Positions 1 through 64,000 of a stretch of DNA of 64,000 bases are shown in pieces (positions within the stretch are counted from its first letter, which is position 1; each line of letters opens with the position of its first letter). The notes under the pieces are model-generated. The model searched no databases. It was not told where the DNA came from and saw only the letters and a program-made list of their open reading frames with translations. Both the position numbers and the translations under genes were made by a program. The DNA is from a virus, in IMG/VR virus record IMGVR_UViG_3300035633_000651, positions 45,678-109,677 of that record, one strand, 5' to 3'.

Positions 1-1862
1 GCCGGCCGGCGCTTGCGTCCCTGGTTGTCCATGGCGGAGCGCCACACGACCCAAGCCACAGCGTGAGCTTGTTGGGGGGTGAGTCCGTACTCAGGGGCGA
101 CTTCGCGGAACCCATCCACGATGTCCTGTCGTTCGTTCTCGGTGACGGTCTTCAGCTTGCTGAGGACCTCACGTCCGTTGCGCCACAGGTTGGCCATGTG
201 CCCGTCGACCGTTGGCGTGTCCGCCATCGAGTCCGGGTCGAGGATCGAGCGGTAGAACACGCCAACTTTTGGTCCAATGGCTTCGCGCTCGCCGTCGAGG
301 ATCTCCTTGGCCTTGTAGAAGTTGCTGCTGTAGAAGGCGCCGCCCGGAACCCGCATGTACTTGTAGGCCTGCTCGCGCAGGACGCCCTTCACGTACTTGG
401 CTTCCGCCTGCAGCTCCTTCTTCTGTTCGGGGTCTTCGGCTTCCTTGGCTGCTGCGTTCAGGTCGGAGAGACGATCCCGCAGTGGGCGCATGATCCGGTC
501 ACGCTCGCGGTACAACTCTTCGTAGCGCTCAGGGTCGCCGATGATGCTGTCGGCTGCGCGCAGGTTCGACAGCCACGGCATGTTCGGACTGATGGCCGCA
601 ATGACGCCGACCACCGTCTCCAGCGGCACGCCGTGACGCTCGGCGATCTGCCGAGCGGCTGCGTTGGCGTCCTTGTACCAATCCTTGTAGTCGTTGATGA
701 CGTCTTCGCCCGCCACGTCGAGGACCGCGCGGATGTTGTCGGCGCTGTTCGGCTGCAGCCGGTCCTCGAAGTCTGCGAAGGTGTGGTCCGACAGCTGAGA
801 CTTTGCCGTCAGGTCTGAGCCGAAGCCGACCTCCTCCTCGAAGATGGGCGCTGTGGCGCGCAGATTCTCTTCGAGGTCCTGCGCTTCAGGGATGAACACG
901 CTCGGATTGAGCGCGAACTCGGGGTCGGGCGGAGACTGCTCGACACCGCCCAGCTCGTAGCTCGGGTCGAACGGCGCCTCTTCCTCCGAGAGGTCGAGGG
1001 CGGGGTCGATGTCGTCCGGCTCGGGGAGGGGCGTGTGGACGGTGTGCTCGTATTGGGCGTCCCGGATCAGTCTGATCCGGCCTCGCCGCTTCGGAGCCGG
1101 CGCAGCGCCTCCGCGATCGCCTTCTTCCGCCGATGGATGACTTCCATCGTGCGATGCCACGACCTGCGGGGCTTCCCGCGCCGGACCAGGTCCGCGTCCG
1201 GGCTCGGCGGCCGGGGCGGGCTTTTCCTGGAAGTGCTCACTCACCTCGACCTTAGACACTGGGCGGGCCATGTCAAGGGGGATGTTGCGCTTCGCGTCAT
1301 CCCAGTCGTAGCGGAACTCGAAGGTGTTCGAGCGGGTGCCCGTGAACAGCTCCTCGGGCGGCTCCTTCGGCTGGTCGCGCTTCTTGTCCTTTGGCTTGCG
1401 AGGCTGGACCGTCAAGGCCTCTGAACCGAAGAGGGGCTCTCCGGCCTGGCTCGGGACCGTGACCGACGGCCCGCCCTCGTCCGACTCGCGATAGCCCTCG
1501 TACATGCCGATGACGCCGTCCTCGCCTTTGAAGATGAAGGCGTCCTGCTCGTACTTCTGGGCCAGGGCGAGTGCGCGTCCGAAGTCGAGCCCCTTGATCA
1601 CCAGGCTGGGCTCGGGACGCATGCGGTTCTCGGAGTCCGACCACCACTGTCCTCGGGTCTGCCGGATGTCCGAGTCGGCAACGCCCATCTCTTGCAGGTC
1701 GCGCCGGAGCATCTGCATGCGTCGCTTGTCGTTCCTGCCCGAGATCCCGCGGGCCGCCGACATGACGACGGCGGTCTCGTTGCCGGACAGGAGCTTGTTC
1801 AGCTCCTTGGGTCCAAGGGGGTCGCGTTTGGCTGCGCTTCGCGTGGGGGTGTAGGTAGTCAT
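1..1862 (-). CDS. Large multidomain protein, C-terminus runs off the window: DUF3293-like N-terminal domain, acidic/Pro linker, HhH-glycosylase-like (DUF7178-type) C-terminal domain
   Basis: Absent from the ORF track (no stop in window). Manual translation from ATG 1862 is open for 620 codons: MTTYTPTRS...EPSLVIKG...LALAQKYEQDAFIF, then DWYKDA...VIAAISPNMPWLSN...GPKVGVFYRSI...VDGHM...QAHAVAWVVW. Confidence 0.75.
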   Translation of the reverse strand, partial: MTTYTPTRSAAKRDPLGPKELNKLLSGNETAVVMSAARGISGRNDKRRMQMLRRDLQEMGVADSDIRQTRGQWWSDSENRMRPEPSLVIKGLDFGRALALAQKYEQDAFIFKGEDGVIGMYEGYRESDEGGPSVTVPSQAGEPLFGSEALTVQPRKPKDKKRDQPKEPPEELFTGTRSNTFEFRYDWDDAKRNIPLDMARPVSKVEVSEHFQEKPAPAAEPGRGPGPAREAPQVVASHDGSHPSAEEGDRGGAAPAPKRRGRIRLIRDAQYEHTVHTPLPEPDDIDPALDLSEEEAPFDPSYELGGVEQSPPDPEFALNPSVFIPEAQDLEENLRATAPIFEEEVGFGSDLTAKSQLSDHTFADFEDRLQPNSADNIRAVLDVAGEDVINDYKDWYKDANAAARQIAERHGVPLETVVGVIAAISPNMPWLSNLRAADSIIGDPERYEELYRERDRIMRPLRDRLSDLNAAAKEAEDPEQKKELQAEAKYVKGVLREQAYKYMRVPGGAFYSSNFYKAKEILDGEREAIGPKVGVFYRSILDPDSMADTPTVDGHMANLWRNGREVLSKLKTVTENERQDIVDGFREVAPEYGLTPQQAHAVAWVVWRSAMDNQGRKRRP

Positions 1863-1872
1863 TGCATTCGGC

Positions 1873-3147
1873 TCACGGCACGTCGCTGACGAAGTTGGCC
1901 ACGGACATGTTGTTCATTGTGAAGTCTTCCGACCCAACATTGTCGCTGATCGTGGGGAAGGTGTCGCCGTCGCCCATGCGGTACCAGGAGTAGGGACTGG
2001 GCGTGAACCCGCTCAGGTCGTCAGGGGTACCCGAGTTGTAGAGGTTGGTCACTTGGGTCTGGTTCAGCTCGCTCGCGTAGTAGCTCAGCTCGTCCACGCG
2101 ACAGTCTTCACGCATGTAGCGTCCGCCATTGTCTCGGCCCACGCGGTGAAGAACTGCGGGCAGGTCTTCTGTACTGCCGCCTCCGCCAGACGACTGCGAG
2201 CTGAACGCAGTGGCTACACCGTCGATGTAGAACGTGAAGGCGTCAAAGCCGTTGGCCGCTGTCGTCGTTGCGGTGCCGTCGTAGGTGACGACGATATGCG
2301 TCCACGAGCCTGGCGTGACGACGGAGCCCACTGAGTTCATGCGGAGGAAGTTCGTGTTCCGACGGCCGTACTGGAAGGAAAGGCCGCTGCCGTTGTACCA
2401 CAGACGCGCGGCTGCCTGGCCGCTTCCGTCTCCGAAGAAGGTGATGGTTTGCTCGCCGTGGTTGCTCGTCCCCGGCTTGAACCAAAGGGACATGGACCAA
2501 GCGTCAGCGGCACCTGCACCGCCGCCCGTACGCACCATCGGGTGTCCGGAGGTAGCTGTGGCTTCCAGGAACTCGAAGCGGTCGAAGTTGGTCGACAGAG
2601 CATTCGTGAAGCCGACGCCGTCCACGGTGATGACCAGCGTGTCTGTCACCGACCCTGCCAAGTTGGCGACCGTCACCGGAATGTTCGCAGTCGCAGAGAG
2701 CGTTCCGATGATCCGGTTGACCTGGCCTGCGCTTAGCGCCAGGGTGGCGGGAAGGCTGTCGAAGCGGAAGGCAGTGGCGGTATCTGCTTCGAGCACGTAG
2801 TTGATGACGTCCGTCGGGGCTACAGTGAGAGCGAGCGCCGAGGTGATCGTCGGGACGGTGTCCTGTTCTAGGACACCGTCCACGAAGAGTGAGTTCAAAC
2901 GTGTGATTGTCTCCAGTTCGGTCGACCCGACCTGCTGGTGGTTGCCGTTGACGAACTCGGCGAACGGGACGTTCTGAACTTCGAAGAAGGCGTCTCCGTT
3001 GGTGTACTCTCGCCCCACGTCGCGGACGCCGAGGGTGCCGTCGCCGTTGCCAACCGCCTGAAGCGACCGCACCGGAAACACGCCGGTCGCGCCTGCGTCG
3101 AGGAAGATGTTGCGGAGGTTGTTGCTTCTGAAAACTCGGACAGTCAT
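1873..3147 (-). CDS. LamG/concanavalin-A-like domain protein, likely virion-associated
   Basis: WSMSLWFK...WTHIVVTYDG...FYIDG...VDELSYY motifs of LamG-like domains, preceded by an Ig-like segment. Confidence 0.75.
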   Translation of the reverse strand: MTVRVFRSNNLRNIFLDAGATGVFPVRSLQAVGNGDGTLGVRDVGREYTNGDAFFEVQNVPFAEFVNGNHQQVGSTELETITRLNSLFVDGVLEQDTVPTITSALALTVAPTDVINYVLEADTATAFRFDSLPATLALSAGQVNRIIGTLSATANIPVTVANLAGSVTDTLVITVDGVGFTNALSTNFDRFEFLEATATSGHPMVRTGGGAGAADAWSMSLWFKPGTSNHGEQTITFFGDGSGQAAARLWYNGSGLSFQYGRRNTNFLRMNSVGSVVTPGSWTHIVVTYDGTATTTAANGFDAFTFYIDGVATAFSSQSSGGGGSTEDLPAVLHRVGRDNGGRYMREDCRVDELSYYASELNQTQVTNLYNSGTPDDLSGFTPSPYSWYRMGDGDTFPTISDNVGSEDFTMNNMSVANFVSDVP

Positions 3148-3150
3148 GAC

Positions 3151-3843
3151 TTATCTCCGCTGGATGTCGAACACGACGCCTGCGGAGCGCAGCGTCCCCG
3201 CACGACTCAGGAGAATCTGCGGGATGACAGGATTTTCTCGCGTGGCGTCGCCTTCAATGAACAGAAGGTCTGTGAACTGGATTCGGTACTCGATGCCCGC
3301 TCCGTTGTTCAAGACACCGATGGAACGCTGCAGAGCAAACTGCGAGCCAGGCTCACCGACGAGAAACCGGAACGTAGCCAAGGACTGATTGACCTGCGGC
3401 GTGATGAAAAAGTCGTAGCGGTAAATGACTGTGTCACCGACGCCAAGCGAGCTGAAATCGTAAGACCCTCCAGCAAGCAAAAAGGTGGTCGACCCTGGCG
3501 GCGCGTACGTGTCGCCCAGCAACGACGCTGAACCGTCGTTCGGGATCGCAGTCCAGGTCTCCTCCGGAACGTTGACGACCGTTCCCGAGTCCGCGTACTG
3601 CGACATACCTTGCGACGAACTTCCGGCCACGTCACCGACCTGACCGACGATGTCGACGCGCAGCTGACCAGCGTTCACCGCACTGCGCAGCTCGGGGTCG
3701 GTCCCCAACTGGTACGGGTCGATGTCGTCGACCGTGACCGGGACGTTCGGCTGCAGTGTCAGGCGGACCTGCTCGATCCCGTCGCGGTTGACGTCGAGGG
3801 CGTACTGCTGGCCTGTTCCCAGGTATGTGAATCTAGCGTGCAT
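3151..3843 (-). CDS. Hypothetical beta-rich protein, possibly structural
   Basis: Tightly packed between same-strand neighbours. Confidence 0.6.
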   Translation of the reverse strand: MHARFTYLGTGQQYALDVNRDGIEQVRLTLQPNVPVTVDDIDPYQLGTDPELRSAVNAGQLRVDIVGQVGDVAGSSSQGMSQYADSGTVVNVPEETWTAIPNDGSASLLGDTYAPPGSTTFLLAGGSYDFSSLGVGDTVIYRYDFFITPQVNQSLATFRFLVGEPGSQFALQRSIGVLNNGAGIEYRIQFTDLLFIEGDATRENPVIPQILLSRAGTLRSAGVVFDIQRR

Positions 3844-5050
3844 CGTCGCCCTCTCGCACTTCGGGAATCTCGTTTAGCTCAGGAAGCCAGGCGTCTCGGA
3901 ACTCGGACGCGTTGCAGGACTCCATCTCCCCGAGCATGCGCTCAGGCCACAGCTCCAGGAAGGCCTCGCGGGCTGCGTCTTCGTCGTCCCATCCGATGAG
4001 CGTCTTGTACTGGTGGACGGTCTCGTTGCCTTCAGGGTCGAGTTGCTCGATGACCCAGACGCTGGGGTCCTTGTCCTTCCAGTTCGGTCCGAGCATGACG
4101 TCGATGGAGTCGCCGTCGACAGCGCGTGTGTCGTCGAAGTAGCCGTAGTGTCCAGGGCAGGTGCGTCCGTAGTGGGGCCGCTCTTCGCCGGAGAAGAACT
4201 CGATGGAGACCGGAAGGCCGAGCACGTCCAAGCTGGCGCGTGCCGGGTCGTCGCCAGGGTTTCGGTCGGCTTGTCGGTTGGCCTGAATCCAGCGCTTGCG
4301 TGCAGGCATCTCGTCCTCGACCGCGTTCATGTTCAGAACGACCAGCTGGCTGCCGAGGTTGATGGCATCGACTTCCATGTTCGCGAGACGTTGGTTTCCA
4401 CTGATCGTCATGGCGGACGACTTCAGAACGACAGGCCGTCCGGGTGGACGGTTGTTGGCGACCTGGGAGTTGTCGGGCAGGTACCAGACCTGTCGCGCGA
4501 TACGGCGACGCTTCTTCTTGCGGTGGCGTGCCTCCTTGCCCCAGCGACGCAGGTCCGGCTCACGCCGGTTCCACCAGTCCTCTTTGGGAAACTGTAGCAT
4601 GAGTTGGACGCGCAGCGTGTCGCCGAGGTCGTCGAGGACGTTCACGACGTGTCCGTGCGGGATGGTGCCCCAGGCCGTGTCGACGTCGCCTACCGCCTTC
4701 AAACGGTCGCCGGTTTGAAAGTCTGGCCCCTCGTCTGCGCGACTGTGACGCCACGGCGAGCGAGGAACTTCAATAGGGAAGGCCACGAAGATGTTGTCGA
4801 GGTCGACGCCCTTGACCGTTCCGTAGGTGCCGTCGGGTACGGTGAACCCGCCAGGCAGCGGTCGGCGGATGCCGTCAGCTACGGCCACAGCCCCTGACTG
4901 TGCGGTGCCGCGCGCCTCGACGGTGTCGCGCACGTTGAACTGCGAAGGGTCAGGGTCCTGTGCTCCGCGCTCCGGCGGCGAGTACAGACCCTCCGGCTCA
5001 GTCTCCGGCTCGCGCTTTTGGCGCCACAACTTATCCCACAGACCCGGCAC
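3833..5050 (-). CDS. Protein with a C-terminal inorganic-pyrophosphatase-like domain (polyvalent-protein type)
   Basis: HYGYFDDTRAVDGDSIDVMLGP...VWVIEQLD...YKTLIGWDDEDAAREAF. Confidence 0.7.
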   Translation of the reverse strand: MPGLWDKLWRQKREPETEPEGLYSPPERGAQDPDPSQFNVRDTVEARGTAQSGAVAVADGIRRPLPGGFTVPDGTYGTVKGVDLDNIFVAFPIEVPRSPWRHSRADEGPDFQTGDRLKAVGDVDTAWGTIPHGHVVNVLDDLGDTLRVQLMLQFPKEDWWNRREPDLRRWGKEARHRKKKRRRIARQVWYLPDNSQVANNRPPGRPVVLKSSAMTISGNQRLANMEVDAINLGSQLVVLNMNAVEDEMPARKRWIQANRQADRNPGDDPARASLDVLGLPVSIEFFSGEERPHYGRTCPGHYGYFDDTRAVDGDSIDVMLGPNWKDKDPSVWVIEQLDPEGNETVHQYKTLIGWDDEDAAREAFLELWPERMLGEMESCNASEFRDAWLPELNEIPEVREGDDAR

Positions 5051-5064
5051 GCGCAGTCCTCACT

Positions 5065-6081
5065 TCAGACCGCTTGTGGGCGCACCGGCACGGTGTCGTC
5101 GCGGTTGGGCGGCGCCTGTCCCACATCCATGGTGGGCATGGTGCCGATGTCGGGAACGTCAGAGTCAGGTCCGATACTGGGCTTGGGCTGCTTGGGCTTG
5201 CTTCGGTGCGGCACCGGCTCGCGGGGGAAGCTGCCGTGGGCGTCGAAGAAGCGCTCGAACTCCAGCGGCAGGACGGAGATGATGACGCCAGACTCGTCGT
5301 CTTGCAGCCGGATGCGGACGTAGTCGCCGGGGTTGTCACCCTCGGAGGGGTCGGGGTAGAGCGGGTTGGAGATCCCCGGGTCGCCGATGGCGTCGGCTTC
5401 CGGCGACGGAGGGTGCTGACCTTCGAGGGTGAACGAGCGGTCCGCTGGGATGACCAGCTCTCCGCCGTAGAGGAAGGGCGAGAAGGACTGCTTGGTCTCG
5501 ACCCAGGTACCGAGGTCGGTCTCGTGCTTCATCTGCGTGGGCACGTTGGCGTAGTCCTGTGCCTCCCCGCCGCCGTCGGGGGCGTACTGTCCAGGGCCGA
5601 CGTCCGGGCCGCGCTGGGCGACGACCACAACCTCGGCGTCGTCCCGGGGCAGCGGGGCTTGCCCACCCGGTCCCAGGTCAGCCGTGTCGGGCAGCTCCAG
5701 CTCGGGGAGCGGTGCCAGGATAAGCATCTCCTCGGGCTCGGGTTCCGGCTCCACGGTCACCGTGACGGACACGGACTGCCCGGTGCGGCCCCCGGCCCGC
5801 CGGGCAGTCCGGGGCTCGATGCCCGGAGCTGGCTCGGCGCGGAGGCGGACGATCACGTAGCCGTTGCCGTCCTCCGCGGTCTTGATGGCCCAGATGGCGT
5901 GCGCCTTCCGATAGAGCCCTGGCTGGTCGGGGACCGGGTCGAAGCCCTGCGCCATGGCCTGGCTCAGGCTGGCCACGCGCGGGAGTCGCGCCTCCTGCAT
6001 CCGGCGGGCCAATCGGTCGCTGTTGACGCGTGACGGAAGACCTGCTCCGTGGAGTCGGTCGCGCTCGAACCAGTCAGTCAT
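5065..6081 (-). CDS. Hypothetical Pro/acidic protein, first gene after a late-promoter motif
   Basis: ATG 6090 overlaps the motif; ATG 6081 lies 7 nt downstream of it and is preferred. Confidence 0.6.
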   Translation of the reverse strand: MTDWFERDRLHGAGLPSRVNSDRLARRMQEARLPRVASLSQAMAQGFDPVPDQPGLYRKAHAIWAIKTAEDGNGYVIVRLRAEPAPGIEPRTARRAGGRTGQSVSVTVTVEPEPEPEEMLILAPLPELELPDTADLGPGGQAPLPRDDAEVVVVAQRGPDVGPGQYAPDGGGEAQDYANVPTQMKHETDLGTWVETKQSFSPFLYGGELVIPADRSFTLEGQHPPSPEADAIGDPGISNPLYPDPSEGDNPGDYVRIRLQDDESGVIISVLPLEFERFFDAHGSFPREPVPHRSKPKQPKPSIGPDSDVPDIGTMPTMDVGQAPPNRDDTVPVRPQAV

Positions 6082-6088
6082 CGTCCCC

Positions 6089-6116
6089 ATAGTACGGTTT
6101 GGCGCCTCTCCGGGGC
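6089..6116 (-). promoter_or_regulatory. Putative late promoter GCCCCGGAG-N10-CCGTACTAT (copy 1)
   Basis: Same bipartite motif and spacing at 59004-59031 and 63658-63685, each just upstream of a minus-strand gene. Confidence 0.8.
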
Positions 6117-6129
6117 ACTACAAAAGTTT

Positions 6130-6155
6130 GACGATGTCAACGTGAGGATGTCAAC
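6130..6155 (-). promoter_or_regulatory. Direct pair of 12-bp boxes GTTGACATC(C/G)TC
   Basis: 6130-6141 and 6144-6155, between the divergent late and early promoters. Confidence 0.65.
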
Positions 6156-6162
6156 AAGCTTC

Positions 6163-6197
6163 TTGACAGACACCGGACAATGTCGTAAGCTGCCTGC
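6163..6197 (+). promoter_or_regulatory. Leaderless sigma70-type promoter with embedded dyad
   Basis: TTGACA gaca CCGG acaa TGT cg TAAGCT gcctgc ATG. Confidence 0.85.
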
Positions 6198-6965
6198 ATG
6201 TTGACGGACGACATCCGAGACAAACTGCGCAAACTCAACGCCCTCGCGGAGGGCGCGGGCACGCCTGAGGAGGCCGCAGCCGCCCGAGGTCGGATGGCCC
6301 GACTCTGCTTCAAGTTCGGCGTCACGATGGACGACGTCGAGCTGGAGGAGCCCCTCGTCGACGACGAGGAGATCGTCCACGAGGACGACCCCCTCTTCGT
6401 CCAGGCGAAGGTGATGAGCTGGAAATGGCGTCTGGCCGAGGGAATCGCGGTGGTCAATGGCGTCTTTCTCTATCAGCAGCAGGTCCCGTACAAGGTGTTC
6501 GACCCTAACCGAGGGTATTACCGGTACAAACGCAAGGGCGCCCTCATGATGGTCGGCAAGCCGACCGGCGTGCGCATGACGCGCTACCTCTTCCAGATGC
6601 TGCTCAACGACATCGAACGCCTGGCCAAGGTCTACTGCCGTGGGAAGTCGCGGAACTGGGGCGGCAACTGGCGCCACGGCTGCGTGGACACGGTCGCGAA
6701 GAAGGTCAAGGAAGCGTACGGGGAGGCCATCAAAGAGCTGCAGGCGGAGGGTGGCGGCAAGGCGCTGATCCGATTGCAGGACGCCATGGTCACTCTGAAG
6801 GACGCCGAGCGCTTCGCCCGGGCGCGCATGAACCTGACCAAGGGCACGTCGGGTGGCGTCTCGGCCGAGGCCGAGGCGCGAGCGGCAGGCCGCGCTGCGG
6901 GACACGGGATCAAGGTGTCAGGAGGGACGGCCATTTCTGCCGGTCGCCGGCAGTTGACGGGGTGA
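6198..6965 (+). CDS. DUF2786/DUF7168-type protein
   Basis: N-terminal IRDKLRKLNALAEG...EEAAAA...MARL..KFG signature. Confidence 0.75.
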   Translation: MLTDDIRDKLRKLNALAEGAGTPEEAAAARGRMARLCFKFGVTMDDVELEEPLVDDEEIVHEDDPLFVQAKVMSWKWRLAEGIAVVNGVFLYQQQVPYKVFDPNRGYYRYKRKGALMMVGKPTGVRMTRYLFQMLLNDIERLAKVYCRGKSRNWGGNWRHGCVDTVAKKVKEAYGEAIKELQAEGGGKALIRLQDAMVTLKDAERFARARMNLTKGTSGGVSAEAEARAAGRAAGHGIKVSGGTAISAGRRQLTG

Positions 6966-7321
6966 CACAGCCCGACTATGGTCAGGTGATGCCTGATGAT
7001 CACGCACGTGTAGAGGTACGATGCACCCCTGCAGAGAAGGAAACGATGAAGTCGCGCGCAGCTAAGGCCGGGTTTCCCGGACGCGGCTTCGCGACCTGGG
7101 CCCGAGCCGTGTTGCTCGGGCAAAAGCCCAAGACGGACCGACCACCGCCGAACACGAAGCTGCTCTCAGCAGCGGAAGCCGCAGACTACTGTGGCGTGTC
7201 CCGGCAGCAGATTTACGTCTGGGTCCAACAAGGAGAAGTGACGGGCTACGAACTGCCCGAGGGTCTTCGATTGGCGAAGACCGAACTGAAACACCGGCGA
7301 GCGGCAGCGCGCGCCAAGTAG
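6962..7321 (+). CDS. DNA-binding regulator: RHH-like N-terminus plus HTH_17/excisionase-like C-terminus
   Basis: VEVRCTPAEKETMKSRA...ATWARAVLL and LLSAAEAADYCGVSRQQIYVWVQQG. Confidence 0.7.
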   Translation: MTQPDYGQVMPDDHARVEVRCTPAEKETMKSRAAKAGFPGRGFATWARAVLLGQKPKTDRPPPNTKLLSAAEAADYCGVSRQQIYVWVQQGEVTGYELPEGLRLAKTELKHRRAAARAK

Positions 7322-7327
7322 GAGAAG

Positions 7328-7657
7328 ATGGCTATGACTGGGGAAGAAGGCACCAACACGACGAGAGTCTTCGCGCTCTTCGACACCGACGACGAAGTCG
7401 CTCCGCGAGAGCTACTGGACCGGAAGGATGTCGAAGACGCGAAGGCGCTCATCATGCGCTACATCGACAACGACGGTGTGACCAACATCGACACGGTCTA
7501 CAGCGACCCAAGCAGTCCTGGAGACCTGGACCTCTATCAGGCTGTCCAGGAGCTGCTCGACGAGGGGCTGATCGAAGGACCGGCGCTGGCGTCGTGCAGG
7601 ACGCACGAGGAGATGGAGTACCGTGGCACGGACAAGACGACAGCCGGCGTGGGCTGA
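7328..7657 (+). CDS. Hypothetical protein
   Basis: GGAG SD-like sequence upstream; operon packing. Confidence 0.6.
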   Translation: MAMTGEEGTNTTRVFALFDTDDEVAPRELLDRKDVEDAKALIMRYIDNDGVTNIDTVYSDPSSPGDLDLYQAVQELLDEGLIEGPALASCRTHEEMEYRGTDKTTAGVG

Positions 7658-7673
7658 GGGGCTCCGCAGCTTG

Positions 7674-7931
7674 ATGGGTCCGCTCGACGACGCGGCCATC
7701 GAACGCATCCAGGCATTCCTCGATGACCCGTCAGAGGAGACGTGGAACGGCTGCTACAGCCTCTGCGTCGGCGGCATGACCACCGTCTGGAAGGCGGTGT
7801 GCCGGGTCGACCCGGGCTTCCCGCGCTCGAAGAGCATCGGACCTGAGCCGTCGGGCTACGGCTGGCCACGCGTACCGGACCCGTTCACGGTCCGGCGAGC
7901 GCTGAAGGCGTGTCAGACCCAGGCCGCGTAG
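7674..7931 (+). CDS. Hypothetical phage protein
   Basis: MGPLDDAAIERI...; start uncertain. Confidence 0.55.
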   Translation: MGPLDDAAIERIQAFLDDPSEETWNGCYSLCVGGMTTVWKAVCRVDPGFPRSKSIGPEPSGYGWPRVPDPFTVRRALKACQTQAA

Positions 7932-8254
7932 CTCGGCGTGGACGACTCTGGCGCGAGGCAGACGGCACCCGGACGCCGGTCAAGGAGCTGCACGACCGGC
8001 ACCTGAAGCACATCGTGTGGATGTTCAAGAGTCGTGCCAACGATGAGCTGCAACAGTCCCTTGACGGACTCCGTACGCTGTGGGGACAACCGGGCATCGA
8101 GGCGCGCTACAGGCAACTGGAGCGCACGCCGTGGACGGCGGTGGCGAACCTGCTCGGAAAGGCCGAGCACCCGTACGCCTCGTTCGAGGACATCTACACC
8201 GAGGCCGTAGAGCGAGGCCTCGTCGAGGAGAGACCACGGAAGAGTTCAGATTGA
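7910..8254 (+). CDS. Hypothetical protein
   Basis: Fills the gap in the plus-strand operon. Confidence 0.55.
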   Translation: MSDPGRVARRGRLWREADGTRTPVKELHDRHLKHIVWMFKSRANDELQQSLDGLRTLWGQPGIEARYRQLERTPWTAVANLLGKAEHPYASFEDIYTEAVERGLVEERPRKSSD

Positions 8255-8595
8255 CTGAGGACCACATCAAGCTGCTTCGGCACATGTATGTTGGGTGGGA
8301 CGAGTGCGAGTTCGGTGCACCTTGCATCGACCCCAAACGCCCCTACGGCAACGGCGACGGTGTACAAGATATCGCCGAGATCCTGGGCATCGAGACGCCG
8401 AAGAGCTTCGAGCAGATGGACGAGGACGGCACCCTCGACACCTGGTACGAAGAGATGCACCCCAAGCTGTACACGCTGCACCGCCAGACGCTGCAGGCGC
8501 TGCAGATCGTGCTGTGTACGGGGTCGTTCGAGCCGGGGCTCTACCGGAGAGCGCGTCGCTACGACGCCCGCTCGTGGGAGCGCGTCGATGCGTAG
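8251..8595 (+). CDS. Hypothetical phage protein
   Basis: TEDHIKLLRHMYVGWD...IDPKRPYGNGD; start uncertain. Confidence 0.6.
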   Translation: MTEDHIKLLRHMYVGWDECEFGAPCIDPKRPYGNGDGVQDIAEILGIETPKSFEQMDEDGTLDTWYEEMHPKLYTLHRQTLQALQIVLCTGSFEPGLYRRARRYDARSWERVDA

Positions 8596-9325
8596 CCTGC
8601 GCAGGAGCATCGACGGGATGCTGTCCGACTTGCGTCGGAAGTGGCTCCATGTGCATCATGGGGACGGAGCGCTCGATAACCTGAAGTCGCACCTGGCTTC
8701 ATGGATCCAGCGCCTGGAGGAACTCAATGCGGGAAAAGCTGATTCACCTGACCCTGACGCTGGCCTTGACGCCCGTGGTCCTGACGATGGTGACGGGACT
8801 GGCGGTGATCCTCTGGGTCGCGGAGACCCGCGAGCACGCGTCTTCCTAGTCCGCGAGAACACCAGTCGCGACATGCCGACGCACCCCTTTCTCATCCCGG
8901 CCGTGACGACCGAGGGCGCGTTCTGGAACTACGCCGAGCGTGTGGCGCGCAGCTGGACGGAGCTGGAGGAGACCACGGACCAGCTCGACGTCATGGCCTG
9001 GGACGGCGAGCGCTGGCACTTCGCCGAGGTCTACTTCGACGTAGACACGTGGGACCGTCAGCTCGACGTCTTGGTGGACGGCGTGAAGTACGACCCGTCC
9101 GAAGACGTGGACGACGCGAGGCCAGGTGTCAGCCTACAGCTCGCGTTCATCAACCGCGAGACCTCCGAAGAGCGGCACTGCGCCAAGTGCCGCTTCAACG
9201 CATGGAGCGGGAATTTCGCGAACGACCATCACTACTGCCACCTCTACCGAGGCTTCATCCGCATGACGGACGACGGTAAGCACCTCCGCCTTCCCGCATG
9301 CAAAGAGAGCGAGCACACATCATGA
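8588..9325 (+). CDS. Hypothetical, possibly mosaic protein with a Cys-rich C-terminus
   Basis: C-terminal CAKC...HYCH...C; the middle section reads like an off-frame translation. Confidence 0.5.
   Translation: MRSLRRSIDGMLSDLRRKWLHVHHGDGALDNLKSHLASWIQRLEELNAGKADSPDPDAGLDARGPDDGDGTGGDPLGRGDPRARVFLVRENTSRDMPTHPFLIPAVTTEGAFWNYAERVARSWTELEETTDQLDVMAWDGERWHFAEVYFDVDTWDRQLDVLVDGVKYDPSEDVDDARPGVSLQLAFINRETSEERHCAKCRFNAWSGNFANDHHYCHLYRGFIRMTDDGKHLRLPACKESEHTS
8727..8849 (+). CDS. 40-aa single-TM peptide nested out of frame in 8588-9325
   Basis: GGAGGA SD then MREKLIHLTLTLALTPVVLTMVTGLAVILWVAETREHASS*. Confidence 0.5.
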   Translation: MREKLIHLTLTLALTPVVLTMVTGLAVILWVAETREHASS

Positions 9326-9442
9326 AAATCGGAGGCCGCGTCCGCTGGACGTCCCGAGCCGGACGCCATCTACTGGCCGCGTGTGTCTGCCCTGGAGGTC
9401 GTCTCGCATCTGACTTTTTTCGAAAATAGTTGACGTCTGCTC

Positions 9443-9477
9443 TTGACAGACGCCGGGCCCTGTTATATAGTAACAGC
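9443..9477 (+). promoter_or_regulatory. Leaderless sigma70-type promoter with embedded dyad
   Basis: TTGACA gacg CCGG gccc TGT ta TATAGT aacagc ATG. Confidence 0.88.
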
Positions 9478-10005
9478 ATGACGACGACGCAGCAGGCTCC
9501 CCGGACTCAGACCAACCGCCTCACCGCCCGCGCGGTGCACGACAACTTCGACCCCCGGATCGAGGCCATCGAGGCGGCCCTGTCCCGAGGCGCCCAGCCT
9601 AACTCCCTCTTCGCCAACGTGATGACCGTCTCCCTCGGCGTGTTCATCCCCGCCATCTCGCTGACCATGTCATCGCAGGCGGCCAACATGTTTCAGGCCG
9701 GTAACGTGGTCCTCGGCGGCGCCTTCGCGGCCCTGGTTTTCGTGGTCTTGGCGGTGTCCCTGACGCACCTCGCCGAGGCCGTCGAGGACTTGACAGGCTC
9801 CACTCGGTTCATCAGCTGGGCGACCGCCATCGCCTTCGACGCCTGCCTCGTGGCCTTCGAGGTCGCGCACAAGACGGTGGCCAAGGACGACTGGACCGTG
9901 ACCCTGATGATCGCCGTCGTGGCTATCATCTCGGCTGCGCTCAACGTCCACGCTTTCCGCCTCGGGCAGGCGCACCGCGTCGCTGGCGTGGGCCAGGCCG
10001 ACTGA
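9478..10005 (+). CDS. Multi-pass membrane protein (about 4 TM)
   Basis: Four hydrophobic stretches; start set by the leaderless promoter. Confidence 0.7.
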   Translation: MTTTQQAPRTQTNRLTARAVHDNFDPRIEAIEAALSRGAQPNSLFANVMTVSLGVFIPAISLTMSSQAANMFQAGNVVLGGAFAALVFVVLAVSLTHLAEAVEDLTGSTRFISWATAIAFDACLVAFEVAHKTVAKDDWTVTLMIAVVAIISAALNVHAFRLGQAHRVAGVGQAD

Positions 10006-10045
10006 GCCCTGACCCCTGAGGGGCCCCTTGCCCAAGGAGGTGACC

Positions 10046-10402
10046 ATGACTCAGGCGATTGACATGTGCCGGGACGACACTCAGGGTGAGGCGGCGATGT
10101 ACGAAGCAAGGCTTCACATGTCGAACGCGGACGGCACCGTGGCCTTCACGAAGGCGGTGGAGCTGGACGAACCGCCGCGCCCGGGTGCTCGTCTGCGGGG
10201 ACACTTCGCGAACGCGACGCTGGAGGTGACGCGCGTCGTGCTCGATGGCTCTGGCTTCTACGAGGTCTTCGTCGCCGTGTGCGTCCTCGACTTCATCCCT
10301 GCGGCCGAGCTGGAGCCCTACTACACGCGCTCGGGCTGGACCTCCGTCGACCCCTTCGACGAGGACACCGACGTCAACTTTACATTGGAGAGACTCGAAT
10401 GA
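10046..10402 (+). CDS. Hypothetical protein
   Basis: AAGGAGGT SD before ATG 10046; alternative start at 10097. Confidence 0.6.
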   Translation: MTQAIDMCRDDTQGEAAMYEARLHMSNADGTVAFTKAVELDEPPRPGARLRGHFANATLEVTRVVLDGSGFYEVFVAVCVLDFIPAAELEPYYTRSGWTSVDPFDEDTDVNFTLERLE

Positions 10403-10854
10403 CACACCCTCAGATTCACATCCTGCGCGGCCTTCCAGGCTCGGGCAAGTCCACCTGGGTCACGAACGGCGTGAGGTCCGGCGAGCTGTCCGGCATCGCG
10501 GTTGTGTGCTCCGCTGACGACTTCCGCTTCGACGACGAAGGCCGCTACGTCTTCAACCCCAAGGCGAACGCTGAGGTTCACGCGCGCTGCTTTGAGCGCT
10601 TCATCGACGCCCTGCGAGAGCGCCGCGCGAACCACATCGTCGTGGACAACACCAACGTCCGTCGCTTCGAGTACGCCAACTACGTGCGCGTTGCGCTCCT
10701 CGCAGGAGTGCCGCCCGCGAATATTCACGAGATTTCAATGCACACGGACCCGCGCCAACTGCCGGTCCGGACTTTGATGAAGTGGGCCGAGCGCAACGTC
10801 CACAACGTTCCGCTTGACGCGATCGAGCAGATGGCGATGCGGTGGGAGGTATGA
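10399..10854 (+). CDS. P-loop kinase, AAA_33 / polynucleotide-kinase-like
   Basis: ILRGLPGSGKST, CSADDF, IVVDNTN, RNVHNVP motifs. Confidence 0.8.
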   Translation: MTHPQIHILRGLPGSGKSTWVTNGVRSGELSGIAVVCSADDFRFDDEGRYVFNPKANAEVHARCFERFIDALRERRANHIVVDNTNVRRFEYANYVRVALLAGVPPANIHEISMHTDPRQLPVRTLMKWAERNVHNVPLDAIEQMAMRWEV

Positions 10855-11078
10855 CGGTGTACATCGAATCGACTGCGCCCATCTGCATCGAGGCAGAGCT
10901 GAGCGAAGACAGCGAGTCTTGGGACGTGCGTGTCGGAGACGACCTACACGACGGCATCTGCCCTCCGGCGAGCCTGACCGAGGACGAAGTCAAGGCCGGC
11001 TTCGAGAAGGCGCTGGCGAAGGCGCGCGAGCGCAACGACCCCTACTGGGACAGCTACCTGCCAGGAGGATGGACATGA
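10851..11078 (+). CDS. Hypothetical acidic protein
   Basis: ATGA overlaps with both neighbours. Confidence 0.6.
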   Translation: MTVYIESTAPICIEAELSEDSESWDVRVGDDLHDGICPPASLTEDEVKAGFEKALAKARERNDPYWDSYLPGGWT

Positions 11079-11551
11079 CGAAGAAAGCACAAGTTCTCAA
11101 ACCCGACCCAAACTTCAAGTGGCCCGAGAAGGCCTCGGCGCGCCTGCGCATGGCGGTCGATGACGCCATCGCTGCCAAGCGTGCTGGTCATGGCCTCGAC
11201 ATGCGCAGCTGGTTCGACATCGACCCCAGAGGCATCCGCTGCACAGTGTGCTTGGCAGGAGCCGTCATGCTTCACGTGTTCGGCACGCCGCCACCGCCCG
11301 ACCCACGCGCCAACGTGTACACGGAGCGTCGTGACAGTCTTGACCCGGCCGACCTGGACGACCGTGACCACGAGTACTTGATACAGATCGATGAGATCAG
11401 GCGCGGGCACTTCTACATGTACGAGGGCTGGCCGGGGCAACAGCTGACGGAGCTGTACGACGCGCTGGGTCTCGACGAGCACGCCACCACGATTCCGGCG
11501 CTGAAGAAGTTCTACAAGCTGGCGGACTACATGGAGGAGCTGGGACTGTGA
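11075..11551 (+). CDS. Hypothetical protein with a CTVCLAG motif
   Basis: Start/stop overlaps and SD. Confidence 0.65.
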   Translation: MTKKAQVLKPDPNFKWPEKASARLRMAVDDAIAAKRAGHGLDMRSWFDIDPRGIRCTVCLAGAVMLHVFGTPPPPDPRANVYTERRDSLDPADLDDRDHEYLIQIDEIRRGHFYMYEGWPGQQLTELYDALGLDEHATTIPALKKFYKLADYMEELGL

Positions 11552-11901
11552 ACAACTGGTACCGAACCTGGGTTCACATCTACAGCAACGACGGGCTGGT
11601 GGCCAAGCCAGGCGACTACGTTTGGATCAAGGACCGCGAACTCGCTACCCTGGAGGACGTGCTCCAGCACGCCCTCAAAGCTGACGCGCAGGGACGCCCG
11701 CGGACTGTGACGTTCTCCCTGAACACAGGTAGCCTGGTGGACCAGAGTCGATTGTCCCACGTCTCTGCCCTGGAGATGGTGGACAGGGCGCGCAACTATC
11801 ATCCGGGGGCCGAAGCTCGCACCCTGGCCCACGCGCTGGGCATGGAGAACGAGCAGTTTTGGAGATGCCTGCGGTTGATGGTTGATGCGATTGATGCTTG
11901 A
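11548..11901 (+). CDS. Hypothetical protein
   Basis: GTGA overlap with the upstream gene. Confidence 0.55.
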   Translation: MNNWYRTWVHIYSNDGLVAKPGDYVWIKDRELATLEDVLQHALKADAQGRPRTVTFSLNTGSLVDQSRLSHVSALEMVDRARNYHPGAEARTLAHALGMENEQFWRCLRLMVDAIDA

Positions 11902-11932
11902 CAAGAGCCGGGGAGTGTCATAAGGTCTGGGC
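11898..11932 (+). promoter_or_regulatory. Leaderless sigma70-type promoter with embedded dyad
   Basis: TTGACA agag CCGG ggag TGT ca TAAGGT ctgggc ATG. Confidence 0.85.
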
Positions 11933-13228
11933 ATGGCGACGATCGAACTCACCATCAACACCAACTACGTTCCGTCCTGGGGCACCTGGGAAGCCGTCCG
12001 CGAGATCCTGCAGAACGCGAAGGACGCCGACGACCTGGGTCACAAGATGGAAGTCAAGTACCATCCCAAGACCGAGCGCCTCGTCATCAAGAGCGAGGGC
12101 GCAGACCTGACGCGCGAGACACTTCTCCTCGGCGCCACCAGCAAGGCCGGCCGGTCGGACCAGCGCGGGCAGTTCGGCGAGGGCTACAAGCTCGCTCTTC
12201 TCGTCCTGGCGCGTCAGGGCGCCGAAGTCACCATTCACACGCCGCGGGAGACCTGGGTCCCTACGCTCACGGACTCGACCACCTTCGACGGTGCCGAAGT
12301 CCTCACCATCCGCACGCGGCCTCGGAAGTCCCGAACCCAATCGGTGGAGTTCGTCGTCAAAGGGATCACCGAGGCCGCGTGGCGGTCTGTCCAGGCCAAC
12401 TGCCTGTTCCTGCAGACCGCCATGCCGCACATCAAGACGCACGCGGGCTCGGTCCTCACGGACCCCGAGCTGGCCAATAAGCTCTTCGTGGGCGGCCTGT
12501 TCGTTTCGGACCTGCCAGACCGCTACCGCTACGGCTACGACCTCCAGAACGTGCACCTGGACCGTGACCGCAAGATGGCCGAGCCCTGGTCCCTGCGCTG
12601 GGAGATCAGCAAGGTGCTCAATGAGGCGGTCGCCGATGACCAGCTCGACCTCGACAAGGTCCTACGCATGGACTCGGGCGAGATGAAGGCCATGGCGGAG
12701 AACACCGAGTACATCAAGCAGGTGGCCGCCAAGGTCGTGCAGGAGTTCGAGGCCGAGAACGGCGAGGACGCCGTGGCCGTCGACGACATGGCTCAGGCGC
12801 AGCGCGCGGGACAGCACGGTATGAAGGCCGTCGTCGTCAGCCGAGAGAAGCGCCTCGTCATCGAGGCCTGCAAGGGCAAGCTCGACGACCGGATCCAGGA
12901 CCGCGACACCGACACCAAGGTGCTCGTTCAGCCGGACGACCTCGGCGCCGACGAGTGTGCCAACCTCGTCTGGGCCACCGAGCTGGTGGAAGTGTTCGCA
13001 GGACTCACGGAGGCGGTGCAGGTCGTCGAGTTCTACGGGGAGCGCATCGACGGCTGCACGGACGGCAAGACCATTCGCCTGGCCCGCCGCATCCTCACGA
13101 ACCGGGCTCAGCTCATCGCGACCTTCGTCCATGAGGTGGCCCACCGTCACGGTCCGGACGGTTCTGCGGAGCATCGGGCGGCCATCGAAGACATCTTCGC
13201 GAAGATCGTGGTAGGACAGGCGGCATGA
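11933..13228 (+). CDS. GHKL-family ATPase with a C-terminal HEXXH zincin-like motif
   Basis: VREILQNAKDA, GATSK...GQFGEGYK, and HEVAH...H...ED near the C-terminus. Confidence 0.8.
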   Translation: MATIELTINTNYVPSWGTWEAVREILQNAKDADDLGHKMEVKYHPKTERLVIKSEGADLTRETLLLGATSKAGRSDQRGQFGEGYKLALLVLARQGAEVTIHTPRETWVPTLTDSTTFDGAEVLTIRTRPRKSRTQSVEFVVKGITEAAWRSVQANCLFLQTAMPHIKTHAGSVLTDPELANKLFVGGLFVSDLPDRYRYGYDLQNVHLDRDRKMAEPWSLRWEISKVLNEAVADDQLDLDKVLRMDSGEMKAMAENTEYIKQVAAKVVQEFEAENGEDAVAVDDMAQAQRAGQHGMKAVVVSREKRLVIEACKGKLDDRIQDRDTDTKVLVQPDDLGADECANLVWATELVEVFAGLTEAVQVVEFYGERIDGCTDGKTIRLARRILTNRAQLIATFVHEVAHRHGPDGSAEHRAAIEDIFAKIVVGQAA

Positions 13229-13497
13229 AAGCTGTCGTCGTCATCGAGGTTCAAAACCCGGACACGCCGTTCGTGCCTGCCCTGAGCTACTACCGGGAAA
13301 TGGACCTCGGGCTGCCCTTCCCCGGCGTCGGCTGGGAGCTGTACCTGCATGGGTTCTCGGCTCCGGCCGTCATCCGCAAGGCCATCCGGCTGGAGTCTGG
13401 CCGGACCTACCTGGTCTGCACGCTGCCAAGCACACGACCGAAGCCCCCCAAGGGCGACTGGAAGCCCGTCGACTTCGAGGCGCCGTGGCTCGTCTGA
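13225..13497 (+). CDS. Hypothetical protein
   Basis: ATGA overlap. Confidence 0.55.
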   Translation: MKAVVVIEVQNPDTPFVPALSYYREMDLGLPFPGVGWELYLHGFSAPAVIRKAIRLESGRTYLVCTLPSTRPKPPKGDWKPVDFEAPWLV

Positions 13498-13504
13498 TTT
13501 CTCC

Positions 13505-13539
13505 TTGACAGACGCCGGGCTCTGTCGTATGGTCTGAGC
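13505..13539 (+). promoter_or_regulatory. Leaderless sigma70-type promoter with embedded dyad
   Basis: TTGACA gacg CCGG gctc TGT cg TATGGT ctgagc ATG. Confidence 0.88.
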
Positions 13540-13890
13540 ATGACGACGACGGACATCGCCCCCACCAACACCGACGCCACCCGTATGGGCGGCAAGAAGG
13601 TCTTCTACAACAGCTGGGGCTACGGCCAGACAAACATCGACTTCTACGTGGTCGAGCGGGAGAGCGCCTCGAACGTGTGGCTGCGCCGGATCACCTCGCG
13701 ACACACTGAGAACGTCGGCTACATGCAAGACCGCGTGGTGGCCGGCGACAGCTACAGCGACCTGGACACCAAGGTGTACCGCCGCAAGAAGTTCACCTGC
13801 GACGACCGTCAGTACTGCAACAGCCCCAGCGGCTTCGGCGCCTGCTGCCTTTGGGGTGGCGAGCCTCTCACGGAAACGAGCTACGCATGA
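13540..13890 (+). CDS. Small phage protein with an SWGY.QTNIDFY motif
   Basis: FYNSWGYGQTNIDFYVV, a motif I recall from other phage small proteins. Confidence 0.7.
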   Translation: MTTTDIAPTNTDATRMGGKKVFYNSWGYGQTNIDFYVVERESASNVWLRRITSRHTENVGYMQDRVVAGDSYSDLDTKVYRRKKFTCDDRQYCNSPSGFGACCLWGGEPLTETSYA

Positions 13891-14357
13891 AGTTCGTCAT
13901 CGAGTACCGATGTGCTCTGAGCCGTGACGCGTCGCCCGTCTTCCAGACGACGGTCACGGCGCCGAGCAAGGCAGCCGCACAGGAGCGCTTCTACGACACG
14001 GACGACCAGGACTGGGAGGTCCTCAGCATCAGGCGAGAAGCGAGCGCGTTGAGAGACTACATCCCGCTGCCCTTCTGGGACGACGGCCCTGGGATGATGC
14101 GCCTGTGGGGTGAGATGCGTCAGGGGCCGGTGAAGCTGGCGCGCAGGCTCTTCCCTGAGCGGCATTCGGGCTACGTGCGGGACACCGAGAACTTGGTGAA
14201 CCTGGGTGTGAACCGAAGCTGCGAGCTGTCCTGTGCCGCCCGCGGCGAGAAGCGAGGCGCGGAGGTCTACCGCGAAGCGCAGATCATATGCGCAGCGCGC
14301 ATAAGTAATGAGTGCCGCGCATTTCTGCAGGCCAAAGGCTGGGACTTTCCCACTTGA
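13887..14357 (+). CDS. Hypothetical protein
   Basis: ATGA overlap. Confidence 0.55.
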   Translation: MKFVIEYRCALSRDASPVFQTTVTAPSKAAAQERFYDTDDQDWEVLSIRREASALRDYIPLPFWDDGPGMMRLWGEMRQGPVKLARRLFPERHSGYVRDTENLVNLGVNRSCELSCAARGEKRGAEVYREAQIICAARISNECRAFLQAKGWDFPT

Positions 14358-14389
14358 CAAACTCCGGAGACTGTACCAAGGTGACCACC
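14354..14389 (+). promoter_or_regulatory. Leaderless sigma70-type promoter with embedded dyad
   Basis: TTGACA aact CCGG agac TGT ac CAAGGT gaccacc ATG. Confidence 0.8.
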
Positions 14390-14878
14390 ATGACGACGAC
14401 AGCCGATAAGATCCGCAAAGTCATCGCCGAGGCCCGCGAGGACCTCGACTTCCCAGAAGAGGTCCGCGAGGCGGTCCGCTCCCTCGAAGGGCGCAAGATC
14501 GACAAGCGCTTCTACAACGCGGTCGTCCGCGCGCTGGGTGACCGTCTGGAGAGTCACATGTACAGCAACCTCGGCGGCGCGAAGCGCATGGAGTTGACCC
14601 CCGTGGACGGGACGTGCCACCGCTTCCTCATGGGCTGGGACAACGACCGTGACTTCAACCTCACCGAGTTCATCGACCAGAACAGTCCCTACTTCTCGGG
14701 CGCCCGCCAGCGTGAGGACCAGCGCGACGCCCGCACGGACGAGGACATCGAGGTGCTCGCCGCGAAGATCGATGCCTTCAAGGAGGCCAGGGCTGCCCTG
14801 AAGGCGGACCTGGAGAAGCACGGCCGCTGGGCCGACTACATCGACATTGAGGCTCAGGTCATCGGAGAGACGCTATGA
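14390..14878 (+). CDS. Hypothetical helical protein
   Basis: Start set by the promoter (MTTTADK). Confidence 0.65.
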   Translation: MTTTADKIRKVIAEAREDLDFPEEVREAVRSLEGRKIDKRFYNAVVRALGDRLESHMYSNLGGAKRMELTPVDGTCHRFLMGWDNDRDFNLTEFIDQNSPYFSGARQREDQRDARTDEDIEVLAAKIDAFKEARAALKADLEKHGRWADYIDIEAQVIGETL

Positions 14879-15504
14879 ACGCACGTCAGGAAGCACTGGC
14901 CGAACTGAAGGCCAAGCAGGACAAAGAGCGCGCCAAGTTGGAGCGCGAGTACAACATTCGGGAGCAGCTGCCCGAGGGCGCAGAGCCGCGCTTCGTGACG
15001 ACGGTCAGCGGCCGGGTCTTCGTGACCTACGAGGTCGACACCTTCGAGGAGGCCTGGCAGGTCCTAGACCTCTACGAGCTGCTCGACTGCGAGGCACGCG
15101 AGTCTGGATGCCTGAGCATCGCACCGCCCGAGGCGCAGGACCCGAGCTACCAGAACGGTCGCCTTCGCTGGAAGCTGCCTGAGATGGTCGAGCTGTGCTC
15201 CCACGGCGGCTCGGGCTACAGCCCGACCTTCGAGGTGGGCGGCTACGGCAAGCACGGCGACCTGGTGGTCAACCTCACGGTCAAGGTCGCGAAGGCGGCC
15301 TACGGGCTGCACGCGTACCAGCCGATGCGTCACACGCTGTGGGGTCCAGAGAACGACGGTCCGGTCCGTCACAGCCCGCTGAAAAGCACAACGACCTACC
15401 ACGTCAAGTGGGGCGGAGGGACGCCAGGGTCGCACCGCTGCAGCTACTACGTCTCGGGGACGCAGCAGGCGCAGGAAGCCGTCGAGGCGGCCCTGAAGCT
15501 ATGA
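14875..15504 (+). CDS. Hypothetical protein
   Basis: ATGA overlaps. Confidence 0.65.
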   Translation: MNARQEALAELKAKQDKERAKLEREYNIREQLPEGAEPRFVTTVSGRVFVTYEVDTFEEAWQVLDLYELLDCEARESGCLSIAPPEAQDPSYQNGRLRWKLPEMVELCSHGGSGYSPTFEVGGYGKHGDLVVNLTVKVAKAAYGLHAYQPMRHTLWGPENDGPVRHSPLKSTTTYHVKWGGGTPGSHRCSYYVSGTQQAQEAVEAALKL

Positions 15505-16430
15505 ACAAGTGGCCAGGCATCGAGTCGTTGAAGCACGTCACCAAGTACGTGCGTAAGTGCACGCCCTACGCGCGGGTGCACTACTACGCGAAGGTGAAAC
15601 TGCACGGCACCAACGCGGGTGTTGCCCGCCTGCAAGATGGCACGTTGCAGGCTCAGTCGCGGTCCCGCGTCATCACGCCCGAAGACGACAACCAGGGCTT
15701 CGCGGCCTGGCTTCGCGACAACACCGGCCGCTTCTTGAAGTGCCCGAGCGGCGTTACTGTGTTCGGTGAGTGGTACGGTCAAGGGATCATGAAAGGCACT
15801 GCAGCGTCACAGGTCGAAGGTAGGCACTTCGCCCCCTTCGCGGTCATGGGCGCAGGTCGCATCGACCCAAGTCCGGCTTTGTGCCGTGCGTGGTCGGGCT
15901 GCGACAGCCTACCCTGGGCCGCTTCGCTAGCCGTCGACTTCAATGACGTCGAGGCGTCTCGTGGGACATTGGAGAGGCTGCTTCAAAAGGTCGAAGCAGA
16001 AGACCCGTTTATCCTGGCACTGCACGGCGTCAAGGGCCTGGGCGAGGGGCTCGTGTTCTACCCGCAGCTTGCAGACTCGGGCGACGTGCCTGCGCCAGAA
16101 CATTACGCGAACATGATCTTCAAGCTGAAGGGCGACAAGCACAAGGTGAAGGCGACCAAACAGAAGGTCGAGCTGGCACCCGAGGCGATTGCGAGTCGGA
16201 AGGCGTTCGCCGAGGCCTTCGTCACCGACGCACGCCTCGACCAGTGCCTCGGTGAGCTGGGCGTGAGTCGTGACACGTTCGAGATGCACCAGACGGGTGA
16301 TGTCATGCGCTGGATGTCGACGGACATCCAGAAAGAGTCGGTGCAGGAGCTGGAAGAGTCCGGCATGACCTGGAAGGATGTGGTGTCCGAAACGCAACGC
16401 GCTGTGCGTGAGAAGTTGAGAGGACTCTGA
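15501..16430 (+). CDS. RNA ligase, Rnl2-like
   Basis: KVKLHGTNAG (motif I), QSRSR, FGEWYG, GEGLVF, FKLKG; helical C-terminal domain. Confidence 0.85.
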   Translation: MNKWPGIESLKHVTKYVRKCTPYARVHYYAKVKLHGTNAGVARLQDGTLQAQSRSRVITPEDDNQGFAAWLRDNTGRFLKCPSGVTVFGEWYGQGIMKGTAASQVEGRHFAPFAVMGAGRIDPSPALCRAWSGCDSLPWAASLAVDFNDVEASRGTLERLLQKVEAEDPFILALHGVKGLGEGLVFYPQLADSGDVPAPEHYANMIFKLKGDKHKVKATKQKVELAPEAIASRKAFAEAFVTDARLDQCLGELGVSRDTFEMHQTGDVMRWMSTDIQKESVQELEESGMTWKDVVSETQRAVREKLRGL

Positions 16431-16645
16431 TGACCGCCGAGGACATCACTGGGTCGCGCCTGCAGACGCCCGAGCAGCGTTACAAGCAGGCGCTGGCCGA
16501 GGCTCAGATCGAGGGCGAGATGCGCGCGATGCGCATCATGTCCGACGTCCTCACTGAGGCGGGGGTGCCCTACACGGATATCTCGGCGATCATCCTGGAG
16601 ACCGTTCGCCGCATCGGCGACGAGAAGGCAGCAGCTGCGAAGTGA
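16430..16645 (+). CDS. Hypothetical protein
   Basis: TGATG overlap. Confidence 0.55.
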   Translation: MTAEDITGSRLQTPEQRYKQALAEAQIEGEMRAMRIMSDVLTEAGVPYTDISAIILETVRRIGDEKAAAAK

Positions 16646-16932
16646 AGCGCCGGTGGCTAGACGGAGACAAGTGGGCTCAGGTCCGAGCGATGGTCGAAGG
16701 CCTGCTCCGTGAGTACGAGGTGCCTCCGGAAGAGACGGGTGGATACGTTGTGTGGCTCAACCCTGAAGAGTGGCCGCCCAACGAGCTGAGCGCCCAACTT
16801 GGGATCTCCGTCTTCGGGAAGTACCGCATCACGCTGCGTCACACACGACGTTGGAACGAGGCGGTAGGTGCGGCGCGCCACCAGATCCTCCGAGGACGGG
16901 AGAGCCTGCAGACACTGGGGGCGATGGAGTGA
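16642..16932 (+). CDS. Hypothetical protein
   Basis: GTGA overlaps. Confidence 0.5.
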   Translation: MKRRWLDGDKWAQVRAMVEGLLREYEVPPEETGGYVVWLNPEEWPPNELSAQLGISVFGKYRITLRHTRRWNEAVGAARHQILRGRESLQTLGAME

Positions 16933-17264
16933 AGCCGCCGTGCGCTAAGCCGTGTGCGGCGTGCCCGTTTCGGCGCGACTCGCTGCCCGGGTGGCTCGGA
17001 GAGTCGACTCCGTTGGAATTCATGTGGGAGCAGACGATGCACGATGTGCCCATGCCTTGCCACCTGACCGTGAACTACAGCGACCCCGATTGGGAGTCGA
17101 AGCTCGACCGGGCCAAGTACTGCGCAGGCGCGTTGGTGTTCTTTCGGAACATCTCGAAGCTCAGTCGAGACCCCGACCGGCCGCGCATGGAGGCGGACAA
17201 GGAGACGGTGTTCGCGTCACCCGACGAGTTCGTGCTGCACCACATGAAAGGGAAGAAGCCATGA
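16929..17264 (+). CDS. Cys-rich small protein (DUF6283-like)
   Basis: KPCAACPFRR...MPCH...CAGAL. Confidence 0.65.
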   Translation: MKPPCAKPCAACPFRRDSLPGWLGESTPLEFMWEQTMHDVPMPCHLTVNYSDPDWESKLDRAKYCAGALVFFRNISKLSRDPDRPRMEADKETVFASPDEFVLHHMKGKKP

Positions 17265-17479
17265 ATGAGATACTATGGCCGGTGTTTTGGTTCGGCTGCA
17301 GTGGATTCACGCTGGCCATTCTATACCACCGAAGCACGCCGGCTGACCGAAAGAGCAGTGGGATGGCCCCGTCCACGTACGAGGTAACGTCAATTGTGGC
17401 GCTTTTGGCTGGGCCGCTCGGGCTCGCCACAACCCTCTGCTTCGCCTCGGCCTCGTGGGTCTTCGGAAAGTTCAGGTGA
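17261..17479 (+). CDS. Small 2-TM membrane protein
   Basis: Two hydrophobic stretches; ATGA overlap. Confidence 0.5.
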   Translation: MNEILWPVFWFGCSGFTLAILYHRSTPADRKSSGMAPSTYEVTSIVALLAGPLGLATTLCFASASWVFGKFR

Positions 17480-17487
17480 CGCCGTGC

Positions 17488-17522
17488 TTGACATCGTCCG
17501 GGTTCTGTCGTATGCTCAGCTC
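17488..17522 (+). promoter_or_regulatory. Leaderless sigma70-type promoter with embedded dyad
   Basis: TTGACA tcgt CCGG gttc TGT cg TATGCT cagctc ATG. Confidence 0.88.
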
Positions 17523-17972
17523 ATGACCGACGGACACCGCATCCAGAACCGGCGCGACGCCTTTTACTACATCTTCGGCGGCAAGGCGCTGTTCACGCTC
17601 GTGAGTCAGAAGTCGGGTCAGCGCTTCACCTACAGGGTGAACGTGGGGCGCGCAGGCTCCAAGTGGGAGGGCTGCTACTTCATCGACGTGCTGACCGGCT
17701 CGGACAACACCTCCGACTACGCCGCGCTCGGCATGATCAAGTCCAAGGGCGGCTTCATCAAGACCAGCCGCTCGCGCATCGACACCGACGCCCCGTCGCA
17801 CCGGGCGTTCCGTTGGCTCGTCGAGCAGGCGCTCATGAGCGACGCGGGGTTCGAGCAGTGCGAGGTCTGGCACCATGGGCACTGCAGCGCGTGCGGCCGT
17901 CGGCTCACCGATCCGGACTCCATCGCACGCGGCTTGGGTCCCGTTTGCGCCGAGAAGATGGTGCCGGTATGA
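17523..17972 (+). CDS. DUF6011 zinc-finger domain protein
   Basis: CSACGRRLTDPDSIARGLGPVCA. Confidence 0.8.
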   Translation: MTDGHRIQNRRDAFYYIFGGKALFTLVSQKSGQRFTYRVNVGRAGSKWEGCYFIDVLTGSDNTSDYAALGMIKSKGGFIKTSRSRIDTDAPSHRAFRWLVEQALMSDAGFEQCEVWHHGHCSACGRRLTDPDSIARGLGPVCAEKMVPV

Positions 17973-18160
17973 GGACCTTCAACGTCTGGACGTTCGAGGA
18001 CGTCGGCCGGATCATGTGCCGCGACCATCTGGACGTGGTGGAGGCCTCGTCGCCCGAGGACGCGGCCCTGGAGTACACGCGACGTCGTCCGAAAGTTCTC
18101 GACGTGGTGGTCGAGGACATCGTGTCTGGCGACGTGAAGAGCTACGAGGTGCGTAGATGA
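17969..18160 (+). CDS. Hypothetical protein
   Basis: ATGA overlaps. Confidence 0.55.
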   Translation: MRTFNVWTFEDVGRIMCRDHLDVVEASSPEDAALEYTRRRPKVLDVVVEDIVSGDVKSYEVRR

Positions 18161-18345
18161 CATTCGACCATCCAGTCTTCTTGGCACTCCCTATGGCTTC
18201 GCCGGTCATCCTCTTGTTTGTCGTTTGGGTTGTGCATAGGGTCAAAGAGGACCCAGAAGACTTTCTGACCACATGCATGGCGATGGCGATGGCAGCGACT
18301 GCTGGTCTCAGCCTCATTCTTTTTATACTTTGGGTGCGTCAATGA
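18157..18345 (+). CDS. Small 2-TM membrane protein, lower GC than neighbours
   Basis: Two hydrophobic stretches; ATGA overlaps. Confidence 0.55.
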   Translation: MTFDHPVFLALPMASPVILLFVVWVVHRVKEDPEDFLTTCMAMAMAATAGLSLILFILWVRQ

Positions 18346-18758
18346 CGTGGCAGCTGCTGCCCTACCCGCGCCCATCGTGGGCGTGCTACTGGGGGCGCAA
18401 GCACCGGTGGTACGGACGCTCCAAGGAGCGCGCCTGGCTGGTGAGCTGTCGCGGTGTGCCCAAGGAGCAGACGTCGGATCCCTACGACAAGCGCATCTTC
18501 GCGGCCAACTTCATTTGTGTGCGGTGTCACGCCGAGGCCAACATGCTCGACTATTCCTGGCGCCGGAACCTGGTCGAGTCCGAGCGCGAGAAGCTGCAGG
18601 ACCAGGCGCGCCTTGCCGAGTTTGCGGAGGCTGAGCAGGTCTACCAGCGTCACAGCCGCGGGCAGCTCACCCCGAGGGGAGCGCTTGCCATCCCCGCAAC
18701 ATCCACAGTAGACGGGGCGGGTGCACTGTCCCTGACGGAAGGAAAGACTGATGAGTGA
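18342..18758 (+). CDS. Hypothetical protein with CxxC
   Basis: ATGA overlap. Confidence 0.55.
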   Translation: MTWQLLPYPRPSWACYWGRKHRWYGRSKERAWLVSCRGVPKEQTSDPYDKRIFAANFICVRCHAEANMLDYSWRRNLVESEREKLQDQARLAEFAEAEQVYQRHSRGQLTPRGALAIPATSTVDGAGALSLTEGKTDE

Positions 18759-18834
18759 CTACCCCGAACACGACAAGCTACGTGCCGCCCGTGAGCGCCT
18801 CAACATCGACGCCGTCAGCGAGTTCTTGGACTGA
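18751..18834 (+). pseudogene. 27-codon ORF or gene remnant MSDYPEHDKLRAARERLNIDAVSEFLD*
   Basis: Resembles the N-terminus of a phage family I recall as YPEH.KL...EFL.W, here with TGA at the Trp position. Confidence 0.35.
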
Positions 18835-18848
18835 GGAGAAGAAGGCAA

Positions 18849-19682
18849 ATGGGAGCTGACATCCACATGACCATCCAGACCCGCGAGTCGTCGAACGACC
18901 CGTGGCGCACACGCACGGACATCGAGGCGTACGGCGACCGGAACTACCGCGTGTTCGCCGCCCTGGCCGGAGTCCGCAACGGCGAAGGCTTCGCCGGCGT
19001 CAAGACAGGCAACGCCCTCGTGCCGATCTCCGAACCGCGCGGGTTCCCCGAAGACTACGCCGCGCAGATCGCCAACGTGGACGACGACCTTGGGTACGAG
19101 GAGTACAGCTGTCTGCGCGACGAGGTCCACGGGGAGGCCTTGTCGTCGGACCACAGTGAGACCTGGCTGACGTTGGACGAGGTGCGCGCCTACGACTGGG
19201 ACCAGGTGTCTCACCGCGTGGGAACGGTCAACGCGGAGCAGTACAAGGTCTTCAAGGAAAAAGGGCGCCCCGAGTCATGGTCCGCCGGCTGCTTCGGACG
19301 GGGCGTGATTCACGTCTCCAACGAAGAGATGGACCGCCGCATCGCCGAGGACGATTGGACGCTGTCGCGGAGCACCGCGCTCGTGTCTCATCTTCGCGAG
19401 TGGGCCGACGACATCGAGCACAAGGCGTCGATGTGGGACGACCAGGCGCTGTTTGGTGGACCTCTCGGCGGACTGCTGTTGGACACGAACATCCAGCGAC
19501 TACGGGAGCTTCTTGGCGCGGGGCCCTTGCCTGAGCAGGTGAGCTACTACACGCAGGTCGCGTGGGACTTGCCGCTGCGCGACGACTGTCGGGGCTTCCT
19601 GGAGTGGCTCACGCGCCTGGAAAAGGCGACGCTCGGCTACTCGCCCAAGAACGTCCGACTGGTCTTTGGATTCGATTCATGA
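18849..19682 (+). CDS. Phage protein of the MG.DIH...RNY.F..LAGVRN...RLVFGFDS type
   Basis: Recognisable terminal motifs of a widespread phage family of unknown function. Confidence 0.75.
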   Translation: MGADIHMTIQTRESSNDPWRTRTDIEAYGDRNYRVFAALAGVRNGEGFAGVKTGNALVPISEPRGFPEDYAAQIANVDDDLGYEEYSCLRDEVHGEALSSDHSETWLTLDEVRAYDWDQVSHRVGTVNAEQYKVFKEKGRPESWSAGCFGRGVIHVSNEEMDRRIAEDDWTLSRSTALVSHLREWADDIEHKASMWDDQALFGGPLGGLLLDTNIQRLRELLGAGPLPEQVSYYTQVAWDLPLRDDCRGFLEWLTRLEKATLGYSPKNVRLVFGFDS

Positions 19683-19969
19683 TCGACGAGGATCCAGAGC
19701 TGCGTCAGCGACGCGAGCGCAAGGAACGACTGTGGGCGGAAGCCCGCCAGAGCGCCCGACGGGAGACCCGCTACGCCTTCATCGCGGCAGGCATCTTGAT
19801 ACTGGTCATCGGCGGGGTCGCGTTGATCACTCACAGTATGAGCGCATCGGAGTACGAACGCTGTGCGAAGACCTGCACCCGAGAGCACGGGCGGTCGGTC
19901 CACCCCGAGATTGTCGGCGGTGAGTGCTTCTGCGTCCAGCCTCCATCCACGGTGCACAAGACCCACTGA
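19679..19969 (+). CDS. Single-TM protein with a small Cys-rich C-terminal domain
   Basis: TM segment followed by CAKTC...ECFC. Confidence 0.6.
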   Translation: MIDEDPELRQRRERKERLWAEARQSARRETRYAFIAAGILILVIGGVALITHSMSASEYERCAKTCTREHGRSVHPEIVGGECFCVQPPSTVHKTH

Positions 19970-20049
19970 CGTGGTAGGCTGAGGCATGCACTTGCACGGC
20001 CACCTCTGCCCGCACGACCTGACCGTGCTCCTGCTCGCCGCCTGGGAGT

Positions 20050-20823
20050 TCAGCCTTCCGCTTCGTCATCATGCAGGGATGCTTGCCCGGTGGGCAGTCC
20101 GTGCATGTCGGGGTTGGCGTACGCCCCGGCCAGGTCTCCCGCCTCCAGCTTCCGGTCCGCGAAGTTGAGCGTCACCATCTCGTCCGGCGTGAAGAACGTG
20201 TCCTGACCGCAGAGCTGTCGCATGTGGTCCTCGTTGACGCCTTGACGCGCGTTCACTTTCCGCGCGCCCTGCGGAAGCTTTGAGTTCAGGACGCGGGCCA
20301 CCGCTGCCTGGTCTTCGGCCGCCCGCAAGCGCTCCAGGTAGATGCGGTACATCGTCGGTCCGGTGTGCTGCTTCGAGTACTCGACCATGTTCTGTACAGA
20401 CTTCGGAATGTCCCAAGCACCCTCGAACCCGTCGTGGATCATGTAGAAGCCGTGCGGTGCAGTGATGCGCAGGTCGGCCGCCTGGAAGATGATGCTGGTC
20501 ATCGAGCGGGCGTGGCTCATGTTGATGATCGTCACGTGGGACCGACAGTGCGTGATGGCGTCGTAGATCGCCATACCGTGGTCCCAGTCCCCACCGCACG
20601 AGTTCATGATGATGGTCAGCGGTTGCGCACCTTTTGGGTCGTCGAGCGTCGACAGCCCAAGCACGAGCCGACGAGCTGTGTTCCAGTAGATGCCTGGGTC
20701 TTCGGACATGGTCTCGTCCTGCCCGTGGTCTTGCTCCAGAATGCCGCCCAAGTAGAGGACGCGGGTCCGCGGGTTGATCCCGTACCAGTAGAAGCGGTCG
20801 AGGTCGTCGCGGGGGGTCTTCAC
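20050..20823 (-). CDS. clpP: ClpP-family serine protease
   Basis: RVLYL, MNSCGG, GMAIYDAI, ARSM (Ser), MIH (His), QDTFFTPDEM...FAD (Asp); TACACT-N6-GTG start at 20823. Confidence 0.8.
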   Translation of the reverse strand: MKTPRDDLDRFYWYGINPRTRVLYLGGILEQDHGQDETMSEDPGIYWNTARRLVLGLSTLDDPKGAQPLTIIMNSCGGDWDHGMAIYDAITHCRSHVTIINMSHARSMTSIIFQAADLRITAPHGFYMIHDGFEGAWDIPKSVQNMVEYSKQHTGPTMYRIYLERLRAAEDQAAVARVLNSKLPQGARKVNARQGVNEDHMRQLCGQDTFFTPDEMVTLNFADRKLEAGDLAGAYANPDMHGLPTGQASLHDDEAEG

Positions 20824-20866
20824 GTCCTGAGTGTACGCCGCCCCAGGGGCCGGAGCCAGTTGCGAG

Positions 20867-20911
20867 TTGACAGGTTCCGGACGCGCCCTGCAGCGTGCTG
20901 ACGATGTCAAC
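20867..20911 (+). promoter_or_regulatory. Variant early promoter with a 12-bp box over the start codon
   Basis: TTGACA ggtt CCGG, 18-nt spacer, CAGCGT-N7-ATG; GACGATGTCAAC at 20900-20911. Confidence 0.55.
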
Positions 20912-21299
20912 GCGCTTTTACGTGGCCGCCACGCTGTCCGACCGAGACCTCGCTTCCCGGCTCATCATGTCCGCCCCTGCGAACTGGATGTGCACCTTCA
21001 ACTGGACCGAGGTGGAGCCGGCCAAACCCGACGTCACGGAGCGTCGCCGGATCGCGCTGTGCGAGGTGGCGGCCGTCCAGCACGCCGACCTGCTGGTGCT
21101 CTTGCTTCCTGGGGCTCGGGGTTCGCACACGGAGCTAGGGGTCGCGCTGGGGGCCGACATCCCGGTCTACATCACGTACCGCGCCGAGGACGCGCCAGCG
21201 CGCGACTGTGCCTTCTACTGGCACCCTGCGGTGCAGGGCCACATTCCCGTCGACGACCTGCTGATGGAGCCTTGGCCCGAGGTCTTTGAGAACTGTTGA
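20904..21299 (+). CDS. Nucleoside 2-deoxyribosyltransferase-like (NDT/DNPH1 fold) protein
   Basis: FYVAA...E..AVQHADLLVLLLPGARGSHTELGVALG. Confidence 0.7.
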   Translation: MSTRFYVAATLSDRDLASRLIMSAPANWMCTFNWTEVEPAKPDVTERRRIALCEVAAVQHADLLVLLLPGARGSHTELGVALGADIPVYITYRAEDAPARDCAFYWHPAVQGHIPVDDLLMEPWPEVFENC

Positions 21300-21327
21300 C
21301 ATCCTCTCGGGGGCTGAGTATGTCAAC
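21295..21327. promoter_or_regulatory. Inverted box pair / probable promoter-operator of ro60
   Basis: GTTGACATCCTC-N9-GAGTATGTCAAC. Confidence 0.65.
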
Positions 21328-21333
21328 GCTCCC

Positions 21334-21397
21334 GCGGCACTGGGGCCGCTCATCACTTGCTCGGACCGGGACGGTCTGAGCCGAAGGAGGTCCGACC
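21334..21397 (+). promoter_or_regulatory. Structured 5' leader of ro60
   Basis: Hairpins at 21334-21349 and 21359-21381; alternative pairing TCGGACC/GGTCCGA overlaps the SD AAGGAGG. Confidence 0.5.
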
Positions 21398-23032
21398 ATG
21401 GACTACACCAAGCACCTCCGCGCCCACCAGCGCGAGCGCGCCAAGAGCACGCAGACCAAGAACGCCGCTGGCGGCTACACCTTCCAGCTGGACGCCCTCG
21501 GGCGCCTGCAGCGCTTCCTCATCCTGGGAAGCGAGGGAGGCACCTACTATGCCAACGAGCGCGACCTGACCCGCGACAACGTTGCCACGCTCGATGGCAT
21601 CCTTGACAAGGCCGGCGAGGCCATCGCCGCCGTTCGCCTGATCGAGGAGGTCTCGACGCAGGGCCGCGCGCCCAAGAACGACCCGGCCATCTTCGCGCTC
21701 GCCTACATCACGGCGAACAGCAAGCACGACGAGGTCCGCGCCGCTGCCTACAAGGCGATGCCGCGCGTCTGCCGGACGGGCACGCACCTGTTCCAGTGGG
21801 CGGACCTGATGAAGAAGCTGGGCAGCTCGCTCGGAAGCTCGGGCGCGAAGCGGGCCATCAGCCGGTGGTACCTGGAGAAGGACCCCCAGAAGCTGGCCCT
21901 GCAGGTCACGAAGTACAAGCAGCGGTCGGGCTGGACCCACCGCGACGTGATGCTTCAGGGCCATGTCCACCCGCCCGGCGGACAGTCGATGGACGCCCGC
22001 GTGATGCGCGACGTGCTCCAGTACGCTGCGAAGCCGGACACCGTCGAGTTCTCGAAGGACTCGGCCATCGGGCTGCTGTACGCCGCGCAGGCGCTCCCGT
22101 ACGCGAAGACCGAGGCGGAGGTGGTCAAGCTGATCACCGAGTACAAGGCGCCGCGTGAGCTGGTGCCGACCGAGCACCTGAACTCACCGGCGGTCTGGGA
22201 GGCCTTGCTGGAGGACATGCCGATGACCGCGACCGTGCGGAACCTCGGCAAGATGACCTCGGTGGGTCTGCTGAAGCCGCTGAGCAACTCGACCAAGAAG
22301 GTCCTGGACCGGCTCGGAAACGCCGAGCAGGTGCTGCGCTCGCGAATGCATCCGCTGAACGTCCTGGTCGCGAAGCTGACCTACGAGCAGGGCCGCGGCA
22401 CGCGAGGCTCGTTGAGCTGGGACGTGGTGGGGTCTGTGGTGGGTGCGCTCGAAGGTGCCTTCTACAGCGCGTTTGGCAACGTGCGCCCGAGCGGAAAGCG
22501 GACACTGGTTGCAGTGGACGTCTCCGCCTCGATGGACGGGTGTTGGGGCTTCGGCGTCCAGGACGTCTGCGGGTGCCCGGCACTCACGCCTCGCATCGCG
22601 GCGGCGTGCATGGCCATGGTGACCCTGCGGACCGAACCCTTGGTCCACATCGTGGGCTTCAGCCACAAGCTGGTGCCCATCAACGTCCGGCCCTCGGACA
22701 GCCTGGAGACCGTCGTCGAAAAGATGAAGCGGGTTCCTATGGGCGGGACGGACGCAGCGCAGCCGATGCTCTACGCCGCCCAAGAGGGCATCAACGTGGA
22801 CGGCTTCGTGTCGTACACCGACAACGAAACCTGGGCCGGGTACCACCACCCGTTCGAGGCTCTGAACGCCTACCGGAAGAAGCAGGGCATCGACGCCCGC
22901 ATGGTGACGGTGGCCTTCACCGCGACCGAGTCGACCATCGGGGACACCGAGGACACAGGCTCGCTGGACGTGGTCGGGTTCGACACCGCGGCGCCTCAGC
23001 TGATCGCGGACTTCGTCGGAGGCCAGGTCTAG
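21398..23032 (+). CDS. rsr: Ro60/Rsr RNA-binding protein (TROVE + vWA)
   Basis: NAAGGY.F, RLQRFLILGSEGGTYY, VCRTGTHLF, KYKQRSGWTHRD, MPMTATVRNLG, MIDAS DVSAS, GGTD, YTDNETW, DVVGFD. Confidence 0.95.
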   Translation: MDYTKHLRAHQRERAKSTQTKNAAGGYTFQLDALGRLQRFLILGSEGGTYYANERDLTRDNVATLDGILDKAGEAIAAVRLIEEVSTQGRAPKNDPAIFALAYITANSKHDEVRAAAYKAMPRVCRTGTHLFQWADLMKKLGSSLGSSGAKRAISRWYLEKDPQKLALQVTKYKQRSGWTHRDVMLQGHVHPPGGQSMDARVMRDVLQYAAKPDTVEFSKDSAIGLLYAAQALPYAKTEAEVVKLITEYKAPRELVPTEHLNSPAVWEALLEDMPMTATVRNLGKMTSVGLLKPLSNSTKKVLDRLGNAEQVLRSRMHPLNVLVAKLTYEQGRGTRGSLSWDVVGSVVGALEGAFYSAFGNVRPSGKRTLVAVDVSASMDGCWGFGVQDVCGCPALTPRIAAACMAMVTLRTEPLVHIVGFSHKLVPINVRPSDSLETVVEKMKRVPMGGTDAAQPMLYAAQEGINVDGFVSYTDNETWAGYHHPFEALNAYRKKQGIDARMVTVAFTATESTIGDTEDTGSLDVVGFDTAAPQLIADFVGGQV

Positions 23033-23093
23033 CTCCTACCCGGGGGTAACCGCGCCAGGACTGCGGAGCGCGCCGCGTGTCACACTGGTTGGC

Positions 23094-23714
23094 ATGCGGC
23101 GCGCTCTTGCCACCTTCCTCCTCGTGTGCGGTTGCGCGCACGCCCTTCCCACGGTTCATGCCGAGCCGGCGGTCTCCGGCACCACGATGTTTCGTACGCC
23201 GAACGGGGCCCTCGTCCACTGGGACGAAAGCCAGCTCCCGATCCTCGTCGTCCCGCATCCCTCGATGGGCGCGTGGCGTGAGCCCATCGAGCAGGCCTGC
23301 GCGTTCTGGAACCAGCTCATCGGACAGACCGTGGTGCTCTGCACCCCGCCACACTACATCCCACCTGAGGAAGTCCAGCCCTTTGAAGGGCCGATTGTCG
23401 TCCTGCCCGGCGAAGAGACCGAGGCGTGGCTCAACGCCGACGAGGAGACCGGCACCATCGCCTTCGGCTACATCTCGCTGGCCGACACGGAGGCGACTCC
23501 GTTGGTGGCTTTCATTCTGGTGGCCCGTGCGATGGGGCACGTCCTAGGCCTGGCCGCCGATGACCCGGCGCGTGCCCCGAATTCCATCATGCGTGATGAC
23601 ATCGCAGGCGCCGACGTCAACGAGCTGCGGGTGGAACCCGAAGACATCCGGATTCTCCGGCTCCTCTACGGTCCGATTCCGGTCGACGAATCCCCAAAGA
23701 AACTGGGCATTTAG
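23094..23714 (+). CDS. Lipoprotein with a degenerate matrixin/metzincin fold
   Basis: Signal/lipobox MRRALATFLLVCGC; RAMGHVLGLAA...NSIM in place of HExxHxxGxxH...Met-turn. Confidence 0.65.
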   Translation: MRRALATFLLVCGCAHALPTVHAEPAVSGTTMFRTPNGALVHWDESQLPILVVPHPSMGAWREPIEQACAFWNQLIGQTVVLCTPPHYIPPEEVQPFEGPIVVLPGEETEAWLNADEETGTIAFGYISLADTEATPLVAFILVARAMGHVLGLAADDPARAPNSIMRDDIAGADVNELRVEPEDIRILRLLYGPIPVDESPKKLGI

Positions 23715-23920
23715 CGCCATTTCCGGAATCCGGAACCTCCAAGGGCCATAGCCCTAGGAGGGTGGCACGTCTCTTGAAGAAGAGAGAAAGATCCACACCC
23801 CACCCTTTACCCCTTGTGAGAACCCGGGATTCCGGAAATGGAGTCTAACTTCTTGGAATCGTTGAGGAAGTGATGGGCCGGGATGTGCCCGGAATCGGAT
23901 CGGCGATTCCGGGATTCCGG
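23675..23920. repeat. Six GATTCCGG octamers in both orientations plus 15-bp and 10-bp inverted repeats at the strand-convergence point
   Basis: Octamers at 23675, 23723(-), 23828, 23889(-), 23905, 23913; inverted repeats 23717-23731/23827-23841 and 23888-23897/23904-23913. Confidence 0.85.
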
Positions 23921-24384
23921 GCGGGCGACGTCCCTGCGGCTGCGGGGTTACGCGCAGGCAGGCGCTCCAGCGTGAAGTACCCTGGGGTATTCGTGAGGAC
24001 CACCAGCTCCACGACGCGCTGCACGGGGGCGGCTGCGTCGGGGCGGAACGTCACCAGGGTCTCAGCCCCTCGGCGCTCCGTCTTCGAGATGGTCCCCTGT
24101 TGGCCCTGAGGGCGCGTGTAGGAGCCGTCCGTCGTGTCCTCGACCCGGTCAGGGCCAACGTACTGGACGCGGTCTCCGACGCGCAGGACGCGTCTCTGGC
24201 GGTGGTCCTGGTACTGGCGCTCGGAGACCAGTCGACCCTGCTCAGCGAGCTTGGTCAGGTTCCGGTTCGCCCAGTTGTGCAAAGGCTTCGTGTTCAGCGT
24301 CCGGTCCTGGGTGAGGACGCGGGCGTTGTCTTCGAGCTGCGTCAGGTAGCGCTCGCGGGTCGTGACCTTGAAGCGCTCGCTCAT
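23845..24384 (-). CDS. Hypothetical protein with an SH3/KOW-like segment
   Basis: MSERFKV...LRVGDRVQYVG; the C-terminal tail is read through the repeat region. Confidence 0.6.
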   Translation of the reverse strand: MSERFKVTTRERYLTQLEDNARVLTQDRTLNTKPLHNWANRNLTKLAEQGRLVSERQYQDHRQRRVLRVGDRVQYVGPDRVEDTTDGSYTRPQGQQGTISKTERRGAETLVTFRPDAAAPVQRVVELVVLTNTPGYFTLERLPARNPAAAGTSPARNPGIADPIPGTSRPITSSTIPRS

Positions 24385-24629
24385 GGCTTCACCGCCCAAA
24401 AGTGGTCGAACTCGGACTGGTACATGGTCTCGTCCTCGCCGCAGTGGCGGCACTCTAGACGGATCCAGTTGTCCCCCTTGGGCCGGATGACGACGGCCAT
24501 GCGGCGGTCCTCGTGGAGCCCGTCGGGGTTGCACACAGGACAGGGCTTGGTCGAGTCTTCGATGTACTCGATCCGCGACCCGTCGCCGCGCACGAAAGGG
24601 TGGCTAGGTGTCAATGCTTTGTCGTTCAA
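24381..24629 (-). CDS. Zn-ribbon protein
   Basis: CPVC...CRHC. Confidence 0.6.
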   Translation of the reverse strand: MNDKALTPSHPFVRGDGSRIEYIEDSTKPCPVCNPDGLHEDRRMAVVIRPKGDNWIRLECRHCGEDETMYQSEFDHFWAVKP

Positions 24630-24840
24630 GGTATTCCTTTCGGATCTTCTGATAGGCGGGGCTCGCTTCGAGCCGCTTCAGGACCTCCATGACGTCAGTC
24701 GCGTCCTGGGTCAGGCGCGCGCTGAGGTCGGGGGGCCCTTCTTCGTCGAGGGTAGACAGGGCGTACGCCGCACTGTCGAGTGCCGACATGAGCGTCCGTA
24801 GAGCACGCACGTTGTCGAGCACCTTGCCGGCGTCACGCAA
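24604..24840 (-). CDS. Hypothetical helical protein
   Basis: Fills the operon gap; TTG start uncertain. Confidence 0.5.
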   Translation of the reverse strand: MRDAGKVLDNVRALRTLMSALDSAAYALSTLDEEGPPDLSARLTQDATDVMEVLKRLEASPAYQKIRKEYLERQSIDT

Positions 24841-25315
24841 GCTCGTCCTCCTCGTCCTCGTCGGGGACCGACGGGTCTCGCTGAGGGCAGACGTCCGGGC
24901 GCATGCACTGGATCCTTCCCTCATCGTCGACGGTCCACTCTTCGAGCAGTGCACCGCACAAGTCGCAGTTCGCGCTTGGGTCGGTCTCCGGCTCCTGCAG
25001 CCCTTCGAGCTTCGCAAGGGCCGCCAGCATGTCCGCCTGCAGTGCAGGAGGCGCCTTCGTTTTGACCTCGTCGATCAACGGGTCGACGGTGCCCTGCACG
25101 GTGACAACGAACTGCACGAGGCGTGCCTGGTCCATGACCTGCATGAAGCCGGCCTTACTGAAGCAGACTGCCAATCGTGCCATGCGGCCGTTGGCCTCGG
25201 CGAAGTCTTTGACGTACTCGACGTGGTTGCTGGCGTTCGACCAGTTAGGCCGAAACCCCATGCTCGACATGGTCTGGGCGATGTGTTGCGCCCGGGTCAG
25301 TTTTCTTGGCGGCAT
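24833..25315 (-). CDS. Hypothetical protein with a Cys-rich, acidic C-terminus
   Basis: AGGAG SD before MPPRKL; CDLC...C...C. Confidence 0.6.
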   Translation of the reverse strand: MPPRKLTRAQHIAQTMSSMGFRPNWSNASNHVEYVKDFAEANGRMARLAVCFSKAGFMQVMDQARLVQFVVTVQGTVDPLIDEVKTKAPPALQADMLAALAKLEGLQEPETDPSANCDLCGALLEEWTVDDEGRIQCMRPDVCPQRDPSVPDEDEEDELA

Positions 25316-26288
25316 ACCGTCTCCTGAGAGCGTAGAGCGTACGATCGTGTACGCCGAACGCCTGGCACGCCACGGCAGCGCCGACTTCGTCGGCCAAAGA
25401 GACGAGCGCACGTCCCTCTGACTCGGTGAGCGCCGCACCATCGAGCCCCAGTACCCGACGACGACGCTGTTCGGGATCCACAAGTCCCGAGGTTTCGAGT
25501 TCGAGCACGCGGTCCGTGTGACCGAGTGCTTCAACCAGTTTCGCAGCCGCCTTGCGGAAGACGCGACTGACGCCCGAGCTGCGGTCGAGGCTCATCGCTT
25601 CGGCCAGCCACCCGTGCAGGTTCGTATCTTGGCTTGCACCGCGGTAGCGTCCGGTCTGCGTGAGACAGAACCGGAGTACGCGGTACTCGCGAGTCGTGAG
25701 CGTGGCCCCGTCCTCGACCAGCTGAAGCGCCTGCGCAACGGGTGTCAGCTGCGGTTCGGGCTCGGGTTCCGGCTCAGGTTCGAGGAAAGGCTCAGGCGGT
25801 CCGGTCAGCACCTGTCCTGCCGTGACTTGCGCGTTCGTCTCGCGCAGCGACCACTCCAGGTCGTCATCGGTCGTGTCGAGCTGCATCGACCGGGCGTACA
25901 TGCGCTGCTTCTCGACGTACTTCAGTGCCCAGCCGGTCATGACGCCCTTCTTCGGACTGAAGAGGTAGTGCAGGGGCCAGGCGCGTTCTCCGAGCTTGTA
26001 CTCGCTCAGCAGGTACTCGACGATCGTGGACTGCACTTCGACCTTCAGACCTTCACGGTCGTCGACGCTGCAGTTCCGCTCGATGAACTTGACGGTCTGC
26101 AGGACCTTTGGTTCGAGCATCTGCAAGAGCAGACGCGTGGCTGCGTCGCGCTTGATGCCGAGCTTCAACCGACAGACGAGCAGGTTGATCACCAACACCT
26201 CGTCGCTTGGCGCCTTGGACGTGTTCCAGCACTTCCGCTTCAGCGGGCAGTTTTGGCAGTCCTGGCTGATGACCGGCAGACGACTCAC
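25245..26288 (-). CDS. Divergent sigma70-family factor with an N-terminal CxxCx5C motif and an extra C-terminal HTH
   Basis: Region-2-like helices; region-4-like LTTREYRVL...LAEAMSLDRSSGVSRVFRKAAAKL; second HTH ACQAFGVHDRTLYALRRR. Confidence 0.65.
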   Translation of the reverse strand: MSRLPVISQDCQNCPLKRKCWNTSKAPSDEVLVINLLVCRLKLGIKRDAATRLLLQMLEPKVLQTVKFIERNCSVDDREGLKVEVQSTIVEYLLSEYKLGERAWPLHYLFSPKKGVMTGWALKYVEKQRMYARSMQLDTTDDDLEWSLRETNAQVTAGQVLTGPPEPFLEPEPEPEPEPQLTPVAQALQLVEDGATLTTREYRVLRFCLTQTGRYRGASQDTNLHGWLAEAMSLDRSSGVSRVFRKAAAKLVEALGHTDRVLELETSGLVDPEQRRRRVLGLDGAALTESEGRALVSLADEVGAAVACQAFGVHDRTLYALRRRYAAKKTDPGATHRPDHVEHGVSA

Positions 26289-26294
26289 AGCAGG

Positions 26295-26759
26295 TCAGGC
26301 CTTCAGCTTCGCGGCCCGAGCCAACCCGATGCACGCCGACAGTGGGTCTTGCCACTTGTTGATCACGGCGGCACGTTGGATGCCGTGGAGTTCTACGAGC
26401 TGCTCATAGCGAGCCTGGTTCTTGGCCCACTCTTCGTCCTGCGGTGGTTCTGGCCAGCTGTCTGGGATCACCTTAACGACGACGCCGTCCTGAGCACGGG
26501 CGAGGTGCCCGCCCTCGATGAGTCCGAGCAGCTCGTCGGGCGTCCGGACCTCAACGAACTGTACTTCACACCCTGGCCGAAGGCCGCTGAGCTGTTCGAG
26601 CAGAGCCTGCGGGACCGCTTCGACGCAGTGGTGCTTGCTGGCCCCGGCGACGTGTCCAATGAGCATGGACCGCCCAGAGCGACGGGGCCCAATGACCGCG
26701 ACGACGCGGCCCTTGTAAGCCGCCTTCGAGCGGCGGGGCTTTGAAGCGAACCCGACCAT
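26295..26759 (-). CDS. Degenerate P-loop (kinase-like) protein
   Basis: VVAVIGPRRSGRS, with the Walker A Lys replaced by Arg. Confidence 0.5.
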   Translation of the reverse strand: MVGFASKPRRSKAAYKGRVVAVIGPRRSGRSMLIGHVAGASKHHCVEAVPQALLEQLSGLRPGCEVQFVEVRTPDELLGLIEGGHLARAQDGVVVKVIPDSWPEPPQDEEWAKNQARYEQLVELHGIQRAAVINKWQDPLSACIGLARAAKLKA

Positions 26760-27136
26760 CAGCCGATCTCCACAGGGAAGCGCGGGGCGAAGGGGCGGTC
26801 GGTGTTGTGGACGTCTTGGATACGGTCGATGCGGAAGCTGTGGATCTCGTCGTGCAACCCGCACCAGCCGAAGAACAGCGGCTGCGGTCCGGGGTTCGCG
26901 CGCGCCCGGAAGCTGTAAGGTTCGACGAAGCGCTGGCTGTTGTTATACTTCATCCAGAGCAAAGTGCGCGTGCGTCCGGCCAGACGGATGCGGTACATGA
27001 TCTGGTCGATGCCCGTCGCCGGGCCCACGAGTCGCGGGTCCACACCCGGCTGCGCTTCCTCGCCGGGCTGCTTCCAGTAGGTCTGGATGCGCTGCTTCAA
27101 GCGGTCCAAGAAGTTTTGGCTGACACCGAACGGCAC
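26759..27136 (-). CDS. Stand-alone WYL domain protein
   Basis: MKY...RFVEPY...FFGWC...IHSFRIDRI. Confidence 0.85.
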   Translation of the reverse strand: MPFGVSQNFLDRLKQRIQTYWKQPGEEAQPGVDPRLVGPATGIDQIMYRIRLAGRTRTLLWMKYNNSQRFVEPYSFRARANPGPQPLFFGWCGLHDEIHSFRIDRIQDVHNTDRPFAPRFPVEIG

Positions 27137-27145
27137 GGCGAAACT

Positions 27146-27433
27146 CTACCCTTCTGCCTGAAGCTTCGCAAGAAGCCGTGTGGCCTGGTTGAGCGTCGGC
27201 ATGGTCAGGCTGTCCATCCAGACGTTGCCGTCGCGCAGGACGACCCAGCGGGGCAATTGCACGGCGCGGTAATGAGCGGCGAGCAGGAGGTCGTCGAGGT
27301 TGTTCGACAGCCGGTTGACCACACGAGCTTCCCAGCCGTCACGTTTCAGCCCTCCGGCCAATGCCCGCGCGCGCCGAAACCCTTCGATGTCTTCTTCGGT
27401 CGTGAAGAGCAAGATCAACGTGGCGTGCTTCAC
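27146..27433 (-). CDS. Thioredoxin-like fold without CxxC
   Basis: LAAHYRAVQLPRWVVLRDG resembles the thioredoxin C-terminal half. Confidence 0.45.
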   Translation of the reverse strand: MKHATLILLFTTEEDIEGFRRARALAGGLKRDGWEARVVNRLSNNLDDLLLAAHYRAVQLPRWVVLRDGNVWMDSLTMPTLNQATRLLAKLQAEG

Positions 27434-28014
27434 CCACGACGTCCCTTCGACTGACGCTTCTTGCGCTGCCAGGCGACCTGGTACTCGTGCCGCCGAGCAG
27501 CGGCGCACGGCCGACACCGGTCGACCTGGTGGACGCTGCTCTTCATCGCGTAGCGGACGTTCCCGCAGTCGCAGTGCAGCGCGTAGTTGTAGCGGTCGGT
27601 GTTGACCTTGCGGGTGACCGGATCTCCAGCGTCGTCGACTTCGACGACCTCAGGCTGAAGCCCGCCAGGTGCGGGATACCAGCGGGTTCCGTTCTTGCCT
27701 TCGATCGAGTCGTCCTCGACCTCTAGCTCGGGCAGAGGCGGAGGCACGTCGACCAGCATGGGCTCGTCGTCATCGTCGATGGACAGACCGTCGAGGCGCT
27801 GCACGTGAATGCGCGCGACGCCGTCGTGACGACGGGCGCCTTGGACCTCGGCGAGGGTGTAGCCTGGCACTCCGGACACCTCGATGTAGAAGTTGGCCGG
27901 GACGCCGGTGGGTTGGTCTGCCAGTTCTCGGTGGATCGCGTCAGCTTGGCCTTGAATGGCCAGGGTCAGGATGCCCCGGCCGACGGGCTCAGGATGCACT
28001 TCTGGTGAACCCAT
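27430..28014 (-). CDS. Hypothetical protein with a C-terminal Zn finger and basic tail
   Basis: CDCG...CRPC. Confidence 0.6.
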   Translation of the reverse strand: MGSPEVHPEPVGRGILTLAIQGQADAIHRELADQPTGVPANFYIEVSGVPGYTLAEVQGARRHDGVARIHVQRLDGLSIDDDDEPMLVDVPPPLPELEVEDDSIEGKNGTRWYPAPGGLQPEVVEVDDAGDPVTRKVNTDRYNYALHCDCGNVRYAMKSSVHQVDRCRPCAAARRHEYQVAWQRKKRQSKGRRG

Positions 28015-28292
28015 GCGTTCAGTTTCCCCTTGCGCAGCAGTCGCCAGTCGCCTCGGGCGTCTGTGACGTAGAACATGCTGCGCGTGCCCACGAAGCGCTT
28101 GGTCGAGCCGACGACTTGGAAGTCGGTGCTCGGGCCGGCGCGCACGTTGCAGGCTCGTTGTATCATGACGACGTCAACGTTGACATCATCAGGAGGCATC
28201 TCCCCGTTGAAAGTCACGTAGCGCATAAAGATGCCGCTCATGATTCCCGAGAAGAGACCGACGTACAAGATGCCACGGAGCAGATTTCCCAT
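27966..28292 (-). CDS. Membrane-anchored SH3b domain protein
   Basis: N-terminal TM; NVRAGPSTDFQVVG...GDW...AWV. Confidence 0.75.
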   Translation of the reverse strand: MGNLLRGILYVGLFSGIMSGIFMRYVTFNGEMPPDDVNVDVVMIQRACNVRAGPSTDFQVVGSTKRFVGTRSMFYVTDARGDWRLLRKGKLNAWVHQKCILSPSAGAS

Positions 28293-28328
28293 GGCGCGAT
28301 GTTGACATCCTCAACTGAGGCTGTCAAC
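28293..28328 (-). promoter_or_regulatory. Leaderless promoter overlapped by an inverted box pair
   Basis: Minus strand TTGACA-N17-CAACAT-N6-ATG; plus strand GTTGACATCCTC-N4-GAGGCTGTCAAC. Confidence 0.65.
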
Positions 28329-28899
28329 CCCCGACCTCGACAAACGTGAACGGGCGGTAGCGGGTTCGCCCGGCCGAGTTCTTGTAGGCCTCCAGGACCT
28401 GCCCTCGATTGCCCCCCGGGGCGCAGTCGTAGGCCACGTGGATCCACTCCCCGCCGAACTCCCAGATGAGCTGCCTGAACGCGCACTCGGTCTCGATGAA
28501 GTGCCCGAGCTTCCACATGTTCTCCGGCGTCTCGGGGCGGGTCTCGACGTCGGCGGCCCGGCCGTACATGTGGTCGCTGGTGCGGGACCCTCCCACAGCA
28601 CGGTTCAGAGCCTCCACGCGGAGCCCGGACGTGACGTGCAGAGGCATGCCGAGCCGCTCGCGTGCGGGCTGCAGGACGTTGTCGACGAGGGCGTCAAGGT
28701 TTCGCAGCTGCTCCTCGTTCGGCGTGTTGTCGATGCCGAGGCGCCGGGCCGTGGTGGACCGCGTGAACTCCGAGAGCCGGAAGTTCTCGGAGAGCTTGCC
28801 TTCCTTCAGCAACTCCTCGTTCTTGTCGACGAGGACGTACCGGACCTGCTTGAACTCCGGCTCGAAGAATCGGGGTGGCTCGAATTCGAAGCGCTTCAT
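28324..28899 (-). CDS. Peptidase M15A endolysin
   Basis: LSENFRLSEF, TSGLR...LNRAVGG...SDHMYGRAAD, WIHV. Confidence 0.9.
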   Translation of the reverse strand: MKRFEFEPPRFFEPEFKQVRYVLVDKNEELLKEGKLSENFRLSEFTRSTTARRLGIDNTPNEEQLRNLDALVDNVLQPARERLGMPLHVTSGLRVEALNRAVGGSRTSDHMYGRAADVETRPETPENMWKLGHFIETECAFRQLIWEFGGEWIHVAYDCAPGGNRGQVLEAYKNSAGRTRYRPFTFVEVGG

Positions 28900-28903
28900 G
28901 ACG

Positions 28904-30496
28904 TCATCCGATCGCAGCGGTCGTGAACGTGAGCCGGATGCCGTGCAGGATCCGCGTGCCGCCCGTGTTATTCGTGACGGTCAGGATGTAGCTGTTCTCA
29001 AAGACCGTGCTGGAGCCCTGAGCCAGGGTTGCGTTCACCGTCAGCGACGTGATGTTGTTGCCCGACGCGATCGTCGTGACGGTAGAAGAGCCGCCGGTCG
29101 ACTCGTGCTCACTCTGCACGACGTCGATGTCCAGGTTGTCCACGTTGTTCGTGACGAAGACCTCGACCGTGCCGAGGTTCAGGGTCAACTCCACCGGCAA
29201 GATGGACGCCAGGTCCCACACGCAGCGCTGACCGTTGGTCAGAACCACTTCGCCGTCGACGAAGTTCGCAGCTCCGTCGGTCAGGTGCGCGGACATGGCG
29301 GCGAAGTACTTGATGGCGCTCTGCGGGCTCACCTTGAAGGGAGTGCCCGTGACGAAGAGGTTGCCTGCGACGTTCAGGTCGTCGCCGCAGTCGACTTCAC
29401 CTTGGAGGTTCGAGGTGCCCGCGATGTCGAGTGTGCCGTTGCCGTCGATGTTGCCGGTCACATTCAGGGCGCCTTGGACGGAGGCGTCGTTGGTCATCGT
29501 GACGTCGGCCGAGTCGAGGCGCAGAAGACCCGACCCACCGCCCACATCGATCTCCAGAAGGCCGATGCCCGCGCCGCCGCCGTCCGGACTGTGAAACATC
29601 GTCATCCGGTTCGTGGCCAGAGGGGCGTTGTTGCTCATCGCCAGCGTCGTGACGCTGGCAGGTGCAGAGTTGTTGATGATCAGCTGCGGCGTGGGCGTCT
29701 CAATGAGCAGACCTTGGCTTCCAAGGGGCGTGCCGGACACCGTCAGCTCAGTGCAGGATACGAACCCGAGCCCGGTCGCCGACGCAATCGACGTTCCAGG
29801 CAGCACGATGGCCGTGGCAAAGAGCACGTCGAACGGCACACTGGAGCTGCCCAGGTCCCAAGAGTTGGCCGCGCTCGGCAAGATGTTACCGGTGACAGTG
29901 TTCGAGCCGTCCCGATTGAGCTTCGTCGCAAGGGCAGCCGCGATGTCGAGGGTCGAATCGAGCAGGTCAGGCTGCGTGATGTCTGCCGCTTCGAGGTCGT
30001 TGCCCGCGCCGTCGGCGTTCACGGTGGCGATGATCACCACGCGGTCCCGCGCTGTCTGGGTGTTGTCGACGAGCGTCGCGGGGAGTGCGTCCAGCTCTGC
30101 CTGCGTGAAGACGCCGACCGAGGTCACAGCCTCGGTTCGGACGTTGCGGGTCGTGCCGTCCGTCTCGTGAGGAGCGGGCGTCGTCTCGACCTCAGTGTAG
30201 ACGAGGCAGACGAAGTTGTCGACGCCGTCCGTGTAATCGCTGAGCGCGATGTCGGTCTGCGCGGAGGCCAGCTCGACCAGCTCTCCGTTTGGAGTGTAGC
30301 CGCGGCCCGCGGATACGTCGACGAGCGTGGCGGTCGTCCCATTGACGGTGACGACCAGACCCTCCGCACGGCCGCCAATGTCGCCGAACACGTCGATGCG
30401 CGTCTGTCGGATCTGGCGGGACTTGGTGGTTTCGGTGAACTCCAGGTCGCGCTGGCGAACCTCGACCTCATTGGGGTAGTTGCTTCTCTCGGTCAT
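28904..30496 (-). CDS. Tail fibre-like protein
   Basis: KLNRDGSNTVTGNILP...WDLGS and beta-helix-like repeats; end of the tail operon. Confidence 0.7.
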   Translation of the reverse strand: MTERSNYPNEVEVRQRDLEFTETTKSRQIRQTRIDVFGDIGGRAEGLVVTVNGTTATLVDVSAGRGYTPNGELVELASAQTDIALSDYTDGVDNFVCLVYTEVETTPAPHETDGTTRNVRTEAVTSVGVFTQAELDALPATLVDNTQTARDRVVIIATVNADGAGNDLEAADITQPDLLDSTLDIAAALATKLNRDGSNTVTGNILPSAANSWDLGSSSVPFDVLFATAIVLPGTSIASATGLGFVSCTELTVSGTPLGSQGLLIETPTPQLIINNSAPASVTTLAMSNNAPLATNRMTMFHSPDGGGAGIGLLEIDVGGGSGLLRLDSADVTMTNDASVQGALNVTGNIDGNGTLDIAGTSNLQGEVDCGDDLNVAGNLFVTGTPFKVSPQSAIKYFAAMSAHLTDGAANFVDGEVVLTNGQRCVWDLASILPVELTLNLGTVEVFVTNNVDNLDIDVVQSEHESTGGSSTVTTIASGNNITSLTVNATLAQGSSTVFENSYILTVTNNTGGTRILHGIRLTFTTAAIG

Positions 30497-33400
30497 GGCA
30501 GAATGATTCCTGGTGCGTTGGGCGTCGAGCCAAAGACGCGGAGACCGCGTAGCCCGAGGCTATGGACCCGGATGTCCTGGGTGTTCTCGACACCGAAGAG
30601 CAAGATCCGGAGCTGGTGGTAGCGGAGGGAGTTGTCCACCGCCGCGTCGATGGTCGTGTCCGCATACGTGGCGGTCGCGACCAAAGGCTGAGTTGCCGCA
30701 CTTCGGACCTGCAGCGTGAAGTCCGGAGTGCGGGTGAATCGGTTGAAGATGGACTCGTACGTGAGCGTGTAGAGCGACGTCGGGTTGAAGACGGCTGCGT
30801 TGATGCTCAGCGTGTTCTGGTCGTCGAAGTCGAAGTTGGCGAAGGCGACCTCGGTCTGCGTGACGCCGTCGTCCTCGATCAGGACAGCAGAGTTCTTGTC
30901 GAGGTTCGACGGCGGGTTGAGGCTTGCGACGAAGTTCGCGTCGAACTGGACCGCAGTGGTCACCGTCCGCGTGCCCACGCTTTGGTCGACGATGCGCCAA
31001 ACGTAGGCGTCGACGAACCACAGGTAGTCCGCGAAGTCTGCGCTCAGGTCGATGATCTCGGTCTCGGCTGACATCAAGACGTCGTACGTGAGACGGTACT
31101 CGGCAGACGCGCTGAACTCGCCGTTGTCAATGTCGATGACGTTGCCTGTGTCGAACACGTAGGGCTGCGTGCCGCTTGCGTCGGCAGTGTCCGGCACAGG
31201 GACGGCGTCCTCGGTGAGGGTCGTCGAGCCGTTGGGGTTCTGTGGGAACGGGCCCAGGTGTGTGGTGGGGAGGGTCAAGGAGGCCACACCGAAGGCGTCG
31301 GGCGCGAGCAGCTCGTTCGGTACTTCAGAGACGCGTGTCGGGCGGGCATAGGTCAGACGACCAGGCACACCGACCACGACCTCCATATTCGTGAGCGTCG
31401 CGGCGAGCCAGCCCGTGTCATCATAGGCGCCGAGCACGTTCAGCGGGTTGCCGCTTCCGTCGTACTCGGACACGTCGAACCGGTCCGTCGTGATGTGTGC
31501 GGGCGTGATGAGGTCGATCTTGCCGCTGGTCGTTCCTTGCCCGTTGGCTGTAATGCCCAGCGCTGCATTCTCGGCCGCTGTCAGGTCCTCAGGCGACCAG
31601 ACGTACAGGACCTCACCGAAGTTCCGCTCGGCGTCCGAGCGCACGATGGTGCCGTTCGCCAGATACAGACCGCTGGTCAGCTCCGAAGTGACGATGACGC
31701 GCTCCACGGTGATCCGCTCACCGGCCGACGAGCCCAAGTGAACGAGACGTACGATGAAGGACGTGGCGTCGTTCGGCACTACGATGGAGCGCGCGACTCG
31801 CGTCGGGTTCGGGCGTGTCGTCCGAACGCCGCCCGCAGCTTCCTGCGTGCCTGCAACGGCTTGCACGGTGCCGACGTCGAAGTTCGAGCCGCCGTCGAAG
31901 CTCACGTCGACGCGGAAGTTCTGCGAGGCGGTGTTGTGCTGCTCGACCCAGAACTGCGCTCGGATCGGGAAGCCTTTGAACTCCAGCGCCCGTGTGATGT
32001 TCGACTGGAACTCGATGTCGTTCGCACCGCGCTCGATACCGAAGCCGGTCTGACTGACCAGTCCGACGTTCTTGATGGCGAAGTTCGTGCCCTCGGCAAC
32101 GAGCCATCCGTCCGGAACGAGCCCGCCCTCCAGCTCCAGGCTGTCGAACAGCGAGCCTCCGGTGATCGGCTGCAGGCTCACGTCCACGTCGACGACGAGG
32201 TCCGACTCCGCTTCTCGGTTGTCCGGGTTCGTGCGGAAGGGCACTTCGCCGTTCAGCTCGACCTGAAAGCCTGACGGCAAGTCCCGCGGCAGTCCAGGAG
32301 CTGCGAAGGTGAGCAGCTGCGTGCCAGGGTCATGCGCCGTGACTTCGATGACGTCTCCGAGCGACCAGCCCTGGTAGTTCTGCGAGCCTGCCGTTGTGAA
32401 CGTGCCGGTCGGCGACTCGTGGCGGAGCGTGTAGACCGAAGGACTCGTGACACCCGTGATGCGATGCAGTCCCGCGTTGGCGCCCGAGGTGATCCGGACG
32501 CATTCACCCACGCGAAGGTTGATGGCCGCGCCGGAGAAGGTCGCCTCGTTCGGACGGCCGAGGGTCGCGGTGATGGAACCGACGCCGGTAGCGATGATGC
32601 CGCGGCCCACACGCGCGGTGAACGGCGCGCTTAGAAGACCGATGGAGTCGCCAGGCGTGTAGGTCATGTCGGTGTCCGTGGCCACACCGAGCCCGGTCGA
32701 GTCGCCCACGTAGCGAGGCAGCCCGAGCAGCTCCCGGCTTGCGTCCGCGCAGTCGAGCAGGACCTCCACCTGTCCACGCTGCGCCTCGCCCGGGAAGGGA
32801 TTGAACAGGGAGTCGATCCGCAGCGCTTCGCCGGTGACGCCTGAGACCGAGGTCAGAAGCGTCGCAGGTCCGATCGGGTAGCGCGGGTCCGCGACGAAGA
32901 TGTTGTTGATGTCGGTGACCAAGTTCGAGGGCGTGTTGGTCGTCAGCGAGCCTGACGCCGTACCGAGCACGCACGTGATCGGCCCGCGCCCTGAGATATT
33001 CAGATGAAGCCGGTCTCGTCCGCGGCTGCCTGATCCGTCTGAGATGTCGTAGTTGGTCGCGATGTTCCCGACCACACGGTCGCCGACCGCACGGTACGGA
33101 ATGCGGTAGCGTCCACTGACGGGAATCGCCACCCGGTTGTCGTTGTTGCCTGCCGCAAGGTTTCCGTAGCTCAGGCTGAAGTTGCCGCTGCCGTCGTTGT
33201 TCAGTGTCAGGTTTGCAAACGGAGCAGTCGTCGACTCGCGAATGGCGGACCCTTCGAGAGCGACGACACGGATGAAGGCGTTCTCCGTAAGGCCGATGGT
33301 CGCGGTGCCTGTCGTCCCTGCGGAGGAGTTCGTGATCGACGTGACCGTGGCGAAGGTCTCAGCGCCCACACGGTTTCGCACCGAGCCCACCACAGGGCCT

Positions 33401-34272
33401 GTGTTCGTGAAGACCTCCGACACCGCGAGCCCAGTCGGGCCGGTGCCCGTCACCGTGATGGTGCCGCCGTCCCAAAGCACAGGGAACACGACGATGAGGC
33501 GCTGGGCGCTCGGAGGGTCGGTCGGCGTCGCCGAGAGCGCCGTCGCTGCGATGGAGCCCACCGCCGACAGCGAGACCTGGTTCAGGTTCGGAAGCTGCGA
33601 CGTGACGAGCGCTGTCCGGTTGTCGAGGAAAGGGTTCGAGTTGAGCTGCGAGCCCAAGAACCAGCGCGGGCGCAGCTGACGAGGAAGACGGAATGCCAGG
33701 GAATTCGTGTAGGCGGCGACCGCCTGTGCGATGCCTGCCGGCTTTCCCGAGAACAGACGGAAGGCCTGCCGGAGCCCCTGCAGGACGGTGCGGTACGAGT
33801 CGGTGATGTAGCCCAGGTCGTTGGGCTGCTGCAGCAGACGCCCGTGCACGTCCTCGATGTGGATCGAGTCCGCGTCTCGAAGCTTTGGTCCGCGCTCGAT
33901 GCTCGCAATGGCGGGGTCGATGCCGAAGAAGTTCGGGCTCCCTTCGAGCGCTTCAGCGTAGGACGCAAACCAGACGGCGTAGTCGCGCACCGTCACGTAG
34001 GCGCGGAGCCTCCGCGCGGTCTGGTCGTTCTCGATGGCCACTTCGTGCGGGCCGGGGTCCAGGGTCACGTCGACCACCACCGAGCCCTGGGCGTCTGAGG
34101 TCACGGTGCCTCGGAAGGAGTTGTCGACGAAGACGCCATAGACCTGCGACGGGAAGGCGGGGTCCTCGAACAGGAACTCCTGCGGGTCGTCGCGGAACGG
34201 CAGGACGTAGCCCTCGTTGGCATAGAAGGAGCCACGGGGCAGGGCGCGCAGGAGGTCTTCGTATCTCGGCAT
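30493..34272 (-). CDS. Large baseplate/tail structural protein
   Basis: About 1260 aa, beta-rich; TDSYRTVL wedge-like motif; context. Confidence 0.65.
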   Translation of the reverse strand: MPRYEDLLRALPRGSFYANEGYVLPFRDDPQEFLFEDPAFPSQVYGVFVDNSFRGTVTSDAQGSVVVDVTLDPGPHEVAIENDQTARRLRAYVTVRDYAVWFASYAEALEGSPNFFGIDPAIASIERGPKLRDADSIHIEDVHGRLLQQPNDLGYITDSYRTVLQGLRQAFRLFSGKPAGIAQAVAAYTNSLAFRLPRQLRPRWFLGSQLNSNPFLDNRTALVTSQLPNLNQVSLSAVGSIAATALSATPTDPPSAQRLIVVFPVLWDGGTITVTGTGPTGLAVSEVFTNTGPVVGSVRNRVGAETFATVTSITNSSAGTTGTATIGLTENAFIRVVALEGSAIRESTTAPFANLTLNNDGSGNFSLSYGNLAAGNNDNRVAIPVSGRYRIPYRAVGDRVVGNIATNYDISDGSGSRGRDRLHLNISGRGPITCVLGTASGSLTTNTPSNLVTDINNIFVADPRYPIGPATLLTSVSGVTGEALRIDSLFNPFPGEAQRGQVEVLLDCADASRELLGLPRYVGDSTGLGVATDTDMTYTPGDSIGLLSAPFTARVGRGIIATGVGSITATLGRPNEATFSGAAINLRVGECVRITSGANAGLHRITGVTSPSVYTLRHESPTGTFTTAGSQNYQGWSLGDVIEVTAHDPGTQLLTFAAPGLPRDLPSGFQVELNGEVPFRTNPDNREAESDLVVDVDVSLQPITGGSLFDSLELEGGLVPDGWLVAEGTNFAIKNVGLVSQTGFGIERGANDIEFQSNITRALEFKGFPIRAQFWVEQHNTASQNFRVDVSFDGGSNFDVGTVQAVAGTQEAAGGVRTTRPNPTRVARSIVVPNDATSFIVRLVHLGSSAGERITVERVIVTSELTSGLYLANGTIVRSDAERNFGEVLYVWSPEDLTAAENAALGITANGQGTTSGKIDLITPAHITTDRFDVSEYDGSGNPLNVLGAYDDTGWLAATLTNMEVVVGVPGRLTYARPTRVSEVPNELLAPDAFGVASLTLPTTHLGPFPQNPNGSTTLTEDAVPVPDTADASGTQPYVFDTGNVIDIDNGEFSASAEYRLTYDVLMSAETEIIDLSADFADYLWFVDAYVWRIVDQSVGTRTVTTAVQFDANFVASLNPPSNLDKNSAVLIEDDGVTQTEVAFANFDFDDQNTLSINAAVFNPTSLYTLTYESIFNRFTRTPDFTLQVRSAATQPLVATATYADTTIDAAVDNSLRYHQLRILLFGVENTQDIRVHSLGLRGLRVFGSTPNAPGIILP

Positions 34273-34276
34273 GAGG

Positions 34277-35923
34277 TCAGGTGCTCCGGCCCACACGGCC
34301 GCCCACGTAGCGGTCCGAGATGGCGGTGATTCGAGGTCCTGTCGGCACGTTGAAGACGCGCGCCAGGGCCGGGTCGAGGAAGTAACGGAACGCCGACGGG
34401 ATCGTGTCCTTCGTCGTCTCGCAGCCTGTCAGACGCACGTCTACAGGTCCAGGCAAGTTTCGTGCCGGCGTGACTGCCAAAGCCTGGTCAGGGCTCACGA
34501 CTTCGATGTTCGTGAGCGGTTGGTCAGCGAAGACCACCACCGGGCGTCGCAGGTAGCGCGTCACGCGTGTGGCCACCTGCGAGGCGGACGTCGCGCTGTT
34601 GCGCGCTCGCAGCTCCACCTGGGCGTCGGTCGCGACCCAGGACGCCGTCGTGACCAAGGCGCCGCCCAGGAACACGAAGACGTTCTCGTCGACGCGCAGC
34701 AGCCGGATCTGGGGGGACCCTCCGGTGGTCGCGATGACCTGGTTGAAGAGCGTTTGCGCGTTTTCCCGGACGGTCAGGGTCACCTCGCCCGCGAGCACGC
34801 TGATGCGAAAGTCGGTGTCCGCCGAGACGTAGAGGGCCAGCTCGAAGGCCGACTGCACCAGCGGGTCTTCGACCAGTACCACCGCCTGCACCTCGACGTC
34901 GACGTCCGAGGCCACTTGCACCGTCCGCACGCCGGCCACCGAGCCCGCGGTCACGCCCGTGTTGAGTCGCAAGGCCTGCGAGGCTGCGACTTCGAGGACC
35001 TCACCTGAGCCACTGCTGAGGTCGGTCCAAAAGCCCGGGTCGAGGGTCGCGTCGGTGAAGTCCGGCGTGCATGTGGTCATGTCGAGCGCCGAGCCAAACA
35101 GCGTCACGTTCTCGCCGCCCGTCGTGACGCCCAGCGTCCGGCTGATACCGAAGTCCACGCTGCGTCGGATGCGCGGCGTGAAGACCTGCGTGGTCGCCGG
35201 GATGAACGGCGCGATGGGCGGACCCGCCACTACGGCTGAGGCCGGAACGGACGTGCTGGGCGTCCACGCTGGCGCCAGGATCGCTGTGACGAGGCCAGTC
35301 GGCGTCGGGACGACGGTCGAAGGTGTCCAGGCGGGTGCCGTGACGAACTGGGTCGGCAGGACGGTCGCCGAGAAGACCTGCGCCGTCGAAGAGATGACCG
35401 CTGGCTGAAGCAGGGACCCGATCGCAGGCGTGATGAGAAGCGTCGACGGCACCCAGGCGGGTGCGACCAGTGGTCCGGCAACGACCGCGGTCCCCGGAAC
35501 TGCGGTGCTCGGAACCCACGCGGGCGCCACGACAGGACCGGACAGGTTCGCTGTGGCGGGGACCGCCGTGCTGGGCGTCCACGTTGGAGCGATGATCGGA
35601 CCCGCCACTACAGCCGTTGCGGAGACTGCAGTGGTAGCGACCCAGGCAGGTGCAGTCAGGTCGCCGAGGCGGGAAATGTTCGCTGCGCCGGAGACGACGG
35701 TACTCGGGACCCACGCAGGCGCACTTAGCACACGCCCGACCACGGCCGTTGCAGGGACATTGGTGCCGGCAACCCACGCCGGAGCGACGAGCGTCTGGTC
35801 TTGGGCGACGGTCGCCGCGAAGATGGTCGTCGACGCCACCCAGACGGGTGCCGTTAGCGTCTGCCCCGCGCCGGAGATTTGGACCGTCCGAAGCTGGACG
35901 ATTTTTCCGACGAAGGTTGCCAT
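34277..35923 (-). CDS. Structural protein with about 11 APxW repeats and a split IPT/TIG-like domain
   Basis: Repeats of about 20 aa; GGENVTLFG...VVSPDQALAVTP...GPVDV...AFRY. Confidence 0.7.
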   Translation of the reverse strand: MATFVGKIVQLRTVQISGAGQTLTAPVWVASTTIFAATVAQDQTLVAPAWVAGTNVPATAVVGRVLSAPAWVPSTVVSGAANISRLGDLTAPAWVATTAVSATAVVAGPIIAPTWTPSTAVPATANLSGPVVAPAWVPSTAVPGTAVVAGPLVAPAWVPSTLLITPAIGSLLQPAVISSTAQVFSATVLPTQFVTAPAWTPSTVVPTPTGLVTAILAPAWTPSTSVPASAVVAGPPIAPFIPATTQVFTPRIRRSVDFGISRTLGVTTGGENVTLFGSALDMTTCTPDFTDATLDPGFWTDLSSGSGEVLEVAASQALRLNTGVTAGSVAGVRTVQVASDVDVEVQAVVLVEDPLVQSAFELALYVSADTDFRISVLAGEVTLTVRENAQTLFNQVIATTGGSPQIRLLRVDENVFVFLGGALVTTASWVATDAQVELRARNSATSASQVATRVTRYLRRPVVVFADQPLTNIEVVSPDQALAVTPARNLPGPVDVRLTGCETTKDTIPSAFRYFLDPALARVFNVPTGPRITAISDRYVGGRVGRST

Positions 35924-35926
35924 GGT

Positions 35927-36199
35927 CTAGTCGTTGTCTCCGTAGACGGCGCCGTTTCTGAAGCTGGACGTTTTCTCTACCGTGGTGCCGAGCGGGAAGA
36001 CGTCACTGTCTTGGGGGGCTACAAGGACACCACGTGCTGTGGCCTTCGGCGTGCGTTCAGCACTGTTTCCGGCGAACGTCGTGTCAGCTTCCTCTTGAAG
36101 AAAGCCAGTCGAGGTGACAGGTGTCCGAAGAACGATGTCCCCGGACAGGTACTCTTCACTGTAGTCGACTTCGACGATGTGGCCTACGAACGTCGCCAT
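35927..36199 (-). CDS. Small structural protein
   Basis: N-terminus MATFVG.IV shared with the downstream gene. Confidence 0.6.
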   Translation of the reverse strand: MATFVGHIVEVDYSEEYLSGDIVLRTPVTSTGFLQEEADTTFAGNSAERTPKATARGVLVAPQDSDVFPLGTTVEKTSSFRNGAVYGDND

Positions 36200-36202
36200 A
36201 GG

Positions 36203-37303
36203 TCACGCCGCAGGGTCGTAGAAGGAGAGAAGGCGACTGGAGTTGAGGAGCTGAGGAAAGGGGCGGTAGCCATCTCCCGAGTCGACGTCACGCATGATGT
36301 CGTTCGGGTCCGTCTGTCCGTTGACACCCCAATACACCACACAGTCCGACTCCCCACGCCATGAGCCCAACGTGACGGAGCCTGAGTCACGCATCTGCAT
36401 GCGTGAGCCTTGAAAGAAACCCGTGAACGCAGGGTCCTCTGCCGTCTCGCCGATCTCGTCGAAGAACTCGCCTTGCATAGACTGGTTGGCATTGGCCAGG
36501 CTGTTGCCGCTCGCGTCATGCGTGTTCGCATACGTGGGACCGCCGTTGCCGATAGATTCAGCACCGAAGCATGCGGGGTCCAGACCGACGATAGAGCCGC
36601 CCACGAAGCTCGTCGCGAGAGCGTCGAAGGTGATGCTGCTCGCGGTGACGGCCGTGACCTCTGGAAGCTCGATCCCGTCAGGCTCTAGCGCGGTGCCTGG
36701 GTCCGTCTGTCGCATGATGAACACGCGCTGCCCGACGACGATGTTGCTGCTGATGTCTCGGTCCAAGTTCACCGTGACCGAGCTGCCCGCGCTGGCCACA
36801 GCCGTCGTGAACGCGACGCCGTTCACCTGTGTGGGAATGTGCAGGCGTGCAGGGTTGACCCAAGCCGTGTAAGTCCAACTCGCGCCCTGGTTCACGACGA
36901 AGTGAAACTCGTACTCGTTGTAGCAGAAGAAATAGTTCAATTCTGTCGCGTTGAAGTTCTGCGTGTCGGTAAAGGGGTTTCGGGAGCCGGTCGAGGTGAG
37001 CGTGGCCCAGTCCTGGTACACGCCGTACCCAAGCTGCATAGCGCTGGTTCGCTGGATGCGAATGTACAGGCGCGTGTCTCCTGCACCGGAGGCGAGGGTG
37101 CGGTCTCCCCTCGATTGCCAAACCCGGTCTCGCGTCGCAAGCGCCGGGTCGATGTCGTCGAAGACCTGCCACGCATCGACTGCGTTGGTCTGATACGTGG
37201 CAAGCTGCGTTTCAAGGATTGGCAAGAACAGGTCGAGGGTGGCCTGAGCAGACACCTGTGCTGCAATCGTCCCGGTCGCGTAGGACGGCGTCCCGCGGGC
37301 CAT
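36203..37303 (-). CDS. Virion structural protein, paralogue B
   Basis: Start MARGTPSY; similar to 37303-38472. Confidence 0.75.
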   Translation of the reverse strand: MARGTPSYATGTIAAQVSAQATLDLFLPILETQLATYQTNAVDAWQVFDDIDPALATRDRVWQSRGDRTLASGAGDTRLYIRIQRTSAMQLGYGVYQDWATLTSTGSRNPFTDTQNFNATELNYFFCYNEYEFHFVVNQGASWTYTAWVNPARLHIPTQVNGVAFTTAVASAGSSVTVNLDRDISSNIVVGQRVFIMRQTDPGTALEPDGIELPEVTAVTASSITFDALATSFVGGSIVGLDPACFGAESIGNGGPTYANTHDASGNSLANANQSMQGEFFDEIGETAEDPAFTGFFQGSRMQMRDSGSVTLGSWRGESDCVVYWGVNGQTDPNDIMRDVDSGDGYRPFPQLLNSSRLLSFYDPAA

Positions 37304-38472
37304 TAGCTTGCTCCAGGACCGAGTGCAAGTGCTGGGCTGATGGACCCAGCAGCCCCGAAGAAGATCGACGGGAACACGATGTACTGGCTCGCCGTCTGGA
37401 AGTTGGCACGGAAGAAGTCGCCGTCCAGCAGGTCCCCTGGAAAGACGAAAGCGATCAGCTCCATCGTTCCGCGGTATCCTGTCTGTCCCGCCTGGTCTGC
37501 GTTCACGGCCACACGAGAGCCTTGCAGAAGTCCCGCGACGCTTGGGGCCGGCTGCAGAGGCGACACTGAGCCGAGGAACGACTCGTAGTCTGCCGTCTGG
37601 ACCGTCGACGAGCTGAAACCGCCGCTCACGTTGTTGGTGAAGTAGAGCGTCAGGTCGACGTTGCCGCCGGGTGTGAGGATCTCTTCTTCTGTGACGAACG
37701 ACGGACACGGGTCTAGTCCCACGATAGCCCCTGAGTCGAACGAGTTGCTGAGGTTCGTGAACGTGATGCTGGGCGTACCTCCACCGGTGATCGTCTGGAC
37801 TTCAGCTACTTCGACCGTCGGTGACCGAAGCGCCGACCCGGCCGGTGTCAGGTTGTAAATCCACACCTGCTGCGGACCGTTGGCGTCTCCCGAATCCAAG
37901 ATGTTCGCACTGATGTCTCGGTCCAAGTTCACTGTGACCGACGCACCTGCGGCAGCAGACGCTGTGGTAAAGGCGATGCCGTTGGCAGCGGTCGGAATAT
38001 GCGACCGAATCGGCGACCCGATGTGCAGGTAGTGGAAGGCGCCCGCCTGCTTCATCAAGAACACGAACTCGTACTCGTTGACGAGTCCCCAGTACTGATA
38101 CCCCGCGTTAGGGTCGATGTTCAGCCAGCGTGACGACGTCGACCCAGCCTGTCGCGAGCCGTTGTTGGCGGTCGTCGACCAGTCCTGCCACATCGAAAAG
38201 GCGATATCGTCGACCGAGTCCTGCTCGATCTGAAAGAAGAGCGCGGCGTCGCCAGCGCCAGCGACCAGACTGCGGTCGCCCACCGAGCGGTACACGTAGT
38301 CTTCGTTCGGTGGCGTGCCGTTGAGAGTGTCGTACAACTCCCACGCATTGGTGCCGTTGGACAGGTAGCTGTTCAGCTCTGTCCGAATGTCCGTGATGAC
38401 GTTCCGGGTCTGCGTGTCGTCGCCGACCGAGAGCCGAGAGCCGGTGAAGTAGTCCGGCGTACCGCGTGCCAT
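37303..38472 (-). CDS. Virion structural protein, paralogue A
   Basis: MARGTPDY; shares S.GDR.L..GAGD, NEYEF, NG.AFTTA, SVTVNLDRDIS, IVGLDP, QGSR with paralogue B. Confidence 0.75.
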   Translation of the reverse strand: MARGTPDYFTGSRLSVGDDTQTRNVITDIRTELNSYLSNGTNAWELYDTLNGTPPNEDYVYRSVGDRSLVAGAGDAALFFQIEQDSVDDIAFSMWQDWSTTANNGSRQAGSTSSRWLNIDPNAGYQYWGLVNEYEFVFLMKQAGAFHYLHIGSPIRSHIPTAANGIAFTTASAAAGASVTVNLDRDISANILDSGDANGPQQVWIYNLTPAGSALRSPTVEVAEVQTITGGGTPSITFTNLSNSFDSGAIVGLDPCPSFVTEEEILTPGGNVDLTLYFTNNVSGGFSSSTVQTADYESFLGSVSPLQPAPSVAGLLQGSRVAVNADQAGQTGYRGTMELIAFVFPGDLLDGDFFRANFQTASQYIVFPSIFFGAAGSISPALALGPGAS

Positions 38473-38484
38473 GAGCGTTCCTCC

Positions 38485-38913
38485 TTACAGCGCGAAGATG
38501 CCCGAGGCGTCCCAGGCGATGGTGATGTCACCGCCGTTCGGCGTGACAGGCAGACCGGTCATGGTGTCCCAGTAGACGATGAGCGGGCTGGTCGTCTCGG
38601 TGCCGGTCGCCTTGAAGAGCACGACCTGCGTGACCTGCGAACCGGACACGGCGGAGAACGTCACGTCGGCGGCGTCGAAGGCGCCAGCCGCCGACACGCT
38701 GAGGGACGCTAGGTTGCCCGATGTGGCGACGCGGTTTCCACCTGCGATGACCGGGTCGAGGAATCCGCCCGCCTGCGCGAAGGTGTAGCCGGCCGTCACA
38801 AGGACGACCTGGAAGTTGTCGGACGCCATGTCGATGGCATCGCCCGAAGTGGGGCCGAGGGTTCCCGGCGAAAGGAAGCGGAACTTGCCGCTGTCGTAAA
38901 GCACGTTGGCCAT
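38485..38913 (-). CDS. Minor tail / fibre-associated protein
   Basis: FDAADVTF...PLIVYWD...PVTPNGGDITIAW...GIFAL. Confidence 0.75.
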   Translation of the reverse strand: MANVLYDSGKFRFLSPGTLGPTSGDAIDMASDNFQVVLVTAGYTFAQAGGFLDPVIAGGNRVATSGNLASLSVSAAGAFDAADVTFSAVSGSQVTQVVLFKATGTETTSPLIVYWDTMTGLPVTPNGGDITIAWDASGIFAL

Positions 38914-38916
38914 GAG

Positions 38917-39870
38917 TTAACTCCTGTCCCGGACCACCGGGTCTTGATAGGTGCGCAAGGTACGGACGATTTCGTTGCCGACGGTCCGAGGCGCCGGAAG
39001 GATGTACTGGAAGGTGTCGGTCGAACTCACGGTGCCGAACAGTCCGAAGACTGACACGGTCGCGAATCCGACCTCCTCAATCGTCGCGCGGGGCACGAGC
39101 CCCACGACCTGACGATTGGTGGGGACGGTCTTCTCATCGAGAAGCCGCCCGTTGATCGAGGCGTGACTTCGAACCGTGAAGTTGCGAAACACCGCCGAGG
39201 TCGTACGCTGGCTTGACTCTGCCCTCGATGCCAGTCGCAGCGGGCCGGTGCTTGTGCCGAGTGCCGGAGCGGGGGCGTCGAGAATCTTGGTCAGGGTCAC
39301 GTAGCTGTCCGCCCCTGCACCTCGCGTGCCAACGAAACCATACACCCGATCCTGGTTCCTGACCAGTCGGAGTGTTTGGATCCCTGCAGGCACCGCCGCG
39401 ACGCCTGCGGCAGGGTCGCCCGCGAAGGCCTCCCCGATGGCGAGCAGTTGGGAGGGGTCCGAGAATGCGCCCCGAACGAGACAGACACGGGCAGTGCCTC
39501 CGCCTGCCGGGTGCTCCAGGCAGCCGATGAGAGCGTCGCTGGGCGGCCCGTCAGGCGGGCTAAGCGGCTCGATGTCGACGGCCGCGTCGAAGTTCACGTA
39601 GTCCGCGTCGGCAGTCGTGAGCAGTGCGGGCGCGCTCGCCGTGCCACGGAGGAGCGCGCCTCGCCGAAGGGCCGGAAAGTCCACGAGCCCCGAGGTGGAC
39701 CACCCCGCCGGGAGCGATGTCAGGAGCGCGTCCCGTGTCGTGTCCAAGACGTCGCTCGACGCGACCACGAGCAGCGCCCCGCCGCGGAAGGTGTCCTGTC
39801 CGGGAAGGACGTTGACCCCCGTCGGCGCGACGAAGGTCGTGAAGTCTGAGAGCCAGGCATCAGCCATCAT
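38917..39870 (-). CDS. Structural protein with a split IPT-like domain and lectin-like insert
   Basis: Architecture resembles the C-terminal half of 34277-35923. Confidence 0.6.
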   Translation of the reverse strand: MMADAWLSDFTTFVAPTGVNVLPGQDTFRGGALLVVASSDVLDTTRDALLTSLPAGWSTSGLVDFPALRRGALLRGTASAPALLTTADADYVNFDAAVDIEPLSPPDGPPSDALIGCLEHPAGGGTARVCLVRGAFSDPSQLLAIGEAFAGDPAAGVAAVPAGIQTLRLVRNQDRVYGFVGTRGAGADSYVTLTKILDAPAPALGTSTGPLRLASRAESSQRTTSAVFRNFTVRSHASINGRLLDEKTVPTNRQVVGLVPRATIEEVGFATVSVFGLFGTVSSTDTFQYILPAPRTVGNEIVRTLRTYQDPVVRDRS

Positions 39871-40457
39871 GCTCTCCGCTGCAGGACCTGCACGTTCTGC
39901 CGTGCGCCCTGCGGGTCGTCGAAATTGGCTTCCACAGCCTGCACCTGAGCGGCTGGAGGATCAACGAACTGCTCGTCGCCCCAGGTGAGGCCGAGGTCTG
40001 TGCTCACGCGAAAGGCATTGGCACCTGCTCCGGTGACGTATGTGATGATGACCTCGTTCGGTCGGTCCACCGTCCGCGCATCGAGCAGGAACGGGTCGAG
40101 CGCGGCGAACGGCAAAACGGAGAGCGGGCCCACCGTGTTCGCGGTAATGTTGTAGTCGACTATGTTGGTGATCGGGCTGACAGGGTCGACCAGACGGTCG
40201 TTCCAGTAGAAGCGAACCGTGTCGTTGGTCAGAACGAGCGCGGCCGTGCGGCTGAAGATTTGGTTGAGCACGTTCACACGCGTCGGCGTAGGCGTGCCCG
40301 AGATGACCTCGGCCGCGGTGAAGACCTCCAGCTCCCTGCGGTTCGAGCCGGTGTGTGCCTTCACGACGAGGACGAAGTCGGTCCCGTTCACGTTGAACGC
40401 GACCACCTCCTCGACGGGCGCCACCGCGCTCACGACCTGTGGAGCTGAGAAGACCAT
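39867..40457 (-). CDS. Structural protein with a BNR/Asp-box motif
   Basis: VSTDLGLTW. Confidence 0.6.
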   Translation of the reverse strand: MVFSAPQVVSAVAPVEEVVAFNVNGTDFVLVVKAHTGSNRRELEVFTAAEVISGTPTPTRVNVLNQIFSRTAALVLTNDTVRFYWNDRLVDPVSPITNIVDYNITANTVGPLSVLPFAALDPFLLDARTVDRPNEVIITYVTGAGANAFRVSTDLGLTWGDEQFVDPPAAQVQAVEANFDDPQGARQNVQVLQRRA

Positions 40458-43400
40458 CAGACGGCCCGCTGCACCTTCACGTAACGCTCGACGCGGAACG
40501 TCCGCGCGTTCGAGACATCTTCGTCGTTGTAGTAGATGAACCCGCGGATGGGGCAGATGAACACTTCGTTCTGTCCGGACACGCCAGTGGGCGGGAAGCG
40601 ACTCACGTTCTCACCGCCGCCCGCGTTGTCTCGTGGACGCACGTCAGCATTTCGCACGACCTCCCAGTCCGAGGCGCTGAAGGCAGCTGCGTCCGTCGTG
40701 AACGTCAGCTGCGTGTTCGAGTCACGGGAGTCAACGACCAGTTCCTGCACGATCGCACCTGAGCTGAGGACACGGAAGAAGTCTCCCTGTCCGATGTCGG
40801 TCGCGAATGTGTCGGCAGTCAGCGTAACCTGGTTGTTGGACGGGCCACGTGCAGCCGACCCTGTGCCCGTGTCCTGCACGAAGACAGCACGGATCACGAA
40901 GTTGGCCAGCCAGTTTGAGTCGGGGGCCGTGTTCAAGTACTGGGCTTGTGTGAAGCCTGCGGGGTTTCCGGACCCGTTCAGTGCGTAGAGTGGACCTGCT
41001 TGGTAGCCGTTGAACGAGGTGCCTGTGCCCGTGCGACGCCGATACACGACCTTCCAATAGCGCGCGGCAGAGTTCGTCCCGAAGATGCCCGTGTTCTCCA
41101 GCACCCCGAGGTCGAAGATGATGATGAAGGGGCTTGTGGTGGTCACGTCACCCGTATTCTCGCGGAAGGCGTCCGTCCGATAGATGAGCCCTGGCGCGTC
41201 AGAGCCGCGCTCGAACGAGCCGCGGAGCGTCCAGCTCGCAGGGCCAGCAGCGGCTGTCGCTGAGTAGAGGTCATACACCCAGTCGTTGCCGTCATTGTTG
41301 GCGTCGCTGTCCTGCATGAGTCGAAGCTGACTCACGACGGTGTCGGCGCCCAAGTCGAGCGCTTGCTGAGAGCCGACCGTGTCGGAGTAGGACGTACTCG
41401 TCAGGTTGATATTCAGCGTATTGTTGTTGCCGTCCAGGAGGAACTGAGACTGCGGAAACACCAGCTGTCGCGACTGCTCGGCCGTCACGCCTGTGAATGG
41501 ATTGTCGGTCGTGACCGACGCCAGCGAGGCAGACTGGATGAATCCGCCCGTGGCGGTGCCGTAGGCTGCGGTCTTGTTCTGCGAACCCTCCGCGTCATCC
41601 GGGCGCGCGACCAGGTCCGTCTCCGCCCAGTACAGGTCGAAGAAGTACGAAAGCTCCTGTGTGGGGTCCTTCAATAGACCCTCAGACACCCCGAACGTGT
41701 AGTACTCGGAGGCGACAAACTCGTCTCCGCCGATGCCTGAGTTCGCGAACGTGACCGTCACACCTGAGTCCAGCTCAACCGCCGACGTGGACATGGTGGC
41801 GTTTCCGAGCTGCGACTGCTCGATGTAGGCGCGTCGACGCGGGTACCAGTTGGCACCGTTTCGGTTGTACGTGATAGAGAAGGGGCTGTACTGAGCAAAT
41901 TCGACCCCACTCGCCGCTCGGTAGGGTGCAATGTGACCAAGACCCGACTCGTCCTCTGGTGGCCACCAGCGACACGCGTTGAGTTCGTCGGCGTCGGGGA
42001 TGGACCCGTTGGTCGCGACAAGTGTGCTGCGAGGGTCGAGAAAGTCCCCTTCCAACGTCCAGCTGAAGGCGACGGTCTCAGACACACCGGACGGGTTCTC
42101 GATCGTGATGCTCGTGCCAGAAGCTACGGACACGACACGGAAGACACCGTTGTTGGCTGCGTTCGCTGCGCCCGAGATCAGGATGAGGCGGTTCACCCAC
42201 CGAGAATCGAAGCTGGAGCCGCCTGCCAACGTGAGGTCCTGGTTGTTGCCCACAGGCGCGGCGAAGCTTGCGCCGGTACCGTTGTTGGTGCTCGTCTGTC
42301 GGTCGCCGAGTGACGGCAAGAGCGCTGCGTTGGTCTGAGAGAAGGACGTCAGGACCAACTGTCCATCCGGTGCAACCTGAGGCACAAGAGCACGGCTCGT
42401 GGTTGTGAGAGCCGCTTCATCCGAGTAGTAGCCCGCTCCAGGGTTGTTGGTTCCCCAGTCTGCCGCTTCGAAGATGCGCAAGATGGCATTGGTGGTGACA
42501 CTCGTTGACCCGATTCCGGTGATGTGGATCAGGTCGTCGTTCGGGTCGTTTGCTGTGGCGCGGTGGATCACGAGTCCTGAGCAGACGTGCACGGCCGTTC
42601 CGGTCACGTTATTCCCGAGCTGGATGAAGCCCGTCGCCCCGACCTCTGCCGAGCCGTCGAGCGAGTAGAAGGTGTGCGCGGAAGCGTCGCCGATGAGTCG
42701 GTTGAGCCGGTTGATGCCAGCCGTGAAGTTGCCTGCGCCTTGGCTGGATGCCCAATAGACGTTACCTGAGGAGTCGTGGTCAATGAGAGGCTGCTGTGCG
42801 TTCCGGGAGGAGCCGCTTGCGCCGGCGTTGTCCCAGTCCACGCCACCCAGACCTCGAAGGCTGTCCACGTCGACGGTGTTGAAGTCGGCGCCCGCGTTGG
42901 CGACCGTGTTCCACGCTGCGATGGCTCCGGTCGAGGTGTTCATGTCACCGTACGACAGGCCGTTTCGGTGAAGAACCCAGACGCGGTCGAAGCCGGCCGC
43001 TGCGAAGCTCTCTGTGCGGTCGATGGTGATGCCGACGATGTCGTTTGAGCGAAGACCTGCTACCGTGTAGATGCCGGTCGCTGTCGTGCCGTGCACATTG
43101 GTCACGGCGTCTGTGTTCGCGTTGACCTGGATCAGCGCACCCGTCTCCGCGGTGCCGTTTCCGTCGTCCGAGAGTCCGTCTGCTGCGATGAAGAGGAACC
43201 CGCCGCGTGCAGCTTTGATGTCTCGGTACTGCACGTTGGTGGGTAGCGTTGGGTACCCGCTCACTGGCGTCGAGCCGAAGCCGTCGGCTGCGTCCTCACG
43301 CTGCGGCATGAGCGGCGCAAAGCGGTACCACGACCACAGTGCGCGGGAGCGGGAAGCGGTGGCGTTGTTGTTTTCGACGTCGTCGACGTAGACCCACCAG

Positions 43401-44224
43401 TAACGGCTGATGCCGTCCCAGGCCTGCCCTGCGCAGAGGGAAGTCTCGATGTTCTCCCGCGCCGCCTGGGTCGGAAAGTCCAACTGGTAAGCTTGTGCAG
43501 CCGGCGTCGGCGCAGCCGTGTTCGCGATGAGGGGGCTCAGGTCGAACGTGACGCGTGCGTTTTGTCCGTCGTAGAAGCGGTCGCCGAGGATCTCGCCCGC
43601 CGTGAATTCGGCGTCCTGGAGCGAAGACCCTGGCAAGTACGCGCCAATGCGATACGGAAGTCGCTGGTAGAAGTAGGTTCCCGCGGTCGCGTTGCCTGTT
43701 CCAGTGACGCGAACGAAGTAGATGTAATGCCCCTCCATGCCCGCTGCCTGAGCGAGCGTGCCGCCAGGCGTGACCTCGCCGACGCCCGTCGGGACGATGG
43801 CCGTCTCGTTGAAAAGCGCCTCACGCCCCGCGGGGTGTCCGAAGACGTTGCCGATCTGGTTCAGCTGAATGTCGACCTCGGTCACGACCCCGACAGGCGT
43901 CACGCCCGAAGGCAGGCCGGTGTAGATCCGGCCCAGCGCGAAAGCAATCTGTCCCGGAGGCGCAGGGGCAAGGTCAGAAATCTGTGCAAAACGGCGAATA
44001 CGGCGACGCTCAGGAGACTGCGCGTCGCCGTCCGACGCGCTTGCAACGTCGGGCACAGCGCGCGTGCTTGGAGCCGCAGGTGCGTTCCCGAGGAACAAAT
44101 GGTCACGTCGAGCGTTGGGCGACGGCTGGTTGGTCACGATCGTCTGCCGAATGAGTCGATTTGACTCGAAGACATTCAGACGGTTCCCTTTGTGCAGGTC
44201 GCCGAGCTTCAGAAAACTTCTCAT
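40457..44224 (-). CDS. Large virion protein with propeller-like and discoidin/CBM-like segments, candidate receptor-binding protein
   Basis: 1255 aa; ALDLG...SQLRL...ARYWKV. Confidence 0.65.
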   Translation of the reverse strand: MRSFLKLGDLHKGNRLNVFESNRLIRQTIVTNQPSPNARRDHLFLGNAPAAPSTRAVPDVASASDGDAQSPERRRIRRFAQISDLAPAPPGQIAFALGRIYTGLPSGVTPVGVVTEVDIQLNQIGNVFGHPAGREALFNETAIVPTGVGEVTPGGTLAQAAGMEGHYIYFVRVTGTGNATAGTYFYQRLPYRIGAYLPGSSLQDAEFTAGEILGDRFYDGQNARVTFDLSPLIANTAAPTPAAQAYQLDFPTQAARENIETSLCAGQAWDGISRYWWVYVDDVENNNATASRSRALWSWYRFAPLMPQREDAADGFGSTPVSGYPTLPTNVQYRDIKAARGGFLFIAADGLSDDGNGTAETGALIQVNANTDAVTNVHGTTATGIYTVAGLRSNDIVGITIDRTESFAAAGFDRVWVLHRNGLSYGDMNTSTGAIAAWNTVANAGADFNTVDVDSLRGLGGVDWDNAGASGSSRNAQQPLIDHDSSGNVYWASSQGAGNFTAGINRLNRLIGDASAHTFYSLDGSAEVGATGFIQLGNNVTGTAVHVCSGLVIHRATANDPNDDLIHITGIGSTSVTTNAILRIFEAADWGTNNPGAGYYSDEAALTTTSRALVPQVAPDGQLVLTSFSQTNAALLPSLGDRQTSTNNGTGASFAAPVGNNQDLTLAGGSSFDSRWVNRLILISGAANAANNGVFRVVSVASGTSITIENPSGVSETVAFSWTLEGDFLDPRSTLVATNGSIPDADELNACRWWPPEDESGLGHIAPYRAASGVEFAQYSPFSITYNRNGANWYPRRRAYIEQSQLGNATMSTSAVELDSGVTVTFANSGIGGDEFVASEYYTFGVSEGLLKDPTQELSYFFDLYWAETDLVARPDDAEGSQNKTAAYGTATGGFIQSASLASVTTDNPFTGVTAEQSRQLVFPQSQFLLDGNNNTLNINLTSTSYSDTVGSQQALDLGADTVVSQLRLMQDSDANNDGNDWVYDLYSATAAAGPASWTLRGSFERGSDAPGLIYRTDAFRENTGDVTTTSPFIIIFDLGVLENTGIFGTNSAARYWKVVYRRRTGTGTSFNGYQAGPLYALNGSGNPAGFTQAQYLNTAPDSNWLANFVIRAVFVQDTGTGSAARGPSNNQVTLTADTFATDIGQGDFFRVLSSGAIVQELVVDSRDSNTQLTFTTDAAAFSASDWEVVRNADVRPRDNAGGGENVSRFPPTGVSGQNEVFICPIRGFIYYNDEDVSNARTFRVERYVKVQRAV

Positions 44225-44700
44225 GATTGCAGGCTGAACGTGATTCGGTACTGCACGTCCGCAGTCTGTGAGGTGCCCTGAGTCACCGTCGTGGTGAGTG
44301 TCGTGTACGCAATGATGCCTGTGAGCTGTTCCTCGTTGGCACTCACTGCGGTGACTTGTGTCAGCCCCACGATGTTGATGTCGCGCGCGACCGCAGGCGC
44401 CGGAAACTGGACAGTGTACTCCGCGATGGCCGTCGTCGCGTTGAGGTCAATGGTGTCAGGTGTGCGAACCTGACTTGGACTTTGGTTGGCATAGACGCCC
44501 GGAAGCATCGTGCGGAGGGCGTTTCCTGGCGCCGTGTGGTCGTGGATGAAGATGTCGGGGACGGACCCGAGGTTGCCGCCCTCCGTGAAGATGAGGAGCA
44601 CAGAGTCCGTGACGATGTTCTTGCTCCAGCCGGTGTCGTGGACGAACTGTCCGCTGCGCGCCTCACGCAGGACGATGCGCGCCTCTCCTTCGAGTTTCAT
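44221..44700 (-). CDS. Tail fibre-attachment-like protein
   Basis: KNIVTD...INIVGL...VQYRITF. Confidence 0.6.
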   Translation of the reverse strand: MKLEGEARIVLREARSGQFVHDTGWSKNIVTDSVLLIFTEGGNLGSVPDIFIHDHTAPGNALRTMLPGVYANQSPSQVRTPDTIDLNATTAIAEYTVQFPAPAVARDINIVGLTQVTAVSANEEQLTGIIAYTTLTTTVTQGTSQTADVQYRITFSLQS

Positions 44701-45734
44701 CCGATGATCACTCCTCCCTGACCTGTCTGGGTCAGCAGCACCTGGAAGCCCTCGCCGACACGTGTGAGCAGGGTGTCGTTGCGAATGATAGGGGCCACCG
44801 GGGTGAATTGCACGAACTGGATTTCACTGATGTTGTCGGAGGTGCCGTTGCGGGTTGGGAAGGCGTCGCCACGGATGATGACCACCGGACTTGCGTCTAC
44901 GAAGATGAATCCGAGGTCGCCGTTGTCCTGAAGCCCGAGCCCCAGGCGCGGCAGCGTGCGGGACAGCGCGAAGTCCGCGGTGAGTCCGTCCGAGAAGGCC
45001 TCGTCGGTCGGAGGGATGGGCCGTCCCCGCACGAGCTGACTGGTCGCGTCCCCTCGGAAATTGTCCTGGACGACGACGTAGCGCCCTGGCACAGCAGGAA
45101 CGACCGCCTCGTACGTGCGAAACCCTACAAAGGGGATGAAGCCGCCAGGCGTCACGTCTTCGACGCGCCCCGAGAAGTCCTGTCGCAGAACCCGAAAGCC
45201 CGCGATGTTCAGGTTTCGGTTCGTCGTCGGCGATGCCTCAGGTTGGAAGACGACCGCGAAGTTGGTACCGGGCGCGCCTGGACCGGCACCGACGCCGAAC
45301 TGCCGAATGTCGGGCGGGCCGTTGTAGGCGATGCGCTCTGCCCCGAAGGGGATCGAGTCGAACTCGCGGGTCGCGAAGTCGTTCGGGTTGCCGATGCCTG
45401 GGCCAGGGCGCAGAGCGTCGCGCGTCGTTCCGGTCTGTGGAGGCTGTGTGGCCGGTGCGTCATTCTCGTCTGCGGTGATCAAGAAGGCCGACTCGTTCAG
45501 AACGTAGAAGATGAGCCAACGCGAGTTTGCCTCGTCGAAGAAGACCTCGGGCCGCTCGCCTTCCGACAGAAGACGCACCTCAGCCTGCAGTGACCCATTC
45601 ACCTCACGCTGGACGAAGACGCTCGTCCCCTGACCAAAGGGACGCTCGTACACGTGCCAGCGGATCGAGCCGTCCGCGTTGCTTGCGGTGGCGATGCGCC
45701 CGACGTCGTCGGTGAATGTGATCTGCGTGGCCAT
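44697..45734 (-). CDS. Baseplate-region structural protein
   Basis: Context only. Confidence 0.55.
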   Translation of the reverse strand: MATQITFTDDVGRIATASNADGSIRWHVYERPFGQGTSVFVQREVNGSLQAEVRLLSEGERPEVFFDEANSRWLIFYVLNESAFLITADENDAPATQPPQTGTTRDALRPGPGIGNPNDFATREFDSIPFGAERIAYNGPPDIRQFGVGAGPGAPGTNFAVVFQPEASPTTNRNLNIAGFRVLRQDFSGRVEDVTPGGFIPFVGFRTYEAVVPAVPGRYVVVQDNFRGDATSQLVRGRPIPPTDEAFSDGLTADFALSRTLPRLGLGLQDNGDLGFIFVDASPVVIIRGDAFPTRNGTSDNISEIQFVQFTPVAPIIRNDTLLTRVGEGFQVLLTQTGQGGVIIG

Positions 45735-45737
45735 GGA

Positions 45738-47171
45738 CTAGATCAGCGTGATGACGAGGTCGGCAGTGGCGATCCGCGCGAACTCATTGCCTCCAATGAC
45801 GATGTCAGCAGTGCCTGTAAGCGCCGGGTCCCGGACCAGGCGAGTGATGATGAAGTTGTCCACGCCGGAGATGCGGCGCACCTCACCCTGAATGTCCGAG
45901 TTCTCGACGTTCGCACCGAGCCCGAAGCTGTTGATGAAGTTCTGGATGGCGGTCGACACTGCGTTCGGCACGGTGACCGTCGAGAAGCCCGTGGCGACAC
46001 GGAGCTGCGCTTCCAGGATGATGTCGACCTGGATGCCCTCCTTGTAGAGGAGGTCGCGCCCGAGCGACTCGTTGGTGCGCTGCTCGGACGTGGTCTGCAG
46101 CGTCTGGATGAGATTGTTCTGCGTGTAGTTGATCGTGACTGCTGCGCCAAGTGCGGGCGGAGACGTCACAGTGGACAGAAACCGCACACCTTCGACGGCG
46201 CGGGTAGACCCGCGGTTGCCTCCCGTGTCGCGGACCACTTCGTAGTCGGTGCCTTCGGCATAAGTCGTAGCGCCGGAGCTGACCTGGGTGACGACGGCGA
46301 TGGGTGGGAAGGAGACCTGCAGGAGCTGTCCGACTCCCAAAAACTCCAGGTTCTCGGTCCGCGCGACCAGCTGCTCTCCGATGATGTAGGCGTCGGTGGC
46401 GCCTGCGTCGTCGGCCGAGCGGGTCAGGAGCGGGTCGTCGCCGAAGACCACCAGCACGTCCTCGACCTCGGGAAAGTTGTTGCGGGTGAAGAACTCGATG
46501 CCGGTGGGTGTGGTGAGGTCTCGCCCGAGGATGGCCAAGAGGTAGCGATTGATCAGCTCGGCGTTGGTCTCGCGGTCGAGCCCGCCTTCGGACGCCGCCG
46601 TGTTCGTGACCTGGTCAAAGCCCACCAGAGGCCGCAGGGGGCGCCGAATGCGCCCCTGGCCCACGCGCCCCACCGAACCCTGGACCGTGGCCTGAGCAGG
46701 CACCTGAAGCTCGTAGCGCTGCGTGGTGATGTTGAAGAAGCTCGCCCTCTGGGCGGCAGGCAACGTCCGCGCCTCGGTCGTGGTGAATGTAACGGTTTCC
46801 CCTGTGTTCGCGTCCGGCGTGGTGGCGACGGGAAACCCTCGCTGAACCACCAGGTCTGGTCCTGAGGGGTCGACGGTCGGAGTGCTGAACGTCAGCGTGG
46901 TCAGCGACCGCGCACCGAGGATCCGACGAATGGTCTCGTTGAAGACGATCCCGTCGACGTCCACCTCGGAGAGGTTGGCCGGGTTCTGCAGGCTGAGCAG
47001 CAAGGACACGGCGCGCACGCGGTCGTTCTGCTGTTCGAGCACAGTCGCGACGGGGTCGATGACGATGTCGCGAATGGGACCAAAGCCCACGTCGTGAGAT
47101 TCGGTGCGGTCGGTGATGCCAGCGCGCAGCTGGTCGCGGAACTGGGCCGCAGTGATCTTCTCGACAGGCAT
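45738..47171 (-). CDS. Baseplate wedge, J-like
   Basis: GPIRDIVIDP, QGSVG.V, VTN...GGLDRETNAELINR. Confidence 0.85.
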   Translation of the reverse strand: MPVEKITAAQFRDQLRAGITDRTESHDVGFGPIRDIVIDPVATVLEQQNDRVRAVSLLLSLQNPANLSEVDVDGIVFNETIRRILGARSLTTLTFSTPTVDPSGPDLVVQRGFPVATTPDANTGETVTFTTTEARTLPAAQRASFFNITTQRYELQVPAQATVQGSVGRVGQGRIRRPLRPLVGFDQVTNTAASEGGLDRETNAELINRYLLAILGRDLTTPTGIEFFTRNNFPEVEDVLVVFGDDPLLTRSADDAGATDAYIIGEQLVARTENLEFLGVGQLLQVSFPPIAVVTQVSSGATTYAEGTDYEVVRDTGGNRGSTRAVEGVRFLSTVTSPPALGAAVTINYTQNNLIQTLQTTSEQRTNESLGRDLLYKEGIQVDIILEAQLRVATGFSTVTVPNAVSTAIQNFINSFGLGANVENSDIQGEVRRISGVDNFIITRLVRDPALTGTADIVIGGNEFARIATADLVITLI

Positions 47172-47593
47172 TAGGTGAGCCTTCCTCCAATGGTGATGGA
47201 ACCCGAGGTTCCGGTACGCCCGGTGATGAACGTGGCGCGGAAGTAGAACGCCGTCGGGTCGTCGGCGACTTGGGAGACCTGCAAACGTCCGAGGCGAACC
47301 AGACGCTCACCGCGAGGTCGCTGCTCCCGCTGAAAGCGAGATTGCAAATCTTGGATGTTGGAGACCATGATGCGCACGCGTCGAGACACCTGGCGAGTGA
47401 CGAGCGCGGGGGTCGCAGCCTGACCGTTCACGGCGTCTTCGAGTCCAGCGCCCACGTTGTCGGGGCGGGAGCCTGTCGCCAGAGCCATGCGGAGGTCCTG
47501 CCGAAGCTTGGTCTCGTCTGCGACGAGTCGCGCCTGTCCCGAAGACCGGTTGATGACGACGTCACCGTTTGCGACCTGAAACGTCGTGCTCAT
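47171..47593 (-). CDS. Baseplate wedge / sheath initiator, gp25-like
   Basis: GDVVI...KLRQDL...P..GAGL; start MSTTFQV. Confidence 0.7.
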   Translation of the reverse strand: MSTTFQVANGDVVINRSSGQARLVADETKLRQDLRMALATGSRPDNVGAGLEDAVNGQAATPALVTRQVSRRVRIMVSNIQDLQSRFQREQRPRGERLVRLGRLQVSQVADDPTAFYFRATFITGRTGTSGSITIGGRLT

Positions 47594-48045
47594 GCCTGGT
47601 TCTCCGCGATGCAGTCGTCGATGGTCCCGACCAGCTCGTTGAACTCGGCGAGCTGCGCATTCAGCTCGGCGATCTGTGCGTCGGTCTCGTCCTTTAGGCT
47701 GAGCGCGCGGGTCGCGTCGTCCGCGAGGTCGTTGACGCCCGAAGTGGCTTGCTCGACGGCCGCGTTCAGGTTCTGCCGAACCCGTCCAAGGTCGCCACAC
47801 CCTGCGATGAGGCTGAGAGGCAGCAGGTTCGCGATCGACTGCGACTCCTGCAAGACGGCATTGGCCGCGTCACGTGCAAGCTCGATGGGAATCAGCTGGA
47901 TGCCGAGGGTCAGTGACCGTGCCTGCAGAATACCTAGCACCGACTGGACCTGCGCAATCTGCGCCTGCACAGTCCCCCGCAGCGCCGACAGAATCGGCGT
48001 CGAGAGGGTGCACAGAACAGACTTGACGCATGCATCGAGGGCCAT
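47590..48045 (-). CDS. Helical hypothetical protein
   Basis: Context; coiled-coil character. Confidence 0.6.
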   Translation of the reverse strand: MALDACVKSVLCTLSTPILSALRGTVQAQIAQVQSVLGILQARSLTLGIQLIPIELARDAANAVLQESQSIANLLPLSLIAGCGDLGRVRQNLNAAVEQATSGVNDLADDATRALSLKDETDAQIAELNAQLAEFNELVGTIDDCIAENQA

Positions 48046-48048
48046 CGG

Positions 48049-49239
48049 TTACTCTCCAGTGATCTTCGTCGACAGTGTAGCAGGGAGGGCCGCCGCACGT
48101 GCAGCAGCTTCTGTGCCGATGGCGGTCGCCGCCGTCGCGAGAGCGGTGAACTGCGACGCTCCGGGCGCAAAGACCGGAACGCCAGCCAAAGCCGAGAACG
48201 CGGAAGCCATGGCCGTCATCTGCGCGGAAACGGTCTGAAGGTAGCCCTGAAGCTCTGCCAGCTGCGCGTTCCCGAGAACGTACGCCTCCGAGGCACCGCT
48301 AGACCCCAGCTTGATTTCGGGGGCCGTGACGGTGTGGGTCCCTCCTGATGTCACATCTCGCGTACCATCGCCATTCTCGGAAACATTGCCTCCGTTGTCG
48401 ATGTCGCGCGTGTAGACCGGGGTCGTGTTCGGCAGCGGGAAGCCGCCGCCCTCGAACAGCTCTTCCCGCAGGCGGAGGTTGTTGATGACAGCGCCCGAGT
48501 CGTCCCGGATGTCGGCGTAGCGGACCCGTGCGTAGGGCGTTGGCGGGACGGGCGCTGGGGCTGTCTGCTGCTGAAGGTCGAGGTCCCATTCCTTCGCGGA
48601 GCCGGAAACCACCTTCTCCTCGAAGTCACCCGAGGCCTGCCGTTTCACGTCGCCGAAGCGCAGCTTCGCGCCCGTGCTGTCCAGGCGCAAAAGACCCATC
48701 CGTCCGTCGACCTCCTCCTGCTCTTTCTTCAGGAGGAGCTGCTGCGAGCCGCCGGCCAAGTAGAGGGTCCCGAACTGCCCGCCTCGGATGTAGGCGTTGC
48801 CGGAGCTGCGCATGTCCCACTCGCCCTGCGCGAGCCGGTAGAAGGTCGACAGTCCTGCCTCGCCTCGGTCGCGGGCACGGCTCACCTGGGCGTAGCCGCC
48901 GAGCTGGCCCTGAGGTCCGCGCTCGGACGGCAAGTCGCCCCACGTCGCGGCACCGACGGCCTCGGGGCGGTTGTCGGGACCGAAGGCCACCTTCACGAAG
49001 TCGCCCACCTGCGGCATATAGCGCATCCAGGACGAGCGCGCGCCGCTTCGGAGCGTCTGATTGTCGAGTCCCACGATGGGCGGACTGAAGCCGAGCACCG
49101 GGATCGGCATCTTGTGGATGGCCCCCGTGGTCAGGCGCACAGTCATGATGCCGTCGTCCTCTCGGATGCCACTAATCTGCCCGACGTTGGTGCGGTTGTG
49201 GTACTGCTCCTCGTCCTGAATGCCCCAGCGATACTTCAT
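48049..49239 (-). CDS. Baseplate spike, gpV/gp5-like
   Basis: OB-fold-like MPQVGDFVKVAF; IKLGS...YVLG at the C-terminus. Confidence 0.7.
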   Translation of the reverse strand: MKYRWGIQDEEQYHNRTNVGQISGIREDDGIMTVRLTTGAIHKMPIPVLGFSPPIVGLDNQTLRSGARSSWMRYMPQVGDFVKVAFGPDNRPEAVGAATWGDLPSERGPQGQLGGYAQVSRARDRGEAGLSTFYRLAQGEWDMRSSGNAYIRGGQFGTLYLAGGSQQLLLKKEQEEVDGRMGLLRLDSTGAKLRFGDVKRQASGDFEEKVVSGSAKEWDLDLQQQTAPAPVPPTPYARVRYADIRDDSGAVINNLRLREELFEGGGFPLPNTTPVYTRDIDNGGNVSENGDGTRDVTSGGTHTVTAPEIKLGSSGASEAYVLGNAQLAELQGYLQTVSAQMTAMASAFSALAGVPVFAPGASQFTALATAATAIGTEAAARAAALPATLSTKITGE

Positions 49240-51731
49240 GTCTCGTCGTCCTCTGCCTCGAAGTTCGCAGTCGGCGCGGTGTTGCCGGCGTCGCGAGAGG
49301 CGCGAATGTCGGCCGAGCGCTGACCAAAGCGCAGCGGGTAGTTGAGTGCCTGGCTCGCGAACCCGCCAATGGGCTCGTAGACCAGGCGGTCTCCGTCCAC
49401 GACCTGGCCGCCCCAGGCGCGCACGTACTTCAGGTCCATGCTCGTGGTCATCGAGCCGTTGAGTCCCCACGTCAGGTCGTGCGTAAGAGACACAGTGGTC
49501 GCCACGAAGGTGCGCTCCGAAAACTCCATCGGCCGGTTCGGGAAGCCCAGCTGCACGCGCGGCAGGACTTGAACCGTCGCCTTCTTGGCCTCGGCGTTGA
49601 TCTGGTTCAGCTTCACGTTGGCGTACACGCGGGCCGCGTTCTCGTTGCTGATGATTCCCATCGGGTCGATGGTCTCGGACCGAACGCCGAACTGCGGGAT
49701 GAGGCCGTAGAGGTTGACGGGTGCGAAGTTGCCGACGGTCTCCGACGCAGGCAGTCCAGCAAATTCAGGGATCAAGGACCACACCCCGAGCATCTGCGTG
49801 CGCACGTTCTCGTCGATGAACTGACGCTCCCAGCTGATGGTGTCGCGCTTGGCCACACGAAGCTGAGGTCCGAAGGGCCCCCGCTCGCGGTCCGTCCCGA
49901 CGTCGAACTGAATGTTGCCGCGACCTAGCCCGAGGAACTGCTCCAGGTTCAGGGACTCGTTGCCGAAGTCGTCCGGCTCGAAGTCGTACAGGGGCATCTC
50001 GCAGATGAGGTCACCCTTCGGGCTGCAGTAGAACTGGAAGTCGAGGCGCTCGACCACGTCGTAGATCAAGCTGAGTCGGGTGCGCCAGGTCGTCTGGGTG
50101 TTGACGCCGATGATGTCGTTCAGGAGCAGCTTCTGGTTCGTCGCAGGGCCCAGCGAGCCTGGGACCAGGAAGCACAAGCGTCCGAAGTCGACAGGGAACA
50201 GGTGCGGATTCTCGCCAATGACCCTGACGATGTCCTCCGTGACGAAGGTGCCGTCGGCTCGCTTTCGGATGTCCCCGCGCAGCGTCTCGACTTCGGTCTG
50301 CACGTCGGGCTCGGGCAGCGACATGTTCGTCAGGTCTGAGACGTACACGCGATGGTCGACGAGCGCTTGGTACTGCGCGAGCGAGTCGACGGTCGTTGCG
50401 GGCAGGTTGGCCCGCACCAGCTCGTCCCTCTCGGTGTTGGTCACGCCGTCGTCGAGCGGACCGAACACGGCGACGAAACTGCGGTCGAAGTTGTAGGAGC
50501 CCACGGCGTCTTCGAGAAGCGTGGACTCCGACTGCCCGTTCACTGAGTAGCGCAAATTCGCGAAGGTTCGCACGCCACGCACGTCCTCGGTGCCAGTCTC
50601 GCCCGTCGTACCTGCGCGCTCGGCGCCAAAGATGACGGTGAAGAGGAACTGCGGAAGGTTCAGGTCTGCGAAGCCGTCGTTGAAGAAGGTCCGCGTAATC
50701 GCGTCGCTGGCCACGGCGGCGGCCTCAATGTCGAGGATGCCTGGGTTCGTCGTGAGGCGGGCGTACCGCAAAATGCGCGACGCGTCCTCGAAGCGGATAC
50801 GCACGAGGCGCTGGTCATTCTCGTCGACCACGTCCGAGTAGTCCGACACAAAGCCCGCAAACATGTGGTACCAGCGAGCAGCGTCGGTCGGGTCGCGCCA
50901 GAAGATGCGGACCTGGTCGTTGCTGTGAAAAATGCTGTCGCCCGTATGGAAGGGGTAGCGCAGGACCTGTCCGTTGAGCTGCTGAAGCCCTGCGATCGAC
51001 TGCGAATTGAACGGGTCGACGAGGTTTGGCTGGAAGTTCGCAAGCTCTTGTCGAACGTTGAACTTCGCGAGCAGCACGCGGCGCTTCACAGGGTCCTCGA
51101 TGCTGGCTTCGATGCGCTCGCGCACGATGCGGTCGAGCTGTGCCGAGCGTGCAGCGACCCGCGTCTCCAGGATGTTCTGAGTGCGGGCTTCTGTGCGCTC
51201 GCGTGCAGTGTTCAGCGCGATGGACTGACGCAGCGCCTCTCGGCGGTACTCCAGCTCGGTCTGCCCGCTGGTCTGAAGCTGCTGCTGGATAGCCGGCTCG
51301 TCGAGTGCAGGGTCGCCGGTCAGAAGCTCTGGGCTCAGAGTGGCTGCAGCTTCGAGGAGCGTCGGCAGGACGGGCTGCGGACCGAAGTCGATGTCGACCG
51401 AGCGGTCTTCGGTCAAGACCTCCTGCAGGACGTCCTTCAGGTCAGGGAACCGGATCGCTGGCAGCTCATCCTCGATGCCGTAGAGCGTGGCGATGTCCCG
51501 CTCGGTCATGATGTAGCGGTCGGTGTTGAAGGAAGGCGCCTGCGGGCTTTCGGTGTCGCGACCCTGAAGCTGTCCGCGGGTACCTCCGTTGACCAATGTG
51601 ACCTCGGCCGTCGACGGCGCCCGAGACTCGGAGCCGGTGTAGTTGATGATGCACCGCGTGATGTCCTCGGTGACGTCGACGCCGAAGATGAAGACTCGCC
51701 ACGCTGGAAAGTATGTGCGGACCTCAGCCAC
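49236..51731 (-). CDS. Baseplate hub, gp27-like
   Basis: RVFIFGVD, FAGFV, FYCSPKGDL motifs; position in the operon. Confidence 0.7.
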   Translation of the reverse strand: MAEVRTYFPAWRVFIFGVDVTEDITRCIINYTGSESRAPSTAEVTLVNGGTRGQLQGRDTESPQAPSFNTDRYIMTERDIATLYGIEDELPAIRFPDLKDVLQEVLTEDRSVDIDFGPQPVLPTLLEAAATLSPELLTGDPALDEPAIQQQLQTSGQTELEYRREALRQSIALNTARERTEARTQNILETRVAARSAQLDRIVRERIEASIEDPVKRRVLLAKFNVRQELANFQPNLVDPFNSQSIAGLQQLNGQVLRYPFHTGDSIFHSNDQVRIFWRDPTDAARWYHMFAGFVSDYSDVVDENDQRLVRIRFEDASRILRYARLTTNPGILDIEAAAVASDAITRTFFNDGFADLNLPQFLFTVIFGAERAGTTGETGTEDVRGVRTFANLRYSVNGQSESTLLEDAVGSYNFDRSFVAVFGPLDDGVTNTERDELVRANLPATTVDSLAQYQALVDHRVYVSDLTNMSLPEPDVQTEVETLRGDIRKRADGTFVTEDIVRVIGENPHLFPVDFGRLCFLVPGSLGPATNQKLLLNDIIGVNTQTTWRTRLSLIYDVVERLDFQFYCSPKGDLICEMPLYDFEPDDFGNESLNLEQFLGLGRGNIQFDVGTDRERGPFGPQLRVAKRDTISWERQFIDENVRTQMLGVWSLIPEFAGLPASETVGNFAPVNLYGLIPQFGVRSETIDPMGIISNENAARVYANVKLNQINAEAKKATVQVLPRVQLGFPNRPMEFSERTFVATTVSLTHDLTWGLNGSMTTSMDLKYVRAWGGQVVDGDRLVYEPIGGFASQALNYPLRFGQRSADIRASRDAGNTAPTANFEAEDDET

Positions 51732-52539
51732 TGATACCCTCGAACAGCACCGAGTCGGCGGTCGGTTGCGGCTCGACGAACTCTTCCTGGAGAACCTGCG
51801 TCTCGGCGATGATGTCGTTCAGCTCAGGCTCCGTGCGCTGCACCGTGAAACGCATCGTCCAGTCGGCCGAGTTCGGCTTGTCCGAGACCTCCTCGAACTC
51901 CAGGACTTCGCTGAAGAAGCCGAAGAATGTGATCCCGGTCGGGAAGAGCTTCGTTCGGTAGAGGATGCTCATCTCGTTTACGATGTTCGGTGGGATGAGT
52001 CGCGGCTCGCGGGTGAGCGTGTAGAGGTTCTGGAAGATGGCGAGCTTTCGCAGCGCCGCCACGTCCTGCGTCGCAGGCAAGGGGAAGTTGTCGGCGCGGA
52101 GGTCCACGTTGCCTGTGGTCCCTTGCAAGACTAGTTCCAGGATGTCGTTGTCCTGCCCATTGTCGTCCGTAAAGTGGAAGAACACCGTGCCGTTTCGGAC
52201 ATCCTGTCGACTGATACGCTTCGGCTGACGCCACTGAATGGAGCGTGGGTTGATGAGTGTCTGGACGACGGGCAGCGTGTTGCCTGGTGCGAACCGGTTC
52301 GTGATCTCGATCAGCTCTTCGACCGAGAGGTTGAAGCCCTGCGCTCGAAACGAGGCCTCGATGTCGGCCTGAGACTCGTCAGCAGCGAGGGAGTTCGTAA
52401 GCTGTCCGATCAGCTCACGCAGCGTCGAGCTGAACTCGAAAGGCACCCGCTGCCCGTCGCCGTAGGGCAGCGACTGCGCCTGCCCAAGAAGCGCCTGGAA
52501 TGTCTGGACGACCGGAATCTGCGGGTTGAAGGTGACCAT
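51724..52539 (-). CDS. Tail tube initiator-like protein
   Basis: LINPRSI...K.I...G.T...FFGFF; follows the tape measure gene. Confidence 0.65.
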   Translation of the reverse strand: MVTFNPQIPVVQTFQALLGQAQSLPYGDGQRVPFEFSSTLRELIGQLTNSLAADESQADIEASFRAQGFNLSVEELIEITNRFAPGNTLPVVQTLINPRSIQWRQPKRISRQDVRNGTVFFHFTDDNGQDNDILELVLQGTTGNVDLRADNFPLPATQDVAALRKLAIFQNLYTLTREPRLIPPNIVNEMSILYRTKLFPTGITFFGFFSEVLEFEEVSDKPNSADWTMRFTVQRTEPELNDIIAETQVLQEEFVEPQPTADSVLFEGISG

Positions 52540-52542
52540 CGG

Positions 52543-54471
52543 TTACTGCTCCGCGCTCGCGCCGGCCACACGGCGCATCTTGCCCGTGAGCTTGTCGCCC
52601 GGCTTGAAGTCCTTGGGCGTGTCCATCTCCAGCTCCCACGAGCCTGTGGCACCGCCCATCTGGGCAGCTGCAGCTGCGCGGCGACGGCGCCCACCGCCTC
52701 CGCCGAACAGGCTGAAGGAATCGCTGATGTCTTGGTAGGCGTTTCGGCGTTCGCCGGCGCCCGAGAAGGCGGCGCTGTAGAACTCGCGACTCGCCTGCTG
52801 CGTGCGTGCGCTGCGTCCGAGGATCATCTGCCCGCCTTGTCCGAGGAGCTTCGGGACCTCCTGCATGACCTGGAGGGCGTTGTCCATGCCCTGCTGCGCC
52901 TGACGACTCGACATCATGAGGTAGCGAAAGTAGGCATCGTCTTCGCGCGCGGTCGTTCCGATGGTGAGGTACTGCGTCAGGTACGTCACCGTCGCGAGCA
53001 GCCCCTCCAGGCCGGACACGAGCACGTCGATGAGCGCAGACCCCACGCGCGCCACGACCTGGATCAGTCGGTTGGTCAGCGTCTTGAAGGTCGACTGCTT
53101 CAGCGCCTCGTCCTTGAACGCCTTGTTCAGAGCGTCCATGTGCTGCTCGGCCGACTGGGAGATCGACTTCTGCTCACCTGCGTCCTGTTGAATGGCCATC
53201 AGCGTCTGCGCTTGCTCGGCGCTCAGGTTGAAGGCGGTGCGCAGTGCGAGGTACTGACGGTCTTCGTCACCGCCACCCATCTCGCGGGACGTCGTCAAGA
53301 GCGCTTCGATAGAGTCCTTGAAGAAGCTGCGGTTCTCACCACGAAAGCCTTCTTCGAAGCGACGGAAGGTGCTGAGGCTCGGTCCCTCGCCTGTCATCTG
53401 CGAGCCGAGGTACGCCTTCATGCCGGTGTCGAGCCCCTGCAGCGCACCCGCCACGCCCTGCAGACCCGCGGCGGCTGCCTGCGCGGCGCCCTGCGCCGAG
53501 AAGCCTTCCATCTGAAAGCCTGCTTGCGCGTCGCGGATCACCTCGGCAACGTCCTTGGCCTCTTTCAGCTCGTTGGTCTGGAGTCGCAGAGCTGAGGTCA
53601 CCTGCATGACCGAGCCGAGCATCTGGTTGAAACTCAGTCCCGTGTCCTGAACTGACAGACCGATGTCACGGACCAACTCGGCTGACTGTTTCAGAGAGCT
53701 GTTCGTGTTCGAGGCGACAGTCGCGGCGAGCTTCATCGCCTCGCCCTGTCCCAGCTCGAAGAACCGGTCCATGGCCACAGTCAGGTTCATGACCGTGTCT
53801 CGCGCCATCGAAAGGTCCTGCGAAATGGCCTGCCCCGCATCACGTCCCGTGAAGCCCATGTTGGCGAGGGCCGCACCAGCCGCCTGGAAGTTGCCGGTGA
53901 TCCCTGGAATGGACTGCTCCAGTGTGCGGATGTCGCCGTTCAGTTGGTTGATGACCTGCCGGCCCACGCGGCCTGCGTTCTGCATCACCTGTCCGGCCTG
54001 CTGCGCCTTCGCGAAGTACTCGGCCTCCTGCAGTCGTCCGAAGAGCATGACGCCCAGGATGCCGCCAAAGGGCAGCCCGCTGAAGATGGTGGCGTTCAGC
54101 GTCCGAAGACCCTCGAACATGCCGCCCGCCTTGTCGGCTCCACGGAGCGCCCGGCGGTCGAAGTCGTCGAAGGTCTTCTTGGCCTCTTCGCGGTACTGCC
54201 CGAAGAAGGAGGTCACGTCCGGGCGGAGCTTGCGCAAGCTTGCCCGCATGCTATCTTCGATGGCCTCGCCCCAGGAGCGCGAGGCGTCGACGATGTCGTC
54301 ACCCAGCTCGTCGAGGGCGTCGGTGGCTTCTCGCTTGATGTCGTCGATGACGTCGGTCGCGTCACCTGTGAGCTGACCACCGAGCTGCGAGAGCTTTTGA
54401 AAGCCCTTCTCCACGGTCTCGTTGAGCCTTTGAAGCTCTTCGACCATGCGCTTGATCTGCTCGGGGTCCAC
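52543..54471 (-). CDS. Tape measure protein
   Basis: Helical Ala/Gln/Gly-rich 642 aa, directly after the chaperones. Confidence 0.75.
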   Translation of the reverse strand: MDPEQIKRMVEELQRLNETVEKGFQKLSQLGGQLTGDATDVIDDIKREATDALDELGDDIVDASRSWGEAIEDSMRASLRKLRPDVTSFFGQYREEAKKTFDDFDRRALRGADKAGGMFEGLRTLNATIFSGLPFGGILGVMLFGRLQEAEYFAKAQQAGQVMQNAGRVGRQVINQLNGDIRTLEQSIPGITGNFQAAGAALANMGFTGRDAGQAISQDLSMARDTVMNLTVAMDRFFELGQGEAMKLAATVASNTNSSLKQSAELVRDIGLSVQDTGLSFNQMLGSVMQVTSALRLQTNELKEAKDVAEVIRDAQAGFQMEGFSAQGAAQAAAAGLQGVAGALQGLDTGMKAYLGSQMTGEGPSLSTFRRFEEGFRGENRSFFKDSIEALLTTSREMGGGDEDRQYLALRTAFNLSAEQAQTLMAIQQDAGEQKSISQSAEQHMDALNKAFKDEALKQSTFKTLTNRLIQVVARVGSALIDVLVSGLEGLLATVTYLTQYLTIGTTAREDDAYFRYLMMSSRQAQQGMDNALQVMQEVPKLLGQGGQMILGRSARTQQASREFYSAAFSGAGERRNAYQDISDSFSLFGGGGGRRRRAAAAAQMGGATGSWELEMDTPKDFKPGDKLTGKMRRVAGASAEQ

Positions 54472-54944
54472 TAGGTCTCTTCCTCTTCGTCAAACACGAT
54501 GCGCGGGCTACGTCCAAACTGTAGCACTTCCTCTTCGGGCATCGGTAGCAAGTCCTCACCGCGCGCCAGCTTCTCCGACCACTCGTCGAAGTCGGGGTCG
54601 TTCAGTGCATCGCCGGCCTTCTCTTCGCGCTCGCGCTCCTCGAACACGTACTTCATCACGTCCGGCTGTCCACAGAGCACCGCCAAGGGGATGTACTCGT
54701 CCCCATCGCCACCCGCCTCCTTGACCAGGTTGAGTCCAAGCAGGTTCACCAGCAGGTTCCGCTGCCACTTCATGGACTCCATACGGAGGTGCATGTCCCG
54801 CTCATCTGCCTTCCGAAGCGCGTAGGCCTCGAACAGCCATTGCTGGTCGTTCATCGCCGCCACGCTCGGGTCGGTGATGAGGACCCCCTTACGTCCGAGT
54901 ACGTAGGCTTTCAGTCGCCAGAAGGGGTCCGCTTCGAGAAATCC
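54471..54944 (-). CDS. Tail assembly chaperone, -1 frameshift extension (G-T type)
   Basis: Open -1 frame entered at G GAT TTC (54944-54938). Confidence 0.65.
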   Translation of the reverse strand, partial: GFLEADPFWRLKAYVLGRKGVLITDPSVAAMNDQQWLFEAYALRKADERDMHLRMESMKWQRNLLVNLLGLNLVKEAGGDGDEYIPLAVLCGQPDVMKYVFEEREREEKAGDALNDPDFDEWSEKLARGEDLLPMPEEEVLQFGRSPRIVFDEEEET

Positions 54945-55354
54945 TCCATGTCCTTCATGGACTTGGCGGCCTTGTCCTTCAGCTGCAGGTAGGCCAGCCA
55001 CAGCTGCTCGACCACGATGGTCGGACGCTGGGACAGCCACTGCATCGTCTGAAGCGCCCGCCAGTGCACAGGGTCCGCTGCGTAGTCGGACTTCTCTTCG
55101 TCGGTGTCCGGCTCGAAGAGCTGGTCTTGCGGCACGCCGTCGATCGACACCACGGCGTACCCGAGCTGGGGCACGTTACTGTCCGCGAAGGCGGTCAGCA
55201 GGTTCTCGCTCGTGATGACGCCTCGGGCGCGCGTCTCTTCAGCGCGGGAGAGCAGTCGGAGCTTGTAGGCCCGACCGCCGACCACCGGCTCGGCGGTCTG
55301 AGGGAGCCCGCTCAGCGCGGACTCGGTCTGGGTGAGGATGTCGTGTTTCTTCAT
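54911..55354 (-). CDS. Tail assembly chaperone
   Basis: Between tube and tape measure; LGYAVVSIDG...LWLAY. Confidence 0.75.
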   Translation of the reverse strand: MKKHDILTQTESALSGLPQTAEPVVGGRAYKLRLLSRAEETRARGVITSENLLTAFADSNVPQLGYAVVSIDGVPQDQLFEPDTDEEKSDYAADPVHWRALQTMQWLSQRPTIVVEQLWLAYLQLKDKAAKSMKDMEDFSKRTPSGD

Positions 55355-55355
55355 T

Positions 55356-55940
55356 CTAGTTAACCCTTCGACGCAATGCGTAAACGATCTCCGCGTCGGC
55401 GTTCACGATGCGGTTGTCATCCGACCGTGCGGTTCTGCCAAAGCGGGTGAAGTAGCAGCCTGTGTACTCGTAGACTCTCCGGCCCCCAAGGAGGCTGCCA
55501 ACGGGGGACCGCCAGATCGTGCGGAGCACGAAGGGGCGGGTTTGGTCAGCGAGGTTGACATATTCAAATCCCGTGCCAAACGCCTCTTCAATGGGCCGCT
55601 GGAACAGGTCGTAGCGCTGGATGCGAAGCGTGCGCTGCGTGGTGTTCTGGGGGATGAGGTCAACTGGAGCGTAGCCCTTGGCGTTGGCGTCGACCTCGAA
55701 CTCCTCGTTCACCTCGCGCGACTGGTCGTGGGTGAAGCCGTTCACCGCCCCCACGACGCGCCCGCCGGCCACTCGGATGAGGAGGGCGTGCGAGGTCCGC
55801 GTGCGGGTCCGCGGCACCTGCGACGCGAAGGCGTTGGGGTCGAGCGCGTCCGTGATGAACGTCGGGTCGACACCGAACAGGTCGAGCGCGGTGCGCGCTG
55901 CGTCTCCCCCAACGGGGTCGTTGATGAACGGCAGTGCCAT
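55356..55940 (-). CDS. Tail tube protein 2
   Basis: Paralogue of 55964-56482 (RT.TSH, QRYDL, Y.GC.FTR.GRT, DNRI.N). Confidence 0.8.
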   Translation of the reverse strand: MALPFINDPVGGDAARTALDLFGVDPTFITDALDPNAFASQVPRTRTRTSHALLIRVAGGRVVGAVNGFTHDQSREVNEEFEVDANAKGYAPVDLIPQNTTQRTLRIQRYDLFQRPIEEAFGTGFEYVNLADQTRPFVLRTIWRSPVGSLLGGRRVYEYTGCYFTRFGRTARSDDNRIVNADAEIVYALRRRVN

Positions 55941-55963
55941 GGGGCAGGGCCGCTACCCGAGCG

Positions 55964-56482
55964 TCAGCCGCTGACGGTGACGCGGGTACGGCAGGTGTAG
56001 ACGATCGTCGCGTTGACGTTGATGATCCGGTTGTCGGTGGTGGACAGGGTACGGCCGATGCGCGTGAACCAGCAGCCTTCGTACTGGATCGCGTAGCGGT
56101 CCTGCGCGGCCGGCGAGACCCAGCGCTCACGCAGCGTGAAGAGTCCCGTGACGTTCGGGTCGCCGGGGTCGTTCGAGAGCATGTCCAGCGAGGCGGTGCC
56201 AAACGCGCGCTCCATCTGACGCGAGTACAGGTCGTAGCGCTGAACCTGGATCGTCATGCCGGAGATGTTGCCGGGGACCATCTCGTAGGGCTGACCGAAG
56301 ACGCCGCCGAACGGACCGGTAAACGAGCCGAACTCGTGGACCGGGTTCACGTCGAGCTGCTGCTCGGGCTGCCACTGGTTGACGGCGCCGATGGGCACAC
56401 CGTTCGCGAGGATCACCAGCGGGTGGGAGGTCTGCGTCCGCGTGTTTGGCGGAACGACGTTGGTCTGAATGACGGTCGTCAT
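55964..56482 (-). CDS. Tail tube protein 1
   Basis: Follows the sheath; YEGCWFT motif. Confidence 0.8.
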   Translation of the reverse strand: MTTVIQTNVVPPNTRTQTSHPLVILANGVPIGAVNQWQPEQQLDVNPVHEFGSFTGPFGGVFGQPYEMVPGNISGMTIQVQRYDLYSRQMERAFGTASLDMLSNDPGDPNVTGLFTLRERWVSPAAQDRYAIQYEGCWFTRIGRTLSTTDNRIINVNATIVYTCRTRVTVSG

Positions 56483-56499
56483 GGGTCAATTCACCTGAG

Positions 56500-58983
56500 T
56501 TACGCGGCCTGCGCGAAGAAGGGGTTGTCCACCGAGTACTGGCCGAACAGCCGCAGGGCGGGGTACCGGAGGTTGAAGAAGAAGGAGAAGTTGTACTGCG
56601 TCGGGTCCGTCGGGCTCTGCTCCACGATGATGTCCTGGTTCAGGTCGATGGCCCGACGGTTGCCGTTCGGGTCGGTGTACGGCCCGATGGCGCCCTCGGC
56701 GACCGCACCAGTGAGCACGTTCGCGATGAACTGCTTGATGTCGATGATGAAGTCGGCGACGTCCACCGGCACGATGCCGACGACGTTCGCGTCCAGCGCC
56801 TGGCGAACCTGACGACTGATGTTGTCCTTCTGGACCGAAGTCGACCACTGCTCGAACTGGATGAGCCCGCCGCCGGCGCGCTCCGTCGAGATGGGGTCGA
56901 GCAGCAGGAACCGGCCCGCGTCGAAGGTGACGACCGTGACGCCGGCGCTCGCCAGCGCGGCGCGCTCCGAACGCACCCACGGGGTGAAGTCGTCCTCGTT
57001 GGCCCGGAAGCCTGCGACCGAGACACGCACCAGGGCGTCGGCCGGCGAGGCGAACGACGCGAGACGGCCGACGATGGCGCAGGCCAGGTAGGTCGAGTCC
57101 AGGGTGACAGTCTCGATGGAGCCGTCCTCCAGGAGCAGCTCCTTGCGGATGCCCTCGATGCCCGGAGGCGCGACCAGCATCAGGCGACCACGCGCCGGGG
57201 AGTCGGGCGCGACCTGCAGTGTACGGGCTGCGCGGAAGACCAGGGTGTCGGCGGTGTCGCGGTCTCCGATGGCCGTGTTGACCGGCATGCCGAAGTAGCC
57301 TCGGCGGAAGTTCTGCTCGATGGGGCCCGACTGGTCCTCGACGTGTTGGAGCAGGCGAACCTGGACGTCGAGGTCCGTGTCGAGCACGACGATGTCGGTT
57401 GCAACCGAACGGGTCGCCGCCGCGTCGAGCGAGGCCTGGATTTCGACGGGCGCCGGCGTGCCGGGGTTGGAAGCGTCGTCGACCTGGACGACCAGAATGG
57501 ACGGCGCACCGTTTCGGAAGATGATCTCCGAGCCGATGGACAGGGGGTTCGTGGCGGACAGTGGTCCAGTGAACTCCAATGCCTGGTCCAGCGTGAAGAA
57601 CTGGCGCGGGTTGTCGTAGTCGGCCGCGGGGCGCGTGAACTCGTAGGTCGCGAAGTACGTCGACCCGAGAGCAGGCGCTGCACCAGTGCCGTTGACGGTC
57701 AGGTTCTGCGTCGCGCCGAGCCCGAAGATTTCGGTGGTGGCGTCGAGCGTCGCAGGGTGACGGATGGTCACGGAGCCTGCGCTGCCTGCCGTGGGCGAGG
57801 TCAGGACGACGCGGTTGTTCGAGACCGAAGCGACGCCGCTGTAGGCGGGGCCGTAGGTGGTCGACGCACCGACCACCGCGTTGATGTTGGCAGCGACTTC
57901 CGCAGGCGTCGCAGCGCTCGGCGAGGCGGGCGAAGCGTAGCCGAGCGGCGCCGACCCGAGTCCGTTCAGGTCGATGTCGATCGTGGCGCGTCCGTCGAAG
58001 GCGAGGCGGAGGACGTCGTTCGACGAAAGGTCGAAGCCGAGCGTGCCGTCGACGCCCTGCGTGGTCGCAGCGACGAGCGCCGTGGACCAGTTGAGCACGC
58101 CCGCCGAGGGCACCGCGTAGTCGGTGGCCTGACGGAAGGTGGTGACACCCGGGAAGGCGCCGACGCGGATGAAGGTCTGCGCGCCAGCGTTCGCGACCGA
58201 GTCGGCGACGTCGTCCCGGTCGATGTAGTTGATGGTGTAGGCGGCGACGGCCGAGTCGAAGGCGACGTCGGAGATGCGAATCACCGTGGCCGACTGCAGG
58301 GCGGTGCCGAAGAGCGCCGCCGAGGCGTCCGTGGTGATGGCTGCCGCGATCGTGATGTTCGAGTTCACACCGCTGACGGGCGAGGTGAGGAGGATGCTGC
58401 CCGAGCTGTCCGAGGCGACGCTGGCGTAGTTGGACCCGTAGCCGAGCGCAGTGGCCGCGGCGAGGGCTGCGTTGATGCCGGCCGCGACTTCAGCGGCGGT
58501 CGCTGCAGCACCTGCGGTGCCCAGCGCAGTCGTGACGTCGATCTGGGTGCCGTTGATGGCGACCGCGGAAGCGCCGTCGGTGAGAGTGATGGTGACCGCC
58601 TGGCCCTGGTCCATCTGGAGGACGAAGGCGTTGTTGGTCGAGACGTCGAAGGTCTCCGAGGTGGTCCCGGTCAGCGTGGCTGCGGGGTAGCTGATGTCGT
58701 CGTCGCTCAGAGCCACGCCGTCAGCGAAGACCGTGGTCTCACCGACCCGACGCGTGCCTCGGCCTGCGAGCGTCGCGATGTGCGGGCTGGTCCCGGAGAC
58801 GGTGAGCGCCTCGCCGGACACGAGACCCCGAACGATGTCCTCGTTCACCGCCCGACGCACGCGGCTGCCGTTCGCGATCAGCGTGGGGAGGATGGGGAGC
58901 GTCTGGAGGTTCAGCGCGCCGGGCGCGATGACCTCCTGGATGTAAACCCCAGGGTCAACGTAGGTCGAAATCTGCAGCGCCAT
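56500..58983 (-). CDS. Contractile tail sheath protein
   Basis: PGVYIQE at the N-terminus; C-terminal DPTQYNFSFFFNLRYP. Confidence 0.9.
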   Translation of the reverse strand: MALQISTYVDPGVYIQEVIAPGALNLQTLPILPTLIANGSRVRRAVNEDIVRGLVSGEALTVSGTSPHIATLAGRGTRRVGETTVFADGVALSDDDISYPAATLTGTTSETFDVSTNNAFVLQMDQGQAVTITLTDGASAVAINGTQIDVTTALGTAGAAATAAEVAAGINAALAAATALGYGSNYASVASDSSGSILLTSPVSGVNSNITIAAAITTDASAALFGTALQSATVIRISDVAFDSAVAAYTINYIDRDDVADSVANAGAQTFIRVGAFPGVTTFRQATDYAVPSAGVLNWSTALVAATTQGVDGTLGFDLSSNDVLRLAFDGRATIDIDLNGLGSAPLGYASPASPSAATPAEVAANINAVVGASTTYGPAYSGVASVSNNRVVLTSPTAGSAGSVTIRHPATLDATTEIFGLGATQNLTVNGTGAAPALGSTYFATYEFTRPAADYDNPRQFFTLDQALEFTGPLSATNPLSIGSEIIFRNGAPSILVVQVDDASNPGTPAPVEIQASLDAAATRSVATDIVVLDTDLDVQVRLLQHVEDQSGPIEQNFRRGYFGMPVNTAIGDRDTADTLVFRAARTLQVAPDSPARGRLMLVAPPGIEGIRKELLLEDGSIETVTLDSTYLACAIVGRLASFASPADALVRVSVAGFRANEDDFTPWVRSERAALASAGVTVVTFDAGRFLLLDPISTERAGGGLIQFEQWSTSVQKDNISRQVRQALDANVVGIVPVDVADFIIDIKQFIANVLTGAVAEGAIGPYTDPNGNRRAIDLNQDIIVEQSPTDPTQYNFSFFFNLRYPALRLFGQYSVDNPFFAQAA

Positions 58984-59003
58984 TCAGCCGGGTCCTCGCC
59001 GAA

Positions 59004-59031
59004 ATAGTACGGTGAGGACGACCTCCGGGGC
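59004..59031 (-). promoter_or_regulatory. Putative late promoter (copy 2), upstream of the sheath gene
   Basis: GCCCCGGAG gtcgtcctca CCGTACTAT. Confidence 0.82.
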
Positions 59032-59042
59032 CGAGTCAGGGT

Positions 59043-60185
59043 TTACGAAGCCCCAGGAAGGTCCGGGTCTTCAGTCAGGATGTCGGTGGAGAGGATGAAG
59101 TTGCCGCCAGTCGAGGTGCGGACCGGGCGGTCGATGTACTGGTACGTCGTCACAGGGACCGTCACACGCTGCACGTGTGCCTTGTCCTTGCCAGACTGGG
59201 GCCGGTCGAAGGCTTGGAACTGCCCGACGGAGACCTCCTGGTGGAAGACGATGTGCCACCATTCTTGGGGGTCGTTGACGTCTTCATCGGTCCAGGTGCG
59301 ACCCTGCAGCTCGTAGAAGTCGCGCTCCAGCCAGAAGATGGCCCAGCCGTAGATCAGGTCGGTGAGTTCTCGGCGCGTGTTGACGTCAACGGAGAGCACG
59401 TCGATGTTCACGACGACCTCCGAGGCGAGGTGGTAGCGGTTCGCGGGCGGACGCGTGGTGTTGAAGACGTTGTCGGTCTGGCCTGCCGTGAAGCCGAGCA
59501 GGGTCAGGATGCCCGGCGTCGAGGTCCCGAGGACCTCGATGACGTTCGGGCGAACGTCCCCACCAGCCGGCCCGCCGCACTCGATGGCCACAGTGCCTTC
59601 AGCCGTCACGAAGGCGCGCGCGAAGAGTGCCTGCTCGTTGATGACCCGCACCACGTCTTGGACGGTGGCCTGCGTCCAGTCGGCGAATCGGCTCTGTCGC
59701 AGAATCACCTGCGACTCGACCCACACACCGCGGCGCTCAGGCTGCGTGCGGTACCGAAGCACGTACTCGGCCGGGACCACGCCCGTTGCCGTCGACAAGT
59801 CGAAGGGGCCGGTCGCAGACGCTTCGACGCGCGGTGGGTACTGCACCTGGTCAATGAGCGGGACGCCGATCGTCATGCGGCGGTTTCGCGCGGAGGCGGC
59901 CGTCACCGAGATATGCGGCAACCGCTCCAGGATGTCCGGGAACTCCTGCACGATCTCGACCGTCGTCAGGAAGGGGTCGTTGCCCGCGTCGAACCCGGCC
60001 TGGTACTTCTGGATGGTCGGCAGCTCTCGCAACCTGCCTTGCACCTGCTGCTGGTCGAAGAACGTGCGCAGTCCCAACACGAACGCGTCCTTCGTCGTCT
60101 CCAGAGGCTGGGCGAACTGAGGCGGGTCGTTCAGGTCAGCCGGCGTCGTGGGCCGGTACCGCTTGTCGAAGAGTTCGTCGCTCAT
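59043..60185 (-). CDS. Tail terminator/completion-like protein with an insertion
   Basis: EFP...LPHISV...NIDVLS...RRELTDLI; position in the operon. Confidence 0.6.
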   Translation of the reverse strand: MSDELFDKRYRPTTPADLNDPPQFAQPLETTKDAFVLGLRTFFDQQQVQGRLRELPTIQKYQAGFDAGNDPFLTTVEIVQEFPDILERLPHISVTAASARNRRMTIGVPLIDQVQYPPRVEASATGPFDLSTATGVVPAEYVLRYRTQPERRGVWVESQVILRQSRFADWTQATVQDVVRVINEQALFARAFVTAEGTVAIECGGPAGGDVRPNVIEVLGTSTPGILTLLGFTAGQTDNVFNTTRPPANRYHLASEVVVNIDVLSVDVNTRRELTDLIYGWAIFWLERDFYELQGRTWTDEDVNDPQEWWHIVFHQEVSVGQFQAFDRPQSGKDKAHVQRVTVPVTTYQYIDRPVRTSTGGNFILSTDILTEDPDLPGAS

Positions 60186-61450
60186 CAGAAGATGTCCGCG
60201 TAGGGAGGTTCATTGTCCTGCGCACGGCGCTCGTCGAAAGACTGGTGCGTGAAGGTGCCGAACTCCTCGTTCCACTTGAACGAGGAAAGGACGACGCGGT
60301 CGCCGGTCTTGATGCCGGTCGCGTGCTCGTAGAAGGGGTGCGGTCCCGGGGCCCGGTCGATGATGCGCGCCTGCGGCGTGTCGATGCCGATGCCGGTGTC
60401 GAAGAAGTCGAGCGGCATGGTCCAGCTGCGGTCGGTGAGCCACTCGACCAGCGTGCCGCGGCCCGTGTCAGACTGCGCCTGCTCGACCACCCAGGGACGG
60501 AGCACGAGGATCTGCCCAGGCTCCAAGCGTCCGCGGAGCGCGGTCAGCTGGGCGGTCCGGTAGCGGTCCGACTGGACGTGACGCGCTCGCACCGCGCTGA
60601 AGAACGACGAGGGCTGGTCGGTCGAGGTCCGCGTGATCGTGACGCGGAAGATGAGGAAGCCGTCGCCGGCCGGGGGCTGGACGCCCGAGCCCGTCAGGTG
60701 GAAGGTGGCGCCGGCGTCGAAGGAGTACTCGACGGTCACCGAGCCGCCCACGCCCCGCGTGTAGGTGTCGGTCGAGAAGGACCAGACGTCTCCGTTCGGA
60801 TTAGAGTACGGAATCGCCGCGGTCGTCAGGGTTCCGGTCAGCGCCGTGTCCACGAGGCGCAGATAGTTCGGCTTGAACTTCCGCTCTAGCTCCAGGTTGT
60901 TGAGCCCGGCCCCGTTGGTCGTCACGGCGGCGCCTGCCGGGACCAGCGTCGAGGGGTCCCAGGGCAGCGCAGAGAGCGCTCCAGGGACCGTCAGCGTGGC
61001 AGACAGCACTGAGCCCGTCGGTCCCACCAGGCCAGCAGAGAGGCCGCTGGAGGCCACGACGCCGCCCGTGAGCCCCGGGCTCAGGACCGCCCCCGTTGGG
61101 CCGACCAGGGACGCGCCCAGCACGTTGTTCAGCGGAACCAGAGAGTCGACCTGGGTCGCCGTGAAGAAGAGCGTCTCGTGCAAGAACCGTAGATAGCCCG
61201 GAACGAAGCCCGTGCCGTAGCACTCGGGGCACGGACGGTCGTTGGCCTGGTTGGTGTCCTTGCGGCAGGAGCACTCGATGCCCGAGGTCACAGGTTGGTA
61301 CAGGAAGACCGCCTGTCCGCGAGCGAGCAGCTTGTCCTGCAGCAGCGCACGGATCTTGGCCGGCGACTGTTCCTGCTCGATGCGCTCGTAGGGCGAGCGC
61401 CCCCAGTAGCCGACCGCCTTGGGGGAGCCTGGGACCTTGTTGCACGGCAC
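60185..61450 (-). CDS. Neck / head-closure-like protein with a Zn motif
   Basis: CSC...CPECYGTGF; position in the operon. Confidence 0.6.
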   Translation of the reverse strand: MPCNKVPGSPKAVGYWGRSPYERIEQEQSPAKIRALLQDKLLARGQAVFLYQPVTSGIECSCRKDTNQANDRPCPECYGTGFVPGYLRFLHETLFFTATQVDSLVPLNNVLGASLVGPTGAVLSPGLTGGVVASSGLSAGLVGPTGSVLSATLTVPGALSALPWDPSTLVPAGAAVTTNGAGLNNLELERKFKPNYLRLVDTALTGTLTTAAIPYSNPNGDVWSFSTDTYTRGVGGSVTVEYSFDAGATFHLTGSGVQPPAGDGFLIFRVTITRTSTDQPSSFFSAVRARHVQSDRYRTAQLTALRGRLEPGQILVLRPWVVEQAQSDTGRGTLVEWLTDRSWTMPLDFFDTGIGIDTPQARIIDRAPGPHPFYEHATGIKTGDRVVLSSFKWNEEFGTFTHQSFDERRAQDNEPPYADIF

Positions 61451-61452
61451 GG

Positions 61453-62517
61453 TCAGCTACCCCGGAAGAAGATGTTGCGGAAGAGCGCGCCGTTCGGCGC
61501 CGAGCTGATGAGCTGCGCGATCCGGAAGTTGGTGCCCGCCTGGATGTGGAGTGAGCCGGTCTGCACGAACTTGTACTTCATTCGCGGGATGAGCTTGTCG
61601 AGGCGTGCCGTGACCTGGTTCAGAACGTTCGCCAGCTGCGGCGCGTGCTGAATGACGAACGTGTTGCCCTGGTCCGAGTACTGCGGGATGTCCGTGTCGA
61701 TTGCGAAGAGCTGCTGCGACATCACGCCCGCGATCAGGCTCGACTCCAACAGCACGTACAAGAACTGCCGCGGGAATTGGTCGAGCGAGTTGAAGACCGG
61801 GTAGGGCTCGTAGGCGTTGATGATCGACAGCCCCTGGTCGAGGTACTGAAGCAGCTGCGTGTCGGTGTAGCCGAGAAAGCAAGACTCGTCGTCCACTGCC
61901 TTTCGGCACTTGTCGATGAGGTCGCGGAACGGCGGCAAGAAGGCCAGCGTATTGACCGTCGCGACGCACAGGTTCTGGACGACCGACTGCTGCTCTTGGC
62001 CGGGCGCGGAGGCCTGCCAAAGAAACCCGAAGAGACCGGGCATCGCCGTCTCGGTGTCCCCGCCCGGAGCCGCGACGTCGCCCCACTCGATGTAGTAGCG
62101 TCCGACGCCCTCACGCACGATGCGGGTGGGTTTTGTGGCCTGTGCGCCGGTCGCGCCTGCTGTGTGGGCCGCGGTCAAAACCAGGCTGGTCGCCCCGCTA
62201 ATGCTTTCTACCACACGCGTCTCCCCTCCAAAGGTCAGGGAGTCGCCGACGCGTACTTCCTCTGTGAAGCGCGTGTTGGTTCCGGTGACGAGGGTCTGCC
62301 CAGCGGTGACGGACACCGTACCCGTCAAGGTGAAGACCGGGAAGGCGTCCTTGTAGACGATGTTCGAGCCGAGGTCCTGGACGGTGAGGCGTGGGCCGGG
62401 CGCGGTCGCATCGACAAGCACCTCGGGCGACACGGAGTCGTCAAACACACGGATGTTAATCCGCTCCTGAGTGTTGACAATAGCCAGCTCCGAGGTGTTT
62501 GCGATGATCGTGGTCAC
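61453..62517 (-). CDS. Neck / head-tail adaptor-like protein
   Basis: YTDTQLLQYL...IN; N-terminal fibre-like beta insert. Confidence 0.6.
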   Translation of the reverse strand: MTTIIANTSELAIVNTQERINIRVFDDSVSPEVLVDATAPGPRLTVQDLGSNIVYKDAFPVFTLTGTVSVTAGQTLVTGTNTRFTEEVRVGDSLTFGGETRVVESISGATSLVLTAAHTAGATGAQATKPTRIVREGVGRYYIEWGDVAAPGGDTETAMPGLFGFLWQASAPGQEQQSVVQNLCVATVNTLAFLPPFRDLIDKCRKAVDDESCFLGYTDTQLLQYLDQGLSIINAYEPYPVFNSLDQFPRQFLYVLLESSLIAGVMSQQLFAIDTDIPQYSDQGNTFVIQHAPQLANVLNQVTARLDKLIPRMKYKFVQTGSLHIQAGTNFRIAQLISSAPNGALFRNIFFRGS

Positions 62518-62948
62518 TGGTTGCTCGCCCAGGCTCCCAACCCAACCAGGCCGCCGCCCACCAGGACGCCCAGACCGATCAGGAAGATGGGCTCCCGGAA
62601 GAGCCCCGAATTCCGCTTGACCTCCTCACTATACGCATCGAGCGCAGTGTCCGCCAGCTCGGCGTTGGACTGCGCGATGCCTTCGACCACCTGCAGCGAG
62701 GTCGTCGCCGTGCGGATCTGCTGAAGCTGTAGGTTGATGACGCGCTCTTGGTCTCGAACGACAGCGGTGAGCGTCGCGGTGCGCGTGAGTTCAAAGAGGA
62801 TGCGGTCTGCGTCCGAGCGCGGGAACCAGACGCCGGGCTCTCCGTCGACGGTGACAGGCTTGGAGCGTAGGGGCTCCTGCGCGAGCACGGGCGCGGACGC
62901 GAGCAGCAGGCTACAGAGAAATGCGGTTGAAGCGTGCAGAAATTTCAT
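62514..62948 (-). CDS. Signal peptide + coiled coil + C-terminal TM protein, possibly spanin-like
   Basis: Topology inferred from sequence. Confidence 0.55.
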   Translation of the reverse strand: MKFLHASTAFLCSLLLASAPVLAQEPLRSKPVTVDGEPGVWFPRSDADRILFELTRTATLTAVVRDQERVINLQLQQIRTATTSLQVVEGIAQSNAELADTALDAYSEEVKRNSGLFREPIFLIGLGVLVGGGLVGLGAWASNQ

Positions 62949-63231
62949 CGGCGGTCAGTCCCTTGTCTGCATAGGATTCTTCGAGACGCCGCTTCTTCTC
63001 GTCAAGCTCGCCGGTGATCTTCTTGATCTCGGCCTCGTTGCCGCGGAAATCGTCCAGCAGCTCGCCCAGGCGCTCGCGCTTCGCTTCGACGTCGCGCTTG
63101 TGCCACTCGACCATCATGTCGACGGAAGCCTTCAAGGCGTCGGAGCGGCGCCCCTGCACGTAGTACCAGACCACGACAAGGGCACCCGCGCCGACCGCGA
63201 GGCCGGCCAGGAGCCAACCCCACCACTTCAT
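62911..63231 (-). CDS. N-terminal TM + coiled-coil protein, i-spanin-like
   Basis: Topology inferred from sequence. Confidence 0.55.
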   Translation of the reverse strand: MKWWGWLLAGLAVGAGALVVVWYYVQGRRSDALKASVDMMVEWHKRDVEAKRERLGELLDDFRGNEAEIKKITGELDEKKRRLEESYADKGLTADEISARFNRISL

Positions 63232-63235
63232 GGCG

Positions 63236-63646
63236 TCAGTCCGAGGCTTCCTGGATGAGCTTCTGGACGAAGCCCGACGACAGGCCGGCCATCACGCCGG
63301 CGATGACCGCGGCGAGGACGGAGGCGCCTGCCATGGCCGAGCCGACACCAGCGGCCGCACCAACGAGGAGCAGCATCAGCAGGGGGCGGACCCAGTCGAG
63401 CCTGGTCTCGGGTCCGAGGGCGGCCTTGATGGGGCCGAAGTTCAGGGCCACCATGCCGGCCGCAAAGATGGCCGCGAGGCCTGCGAGCAGTCCGCCGTTG
63501 CTGAAAGCTTCGACGATGGAGGGGATGGTGCCGACCAGGTCCTCCAGGGAGGCGTCAGCGGCGGTCGAGGTGGCCGTACCCATGTCCTGAGCGAACACGA
63601 CCAAGGGGACGAACATCAGTGTGACGAGGGCGTAGAAGGTCTTCAT
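63236..63646 (-). CDS. Multi-TM membrane protein, holin-like
   Basis: Signal-like N-terminus and about 3 TMs; first gene after a late-promoter motif. Confidence 0.55.
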   Translation of the reverse strand: MKTFYALVTLMFVPLVVFAQDMGTATSTAADASLEDLVGTIPSIVEAFSNGGLLAGLAAIFAAGMVALNFGPIKAALGPETRLDWVRPLLMLLLVGAAAGVGSAMAGASVLAAVIAGVMAGLSSGFVQKLIQEASD

Positions 63647-63657
63647 GGCTCACCGGC

Positions 63658-63685
63658 ATAGTACGGCGAGCAAGACCTCCGGGGC
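63658..63685 (-). promoter_or_regulatory. Putative late promoter (copy 3)
   Basis: GCCCCGGAG gtcttgctcg CCGTACTAT. Confidence 0.82.
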
Positions 63686-63688
63686 CGG

Positions 63689-64000
63689 TCAGGGGGTGAA
63701 CCCGCCCTGACCGAAGTAGTGACCCTCTACTGTTCCGGTGATGGTCCCTGCGGTCGGTGTGGGGTCGAATGACACCCGCACCTCCCCAGGGTTGTAGTCG
63801 AGGGTCGCCACGGCCAGGGTATCTGCCGACACGGCAGTCGCGGCTCCGATGTCGGCGTAGGTGCCGTCGAGTCGCTTCTGCTGAAGCTGCAGCGAGCCCG
63901 CCACATCGACGAGAATGCTCACGGCGAGGCCGATGGCGCCCGGCGCCAACGCGAAGTCTGCAGAGCATAACTCCGAGCTGGTGCCGAGTGCGACGGCATC
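63689..64000 (-). CDS. 5'-truncated beta-rich protein
   Basis: Frame is open to the window end. Confidence 0.55.
   Translation of the reverse strand, partial: DAVALGTSSELCSADFALAPGAIGLAVSILVDVAGSLQLQQKRLDGTYADIGAATAVSADTLAVATLDYNPGEVRVSFDPTPTAGTITGTVEGHYFGQGGFTP

Follow-up and report, generated by a model that had tools for sequence, protein, structure and literature searches.

A two-block motif at the head of virion-gene blocks

We analysed a 64,000-bp stretch of DNA (the window) that forms part of a 109,677-bp record, a ~110-kb viral contig from a large, high-GC uncultivated phage (labelled G000). The window contains three exact matches to the two-block motif GCCCCGGAG-N10-CCGTACTAT, all on the minus strand and each in a short non-coding gap. 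These sites and their surroundings are:

6089–6116, minus strand: predicted late-promoter copy 1; exact match (GCCCCGGAG-AGGCGCCAAA-CCGTACTAT), with 7 nt from TAT to ATG 6081
5065–6081, minus strand: first gene after copy 1 (338 aa); mRNA predicted to be leaderless or to have a 1-nt leader
6163–6191, plus strand: reference early promoter, TTGACA-N17-TAAGCT-N6-ATG; sets the leaderless geometry
59004–59031, minus strand: predicted late-promoter copy 2; exact match, preceding the sheath-like gene
56500–58983, minus strand: first gene after copy 2, an 827-aa sheath-like virion protein (by position and synteny)
63658–63685, minus strand: predicted late-promoter copy 3; exact match, preceding a small membrane-like gene and then tail/neck-region genes
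63236–63646, minus strand: 136-aa gene after copy 3; no family match

The initial annotation had reported 18 identical bases with a 10-nt spacing at these three sites, all on the minus strand and 7-20 nt upstream of the first gene of a block. An exact-match scan confirmed both the matches and their strand, and the distances between TACTAT and the start codon are 7 nt (ATG 6081), 20 nt (ATG 58983) and 11 nt (ATG 63646). Shuffled windows contained a mean of 0.01 matches, and 0/100 shuffles reached three. Allowing up to three mismatches revealed no further sites in the window. The whole record holds four exact copies, again all on the minus strand, of which the fourth lies outside the window; the heptamer GTACTAT is present only in these four copies when both strands of the record are searched.

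Copy 1 stands at the head of a leftward virion-gene block, in a divergent gap opposite the early promoter at 6163–6191. The ATG chosen by the ORF finder (6090) overlaps the motif, and the likely start is 6081. From copy 2, transcription is predicted to start at G 58997, giving a 14-nt leader that opens with GAGGA, while the predicted start for copy 3 is G 63651. A 10-11-bp hairpin (about 63689–63716) adjoins copy 3 on its upstream side. We also considered a conserved terminator ahead of each site and rejected it; hairpins are present, but they are no better than those of shuffled sequences.

The motif heads virion-gene blocks as initially proposed, but the labels given to two of these blocks ("sheath" and "membrane/neck") found no independent confirmation. 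The 827-aa protein has 68 homologues and is 44% identical to Rctr197k_065, yet it has no match in Pfam, PHROG or PDB sequences. It is called sheath-like only from synteny and its position before a tube-like protein (phrog_985). An alignment-based search recovered it at 31 loci; a single-protein search of viral contigs gave no match.

The motif in related phages

A second contig (G001) comes from a close relative and covers the head and replication region, the part missing from G000. The initial annotation had expected copies before capsid genes in a wider scan, and G001 bore this out; it has two copies (one exact and one with a single mismatch, 10 and 8 nt before ATGs), one of which sits between the portal and protease/major head protein genes. 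G001 and the reversed G000 are each syntenic with the GenBank phage Rctr197k, and together they make up one genome equivalent.

Proteins of Rctr197k are 30-50% identical to those of the window phage. The window phage's motif is absent from Rctr197k, in which a different motif (ATTTAGGACCGGA..CGGTCTTATCC) heads three blocks syntenic with those of the window phage. This motif is found at 143672, at the head of the block syntenic with that of copy 1, and with the same spacing at 71953, the site before Rctr197k_065 that is orthologous to copy 2. At orthologous sites, the geometry is thus conserved between the two phages and the sequence is not. The putative co-variation of sigma factor and promoter covers two lineages only. 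In the closest relatives, the sheath-like protein is 65-85% identical and the sigma-like protein described below 49-74% identical.

More distantly, the complete genome of another relative (G004) has at least 11 sites of the form TTTAGAATCCCGA-N12-TAnnnT, with a box that resembles that of Rctr197k. De novo searches for repeated words in two further genomes (G007 and G008) gave no late-promoter candidate, no version of the motif was recognisable before the sheath-like genes of the high-GC relatives L050 and L055, and the Rctr197k-type motif was found in none of the viral contigs. A Megablast search with the window end gave no match among isolated phages. The exact motif also turned up in metagenome and genome collections (4 + 1 matches), which we discarded as chance; their GC is 50-73%, the gene-start context differs, and they have no proteins in common with these phages save for one generic transposase-like match.

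Promoter geometry

Nine sites from three genomes share the core CCGGA-N13-GT[AC][CT]TAT-N5-YG with invariant spacing. Elsewhere, no site matches this pattern exactly or with one mismatch, and sites with two mismatches occur at chance level. In 9/9 sites, YG occupies positions 6-7 after TAT, placing the G 7 nt past TAT. The sites have the layout of sigma-70-family promoters; two conserved blocks at a fixed spacing precede genes, in the sense orientation and within non-coding DNA, and the distance from the -10 block to the pyrimidine-preceded G, the predicted start, falls within the 6-8 nt usual for a purine start in this class.

The phage's own early promoters provide a reference. We found six in the window, including those at 9443, 11898, 13505 and 17488 besides 6163–6191, and they are of a near-consensus sigma-70 type. 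They place the ATG 6 nt after TAnnnT, indicating that leaderless messages are translated in the host, and the late sites share the geometry of these leaderless promoters. It had been suggested that the motif does not resemble the sigma-70 consensus; this is true of the upstream block, as there is no TTGACA -35, but not of TACTAT, which fits the sigma-70 TAnnnT. The spacing is also unlike the 17-nt sigma-70 spacer to a recognisable -35. ECF (group 4) promoters have the consensus GGAAC-N16/17-CGT, whereas here only about 10-11 nt separate CCGGAG from CGT, rather than the ~16-17 nt between a GGAAC-like block and CGT.

A sigma-like protein encoded by the phage

The candidate reader of the motif and the candidate promoter of its operon are:

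25245–26288, minus strand: sigma-70-family factor by predicted fold (347 aa)
28299–28327, minus strand: candidate sigma-70-type promoter, TTGACA-N17-CAACAT-N6-ATG 28292 (sequence read directly)

The initial annotation had pointed to the 25245–26288 protein as the candidate sigma factor, and structural matching recovered both a sigma2 and a sigma4 fold. In the AlphaFold2 model (pLDDT 84.7), an N-terminal Cys cluster is followed by sigma2 (~28-135), a PEPE linker, sigma4 (~177-260) and an extra C-terminal helix-turn-helix. Nearly all of the top PDB matches in an exhaustive structural alignment are sigma factors (Z 7.4-11.3). The sigma2 part matches SigW (Z 9.2, rmsd 3.2, 93 residues aligned), domain 2 of SigC (Z 8.8, 88/89 aligned), domain 2 of SigA (Z 8.3, rmsd 2.5) and T4 gp55 (chain 7d7d_F, Z 8.2), and the sigma4 part matches SigD4 (Z 8.0, rmsd 2.5, 68/68 aligned), sigmaE region 4 on -35 DNA (Z 7.8) and SigF (Z 7.7, rmsd 1.6, 57/57 aligned).

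The Pfam sigma models (Sigma70_r2, r4 and r4_2) do not match the protein, whose only Pfam match is a weak one to HTH_23, confined to the additional C-terminal domain. A profile built from the sigma alignment found nothing useful among PDB sequences. Foldseek E-values all exceeded 0.1, with sigma factors dominating the list, and it was the exhaustive structural alignment that settled the fold. On the evidence of its modelled fold, we assign the protein as a very divergent member of the sigma-70 family. It has 33 homologues, with one copy each in G000, Rctr197k (33% identity), G007 and G008. We found no match to the single-subunit polymerase family PF00940 in the phage, but none in control genomes either, which makes this negative uninformative.

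The sigma gene is on the late strand, with no gap to its upstream neighbours. The candidate promoter at 28299–28327 has the same TTGACA-to-ATG distance as the early promoters and overlaps a GTTGACAGCCTCA/TGAGGATGTCAAC palindrome. Before the onset of late transcription it could drive the operon that ends in the sigma gene, although early expression of the sigma depends on this one weak candidate.

A model for late transcription

Taken together, the motif is probably the phage's late (virion-gene) promoter class, read by its own sigma factor. We infer promoter activity, start site and timing from sequence patterns, and the 25245–26288 protein is the most likely partner of the motif. Each element of the initial interpretation that can be tested in silico held, which lends it support.

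The host RNA polymerase, carrying the primary sigma of the host, would first transcribe the plus-strand early genes from TTGACA-N17-TAnnnT promoters, and probably also read the weaker promoter 28327–28299, leading into the minus-strand operon that ends in the sigma gene. The two-domain phage sigma would then displace the host sigma on the core polymerase, its sigma4 domain reading the upstream block GCCCCGGAG at about -34 to -26 and its sigma2 domain reading CCGTACTAT at -15 to -7. Transcription would start 7 nt past TAT, at the G that never varies, giving late mRNA leaders of 0-6 nt, except for the sheath-like gene, with its predicted leader of 14 nt that opens with a Shine-Dalgarno sequence. 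With three in this contig and two in the companion G001, about five promoters of this kind would serve roughly 100 kb of virion genes. The geometry suggests that the early and late messages of the phage are both leaderless; if true, this narrows the range of possible hosts.

Alternative readers of the motif

An unlikely alternative is that the host primary-sigma holoenzyme reads the late promoters through the TACTAT -10, with a phage activator at the upstream box standing in for the -35 contact. Sigma appropriation at T4 middle promoters and class II activation work in this way, and the phage sigma would in that case have a different promoter set to serve. The fit of TACTAT to TAnnnT speaks for it, as does the position of the box, which ends 13 bp before the -10 and is centred near -30, like the MotA box of T4 (itself centred near -30). 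In the T4-type middle-promoter layout, the box ends 12 +/- 1 bp before TAnnnT; the G000 sites, at 13 bp and with TACTAT, agree with this, but the TCTTAT of Rctr197k does not, and it is without the A at -11 on which primary sigmas depend. Also against the alternative, the -10 region is conserved over 9-12 nt within each lineage, we saw no second repeated motif on which the sigma could act, and the one further HTH candidate that we came across, a tandem-HTH protein of 102 aa, is not conserved in Rctr197k. G004 speaks for the alternative; its box is related, its -10s are variable and of sigma-70 type, and it has no detectable sigma homologue, so another factor might read the upstream box.

We consider it very unlikely that a host alternative sigma recognises the motif, with the phage borrowing the promoter of a host regulon. 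G001 and G000 have the motif in common but no proteins in their sampled parts, which taken alone could suggest a host-side reader; they are, however, complementary fragments of related genomes. A host regulon is also at odds with the difference in sequence between phage lineages at orthologous sites, and with the single exact match among 185,579 species (one genome each). This match, in a Planctomycetota MAG, was judged to be chance as its locus has no proteins in common with these phages.

Comparison with known phage sigma factors

Late promoters read by a phage-encoded sigma factor are an already known strategy. The gp36 protein of phage phiEco32 is a two-domain sigma that acts on the host core polymerase and reads two-block, phage-specific middle/late promoters (PMC12276001). 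Like gp36, the protein described here has a sigma2-like N-terminal and a sigma4-like C-terminal domain and would switch transcription to later genes. It is larger (347 aa), however, and carries a Cys cluster at its N-terminus and a further HTH at its C-terminus, and its putative promoter is unrelated in sequence to that of phiEco32 and predicted to give leaderless or nearly leaderless messages. Unlike in phiEco32, no gp79-like helper was identified in this phage. The T4 late factor gp55 has no sigma4 and reads a -10 element only, whereas the factor here has both sigma2 and sigma4 and its candidate promoter has two blocks. In Bacillus phage SPO1 (gp28 and gp33/34; PMC13401047 for SPO1) and in T4, the host sigma gives way to phage sigma factors in a cascade like that proposed here, and later genes have promoter consensus sequences of their own.

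By capsid and terminase phylogeny, Rctr197k lies near the group of Pseudomonas phage PaBG and related large phages, which have no polymerase of their own and encode sigma factors, according to the available parts of PMC7412058 and PMC7824862. Those parts describe no cognate promoters for the PaBG-group sigmas, unlike the candidate pair presented here. The relatives of Rctr197k are a little-known clade of large environmental phages, and the window phage offers a testable candidate pair of sigma and promoter from among them; the second lineage, in which the same sites carry another presumed cognate sequence, is a natural start for orthogonality tests.

A motif copy within a CRISPR spacer

The fourth motif copy lies in a miniature CRISPR array, found with a TnpB/Cas12n-like nuclease a short way left of the window:

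Genome positions 40873–40900, outside the window, minus strand: fourth exact motif copy, within CRISPR spacer 1

Spacer 1 is the first of six, 39 nt long with the array's 36-nt repeat on either side, and is the one farthest from the degenerate terminal repeat. It is a unique segment between repeats, within the 36-40 nt of a CRISPR spacer; this copy is a spacer and not the promoter of a gene block. It differs from every genomic copy at a minimum of 11/39 positions, among them most of the first nine bases, the place where the seed of a type V guide would be.

The spacer bears on a last and highly improbable reading of the motif, as an RNA signal or non-promoter DNA site: either a processing or translation signal, likened to the start-associated sequences of cluster K mycobacteriophages, or self-sites through which the spacer 1 guide regulates its own phage. 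Its place directly ahead of start codons and its presence in full within spacer 1 fit such a role, but the blocks are not complementary, the intervening 10 bases vary with no compensating changes, there is no Rfam match, folding is no better than in shuffles, the geometry is that of bona fide early promoters, and the seed mismatches speak against self-sites.

Returning to the motif as a late promoter, spacer 1 was probably captured from a rival relative, since its variable bases are unlike those of every genomic copy. A search of viral contigs with its 30-nt core found no target, and the metagenome motif scan, which would have caught an exact protospacer, gave none. We tentatively suggest that a rival-derived spacer turns the nuclease on a regulatory site that is hard for competitors to mutate; the phage's own copies would be spared, as the variable bases differ. 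As the captured core is intact, the spacer might itself act late in infection as a promoter that depends on the sigma and runs antisense to the nuclease gene. CRISPR arrays that phages carry and direct at their competitors are known, and in the available text of PMC7162821 they resemble this array in being phage-encoded, with spacers that do not match the carrier genome but resemble the DNA of relatives. Unlike the arrays described there, the array here has a spacer holding the complete promoter core of the phage's own putative late class, a hint that rival phages strike at the conserved regulatory DNA of one another.

Distribution of a proposed late-promoter motif

The motif GCCCCGGAG-N10-CCGTACTAT has three exact matches in the window, all on the minus strand and 7-20 nt before genes, as the initial annotation had described:

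6089-6116 (-): TACTAT 7 nt from the ATG at 6081
59004-59031 (-): TACTAT 20 nt from the ATG at 58983, start of an 827-aa sheath-like gene
63658-63685 (-): TACTAT 11 nt from the ATG at 63646

Dinucleotide-preserving shuffles of the window average 0.01 matches, and with as many as three mismatches allowed no further site appears in the window. The copies sit in non-coding gaps of 42-108 nt each; elsewhere, the minus-strand virion genes follow one another with almost no spacing. A scan of the whole record (G000; 109,677 bp, of which the window covers 45678-109677; GC 64%, estimated 66% complete), which had been suggested earlier, found the motif exactly four times, always on the minus strand and in the fourth case inside a CRISPR spacer. 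The heptamer GTACTAT is confined to these four copies when both strands are checked.

In the viral contig search, the sole other contig with the motif was IMGVR_UViG_3300035633_000512 (G001; 53 kb, GC 64%, estimated 32% complete), with one exact copy and one with a single mismatch (GCCCCGGAA), both on the plus strand and followed by an ATG after 10 and 8 nt. G001 and G000 have no proteins in common, and each is syntenic with Virus Rctr197k (GenBank KX853510; 197 kb), which came from a methane-oxidising enrichment culture:

Rctr197k 8.8-61.3 kb: equivalent of G001, with helicases, DNA polymerase I, ribonucleotide reductase, terminase, portal, protease and major head protein
Rctr197k 61.8 kb onward: equivalent of reversed G000, with neck-region, sheath-like and tube-like genes, baseplate and fibres

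This shared synteny indicates that the two contigs complement each other as pieces of closely related genomes. At their far ends the overlap amounts to some 0.7 kb, with just 64 nt at 90% identity. All five gene-proximal copies in G000 and G001 are oriented like the virion genes. A copy near the capsid genes, predicted by the initial annotation, is present in G001, where the second copy has the portal gene on one side and the protease/scaffold and major head genes on the other.

At up to three mismatches, the G000 motif has no match in Rctr197k. Three sites in that genome carry a different motif, ATTTAGGACCGGA(C/G)G..CGGTCTTATCC:

31249: before Rctr197k_033, counterpart of the gene after the first G001 copy
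71953: before Rctr197k_065, counterpart of the 827-aa gene, with the G000 copy at 59004
143672: at the start of the block syntenic with the left arm of G000, counterpart of the G000 copy at 6089

The core CCGGA-N13-GT[AC][CT]TAT-N5-YG is common, in one register, to nine sequences, among them the CRISPR spacer. Across G000, G001 and Rctr197k, this core matches without mismatch in those nine places only, never with one mismatch, and with two mismatches at chance level; place and geometry are therefore conserved while the sequence differs between lineages. Among small genes elsewhere in Rctr197k (129917-141965, +), seven copies of the word TGCTATAAAGTGAG lie on a single strand; the word is probably part of an early promoter class.

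Proposed promoter layout

We read the motif as a promoter of virion genes. Early genes on the plus strand are preceded by a near-consensus TTGACA-N17-TAnnnT lying exactly 6 nt from the ATG, a distance that would yield leaderless messages. This arrangement recurs at the late sites, with a -10-like hexamer followed by a pyrimidine and G at positions 6-7 (9/9). Their start codons lie 7-12 nt past the hexamer, except for the sheath-like gene, which in both lineages has a predicted leader of 14-15 nt beginning GAGGA or GGAGGA. A lone early-type box (TTGACA-N16-TAAGGT; window 1249-1276, -) lies inside the reading frame of an 819-aa virion gene and could be either an internal promoter or coincidental.

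A candidate phage sigma factor

The 347-aa protein encoded at window 25245-26288 (-) was not recognised by Pfam or PHROGs, save for a weak HTH_23 match near its C-terminus, and no Sigma70_r2 match was found anywhere in the G000 genome. Its earlier assignment as a phage sigma factor is nevertheless supported by structure prediction. An AlphaFold2 model built on an alignment of 33 homologues is confident (mean pLDDT 84.7); sigma factors dominate the Foldseek list, with weak E-values, and fill almost all of the 35 best rows in an exhaustive structural alignment against 48,161 PDB chains. Residues ~28-135 match sigma2 (SigW, Z 9.2; SigC domain 2, Z 8.8; SigA domain 2, Z 8.3, rmsd 2.5 Å), and residues ~177-260 match sigma4 (SigD4, Z 8.0; sigmaE region 4 on DNA, Z 7.8; SigF, Z 7.7, rmsd 1.6 Å). 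Conserved sequence features are in keeping with regions 2 and 4: an aromatic-rich ERAWPLHYLF..GW..Y and then EYRVLRFCL, after which comes a helix-turn-helix. Because it escapes the Pfam sequence models, we regard the protein as a strongly diverged sigma-70-family factor.

The protein is encoded once in each of G000, Rctr197k (gene 100, 33% identical) and the additional viral contigs G007 and G008. Published work (PMC7412058, PMC7824862) places Rctr197k near phage groups that have sigma factors and no polymerase of their own; a search without a working control gave no match to a T7-type polymerase. From the co-occurrence of protein and motif in two lineages, and with no other candidate, we infer that this protein reads the motif.

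Another possible arrangement is an activator on the upstream box acting with the host sigma, a layout like that of T4 middle promoters. It draws on a distant relative, G004 (IMGVR_UViG_3300017963_000003; complete, 192 kb, sheath-like protein 38% identical), in which sites of the form TTTAGAATCCCGA-N12-TAnnnT number at least 11, all on one strand and with an upstream box resembling that of Rctr197k, and in which no homologue of the candidate sigma was detected:

G004 51575, 58825, 64869, 100231 and 156269 (-): examples of TTTAGAATCCC(G/C)A-N12-TAnnnT before genes

However, conservation of the -10 region spans 9-12 nt in each lineage, and the Rctr197k version (TCTTAT) lacks the A at -11 required by primary sigmas. 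A host alternative sigma is unlikely: among 185,579 species (one genome each) there was a single exact motif match, treated as chance because its locus shares no proteins with these phages. A 102-aa protein from the tRNA-rich early region (G000 genome 17121-17429, +; L027 1471-1779 in the locus examined) has two helix-turn-helix units that both score as Sigma70_r4 (45 bits), but it is not conserved in Rctr197k. Finally, an RNA-level element is argued against by motif blocks that are not complementary, freely varying bases between them, the lack of an Rfam match in the window and folding no better than shuffles, despite a 10-11-bp hairpin abutting the 63658 copy.

The proposed phage sigma and its late promoter would work like the sigma cascades of SPO1 and T4, and like that of phiEco32 gp36 (PMC12276001); the block spacing differs from that of ECF promoters. 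Such pairs are a known kind, of which this is a new member.

The sigma gene directly follows, without gaps, genes for an SH3-like, a WYL-domain and a P-loop-like protein. The only gap upstream of this operon (28293-28323) holds TTGACA-N17-CAACAT-N6-ATG, with the start-codon distance of the early promoters and overlapping a palindrome. This is a candidate host-sigma promoter, from which the phage sigma would accumulate ahead of late transcription.

A lysis cassette separates the tail-fibre genes from the operon ending in the sigma gene:

28324-28899 (-): Peptidase_M15_3 endolysin-like gene
27966-28292 (-): SH3-like gene

The sequence (C/G)GATGTCAAC or GAGGATGTCAAC recurs in intergenic DNA and looks like an operator:

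6132-6155 (+): two direct repeats between late and early promoters
21295-21327: inverted repeats before the Ro60 gene
28301-28328: inverted repeats before the gene at 27966-28292

A probable promoter core within a CRISPR spacer

The unusual part of the system is a CRISPR spacer carrying the promoter. The fourth motif copy (G000 genome 40873-40900, ~4.8 kb left of the window) lies in spacer 1 of a seven-repeat array adjoining a TnpB/Cas12n-like gene:

G000 genome 40864-40902 (1492-1530 of the array locus, L001): spacer 1, 39 nt, with the whole 28-nt motif and the following YG in minus orientation

Its ten variable bases and flanks differ from all genomic copies (best match ~28/39 positions, counted from the sequences), so its most likely source is the equivalent promoter in a relative of this phage. 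Judged by its sequence, spacer 1 cannot guide cleavage of the carrier's own motif sites. No exact target was found in the viral contigs, and its variable bases occur in none of the metagenome matches to the motif. If active, the promoter core in the spacer would drive transcription antisense to the TnpB/Cas12n-like gene beside it.

Spacer 2 (L001 1567-1606) has 17 and 15 exact bases in common with loci of relatives, L046 (14753-14769) and L033 respectively. Read on the opposite strand, spacer 2 gives a gene start (MKKFFGD), and it may therefore be a second spacer aimed at a relative's gene start.

Follow-up and report, generated by a model that had tools for sequence, protein, structure and literature searches.

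A CCGG element fixed to the -35 box in a family of phage promoters joined to start codons: a possible composite promoter-operator

Introduction

The mycobacteriophage L5 gp71 stoperators and the P1 C1 operators are short sites present in many copies over the phage genome, some of which overlap the -35 box; these sites are asymmetric and many lie within genes, whereas every credible copy of the motif described here is a complete promoter set against an ATG. Methylation-reading sigma cofactors also exist, such as GcrA in Caulobacter. The spacer operators of MerR-family promoters offer another comparison, as the dyad described here begins inside the -35 box and ends beside the -10 box, and the wing domain of our candidate regulator is MerR/Xis-like; however, MerR promoters have overlong spacers of 19-20 bp, while those of the present sites are 17-18 bp long.

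Aca repressors, including the ribbon-helix-helix (RHH) protein Aca14, bind inverted repeats that lie within promoters, both of the operon encoding the repressor and of operons nearby (PMC13551039). The locus studied here resembles these systems in that a gene for a small putative HTH/RHH repressor lies downstream in an operon with a strong phage promoter, and the inverted repeat of this promoter recurs in those of neighbouring operons, which would form one small regulon. In contrast, the arms of the repeat are polymerase contacts, the set comprises 10-16 promoters over ~53 kb, the candidate is a fusion of RHH and winged helix (RHH-wHTH), no anti-CRISPR gene was identified and binding is only predicted.

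The full extended -10 motif is T-17 R-16 T-15 G-14, and polymerase favours G at -14 (PMC6212719). The present sites match such promoters position by position in the -35 box, the 17-bp spacer, T-17, G-16, T-15 and TAnnnT, but G-14, the most important base, is never found and CCGG at -25 to -22 is not accounted for. In PafBC sigma adaptation, an element at about -23 to -28 is read while the sigmaA polymerase uses a canonical -10 box; these promoters have no -35 box and the HTH reads a GTC triplet (PMC8635444), whereas the sites here carry a perfect -35 box plus CCGG and do not show the PafBC combination of a missing -35 box and GTC in the -26 element. A keyword search of the literature, which is not proof of absence, found no earlier description of a CCGG spacer element in phage promoters. 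The design of promoter, putative operator and ATG is not new in kind; the unexplained CCGG anchored to the -35 box and C-14 are the parts that go beyond known promoter elements.

Results

Distribution of the promoters

The source phage (G000) is uncultured and has a genome of ~165 kb, of which the analysed contig of 109.7 kb represents 66%. The window is the 64-kb stretch of DNA presented here, and coordinates refer to it unless marked as contig. The gene content of the phage includes 32 tRNAs, Ro60 and a miniature CRISPR system, and, as a further likeness to PafBC systems, a small WYL-domain protein is encoded.

The pattern ACA-N4-CCGG-N4-TGT was found exactly six times in the window, always on the plus strand (6166, 9446, 11901, 13508, 14357 and 17491), whereas 0.08 copies were expected from shuffled windows and none of 100 shuffles reached six. 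An earlier note on this DNA had described six promoters reading TTGACA-N4-CCGG-N4-TGT-N2-(T/C)ANNNT, with an extension to GACA...TGTC in four of them (6163, 11898, 13505 and 17488); all six match exactly and the extension is present as described. Motif search over the whole contig, which the note had proposed, revealed 10 full copies (class A) and six credible CCGG-only copies (class B), spread across ~53 kb (Table 1). Both CCGG-only copies listed in the note (10059 and 20867) are present, but the former lies within an ORF led by a Shine-Dalgarno (SD) sequence and is doubtful as a promoter.

All class A and B sites are of the sigma70/sigmaA type, with TTGACA or a 5/6 match everywhere and with A-11 and T-7 kept; the spacer is 17 bp at nine sites and 18 bp at four. 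At every one of them, an ATG located 6-7 nt past the -10 box opens an ORF of 61-431 codons, and at four sites the gene begins with ATGACGACGAC. This distance leaves no room for an SD sequence, and leaderless mRNAs are thus predicted, in which transcription should start at the ATG. Judged from the sequence, at least 16 genes are probably started from -35/CCGG promoters joined to the start codon in this way. A role in RNA structure does not apply to the dyad, which is located on the 5' side of the predicted transcription start. A second repeated motif, the GATGTCAAC box, has six copies on the contig.

Table 1. Positions of the promoters, boxes and candidate regulatory genes (window coordinates unless marked contig).
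Feature	Position	Strand	Details
Two direct GATGTCAAC boxes	6133..6155	+	just upstream of promoter 6163
Class A promoter	6163..6200	+	TTGACA 6163-6168; CCGG 6173-6176; TGTC 6181-6184; -10 TAAGCT 6186-6191; ATG 6198
Operon of promoter 6163	6198-6965 (first gene)	+	DUF2786/DUF7168 gene, then RHH-wHTH gene
Leaderless promoter without CCGG	6954..6991	+	TTGACG-17-TATGGT-6-ATG 6989; directly before RHH-wHTH gene
Candidate reader gene (RHH-wHTH, 110 aa)	6989..7321	+	
Class A promoter	9443..9480	+	TGTT; -10 TATAGT; ATG 9478; gene start ATGACGACGAC
Doubtful CCGG-only copy	10059..10099	+	inside ORF with own SD and ATG 10046; ATG 10097 in frame
Class A promoter	11898..11935	+	TGTC; -10 TAAGGT; ATG 11933; TGA within TTGACA is stop of upstream gene
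Class A promoter	13505..13542	+	TGTC; -10 TATGGT; ATG 13540; ATGACGACGAC
Class A promoter	14354..14392	+	TGTA; -10 CAAGGT; ATG 14390; ATGACGACGAC; TGA of -35 is stop of upstream gene
Class A promoter	17488..17525	+	TGTC; -10 TATGCT; ATG 17523
Class B promoter (contig 66544)	20867..20906	+	TTGACA-N4-CCGG, no TGT; -10 CAGCGT; ATG 20904; GATGTCAAC box overlaps start codon
Four further class A copies	contig 37452; 34410; 25757; 13778		34410, TTGACG; 25757, CCGT; 13778, minus strand, CTGACA
Class B promoters	contig 16914, 20122, 22344, 35389, 66544, 33061		33061 on minus strand
Tandem sigma70 region-4-type HTH protein, 90 aa	contig 17157-17429		second gene downstream of class B promoter 16914

Anatomy of the dyad

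The left arm of the dyad is the -35 box, and the right arm, T-17 G-16 T-15, corresponds to the upstream bases of the full extended -10 motif. The TG that had been placed one base off the extended -10 position is actually two bases upstream of T-15 G-14 and falls exactly at T-17 G-16 (PMC6212719). A consensus -35 box combined with a full extended -10 motif at a 17-bp spacer always contains ACA-N12-TGT. All ten class A promoters have T-17, G-16 and T-15, but none of them has G-14, so that the full T-17 R-16 T-15 G-14 motif is lacking; seven of the ten carry C-14, the mirror of G-33 in the dyad. CCGG spans -25 to -22, exactly at the dyad centre. Of the hidden dyad claimed earlier, CCGG and C-14 therefore go beyond an ordinary promoter, whereas the arms do not, and only the central CCGG and C-14 speak for true symmetry and an operator.

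Of the 46 TTGACA sites on the contig, 14 are followed by CCGG after N4, and each other spacing accounts for 0-1 cases. The distance from CCGG to the -10 box varies between 9 and 10 bp, and the anchoring is thus to the -35 box. The flanking N4 blocks are near random while CCGG is invariant, and the inner N4 blocks are without symmetry. A perfect TTGACA was found in 13/14 plus-strand CCGG sites of the contig and in 7/7 exact CCGG sites of the relative G001.

This anchoring would also suit a reading that we consider unlikely, in which TTGACA-N4-CCGG is one bipartite asymmetric site with a distance of 9 bp, or roughly one turn of the helix, between its centres. Its reader, either a monomer with two heads or a cofactor attached to polymerase, would label promoters as those of the phage and assist polymerase, above all where a class B promoter has a weak CAnnnT -10 box, and TGT would be a separate sigma domain 3 contact of the strong class A promoters. 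The unit constant in all 15-16 class A/B promoters and in G001 is the -35 box plus CCGG, not the dyad, and the -35 box is perfect at nearly all CCGG sites. PafBC provides a precedent for a factor that reads -23 to -28 with polymerase bound (PMC8635444), and the candidate would be the 90-aa tandem HTH protein, in which two stretches match Sigma70_r4 (E = 1e-11). However, a perfect -35 box with a 17-bp spacer should need no activator, PafBC-type promoters lack the -35 box found here, the tandem HTH protein is an orphan that was not found in the available G001 sequence, and C-14 is left unexplained. It is more improbable still that CCGG is a new auxiliary element read with an intact -35 box, on or beside the host polymerase, by the tandem sigma-region-4-like protein or an RHH-wHTH dimer. 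In that case, the phage would mark its promoters so that they are used preferentially or handed over at a set time; such a 'sigma adaptation' would retain the -35 box instead of replacing it and would have co-evolved, with a difference of 1 bp from one phage to the other. A dedicated phage sigma factor for these promoters was rejected, as no region 2 match was found and the sigma-like gene at 25245-26288 gave only a weak HTH_23 match.

Comparison with relatives and candidate hosts

Protein-based IMG/VR searches identified G001 as the only true relative, with ~20 genes in common at 36-67% amino-acid identity. TTGACA-N5-CCGG was found at 7/17 TTGACA sites of G001, including promoters of orthologous genes, and CCGG is therefore 1 bp further out. 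For example, the 431-aa HATPase-like gene driven by promoter 11898 has an ortholog in G001 with a CCGG (N5) promoter, and the ortholog of the DUF6011 gene driven by promoter 17488 has a CCGT (N5) promoter. G001 keeps CCGG at N5, but the TGT arm is missing in 6/8 promoters and its TG lies at the ordinary -15/-14 position, and the motif is absent from the distant relative Rctr197k (36 genes in common).

The motif was likewise absent from ~160 loci of distant relatives, a metagenome scan found no relative carrying it, and megablast of the region against annotated phages gave no match. Three relatives closer than those compared here are represented by the proteins P0002 (78% identical marker, 67-kb contig), P0125 (RHH-wHTH homolog, 173-kb contig) and P0126/P0008 (18.2-kb contig). 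The full pattern occurred as seven singletons in IMG/VR and 32 in GTDB. The five candidate host genomes contained 2-11 copies per 3.7-16 Mb, compared with 14 in 0.11 Mb here; they show no such preference, and a host-wide promoter feature was rejected. The nearest cellular homologs of Ro60 are from Myxococcota (42-48% identity), which is too weak to name a host.

A further explanation, to which we give little credence, requires no dedicated factor: very strong promoter-plus-ATG cassettes would have spread by duplication or recombination as genes were added, with CCGG and TGTC inherited or kept for a spacer shape favourable to the host polymerase. The modules are indeed direct repeats of 41-57 nt with 63-85% identity, and some pairs, such as 9443 and 13505, share N4 blocks. 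Their borders are sharp; the TGA of the -35 box is the upstream stop at four sites, and four modules begin 0-2 nt after a tRNA. Additionally, genes lying close to each other in G001 are separated in G000 by ~4 kb that includes two extra cassettes, and sigma70 senses spacer sequence near -18 (PMC3130263). On the other hand, CCGG is invariant even though its flanks are randomised, it outlived divergence to 36-67% protein identity, all G001 promoters carry it shifted as a block to N5, and the candidate hosts lack the preference. The PeSL cassettes of T4-type phages differ in that the modules here are leaderless, have a CCGG core and lack a stem-loop terminator; a terminator scan found 11 against 8.7 expected (background), none of them beside the promoters, which also speaks against cassette spread.

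The earlier note had alternatively proposed a CCGG methylation switch, in which host or phage cytosine methylation at the promoter core would alter promoter use. This is very improbable, although CCGG is palindromic and a classic methyltransferase target. Six-frame searches of the 110-kb contig (66% of the genome) with PF00145 and PF01555 gave no match, and no C5 or N4/N6 methyltransferase domain was found in it. CCGG occurs 777 times on the contig, a mild depletion against ~1160 expected from base composition, so that its copies in promoters do not stand out as targets. A protein contact would account better than a mark for the 1-bp shift in G001 and for the constant distance from the -35 box.

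Candidate regulator

The RHH-wHTH protein consists of an N-terminal ribbon-helix-helix, a 15-residue linker and a Xis/MerR-type winged helix; Pfam assigned RHH and HTH_17. Its AlphaFold2 model had a pLDDT of 83 and the expected secondary structure, and Foldseek matched the wing domain to BldC, Xis and SoxR at a probability of 1.0. No sequence relative was found in the PDB, and a family search of species genomes gave one partial match only. The protein is present in G000 and G001 (E = 1e-14) but not in Rctr197k, among three genomes of which two are fragments, and its gene occupies the same divergent gene position in G000 and G001. This gene comes second in the operon driven by class A promoter 6163 (GACA-N4-CCGG-N4-TGTC), so that, as in Aca systems, an inverted repeat lies in the promoter of the putative regulator's operon; it also has its own promoter without CCGG. 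RHH-wHTH, whose domain combination is rare, is the best candidate reader of the CCGG site, although it could instead read the GATGTCAAC boxes beside its own operon.

Discussion

We tentatively favour a composite promoter-operator, in which the CCGG core is read by a dimeric phage regulator with RHH-wHTH as the candidate; we infer the identity of the reader, its binding and the direction of regulation. The sites would be host RNA polymerase promoters fused to the start codon, with TTGACA, T-17 G-16 T-15 and TAnnnT as ordinary polymerase contacts, while the lineage-specific CCGG, always 4 bp from the -35 box, would be the core of the binding site of a dimeric phage protein. In class A (n=10) this site would be complete, an interrupted palindrome of 20 bp (GACA-N4-CCGG-N4-TGTC) with arms that overlap the contacts of sigma regions 4 and 3, and in class B only the left half and core would be present. 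The bound regulator may compete with polymerase and lower the activity of all these promoters at once, either to shut them off early or by negative feedback, and class A would be repressed more tightly than class B. In an RHH dimer, a single symmetric ribbon at the centre could read CCGG, and the two tethered wings could contact the arms.

The anchoring to the -35 box, the symmetry of C-14, the conservation in G001, the specificity of the motif, the candidate protein and the Aca precedent are all consistent with this promoter-operator. Against it, the arms are standard elements, the inner N4 is asymmetric, G001 mostly lacks the TGT arm and class B requires a half-site explanation. The operator for a dimeric regulator suggested in the earlier note is thus the best single reading and has gained a candidate in RHH-wHTH, but the arms alone do not show an operator. 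As a -35 consensus with a full extended -10 motif always yields a 'hidden dyad', promoter-embedded palindromes need evidence beyond their arms.

If one phage protein reads CCGG, at least 16 transcription units of this large phage with its many genes would be under the control of a single small factor. The genes of class A, most of which are small and uncharacterised, would in that case be a list of early or host-takeover genes regulated together. The two diverged phages, in which the position of CCGG differs by 1 bp, offer a natural specificity-swap experiment.

CCGG promoters of the phage

All six copies of the dyad ACA-N4-CCGG-N4-TGT described for the window in the earlier note were recovered, each on the plus strand, against an expectation of 0.08. 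The shared pattern TTGACA-N4-CCGG-N4-TGT-N2-(T/C)ANNNT was found at every one of these sites, and the extension to GACA...TGTC was seen in four. In a neutral repeat search, the same promoter module (41-57 nt, 63-85% identity) ranked first among the direct-repeat families of the region. With four further sites elsewhere on the contig, the promoters carrying the full pattern (class A) numbered ten. Another six (class B) retained TTGACA-N4-CCGG without the TGT, and CAnnnT replaced TAnnnT. Two CCGG-only partial copies had also been proposed; that at window 20867 was found to be a class B promoter, while that at 10059, which lies inside an SD-led ORF, is doubtful. We also observed a near-palindrome, TTGACA-TG-CCGG-CATG-TGTCAA, in the divergent intergenic region at contig 33040-33061, upstream of the window; on the minus strand it reads as a CCGG promoter with a leaderless GTG at 33025, and on the plus strand it also resembles a promoter.

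Locations of promoters, repeated boxes and selected genes (contig, whole record)
Feature	Position	Strand	Remark
Class A promoter	contig 37452		full copy
Class A promoter	contig 34410		-35 variant TTGACG
Class A promoter	contig 25757		core variant CCGT
Class A promoter	contig 13778	-	-35 variant CTGACA
Class B promoters	contig 16914, 20122, 22344, 35389, 66544		66544 = window 20867
Class B promoter	contig 33061	-
GATGTCAAC box	window 6133-6141, 6147-6155, 20903-20911	+
GATGTCAAC box	window 28301-28309, 28179-28187, 21295-21303	-
RHH-wHTH gene	window 6989-7321	+	candidate regulator
Tandem-HTH gene	contig 17157-17429	+	90 aa
Ro60 gene	window 21398-23032		full length, TROVE + vWA
Small WYL-domain protein	window 26759-27136	-	125 aa, no HTH detected; between early and structural blocks
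Peptidase M15	window 28324-28899	-	probable endolysin; between early and structural blocks

Polymerase contacts within the dyad

The left arm of the dyad is the -35 box, and the right arm covers positions -17 to -15. In full, the extended -10 motif reads T-17 R-16 T-15 G-14; its upstream half, T-17 G-16, is a studied contact of sigma domain 3 and occurs in 8% of the promoters of M. tuberculosis (PMC6212719). The TG had been described as one base off the extended -10 position; instead, it falls exactly on the T-17 G-16 element. Any promoter that combines a consensus -35 box, a 17-bp spacer and the T-17 R-16 T-15 G-14 motif will therefore contain ACA-N12-TGT. Polymerase contacts leave two features unexplained: the CCGG, which is invariant at -25 to -22, and the C at -14. 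The N4 blocks on both sides of the CCGG were near random, and no symmetry was found between them. At -14, seven of the ten class A sites had C and none had G, the preferred contact of the polymerase (PMC6212719); C-14 mirrors G-33.

The contig has 46 TTGACA hexamers; CCGG came after 14 of them at N4, and every other spacing occurred at most once. The distance from CCGG to the -10 varied between 9 and 10 bp. CCGG is thus fixed relative to the -35 and variable relative to the -10, which indicated that the unit is the -35 plus CCGG, with centres 9 bp apart, or approximately one helical turn. These two properties favor a bipartite site of -35 and CCGG read by a cofactor or a tandem-HTH protein, a reading that we nevertheless consider unlikely. 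An orphan 90-aa protein composed of two sigma70 region-4-type HTH units in tandem (Pfam E = 1e-11) is encoded in the tRNA region upstream of the window, where its gene comes second after class B promoter 16914; sigma region 2 was not found in the contig. The suggestion of a CCGG methylation-sensitive switch appears highly improbable, as no methyltransferase was found in the contig, which is 66% complete.

Leaderless design and repeated boxes

The promoter spacer was 17 bp, or 18 bp at four sites, and the ATG, which opened an ORF of 61-431 codons, lay 6-7 nt downstream of the -10, leaving no room for a ribosome-binding site. Judged from their sequences, the CCGG promoters are leaderless promoters with a predicted start at the ATG. 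The packing is extremely tight. At four sites, two in the window (11898 and 14354) and two elsewhere on the contig (34410 and 35389), the preceding gene ends on the TGA within the -35 TTGACA. A tRNA gene ends only 0-2 nt before each of four other promoters upstream of the window (contig 16914, 20122, 22344 and 25757), so that protein-coding cassettes are inserted straight between tRNAs. No terminator-like hairpins were found beside the promoter modules.

An identical ATGACGACGAC (Met-Thr-Thr-Thr) opened four class A genes (window 9478, 13540 and 14390; contig 37487), and the contig contained five copies versus 0.06 expected. Other class A genes contained GACGGAC. These sequences may act in leaderless mRNAs as a signal for translation or for the initial transcript. 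Additionally, a GATGTCAAC box occurred in six copies versus 0.4 expected: a direct pair sits shortly before promoter 6163, a third copy falls on the start codon of the gene at 20904, and a fourth overlaps the -10 of a leaderless promoter on the minus strand (28327). The box, which was absent from the IMG/VR relative G001, may be a second operator class.

Comparison with related phages

The 109,677-bp IMG/VR viral contig (window, bases 45678-109677) has a completeness of 66%, corresponding to a genome of approximately 165 kb, with 64% G+C and 32 tRNA genes. Small genes formed a long plus-strand block, and structural genes, including that of a baseplate J protein, formed a minus-strand block. 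PHROG and Pfam comparison revealed no family match for the majority of the structural proteins, and the sole annotated relative was bioreactor virus Rctr197k (44% identity across an 827-aa protein). The nearest cellular homologs of the phage Ro60 were from Myxococcota (Kofleriaceae and Polyangiaceae; 42-48% identity), a sequence link that is only a hint of the host.

G001, a 43.5-kb contig (26% complete, 58% G+C), had approximately 20 genes in common with the phage at 36-67% identity. TTGACA-N5-CCGG was present in 7 of its 17 TTGACA sites, with none at N3 or N6. These CCGG promoters were all leaderless, and some of them precede the G001 counterparts of the 431-aa and DUF6011 genes. Their TG was at the ordinary -15/-14 position, and the exact TGT mirror was present in only 2 of 8; in this comparison, based on one informative relative, the conserved common element is thus the CCGG, moved 1 bp as a set. 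Conservation did not extend to Rctr197k, which has 36 genes in common with the phage and one TTGACA-type leaderless promoter, or to approximately 160 loci of more distant relatives: the CCGG motif was absent from the 197 kb of the former and from the latter. Rather than TTGACA promoters, Rctr197k (KX853510.1) had an unrelated motif, AAAGATCTGAGCTTCT, repeated approximately 20 times, which probably represents the promoter type of this virus.

The full pattern occurred only as scattered singletons in IMG/VR and GTDB, and five candidate host genomes contained 2-11 copies per 3.7-16 Mb versus 14 in 0.11 Mb here. Host promoter style was rejected as the source of CCGG on these host counts, and the scarcity of the motif in distant relatives, databases and candidate hosts indicated an element of this phage lineage. 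Between the 431-aa and DUF6011 genes (window 13225-17480), the phage had approximately 4 kb and two extra class A cassettes, where G001 had one small ORF; this arrangement suggests gene gain as promoter-plus-gene modules. Cassette ancestry or spacer shape alone might explain the CCGG, although we find this doubtful.

Candidate regulator

The 110-aa product of the second gene after promoter 6163 combines a NikA-like ribbon-helix-helix with an HTH_17 domain (RHH-wHTH). In its AlphaFold2 model (12 sequences; pLDDT 83), a linker of 15 residues joins two RHH helices to a winged helix of beta-alpha-alpha-beta-beta topology, and the wing matched BldC, mycobacteriophage Xis and SoxR structurally with a probability of 1.0. 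RHH proteins dimerize and recognize a symmetric site at the centre. An RHH dimer with two tethered wings would have a head layout that matches the arm-core-arm of the site. The family is rare: of 1.8 billion representatives, approximately 10 are full-length members. G001 encodes the protein at the corresponding divergent position, and Rctr197k lacks it. In both the phage and G001, the gene has an additional leaderless promoter of its own without CCGG.

A composite promoter-operator for a phage dimeric regulator is our most likely, if still tentative, reading. The operator proposed in the earlier note is partly supported by its CCGG core, the C-14/G-33 mirror and the RHH-wHTH candidate, but its arms are the -35 and the extended -10. 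The regulator would dock on CCGG and on the arms, which polymerase also contacts, and docking would turn down the whole promoter set together. Aca repressors, the RHH protein Aca14 among them, follow the same logic (PMC13551039). The distinctive features here are the -35-anchored CCGG, its 1-bp shift in the relative and the rare RHH-wHTH candidate.

What the first reader, a model, noticed from the sequence alone, without database searches (positions are those of the whole stretch)
21334..21400. ro60 leader looks like a Y-RNA-mimic translational switch
Seen: TCGGACC (21361-21367) can pair with GGTCTGA in a 10-bp hairpin (21359-21381), leaving the SD free. Alternatively it can pair perfectly with GGTCCGA (21389-21395), which overlaps the end of the SD AAGGAGG and lies 2 nt before the ATG. 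Known: GGUCCGA is the conserved Ro60-binding strand of metazoan Y RNAs. GCCGAAG (21380-21386) also fits the bacterial Y RNA motif as I recall it (GNCGAAN0-1G). Inference: Ro60 autoregulates by binding its own leader. Short motifs in GC-rich DNA could be chance.
Basis: partly seen in the sequence, partly recalled or inferred. Interest (0 to 1): 0.75.

Follow-up and report, generated by a model that had tools for sequence, protein, structure and literature searches.

The report
Y-RNA-mimic hairpin before phage Ro60
Just ahead of the ribosome-binding site of this phage's Ro60 gene is a small hairpin that copies, with its strands in swapped order, the stem by which Ro60 is thought to grip its partner Y RNAs. 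The same design recurs before Ro60 genes in many phages and bacteria, so Ro60 probably limits its own synthesis, though nobody has tested this.

Summary
Taken alone the motifs are not significant: GGTCCGA occurs 23 times and GNCGAAN0-1G 207 times in the window, and the fold z-score is -1.6. Comparison with other genomes makes the element real.

- **The element.** The 10-bp hairpin 21359-21381, bulged C21382 and GAAGG, together with the 5' flank CACUUG, reproduce the bulged-C lower stem of Y RNAs in permuted strand order. The Ro-contacted strand runs into the SD.
- **Recurrence.** The same hairpin-C-G(G/A)AGG design lies 11-16 nt before the start of 59 of 207 non-redundant Ro60 genes. Control gene starts give 15 of 844.
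- **Blind test.** A covariance model built without the window puts its best hit in the whole window exactly on this leader.
- **Own Y RNAs.** The phage's three Y-like RNAs lie 42 kb away and share the core C[C]GAAG / CACUUG.

The most likely function is autogenous translational repression by Ro60, relieved when Y RNAs titrate it. This is inferred, not shown.

It is 7.4 kcal/mol less stable, unpopulated in the ensemble, and not conserved.

I found no Rfam family and no paper describing this. Earlier notes of this scan report the same idea on other genomes.

The parts
21296..21324 (+). Promoter-like site: TTGACA (21296-21301), 17-nt spacer, TATGTC (21319-21324). It would start the Ro60 mRNA near 21330-21333, giving a leader of about 65 nt.
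   Evidence: Read from the sequence. The -35 is identical to the phage's early promoters listed, and the -10 resembles their TATGGT/TATGCT but ends in C. The generic sigma-70 scan did not call it. Inferred, weak.
21334..21349 (+). Small 5-bp hairpin near the 5' end, GCGGC-ACUGGG-GCCGC.
   Evidence: Present in the minimum-free-energy fold. Not seen as a conserved feature in other leaders; role unknown.
21354..21359 (+). CACUUG, the Y-RNA 3'-strand-like flank. G21359 pairs with C21381. U21358 and U21357 can pair with G21383 and A21384 across the bulge.
   Evidence: Sequence. Identical to the 3' strands of this phage's own Y-like RNAs, CACCUUG and CACUUG. The extension pairs have a probability of only about 0.15 in the naked RNA.
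21359..21381 (+). 10-bp hairpin, GCUCGGACCG-GGA-CGGUCUGAGC with one G-U pair. It is the closed lower stem of the permuted Y-RNA mimic.
   Evidence: Minimum-free-energy structure with pair probabilities 0.88-1.0. It is the top hit of covariance model R1, built without the window: 21353-21392, 18.4 bits, E 0.043.
21382..21382 (+). Bulged C, the counterpart of the bulged C of the Ro-binding helix of Y RNAs.
   Evidence: In 59 related leaders this position is C 54 times and U 5 times. The alignment column is invariant C in A2.
21378..21387 (+). GAGC[C]GAAGG, the mimic of the Y-RNA 5' (Ro-contacted) strand. It contains the GNCGAAN0-1G match GCCGAAG (21380-21386) and runs into the SD.
   Evidence: The same core, C[C]GAAG, is found in the phage's three Y-like RNAs. 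The Y-RNA 5' strands of 121 loci read GGGC[C]G(A/G)A or GAGC[C]GAA. The motif definition is from PMC4201824.
21384..21390 (+). Shine-Dalgarno AAGGAGG, 7 nt before the ATG. Its first bases belong to the mimic strand.
   Evidence: Sequence. In related leaders the bulge lies mostly 11-16 nt before the start, so the SD directly follows or overlaps the mimic.
21389..21395 (+). Second Ro-like heptamer GGUCCGA between the SD and the ATG. It is a perfect complement of 21361-21367 and is specific to this window.
   Evidence: Sequence. The alternative helix is 7.4 kcal/mol worse and unpopulated. This region is not conserved.
21398..23032 (+). Ro60 (TROVE + vWA) gene, 544 aa.
   Evidence: Pfam, PDB relatives, and 7782 homologues at E <= 1e-50 among the 8000 candidates scored.

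Best explanation
The Ro60 mRNA leader carries an autogenous operator that is a circularly permuted copy of the Ro60-binding stem of Y RNAs.

**Topology.** In a Y RNA the 5' strand (GGGC[C]GAAG or GGUC[C]GA) and the 3' strand (CACUUGCCC) come from the two ends of the RNA and form a helix with one bulged C. In the leader the order is 3'-strand-like CACUUG, a stem closed by a short loop, then 5'-strand-like GAGC[C]GAAGG. The same local helix forms, and its Ro-contacted strand continues straight into the Shine-Dalgarno sequence.

**Proposed mechanism.** Ro60 that is not occupied by Y RNAs binds this helix and blocks 30S access to the SD. When Y RNAs are plentiful they compete Ro60 away and translation resumes. 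Ro60 output would then follow Y-RNA supply.

**Shown versus inferred.**
- Shown: the structure, its conservation, its position, and its likeness to Y-RNA stems.
- Inferred: Ro60 binding, repression, and titration by Y RNAs.
For: 1. **Stable hairpin.** The fold is stable and dominant in the ensemble.
2. **Recurrence.** A strict descriptor was used: G-started stem of at least 5 bp, loop of 3-20 nt, closing C, bulged C or U, G(G/A)(A/G), within 25 nt of the start.
   - Bacterial genomes: 41/69 leaders against 6/227 control SD-ORF starts (p 2.6e-25).
   - Viral contigs: 9/72 against 3/411 (p 3.5e-6).
   - Metagenome contigs: 9/66 against 6/206 (p 0.003).
   - In the first 138 leaders: 18 observed against 1.5 expected from density. 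Shuffled leaders gave a mean of 0.8 and a maximum of 4. There was a sharp positional peak at -50 to -1.
3. **Sequence-specific and Y-like.** C-G orientation is fixed at stem depths 2-4 (41-54 of 59). Inner pairs covary (depth 5: GC 24, AU 22). The bulge is C in 54 of 59. The 3' arm GGGC[C]GGA matches the commonest Y-RNA 5' strands in 121 loci: GGGCCGAA 66, GGGCCGGA 41.
4. **The leader stem variant tracks the cognate Y-RNA variant.** 25/25 GGG loci and 4/5 non-GGG loci agree, Fisher 1.8e-4.
5. **The phage's own Y-like RNAs** (genome 24150-25345, in its tRNA cluster) carry C[C]GAAG and CAC(C)UUG, as the leader does.
6. **Blind test.** Model R1, built without the window, ranks 21353-21392 first among all positions on both strands of the window.
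7. **Breadth.** The motif occurs in Myxococcota (Sorangium cellulosum So ce26, Minicystis rosea), Abditibacteriaceae, Armatimonadota and Thermoleophilaceae. It also occurs in the cultured Streptomyces phages Beuffert and Enygma.
8. **Prior knowledge.** Chen et al. 2014 state that Ro60 mainly contacts the 5' strand of the bulged helix, and that helix formation may not even be needed.
Against: - No binding or expression data exist.
- The window's element scores only 18.4 bits (E 0.043, rough calibration) and has a GAGC rather than a GGGC stem.
- Most phage leaders (63/72) lack the strict form, including mycobacteriophages Spud and Phabba and Gordonia phage Mareelih.
- The bacterial sample is dominated by one phylum, and no statistic is corrected for phylogeny.
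- An 8-mer leader-versus-cognate-Y permutation test was not significant (p 0.12).
- The pairing counts on alignment A2 are circular, because its sequences were chosen by a pairing descriptor.
- The same '3' strand, spacer, 5' strand' pattern also arises at junctions of tandem Y RNAs. The leader copy could therefore have begun as, or still be, a by-product of Y-RNA arrays.
- The permuted topology caps the end of the helix that is open in Y RNAs. Whether Ro60 tolerates this is unknown.
Confidence: 0.55

Rival explanations
1. Ro60 does bind the leader mimic, but the outcome is not translational repression. Possible outcomes:
- protection or stabilisation of the mRNA 5' end;
- targeting of the mRNA to a Ro60/PNPase degradation machine;
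- loading of nascent Ro60 in cis;
- release of the hairpin by processing as a minimal Ro60-bound small RNA (a mini Y RNA).
For: - All the mimicry evidence applies equally.
- In D. radiodurans and M. smegmatis several small Rsr-bound RNAs are processed from transcripts upstream of rsr (PMC4201824).
- In many loci rsr sits inside tRNA and Y-RNA arrays that are probably processed from long precursors.
Against: The tight and conserved spacing suggests ribosome access is the controlled step: the bulge lies 11-16 nt before the start, with the SD directly after or within the Ro-like strand. Nothing here separates the possible outcomes.
Confidence: 0.2
2. The hairpin has nothing to do with Ro60 binding. 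It could be a 5' stabiliser or RNase processing signal for an mRNA cut out of a tRNA/Y-RNA precursor. It could also be an evolutionary leftover of a Y-RNA array junction, that is the 3' strand of one Y RNA next to the 5' strand of a truncated next one.
For: - The covariance model also hits Y-Y junctions upstream of Ro60 in viral loci, which shows how such a hairpin can arise.
- Ro60 genes lie in or beside tRNA and Y-RNA arrays.
- The hairpin alone is thermodynamically unremarkable (z -1.6).
Against: - In this phage the Y RNAs are 42 kb away, yet the leader keeps the mimic.
- The leader hairpins have their own 5' arm, short loops of 3-6 nt and covarying inner pairs. The Y-like bases, the bulged C and the distance to the start are all kept across several phyla and in Streptomyces phages.
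- A neutral remnant would decay, and a generic stabiliser would not need the fixed GCCC/GGGC[C]G polarity.
Confidence: 0.15
3. One reading: a two-state switch. TCGGACC (21361-67) pairs either with GGTCTGA (SD free) or with GGTCCGA (21389-95, masking the end of the SD and the start region), and Ro60 selects the state.
For: - The perfect 7-bp complement exists. It is longer than in shuffles of that segment (7 against a mean of 3.8, p about 0.01).
- GGUCCGA equals the vertebrate Ro-contacted heptamer.
Against: - The alternative state is 7.4 kcal/mol less stable, with ensemble probability about 0.
- Only 2 of 59 related leaders (this one and L019) have 6 nt or more of such complementarity. The rest are at chance level.
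- The segment after the SD is unconserved in the family alignment.
Confidence: 0.07
4. Chance: a GC-rich hairpin and short motifs that happen to lie before the gene.
For: The motifs are frequent in this window and the fold z-score is weak.
Against: - The motif is enriched 10-fold or more at Ro60 starts in three independent collections.
- The blind model's top hit in the window falls on the leader. The chance of this is about 40 nt out of 128,000 searched.
Confidence: 0.03

Closest known systems
Ro60-binding bulged helix of Y RNAs (vertebrate GGUC[C]GA / UUGACU; bacterial and phage YrlA motif GNCGAAN0-1G; Chen et al. 2014, PMC4201824)
   Same: It has the same local helix: a G/C-rich stem, a single bulged C, then G-U and A-U pairs. 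It has the same Ro-contacted strand sequence, and the same core as this phage's own Y-like RNAs.
   Different: - The strand order is swapped: the 3'-strand-like part comes first, and a 3-nt loop closes the end that is open in Y RNAs.
- There is no upper stem, no loop and no tRNA-like domain.
- It is part of an mRNA leader and abuts the SD.
- It is not detected by Rfam Y_RNA or YrlA.
Autogenous translational operators that mimic the protein's main RNA ligand (from my own knowledge: E. coli thrS operator mimicking the tRNA-Thr anticodon arm; ribosomal proteins L1, S8 and S15 mimicking rRNA sites; archaeal L7Ae binding a k-turn in its own 5' UTR; phage T4 RegA and gp32, MS2 coat protein at the replicase start)
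   Same: A copy of the ligand's binding site sits at the protein's own ribosome-binding site. Competition between the abundant ligand and the mRNA would set the level of synthesis.
   Different: No such loop has been described for Ro60/Rsr in the papers I could search. Binding and repression are untested here. The mimic is a circular permutation rather than a direct copy.
Small Rsr-associated RNAs encoded upstream of rsr (D. radiodurans RNAs a-e and Yrn1/2; M. smegmatis YrlA and YrlB)
   Same: They lie on the same strand just upstream of the Ro60 gene, carry Ro-binding motifs, and are probably co-transcribed.
   Different: Those are discrete RNAs of 60-130 nt with their own terminal stems. The element here is about 34 nt, overlaps the SD, and is separate from the upstream Y RNAs wherever both are present.

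Membership tests
Y RNA (Ro60 partner RNA) | Conserved 5'-strand motif GGUCCGA or GNCGAAN0-1G | tested here: met
   GCCGAAG at 21380-86 and GGUCCGA at 21389-95. Motif definition from PMC4201824.
Y RNA (Ro60 partner RNA) | Bulged-C helix formed with a complementary strand | tested here: met
   G21359-C21381, bulged C21382, U21358-G21383, U21357-A21384. The stem is stable, but the two extension pairs have a probability of only about 0.15. The bulge is C in 54 of 59 relatives.
Y RNA (Ro60 partner RNA) | Helix made by the 5' and 3' ends of a discrete small RNA that encloses a large loop or tRNA-like domain | tested here: not met
   The strand order is reversed, the loop is 3 nt, and the element is continuous with the SD and coding sequence. 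No Rfam Y_RNA or YrlA match.
Y RNA (Ro60 partner RNA) | Bound by Ro60 | not testable with these tools
   Needs EMSA or RIP.
Autogenous translational operator by ligand mimicry | Lies in the regulator's own mRNA at or next to the ribosome-binding site | tested here: met
   The mimic strand 21378-87 overlaps the SD 21384-90. In relatives the bulge lies 11-16 nt before the start.
Autogenous translational operator by ligand mimicry | Resembles the protein's primary RNA ligand | tested here: met
   Same core as the phage's own Y-like RNAs and the family-wide Y 5' strands. Stem variant association p 1.8e-4, though an 8-mer permutation test was not significant (p 0.12).
Autogenous translational operator by ligand mimicry | Conserved in orthologous leaders | tested here: met
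   59/207 leaders against 15/844 controls. Blind covariance-model hit. Absent from many phage leaders.
Autogenous translational operator by ligand mimicry | The protein binds the operator and represses translation | not testable with these tools
Two-state (mutually exclusive helices) translational switch | Both states energetically accessible | tested here: not met
   -36.7 against -29.3 kcal/mol. Pairs of the alternative state have probability about 0.
Two-state (mutually exclusive helices) translational switch | Alternative helix conserved in relatives | tested here: not met
   2 of 59 leaders have 6 nt or more of complement.

The most novel reading that the evidence does not exclude
Ro60 ribonucleoprotein homeostasis in bacteria and phages is set by a general feedback loop. 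Y RNAs and a permuted Y-stem operator at the Ro60 ribosome-binding site compete for the same surface of Ro60, so Ro60 is made only as fast as Y RNAs can take it up. This phage has a reinforced version with Ro-like strands on both sides of the SD (GAGC[C]GAAG and GGUCCGA). Ro60 binding would then either clamp the SD between two sites or drive the otherwise inaccessible alternative helix.
Probability: 0.2. Interest if true: 0.85.

Novelty: new variant of a known kind. Interest (0 to 1): 0.7.

Why it matters
Ro60 and Y RNAs are conserved from bacteria to humans, and Ro60 is a major autoantigen. How cells match Ro60 to its Y RNAs is not known.

A mimic of the Y-RNA docking helix at the ribosome-binding site of Ro60 genes would supply a simple feedback rule of the kind used by ribosomal proteins and ThrRS. 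It is seen here across several bacterial phyla and in phages.

It also gives a minimal natural Ro60-binding RNA of about 30 nt in a new topology. That RNA is useful for defining what Ro60 recognises, and for finding Y RNAs that current models miss.

The idea is directly testable in tractable systems: Streptomyces phages Beuffert and Enygma, and Sorangium. For phage biology, it suggests that large tRNA-rich phages regulate an RNA quality-control factor after transcription.

Tried and rejected
- **Rfam.** No Y_RNA, YrlA or any other family lies on the leader. I searched at gathering score across the window, at E <= 10 over 17-28 kb, over 19 viral loci, over 12 bacterial and metagenome loci at E <= 1, and over the phage's tRNA cluster. 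Rfam also misses the phage's own Y-like RNAs.
- **ARAGORN.** No tRNA in the window.
- **Near-identical phage DNA.** None in the cultured phage collection.
- **First motif-only reading.** Part of the k-mer enrichment of GCCGAA, CACTTGC and GGTTATC in leaders turned out to be real standard-topology Y RNAs upstream of Ro60. I therefore replaced it with a structural descriptor and controls.
- **Shuffle of -80 to -31 only**. Uninformative, because most hairpins lie inside -30.
- **Pair counts on alignment A2**. Discounted as circular.
- **Generic sigma-70 scan.** Found no promoter at 21296-21324.
Rejected as a conserved feature.
Full report
**What is there.** The window is the 3' 64 kb of a 109.7-kb IMG/VR phage contig (about 66% complete, 64% G+C). 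ORF 21398-23032 encodes a full-length Ro60. It carries TROVE and Ro60-vWA domains. Its closest solved relatives are X. laevis Ro60, human RO60 and D. radiodurans Rsr. The 10-bp hairpin 21359-21381 is the minimum-free-energy fold and dominates the ensemble.

**The window alone is not persuasive.**
- The fold z-score is -1.6.
- GGTCCGA occurs 23 times and GNCGAAN0-1G 207 times in the window.
- Rfam sees no Y RNA and ARAGORN no tRNA.
GNCGAAN0-1G lies near the 5' end of YrlA RNAs. It resembles the GGUCCGA that X. laevis Ro60 contacts on the 5' strand of a bulged helix.

**Comparative evidence.** I collected Ro60 loci from three sources:
- viral contigs (80 loci);
- JGI metagenomes (80 loci);
- species-representative bacterial genomes (80 loci, mostly Myxococcota but also Abditibacteriaceae, Armatimonadota, Actinomycetota and others).

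This gave 207 non-redundant leaders after start-codon assignment.

Most phage loci carry one to three ordinary Y RNAs just upstream of Ro60. They read 5'-GGGC[C]GAAG...GGGUUAUC...CACUUGCCC-3'. That explained my first k-mer enrichments.

Many leaders also contain a separate small hairpin directly at the SD. It reads (U/C)-G-CCC-NN-loop-NN-GGG-C, then a bulged C, then G(G/A)AGG. Examples:
- GCCCAC-GCC-GUGGGC[C]GGGAAGG
- GCCCGG-CUA-CCGGGC[C]GGAGG
- GCUCCG-UA-CGGAGC[C]GAAAGGAG
- the window's GCUCGGACCG-GGA-CGGUCUGAGC[C]GAAGGAGG

This is the Y-RNA lower stem in swapped strand order. The hairpin's 3' arm plus the bulge equals the Y-RNA 5' (Ro-contacted) strand. The 5' flank and 5' arm equal the Y-RNA 3' strand.

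**Statistics.** A strict descriptor gives the following counts.

| Collection | Ro60 leaders | Control SD-preceded ORF starts | Fisher p |
|---|---|---|---|
| Bacterial genomes | 41/69 | 6/227 | 2.6e-25 |
| Viral contigs | 9/72 | 3/411 | 3.5e-6 |
| Metagenome contigs | 9/66 | 6/206 | 0.003 |

- In the first 138 leaders, 18 were observed against 1.5 expected from motif density. Shuffled leaders gave a mean of 0.8 and a maximum of 4. Hits peaked sharply at -50 to -1.
- C-G polarity at stem depths 2-4 is almost fixed (41-54 of 59). Depth 5 alternates between G-C (24) and A-U (22). The bulge is C in 54 of 59. It lies mostly 11-16 nt before the start.
- The 3' arm matches the commonest Y-RNA 5' strands found in 121 of the loci: GGGCCGAA 66, GGGCCGGA 41, GAGCCGAA 18.
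- The leader's stem variant follows that of the Y RNAs in the same genome. This holds for 25/25 GGG loci and 4/5 non-GGG loci (Fisher 1.8e-4).
- A coarser 8-mer permutation test was not significant (p 0.12). None of these tests corrects for phylogeny.
- Pair counts on alignment A2 are circular and carry no weight.

**Blind test on the window.** I built a covariance model from 52 such leaders, leaving the window out (A2 and R1). Run with filters off over both strands of the 64-kb window, its best hit is 21353-21392 on the + strand, at 18.4 bits and E 0.043. The score is modest for a 33-position model. Landing on the one predicted 40-nt site out of 128 kb is not expected by chance.

**The phage's own Y RNAs.** I checked this, and the remainder of the contig holds 28 tRNAs. 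It also holds three Y-like RNAs at genome 24150-25345, about 42 kb upstream of Ro60. Their 5' strands are GGAC/GAAC[C]GAAG followed by GGUUAYC. Their 3' strands are CACCUUGUUC, AACUUGUUC and CACUUGUUC. All three fold with closing terminal stems. The leader's CACUUG...C[C]GAAG is the same core. A mimic retained far from any Y-RNA gene argues against a mere array remnant.

**Cultured examples.** Streptomyces phages Beuffert (GCCCA-UAA-UGGGC[C]GAAGAAAGGA) and Enygma (GCCCU-CAA-AGGGC[C]GGAAAGGA) have the element. Mycobacteriophages Spud and Phabba and Gordonia phage Mareelih do not.

**Mechanism.** The likeliest reading is an autogenous translational operator: free Ro60 binds the mimic and occludes the SD, and Y RNAs compete. 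Structure, conservation, position and likeness to the ligand are shown. Binding, repression and titration are inferred.

Alternatives that keep Ro60 binding but change the outcome cannot be separated here. These are mRNA stabilisation, decay targeting, or release as a mini Y RNA. A non-Ro60 role, or origin as a Y-Y junction, is possible, since the model also hits such junctions. It fits the fixed Y-like bases and spacing less well.

- Pairing 21361-67 with 21389-95 is 7.4 kcal/mol worse than the hairpin state and has essentially zero ensemble probability.
- Among 59 related leaders only this one and L019 have 6 nt or more after the SD that complement the 5' arm.
- The post-SD segment is not conserved.
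- The second heptamer GGUCCGA is real and unusual (p about 0.01 against shuffles of that segment). It may be a second Ro60 contact, but there is no comparative support.

**Novelty.** No Rfam family covers the element. Four full-text searches found no paper on Ro60/Rsr autoregulation or a leader motif. The library lacks most subscription journals. Earlier AI notes of this scan describe the same permuted Y-mimic before Ro60 genes in other genomes. I reached the reading independently before seeing them, and they are not independent evidence.

**Limits.**
- Start codons and control ORFs were called by simple rules.
- The E-values of R1 are rough.

Noticed in passing
window 6163, 9443, 11898, 13505, 14354, 17488: The phage's early promoters (TTGACA-N4-CCGG-N4/5-TGT, then a TANGNT-like -10) are followed by an ATG only about 6-9 nt after the -10. 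These genes look leaderless. Ro60, with its leader of about 65 nt and strong SD, is an exception.
   Followed up: partly
own genome G000:C1:24150-25345 (outside the window, about 42 kb upstream of Ro60); locus L247: Three Y-like RNAs lie inside a cluster of 28 tRNAs. Their 5' strand is G(G/A)AC[C]GAAG followed by GGUUAYC. One carries a T-arm-like GGUUCGAUUCC. None reaches any Rfam family's gathering score.
   Followed up: partly
L010, L011, L016, L027, L048, L069, L081 and others, 60-400 nt upstream of Ro60: Phage Y RNAs occur in tandem and carry GUGGGUUAUC after the 5' strand and CCCAC...CACUUGCCC at the 3' end. From memory, this is strikingly like vertebrate hY4/hY5. Rfam calls some of them as 120-126-nt 'tRNA' matches.
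   Followed up: partly
L228 (Sorangium cellulosum So ce26), L235 (Minicystis rosea), L160, L162, L191, L203: In Myxococcota and related genomes the rsr gene is embedded in dense arrays of tRNA genes on both sides (up to about 20 in 4.6 kb), with occasional 125-nt tRNA-like matches that are likely YrlA-type RNAs.
   Followed up: no
L179, L195, L199, L203, L207, L217, L219, L222, L241 (40-70 nt upstream of the leader hairpin): A second conserved hairpin, (GA)UCGCC-ACCC-GGCGA(UC), recurs upstream of the mimic in many Myxococcota rsr leaders. Other leaders (L194, L198, L229, L239) have GCGC-UGAAGGCAAG-GCGC followed by CACU(C/U)CUCUU. Their function is unknown.
   Followed up: no
window 21386-21391 with 21414-21419: In the minimum-free-energy fold the SD GGAGGU pairs with ACCUCC in codons 6-8 (K-H-L-R of the conserved N-terminus MDYTKHLR). 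The SD may therefore be partly masked even without Ro60.
   Followed up: no
window 24465-24494 (+): This is the second-best hit of the leader model (17 bits, E 0.086; GUC-CCCCUU-GGGC[C]GGAUGACGAC). It has two non-canonical pairs and lies inside long ORFs on both strands. Probably chance.
   Followed up: partly
window 21373-21395: Three Ro-strand-like heptamers lie in a row within 23 nt: GGUCUGA (21373-79), GAGCCGA (21378-84) and GGUCCGA (21389-95). This may be a local duplication of the motif around the SD.
   Followed up: no
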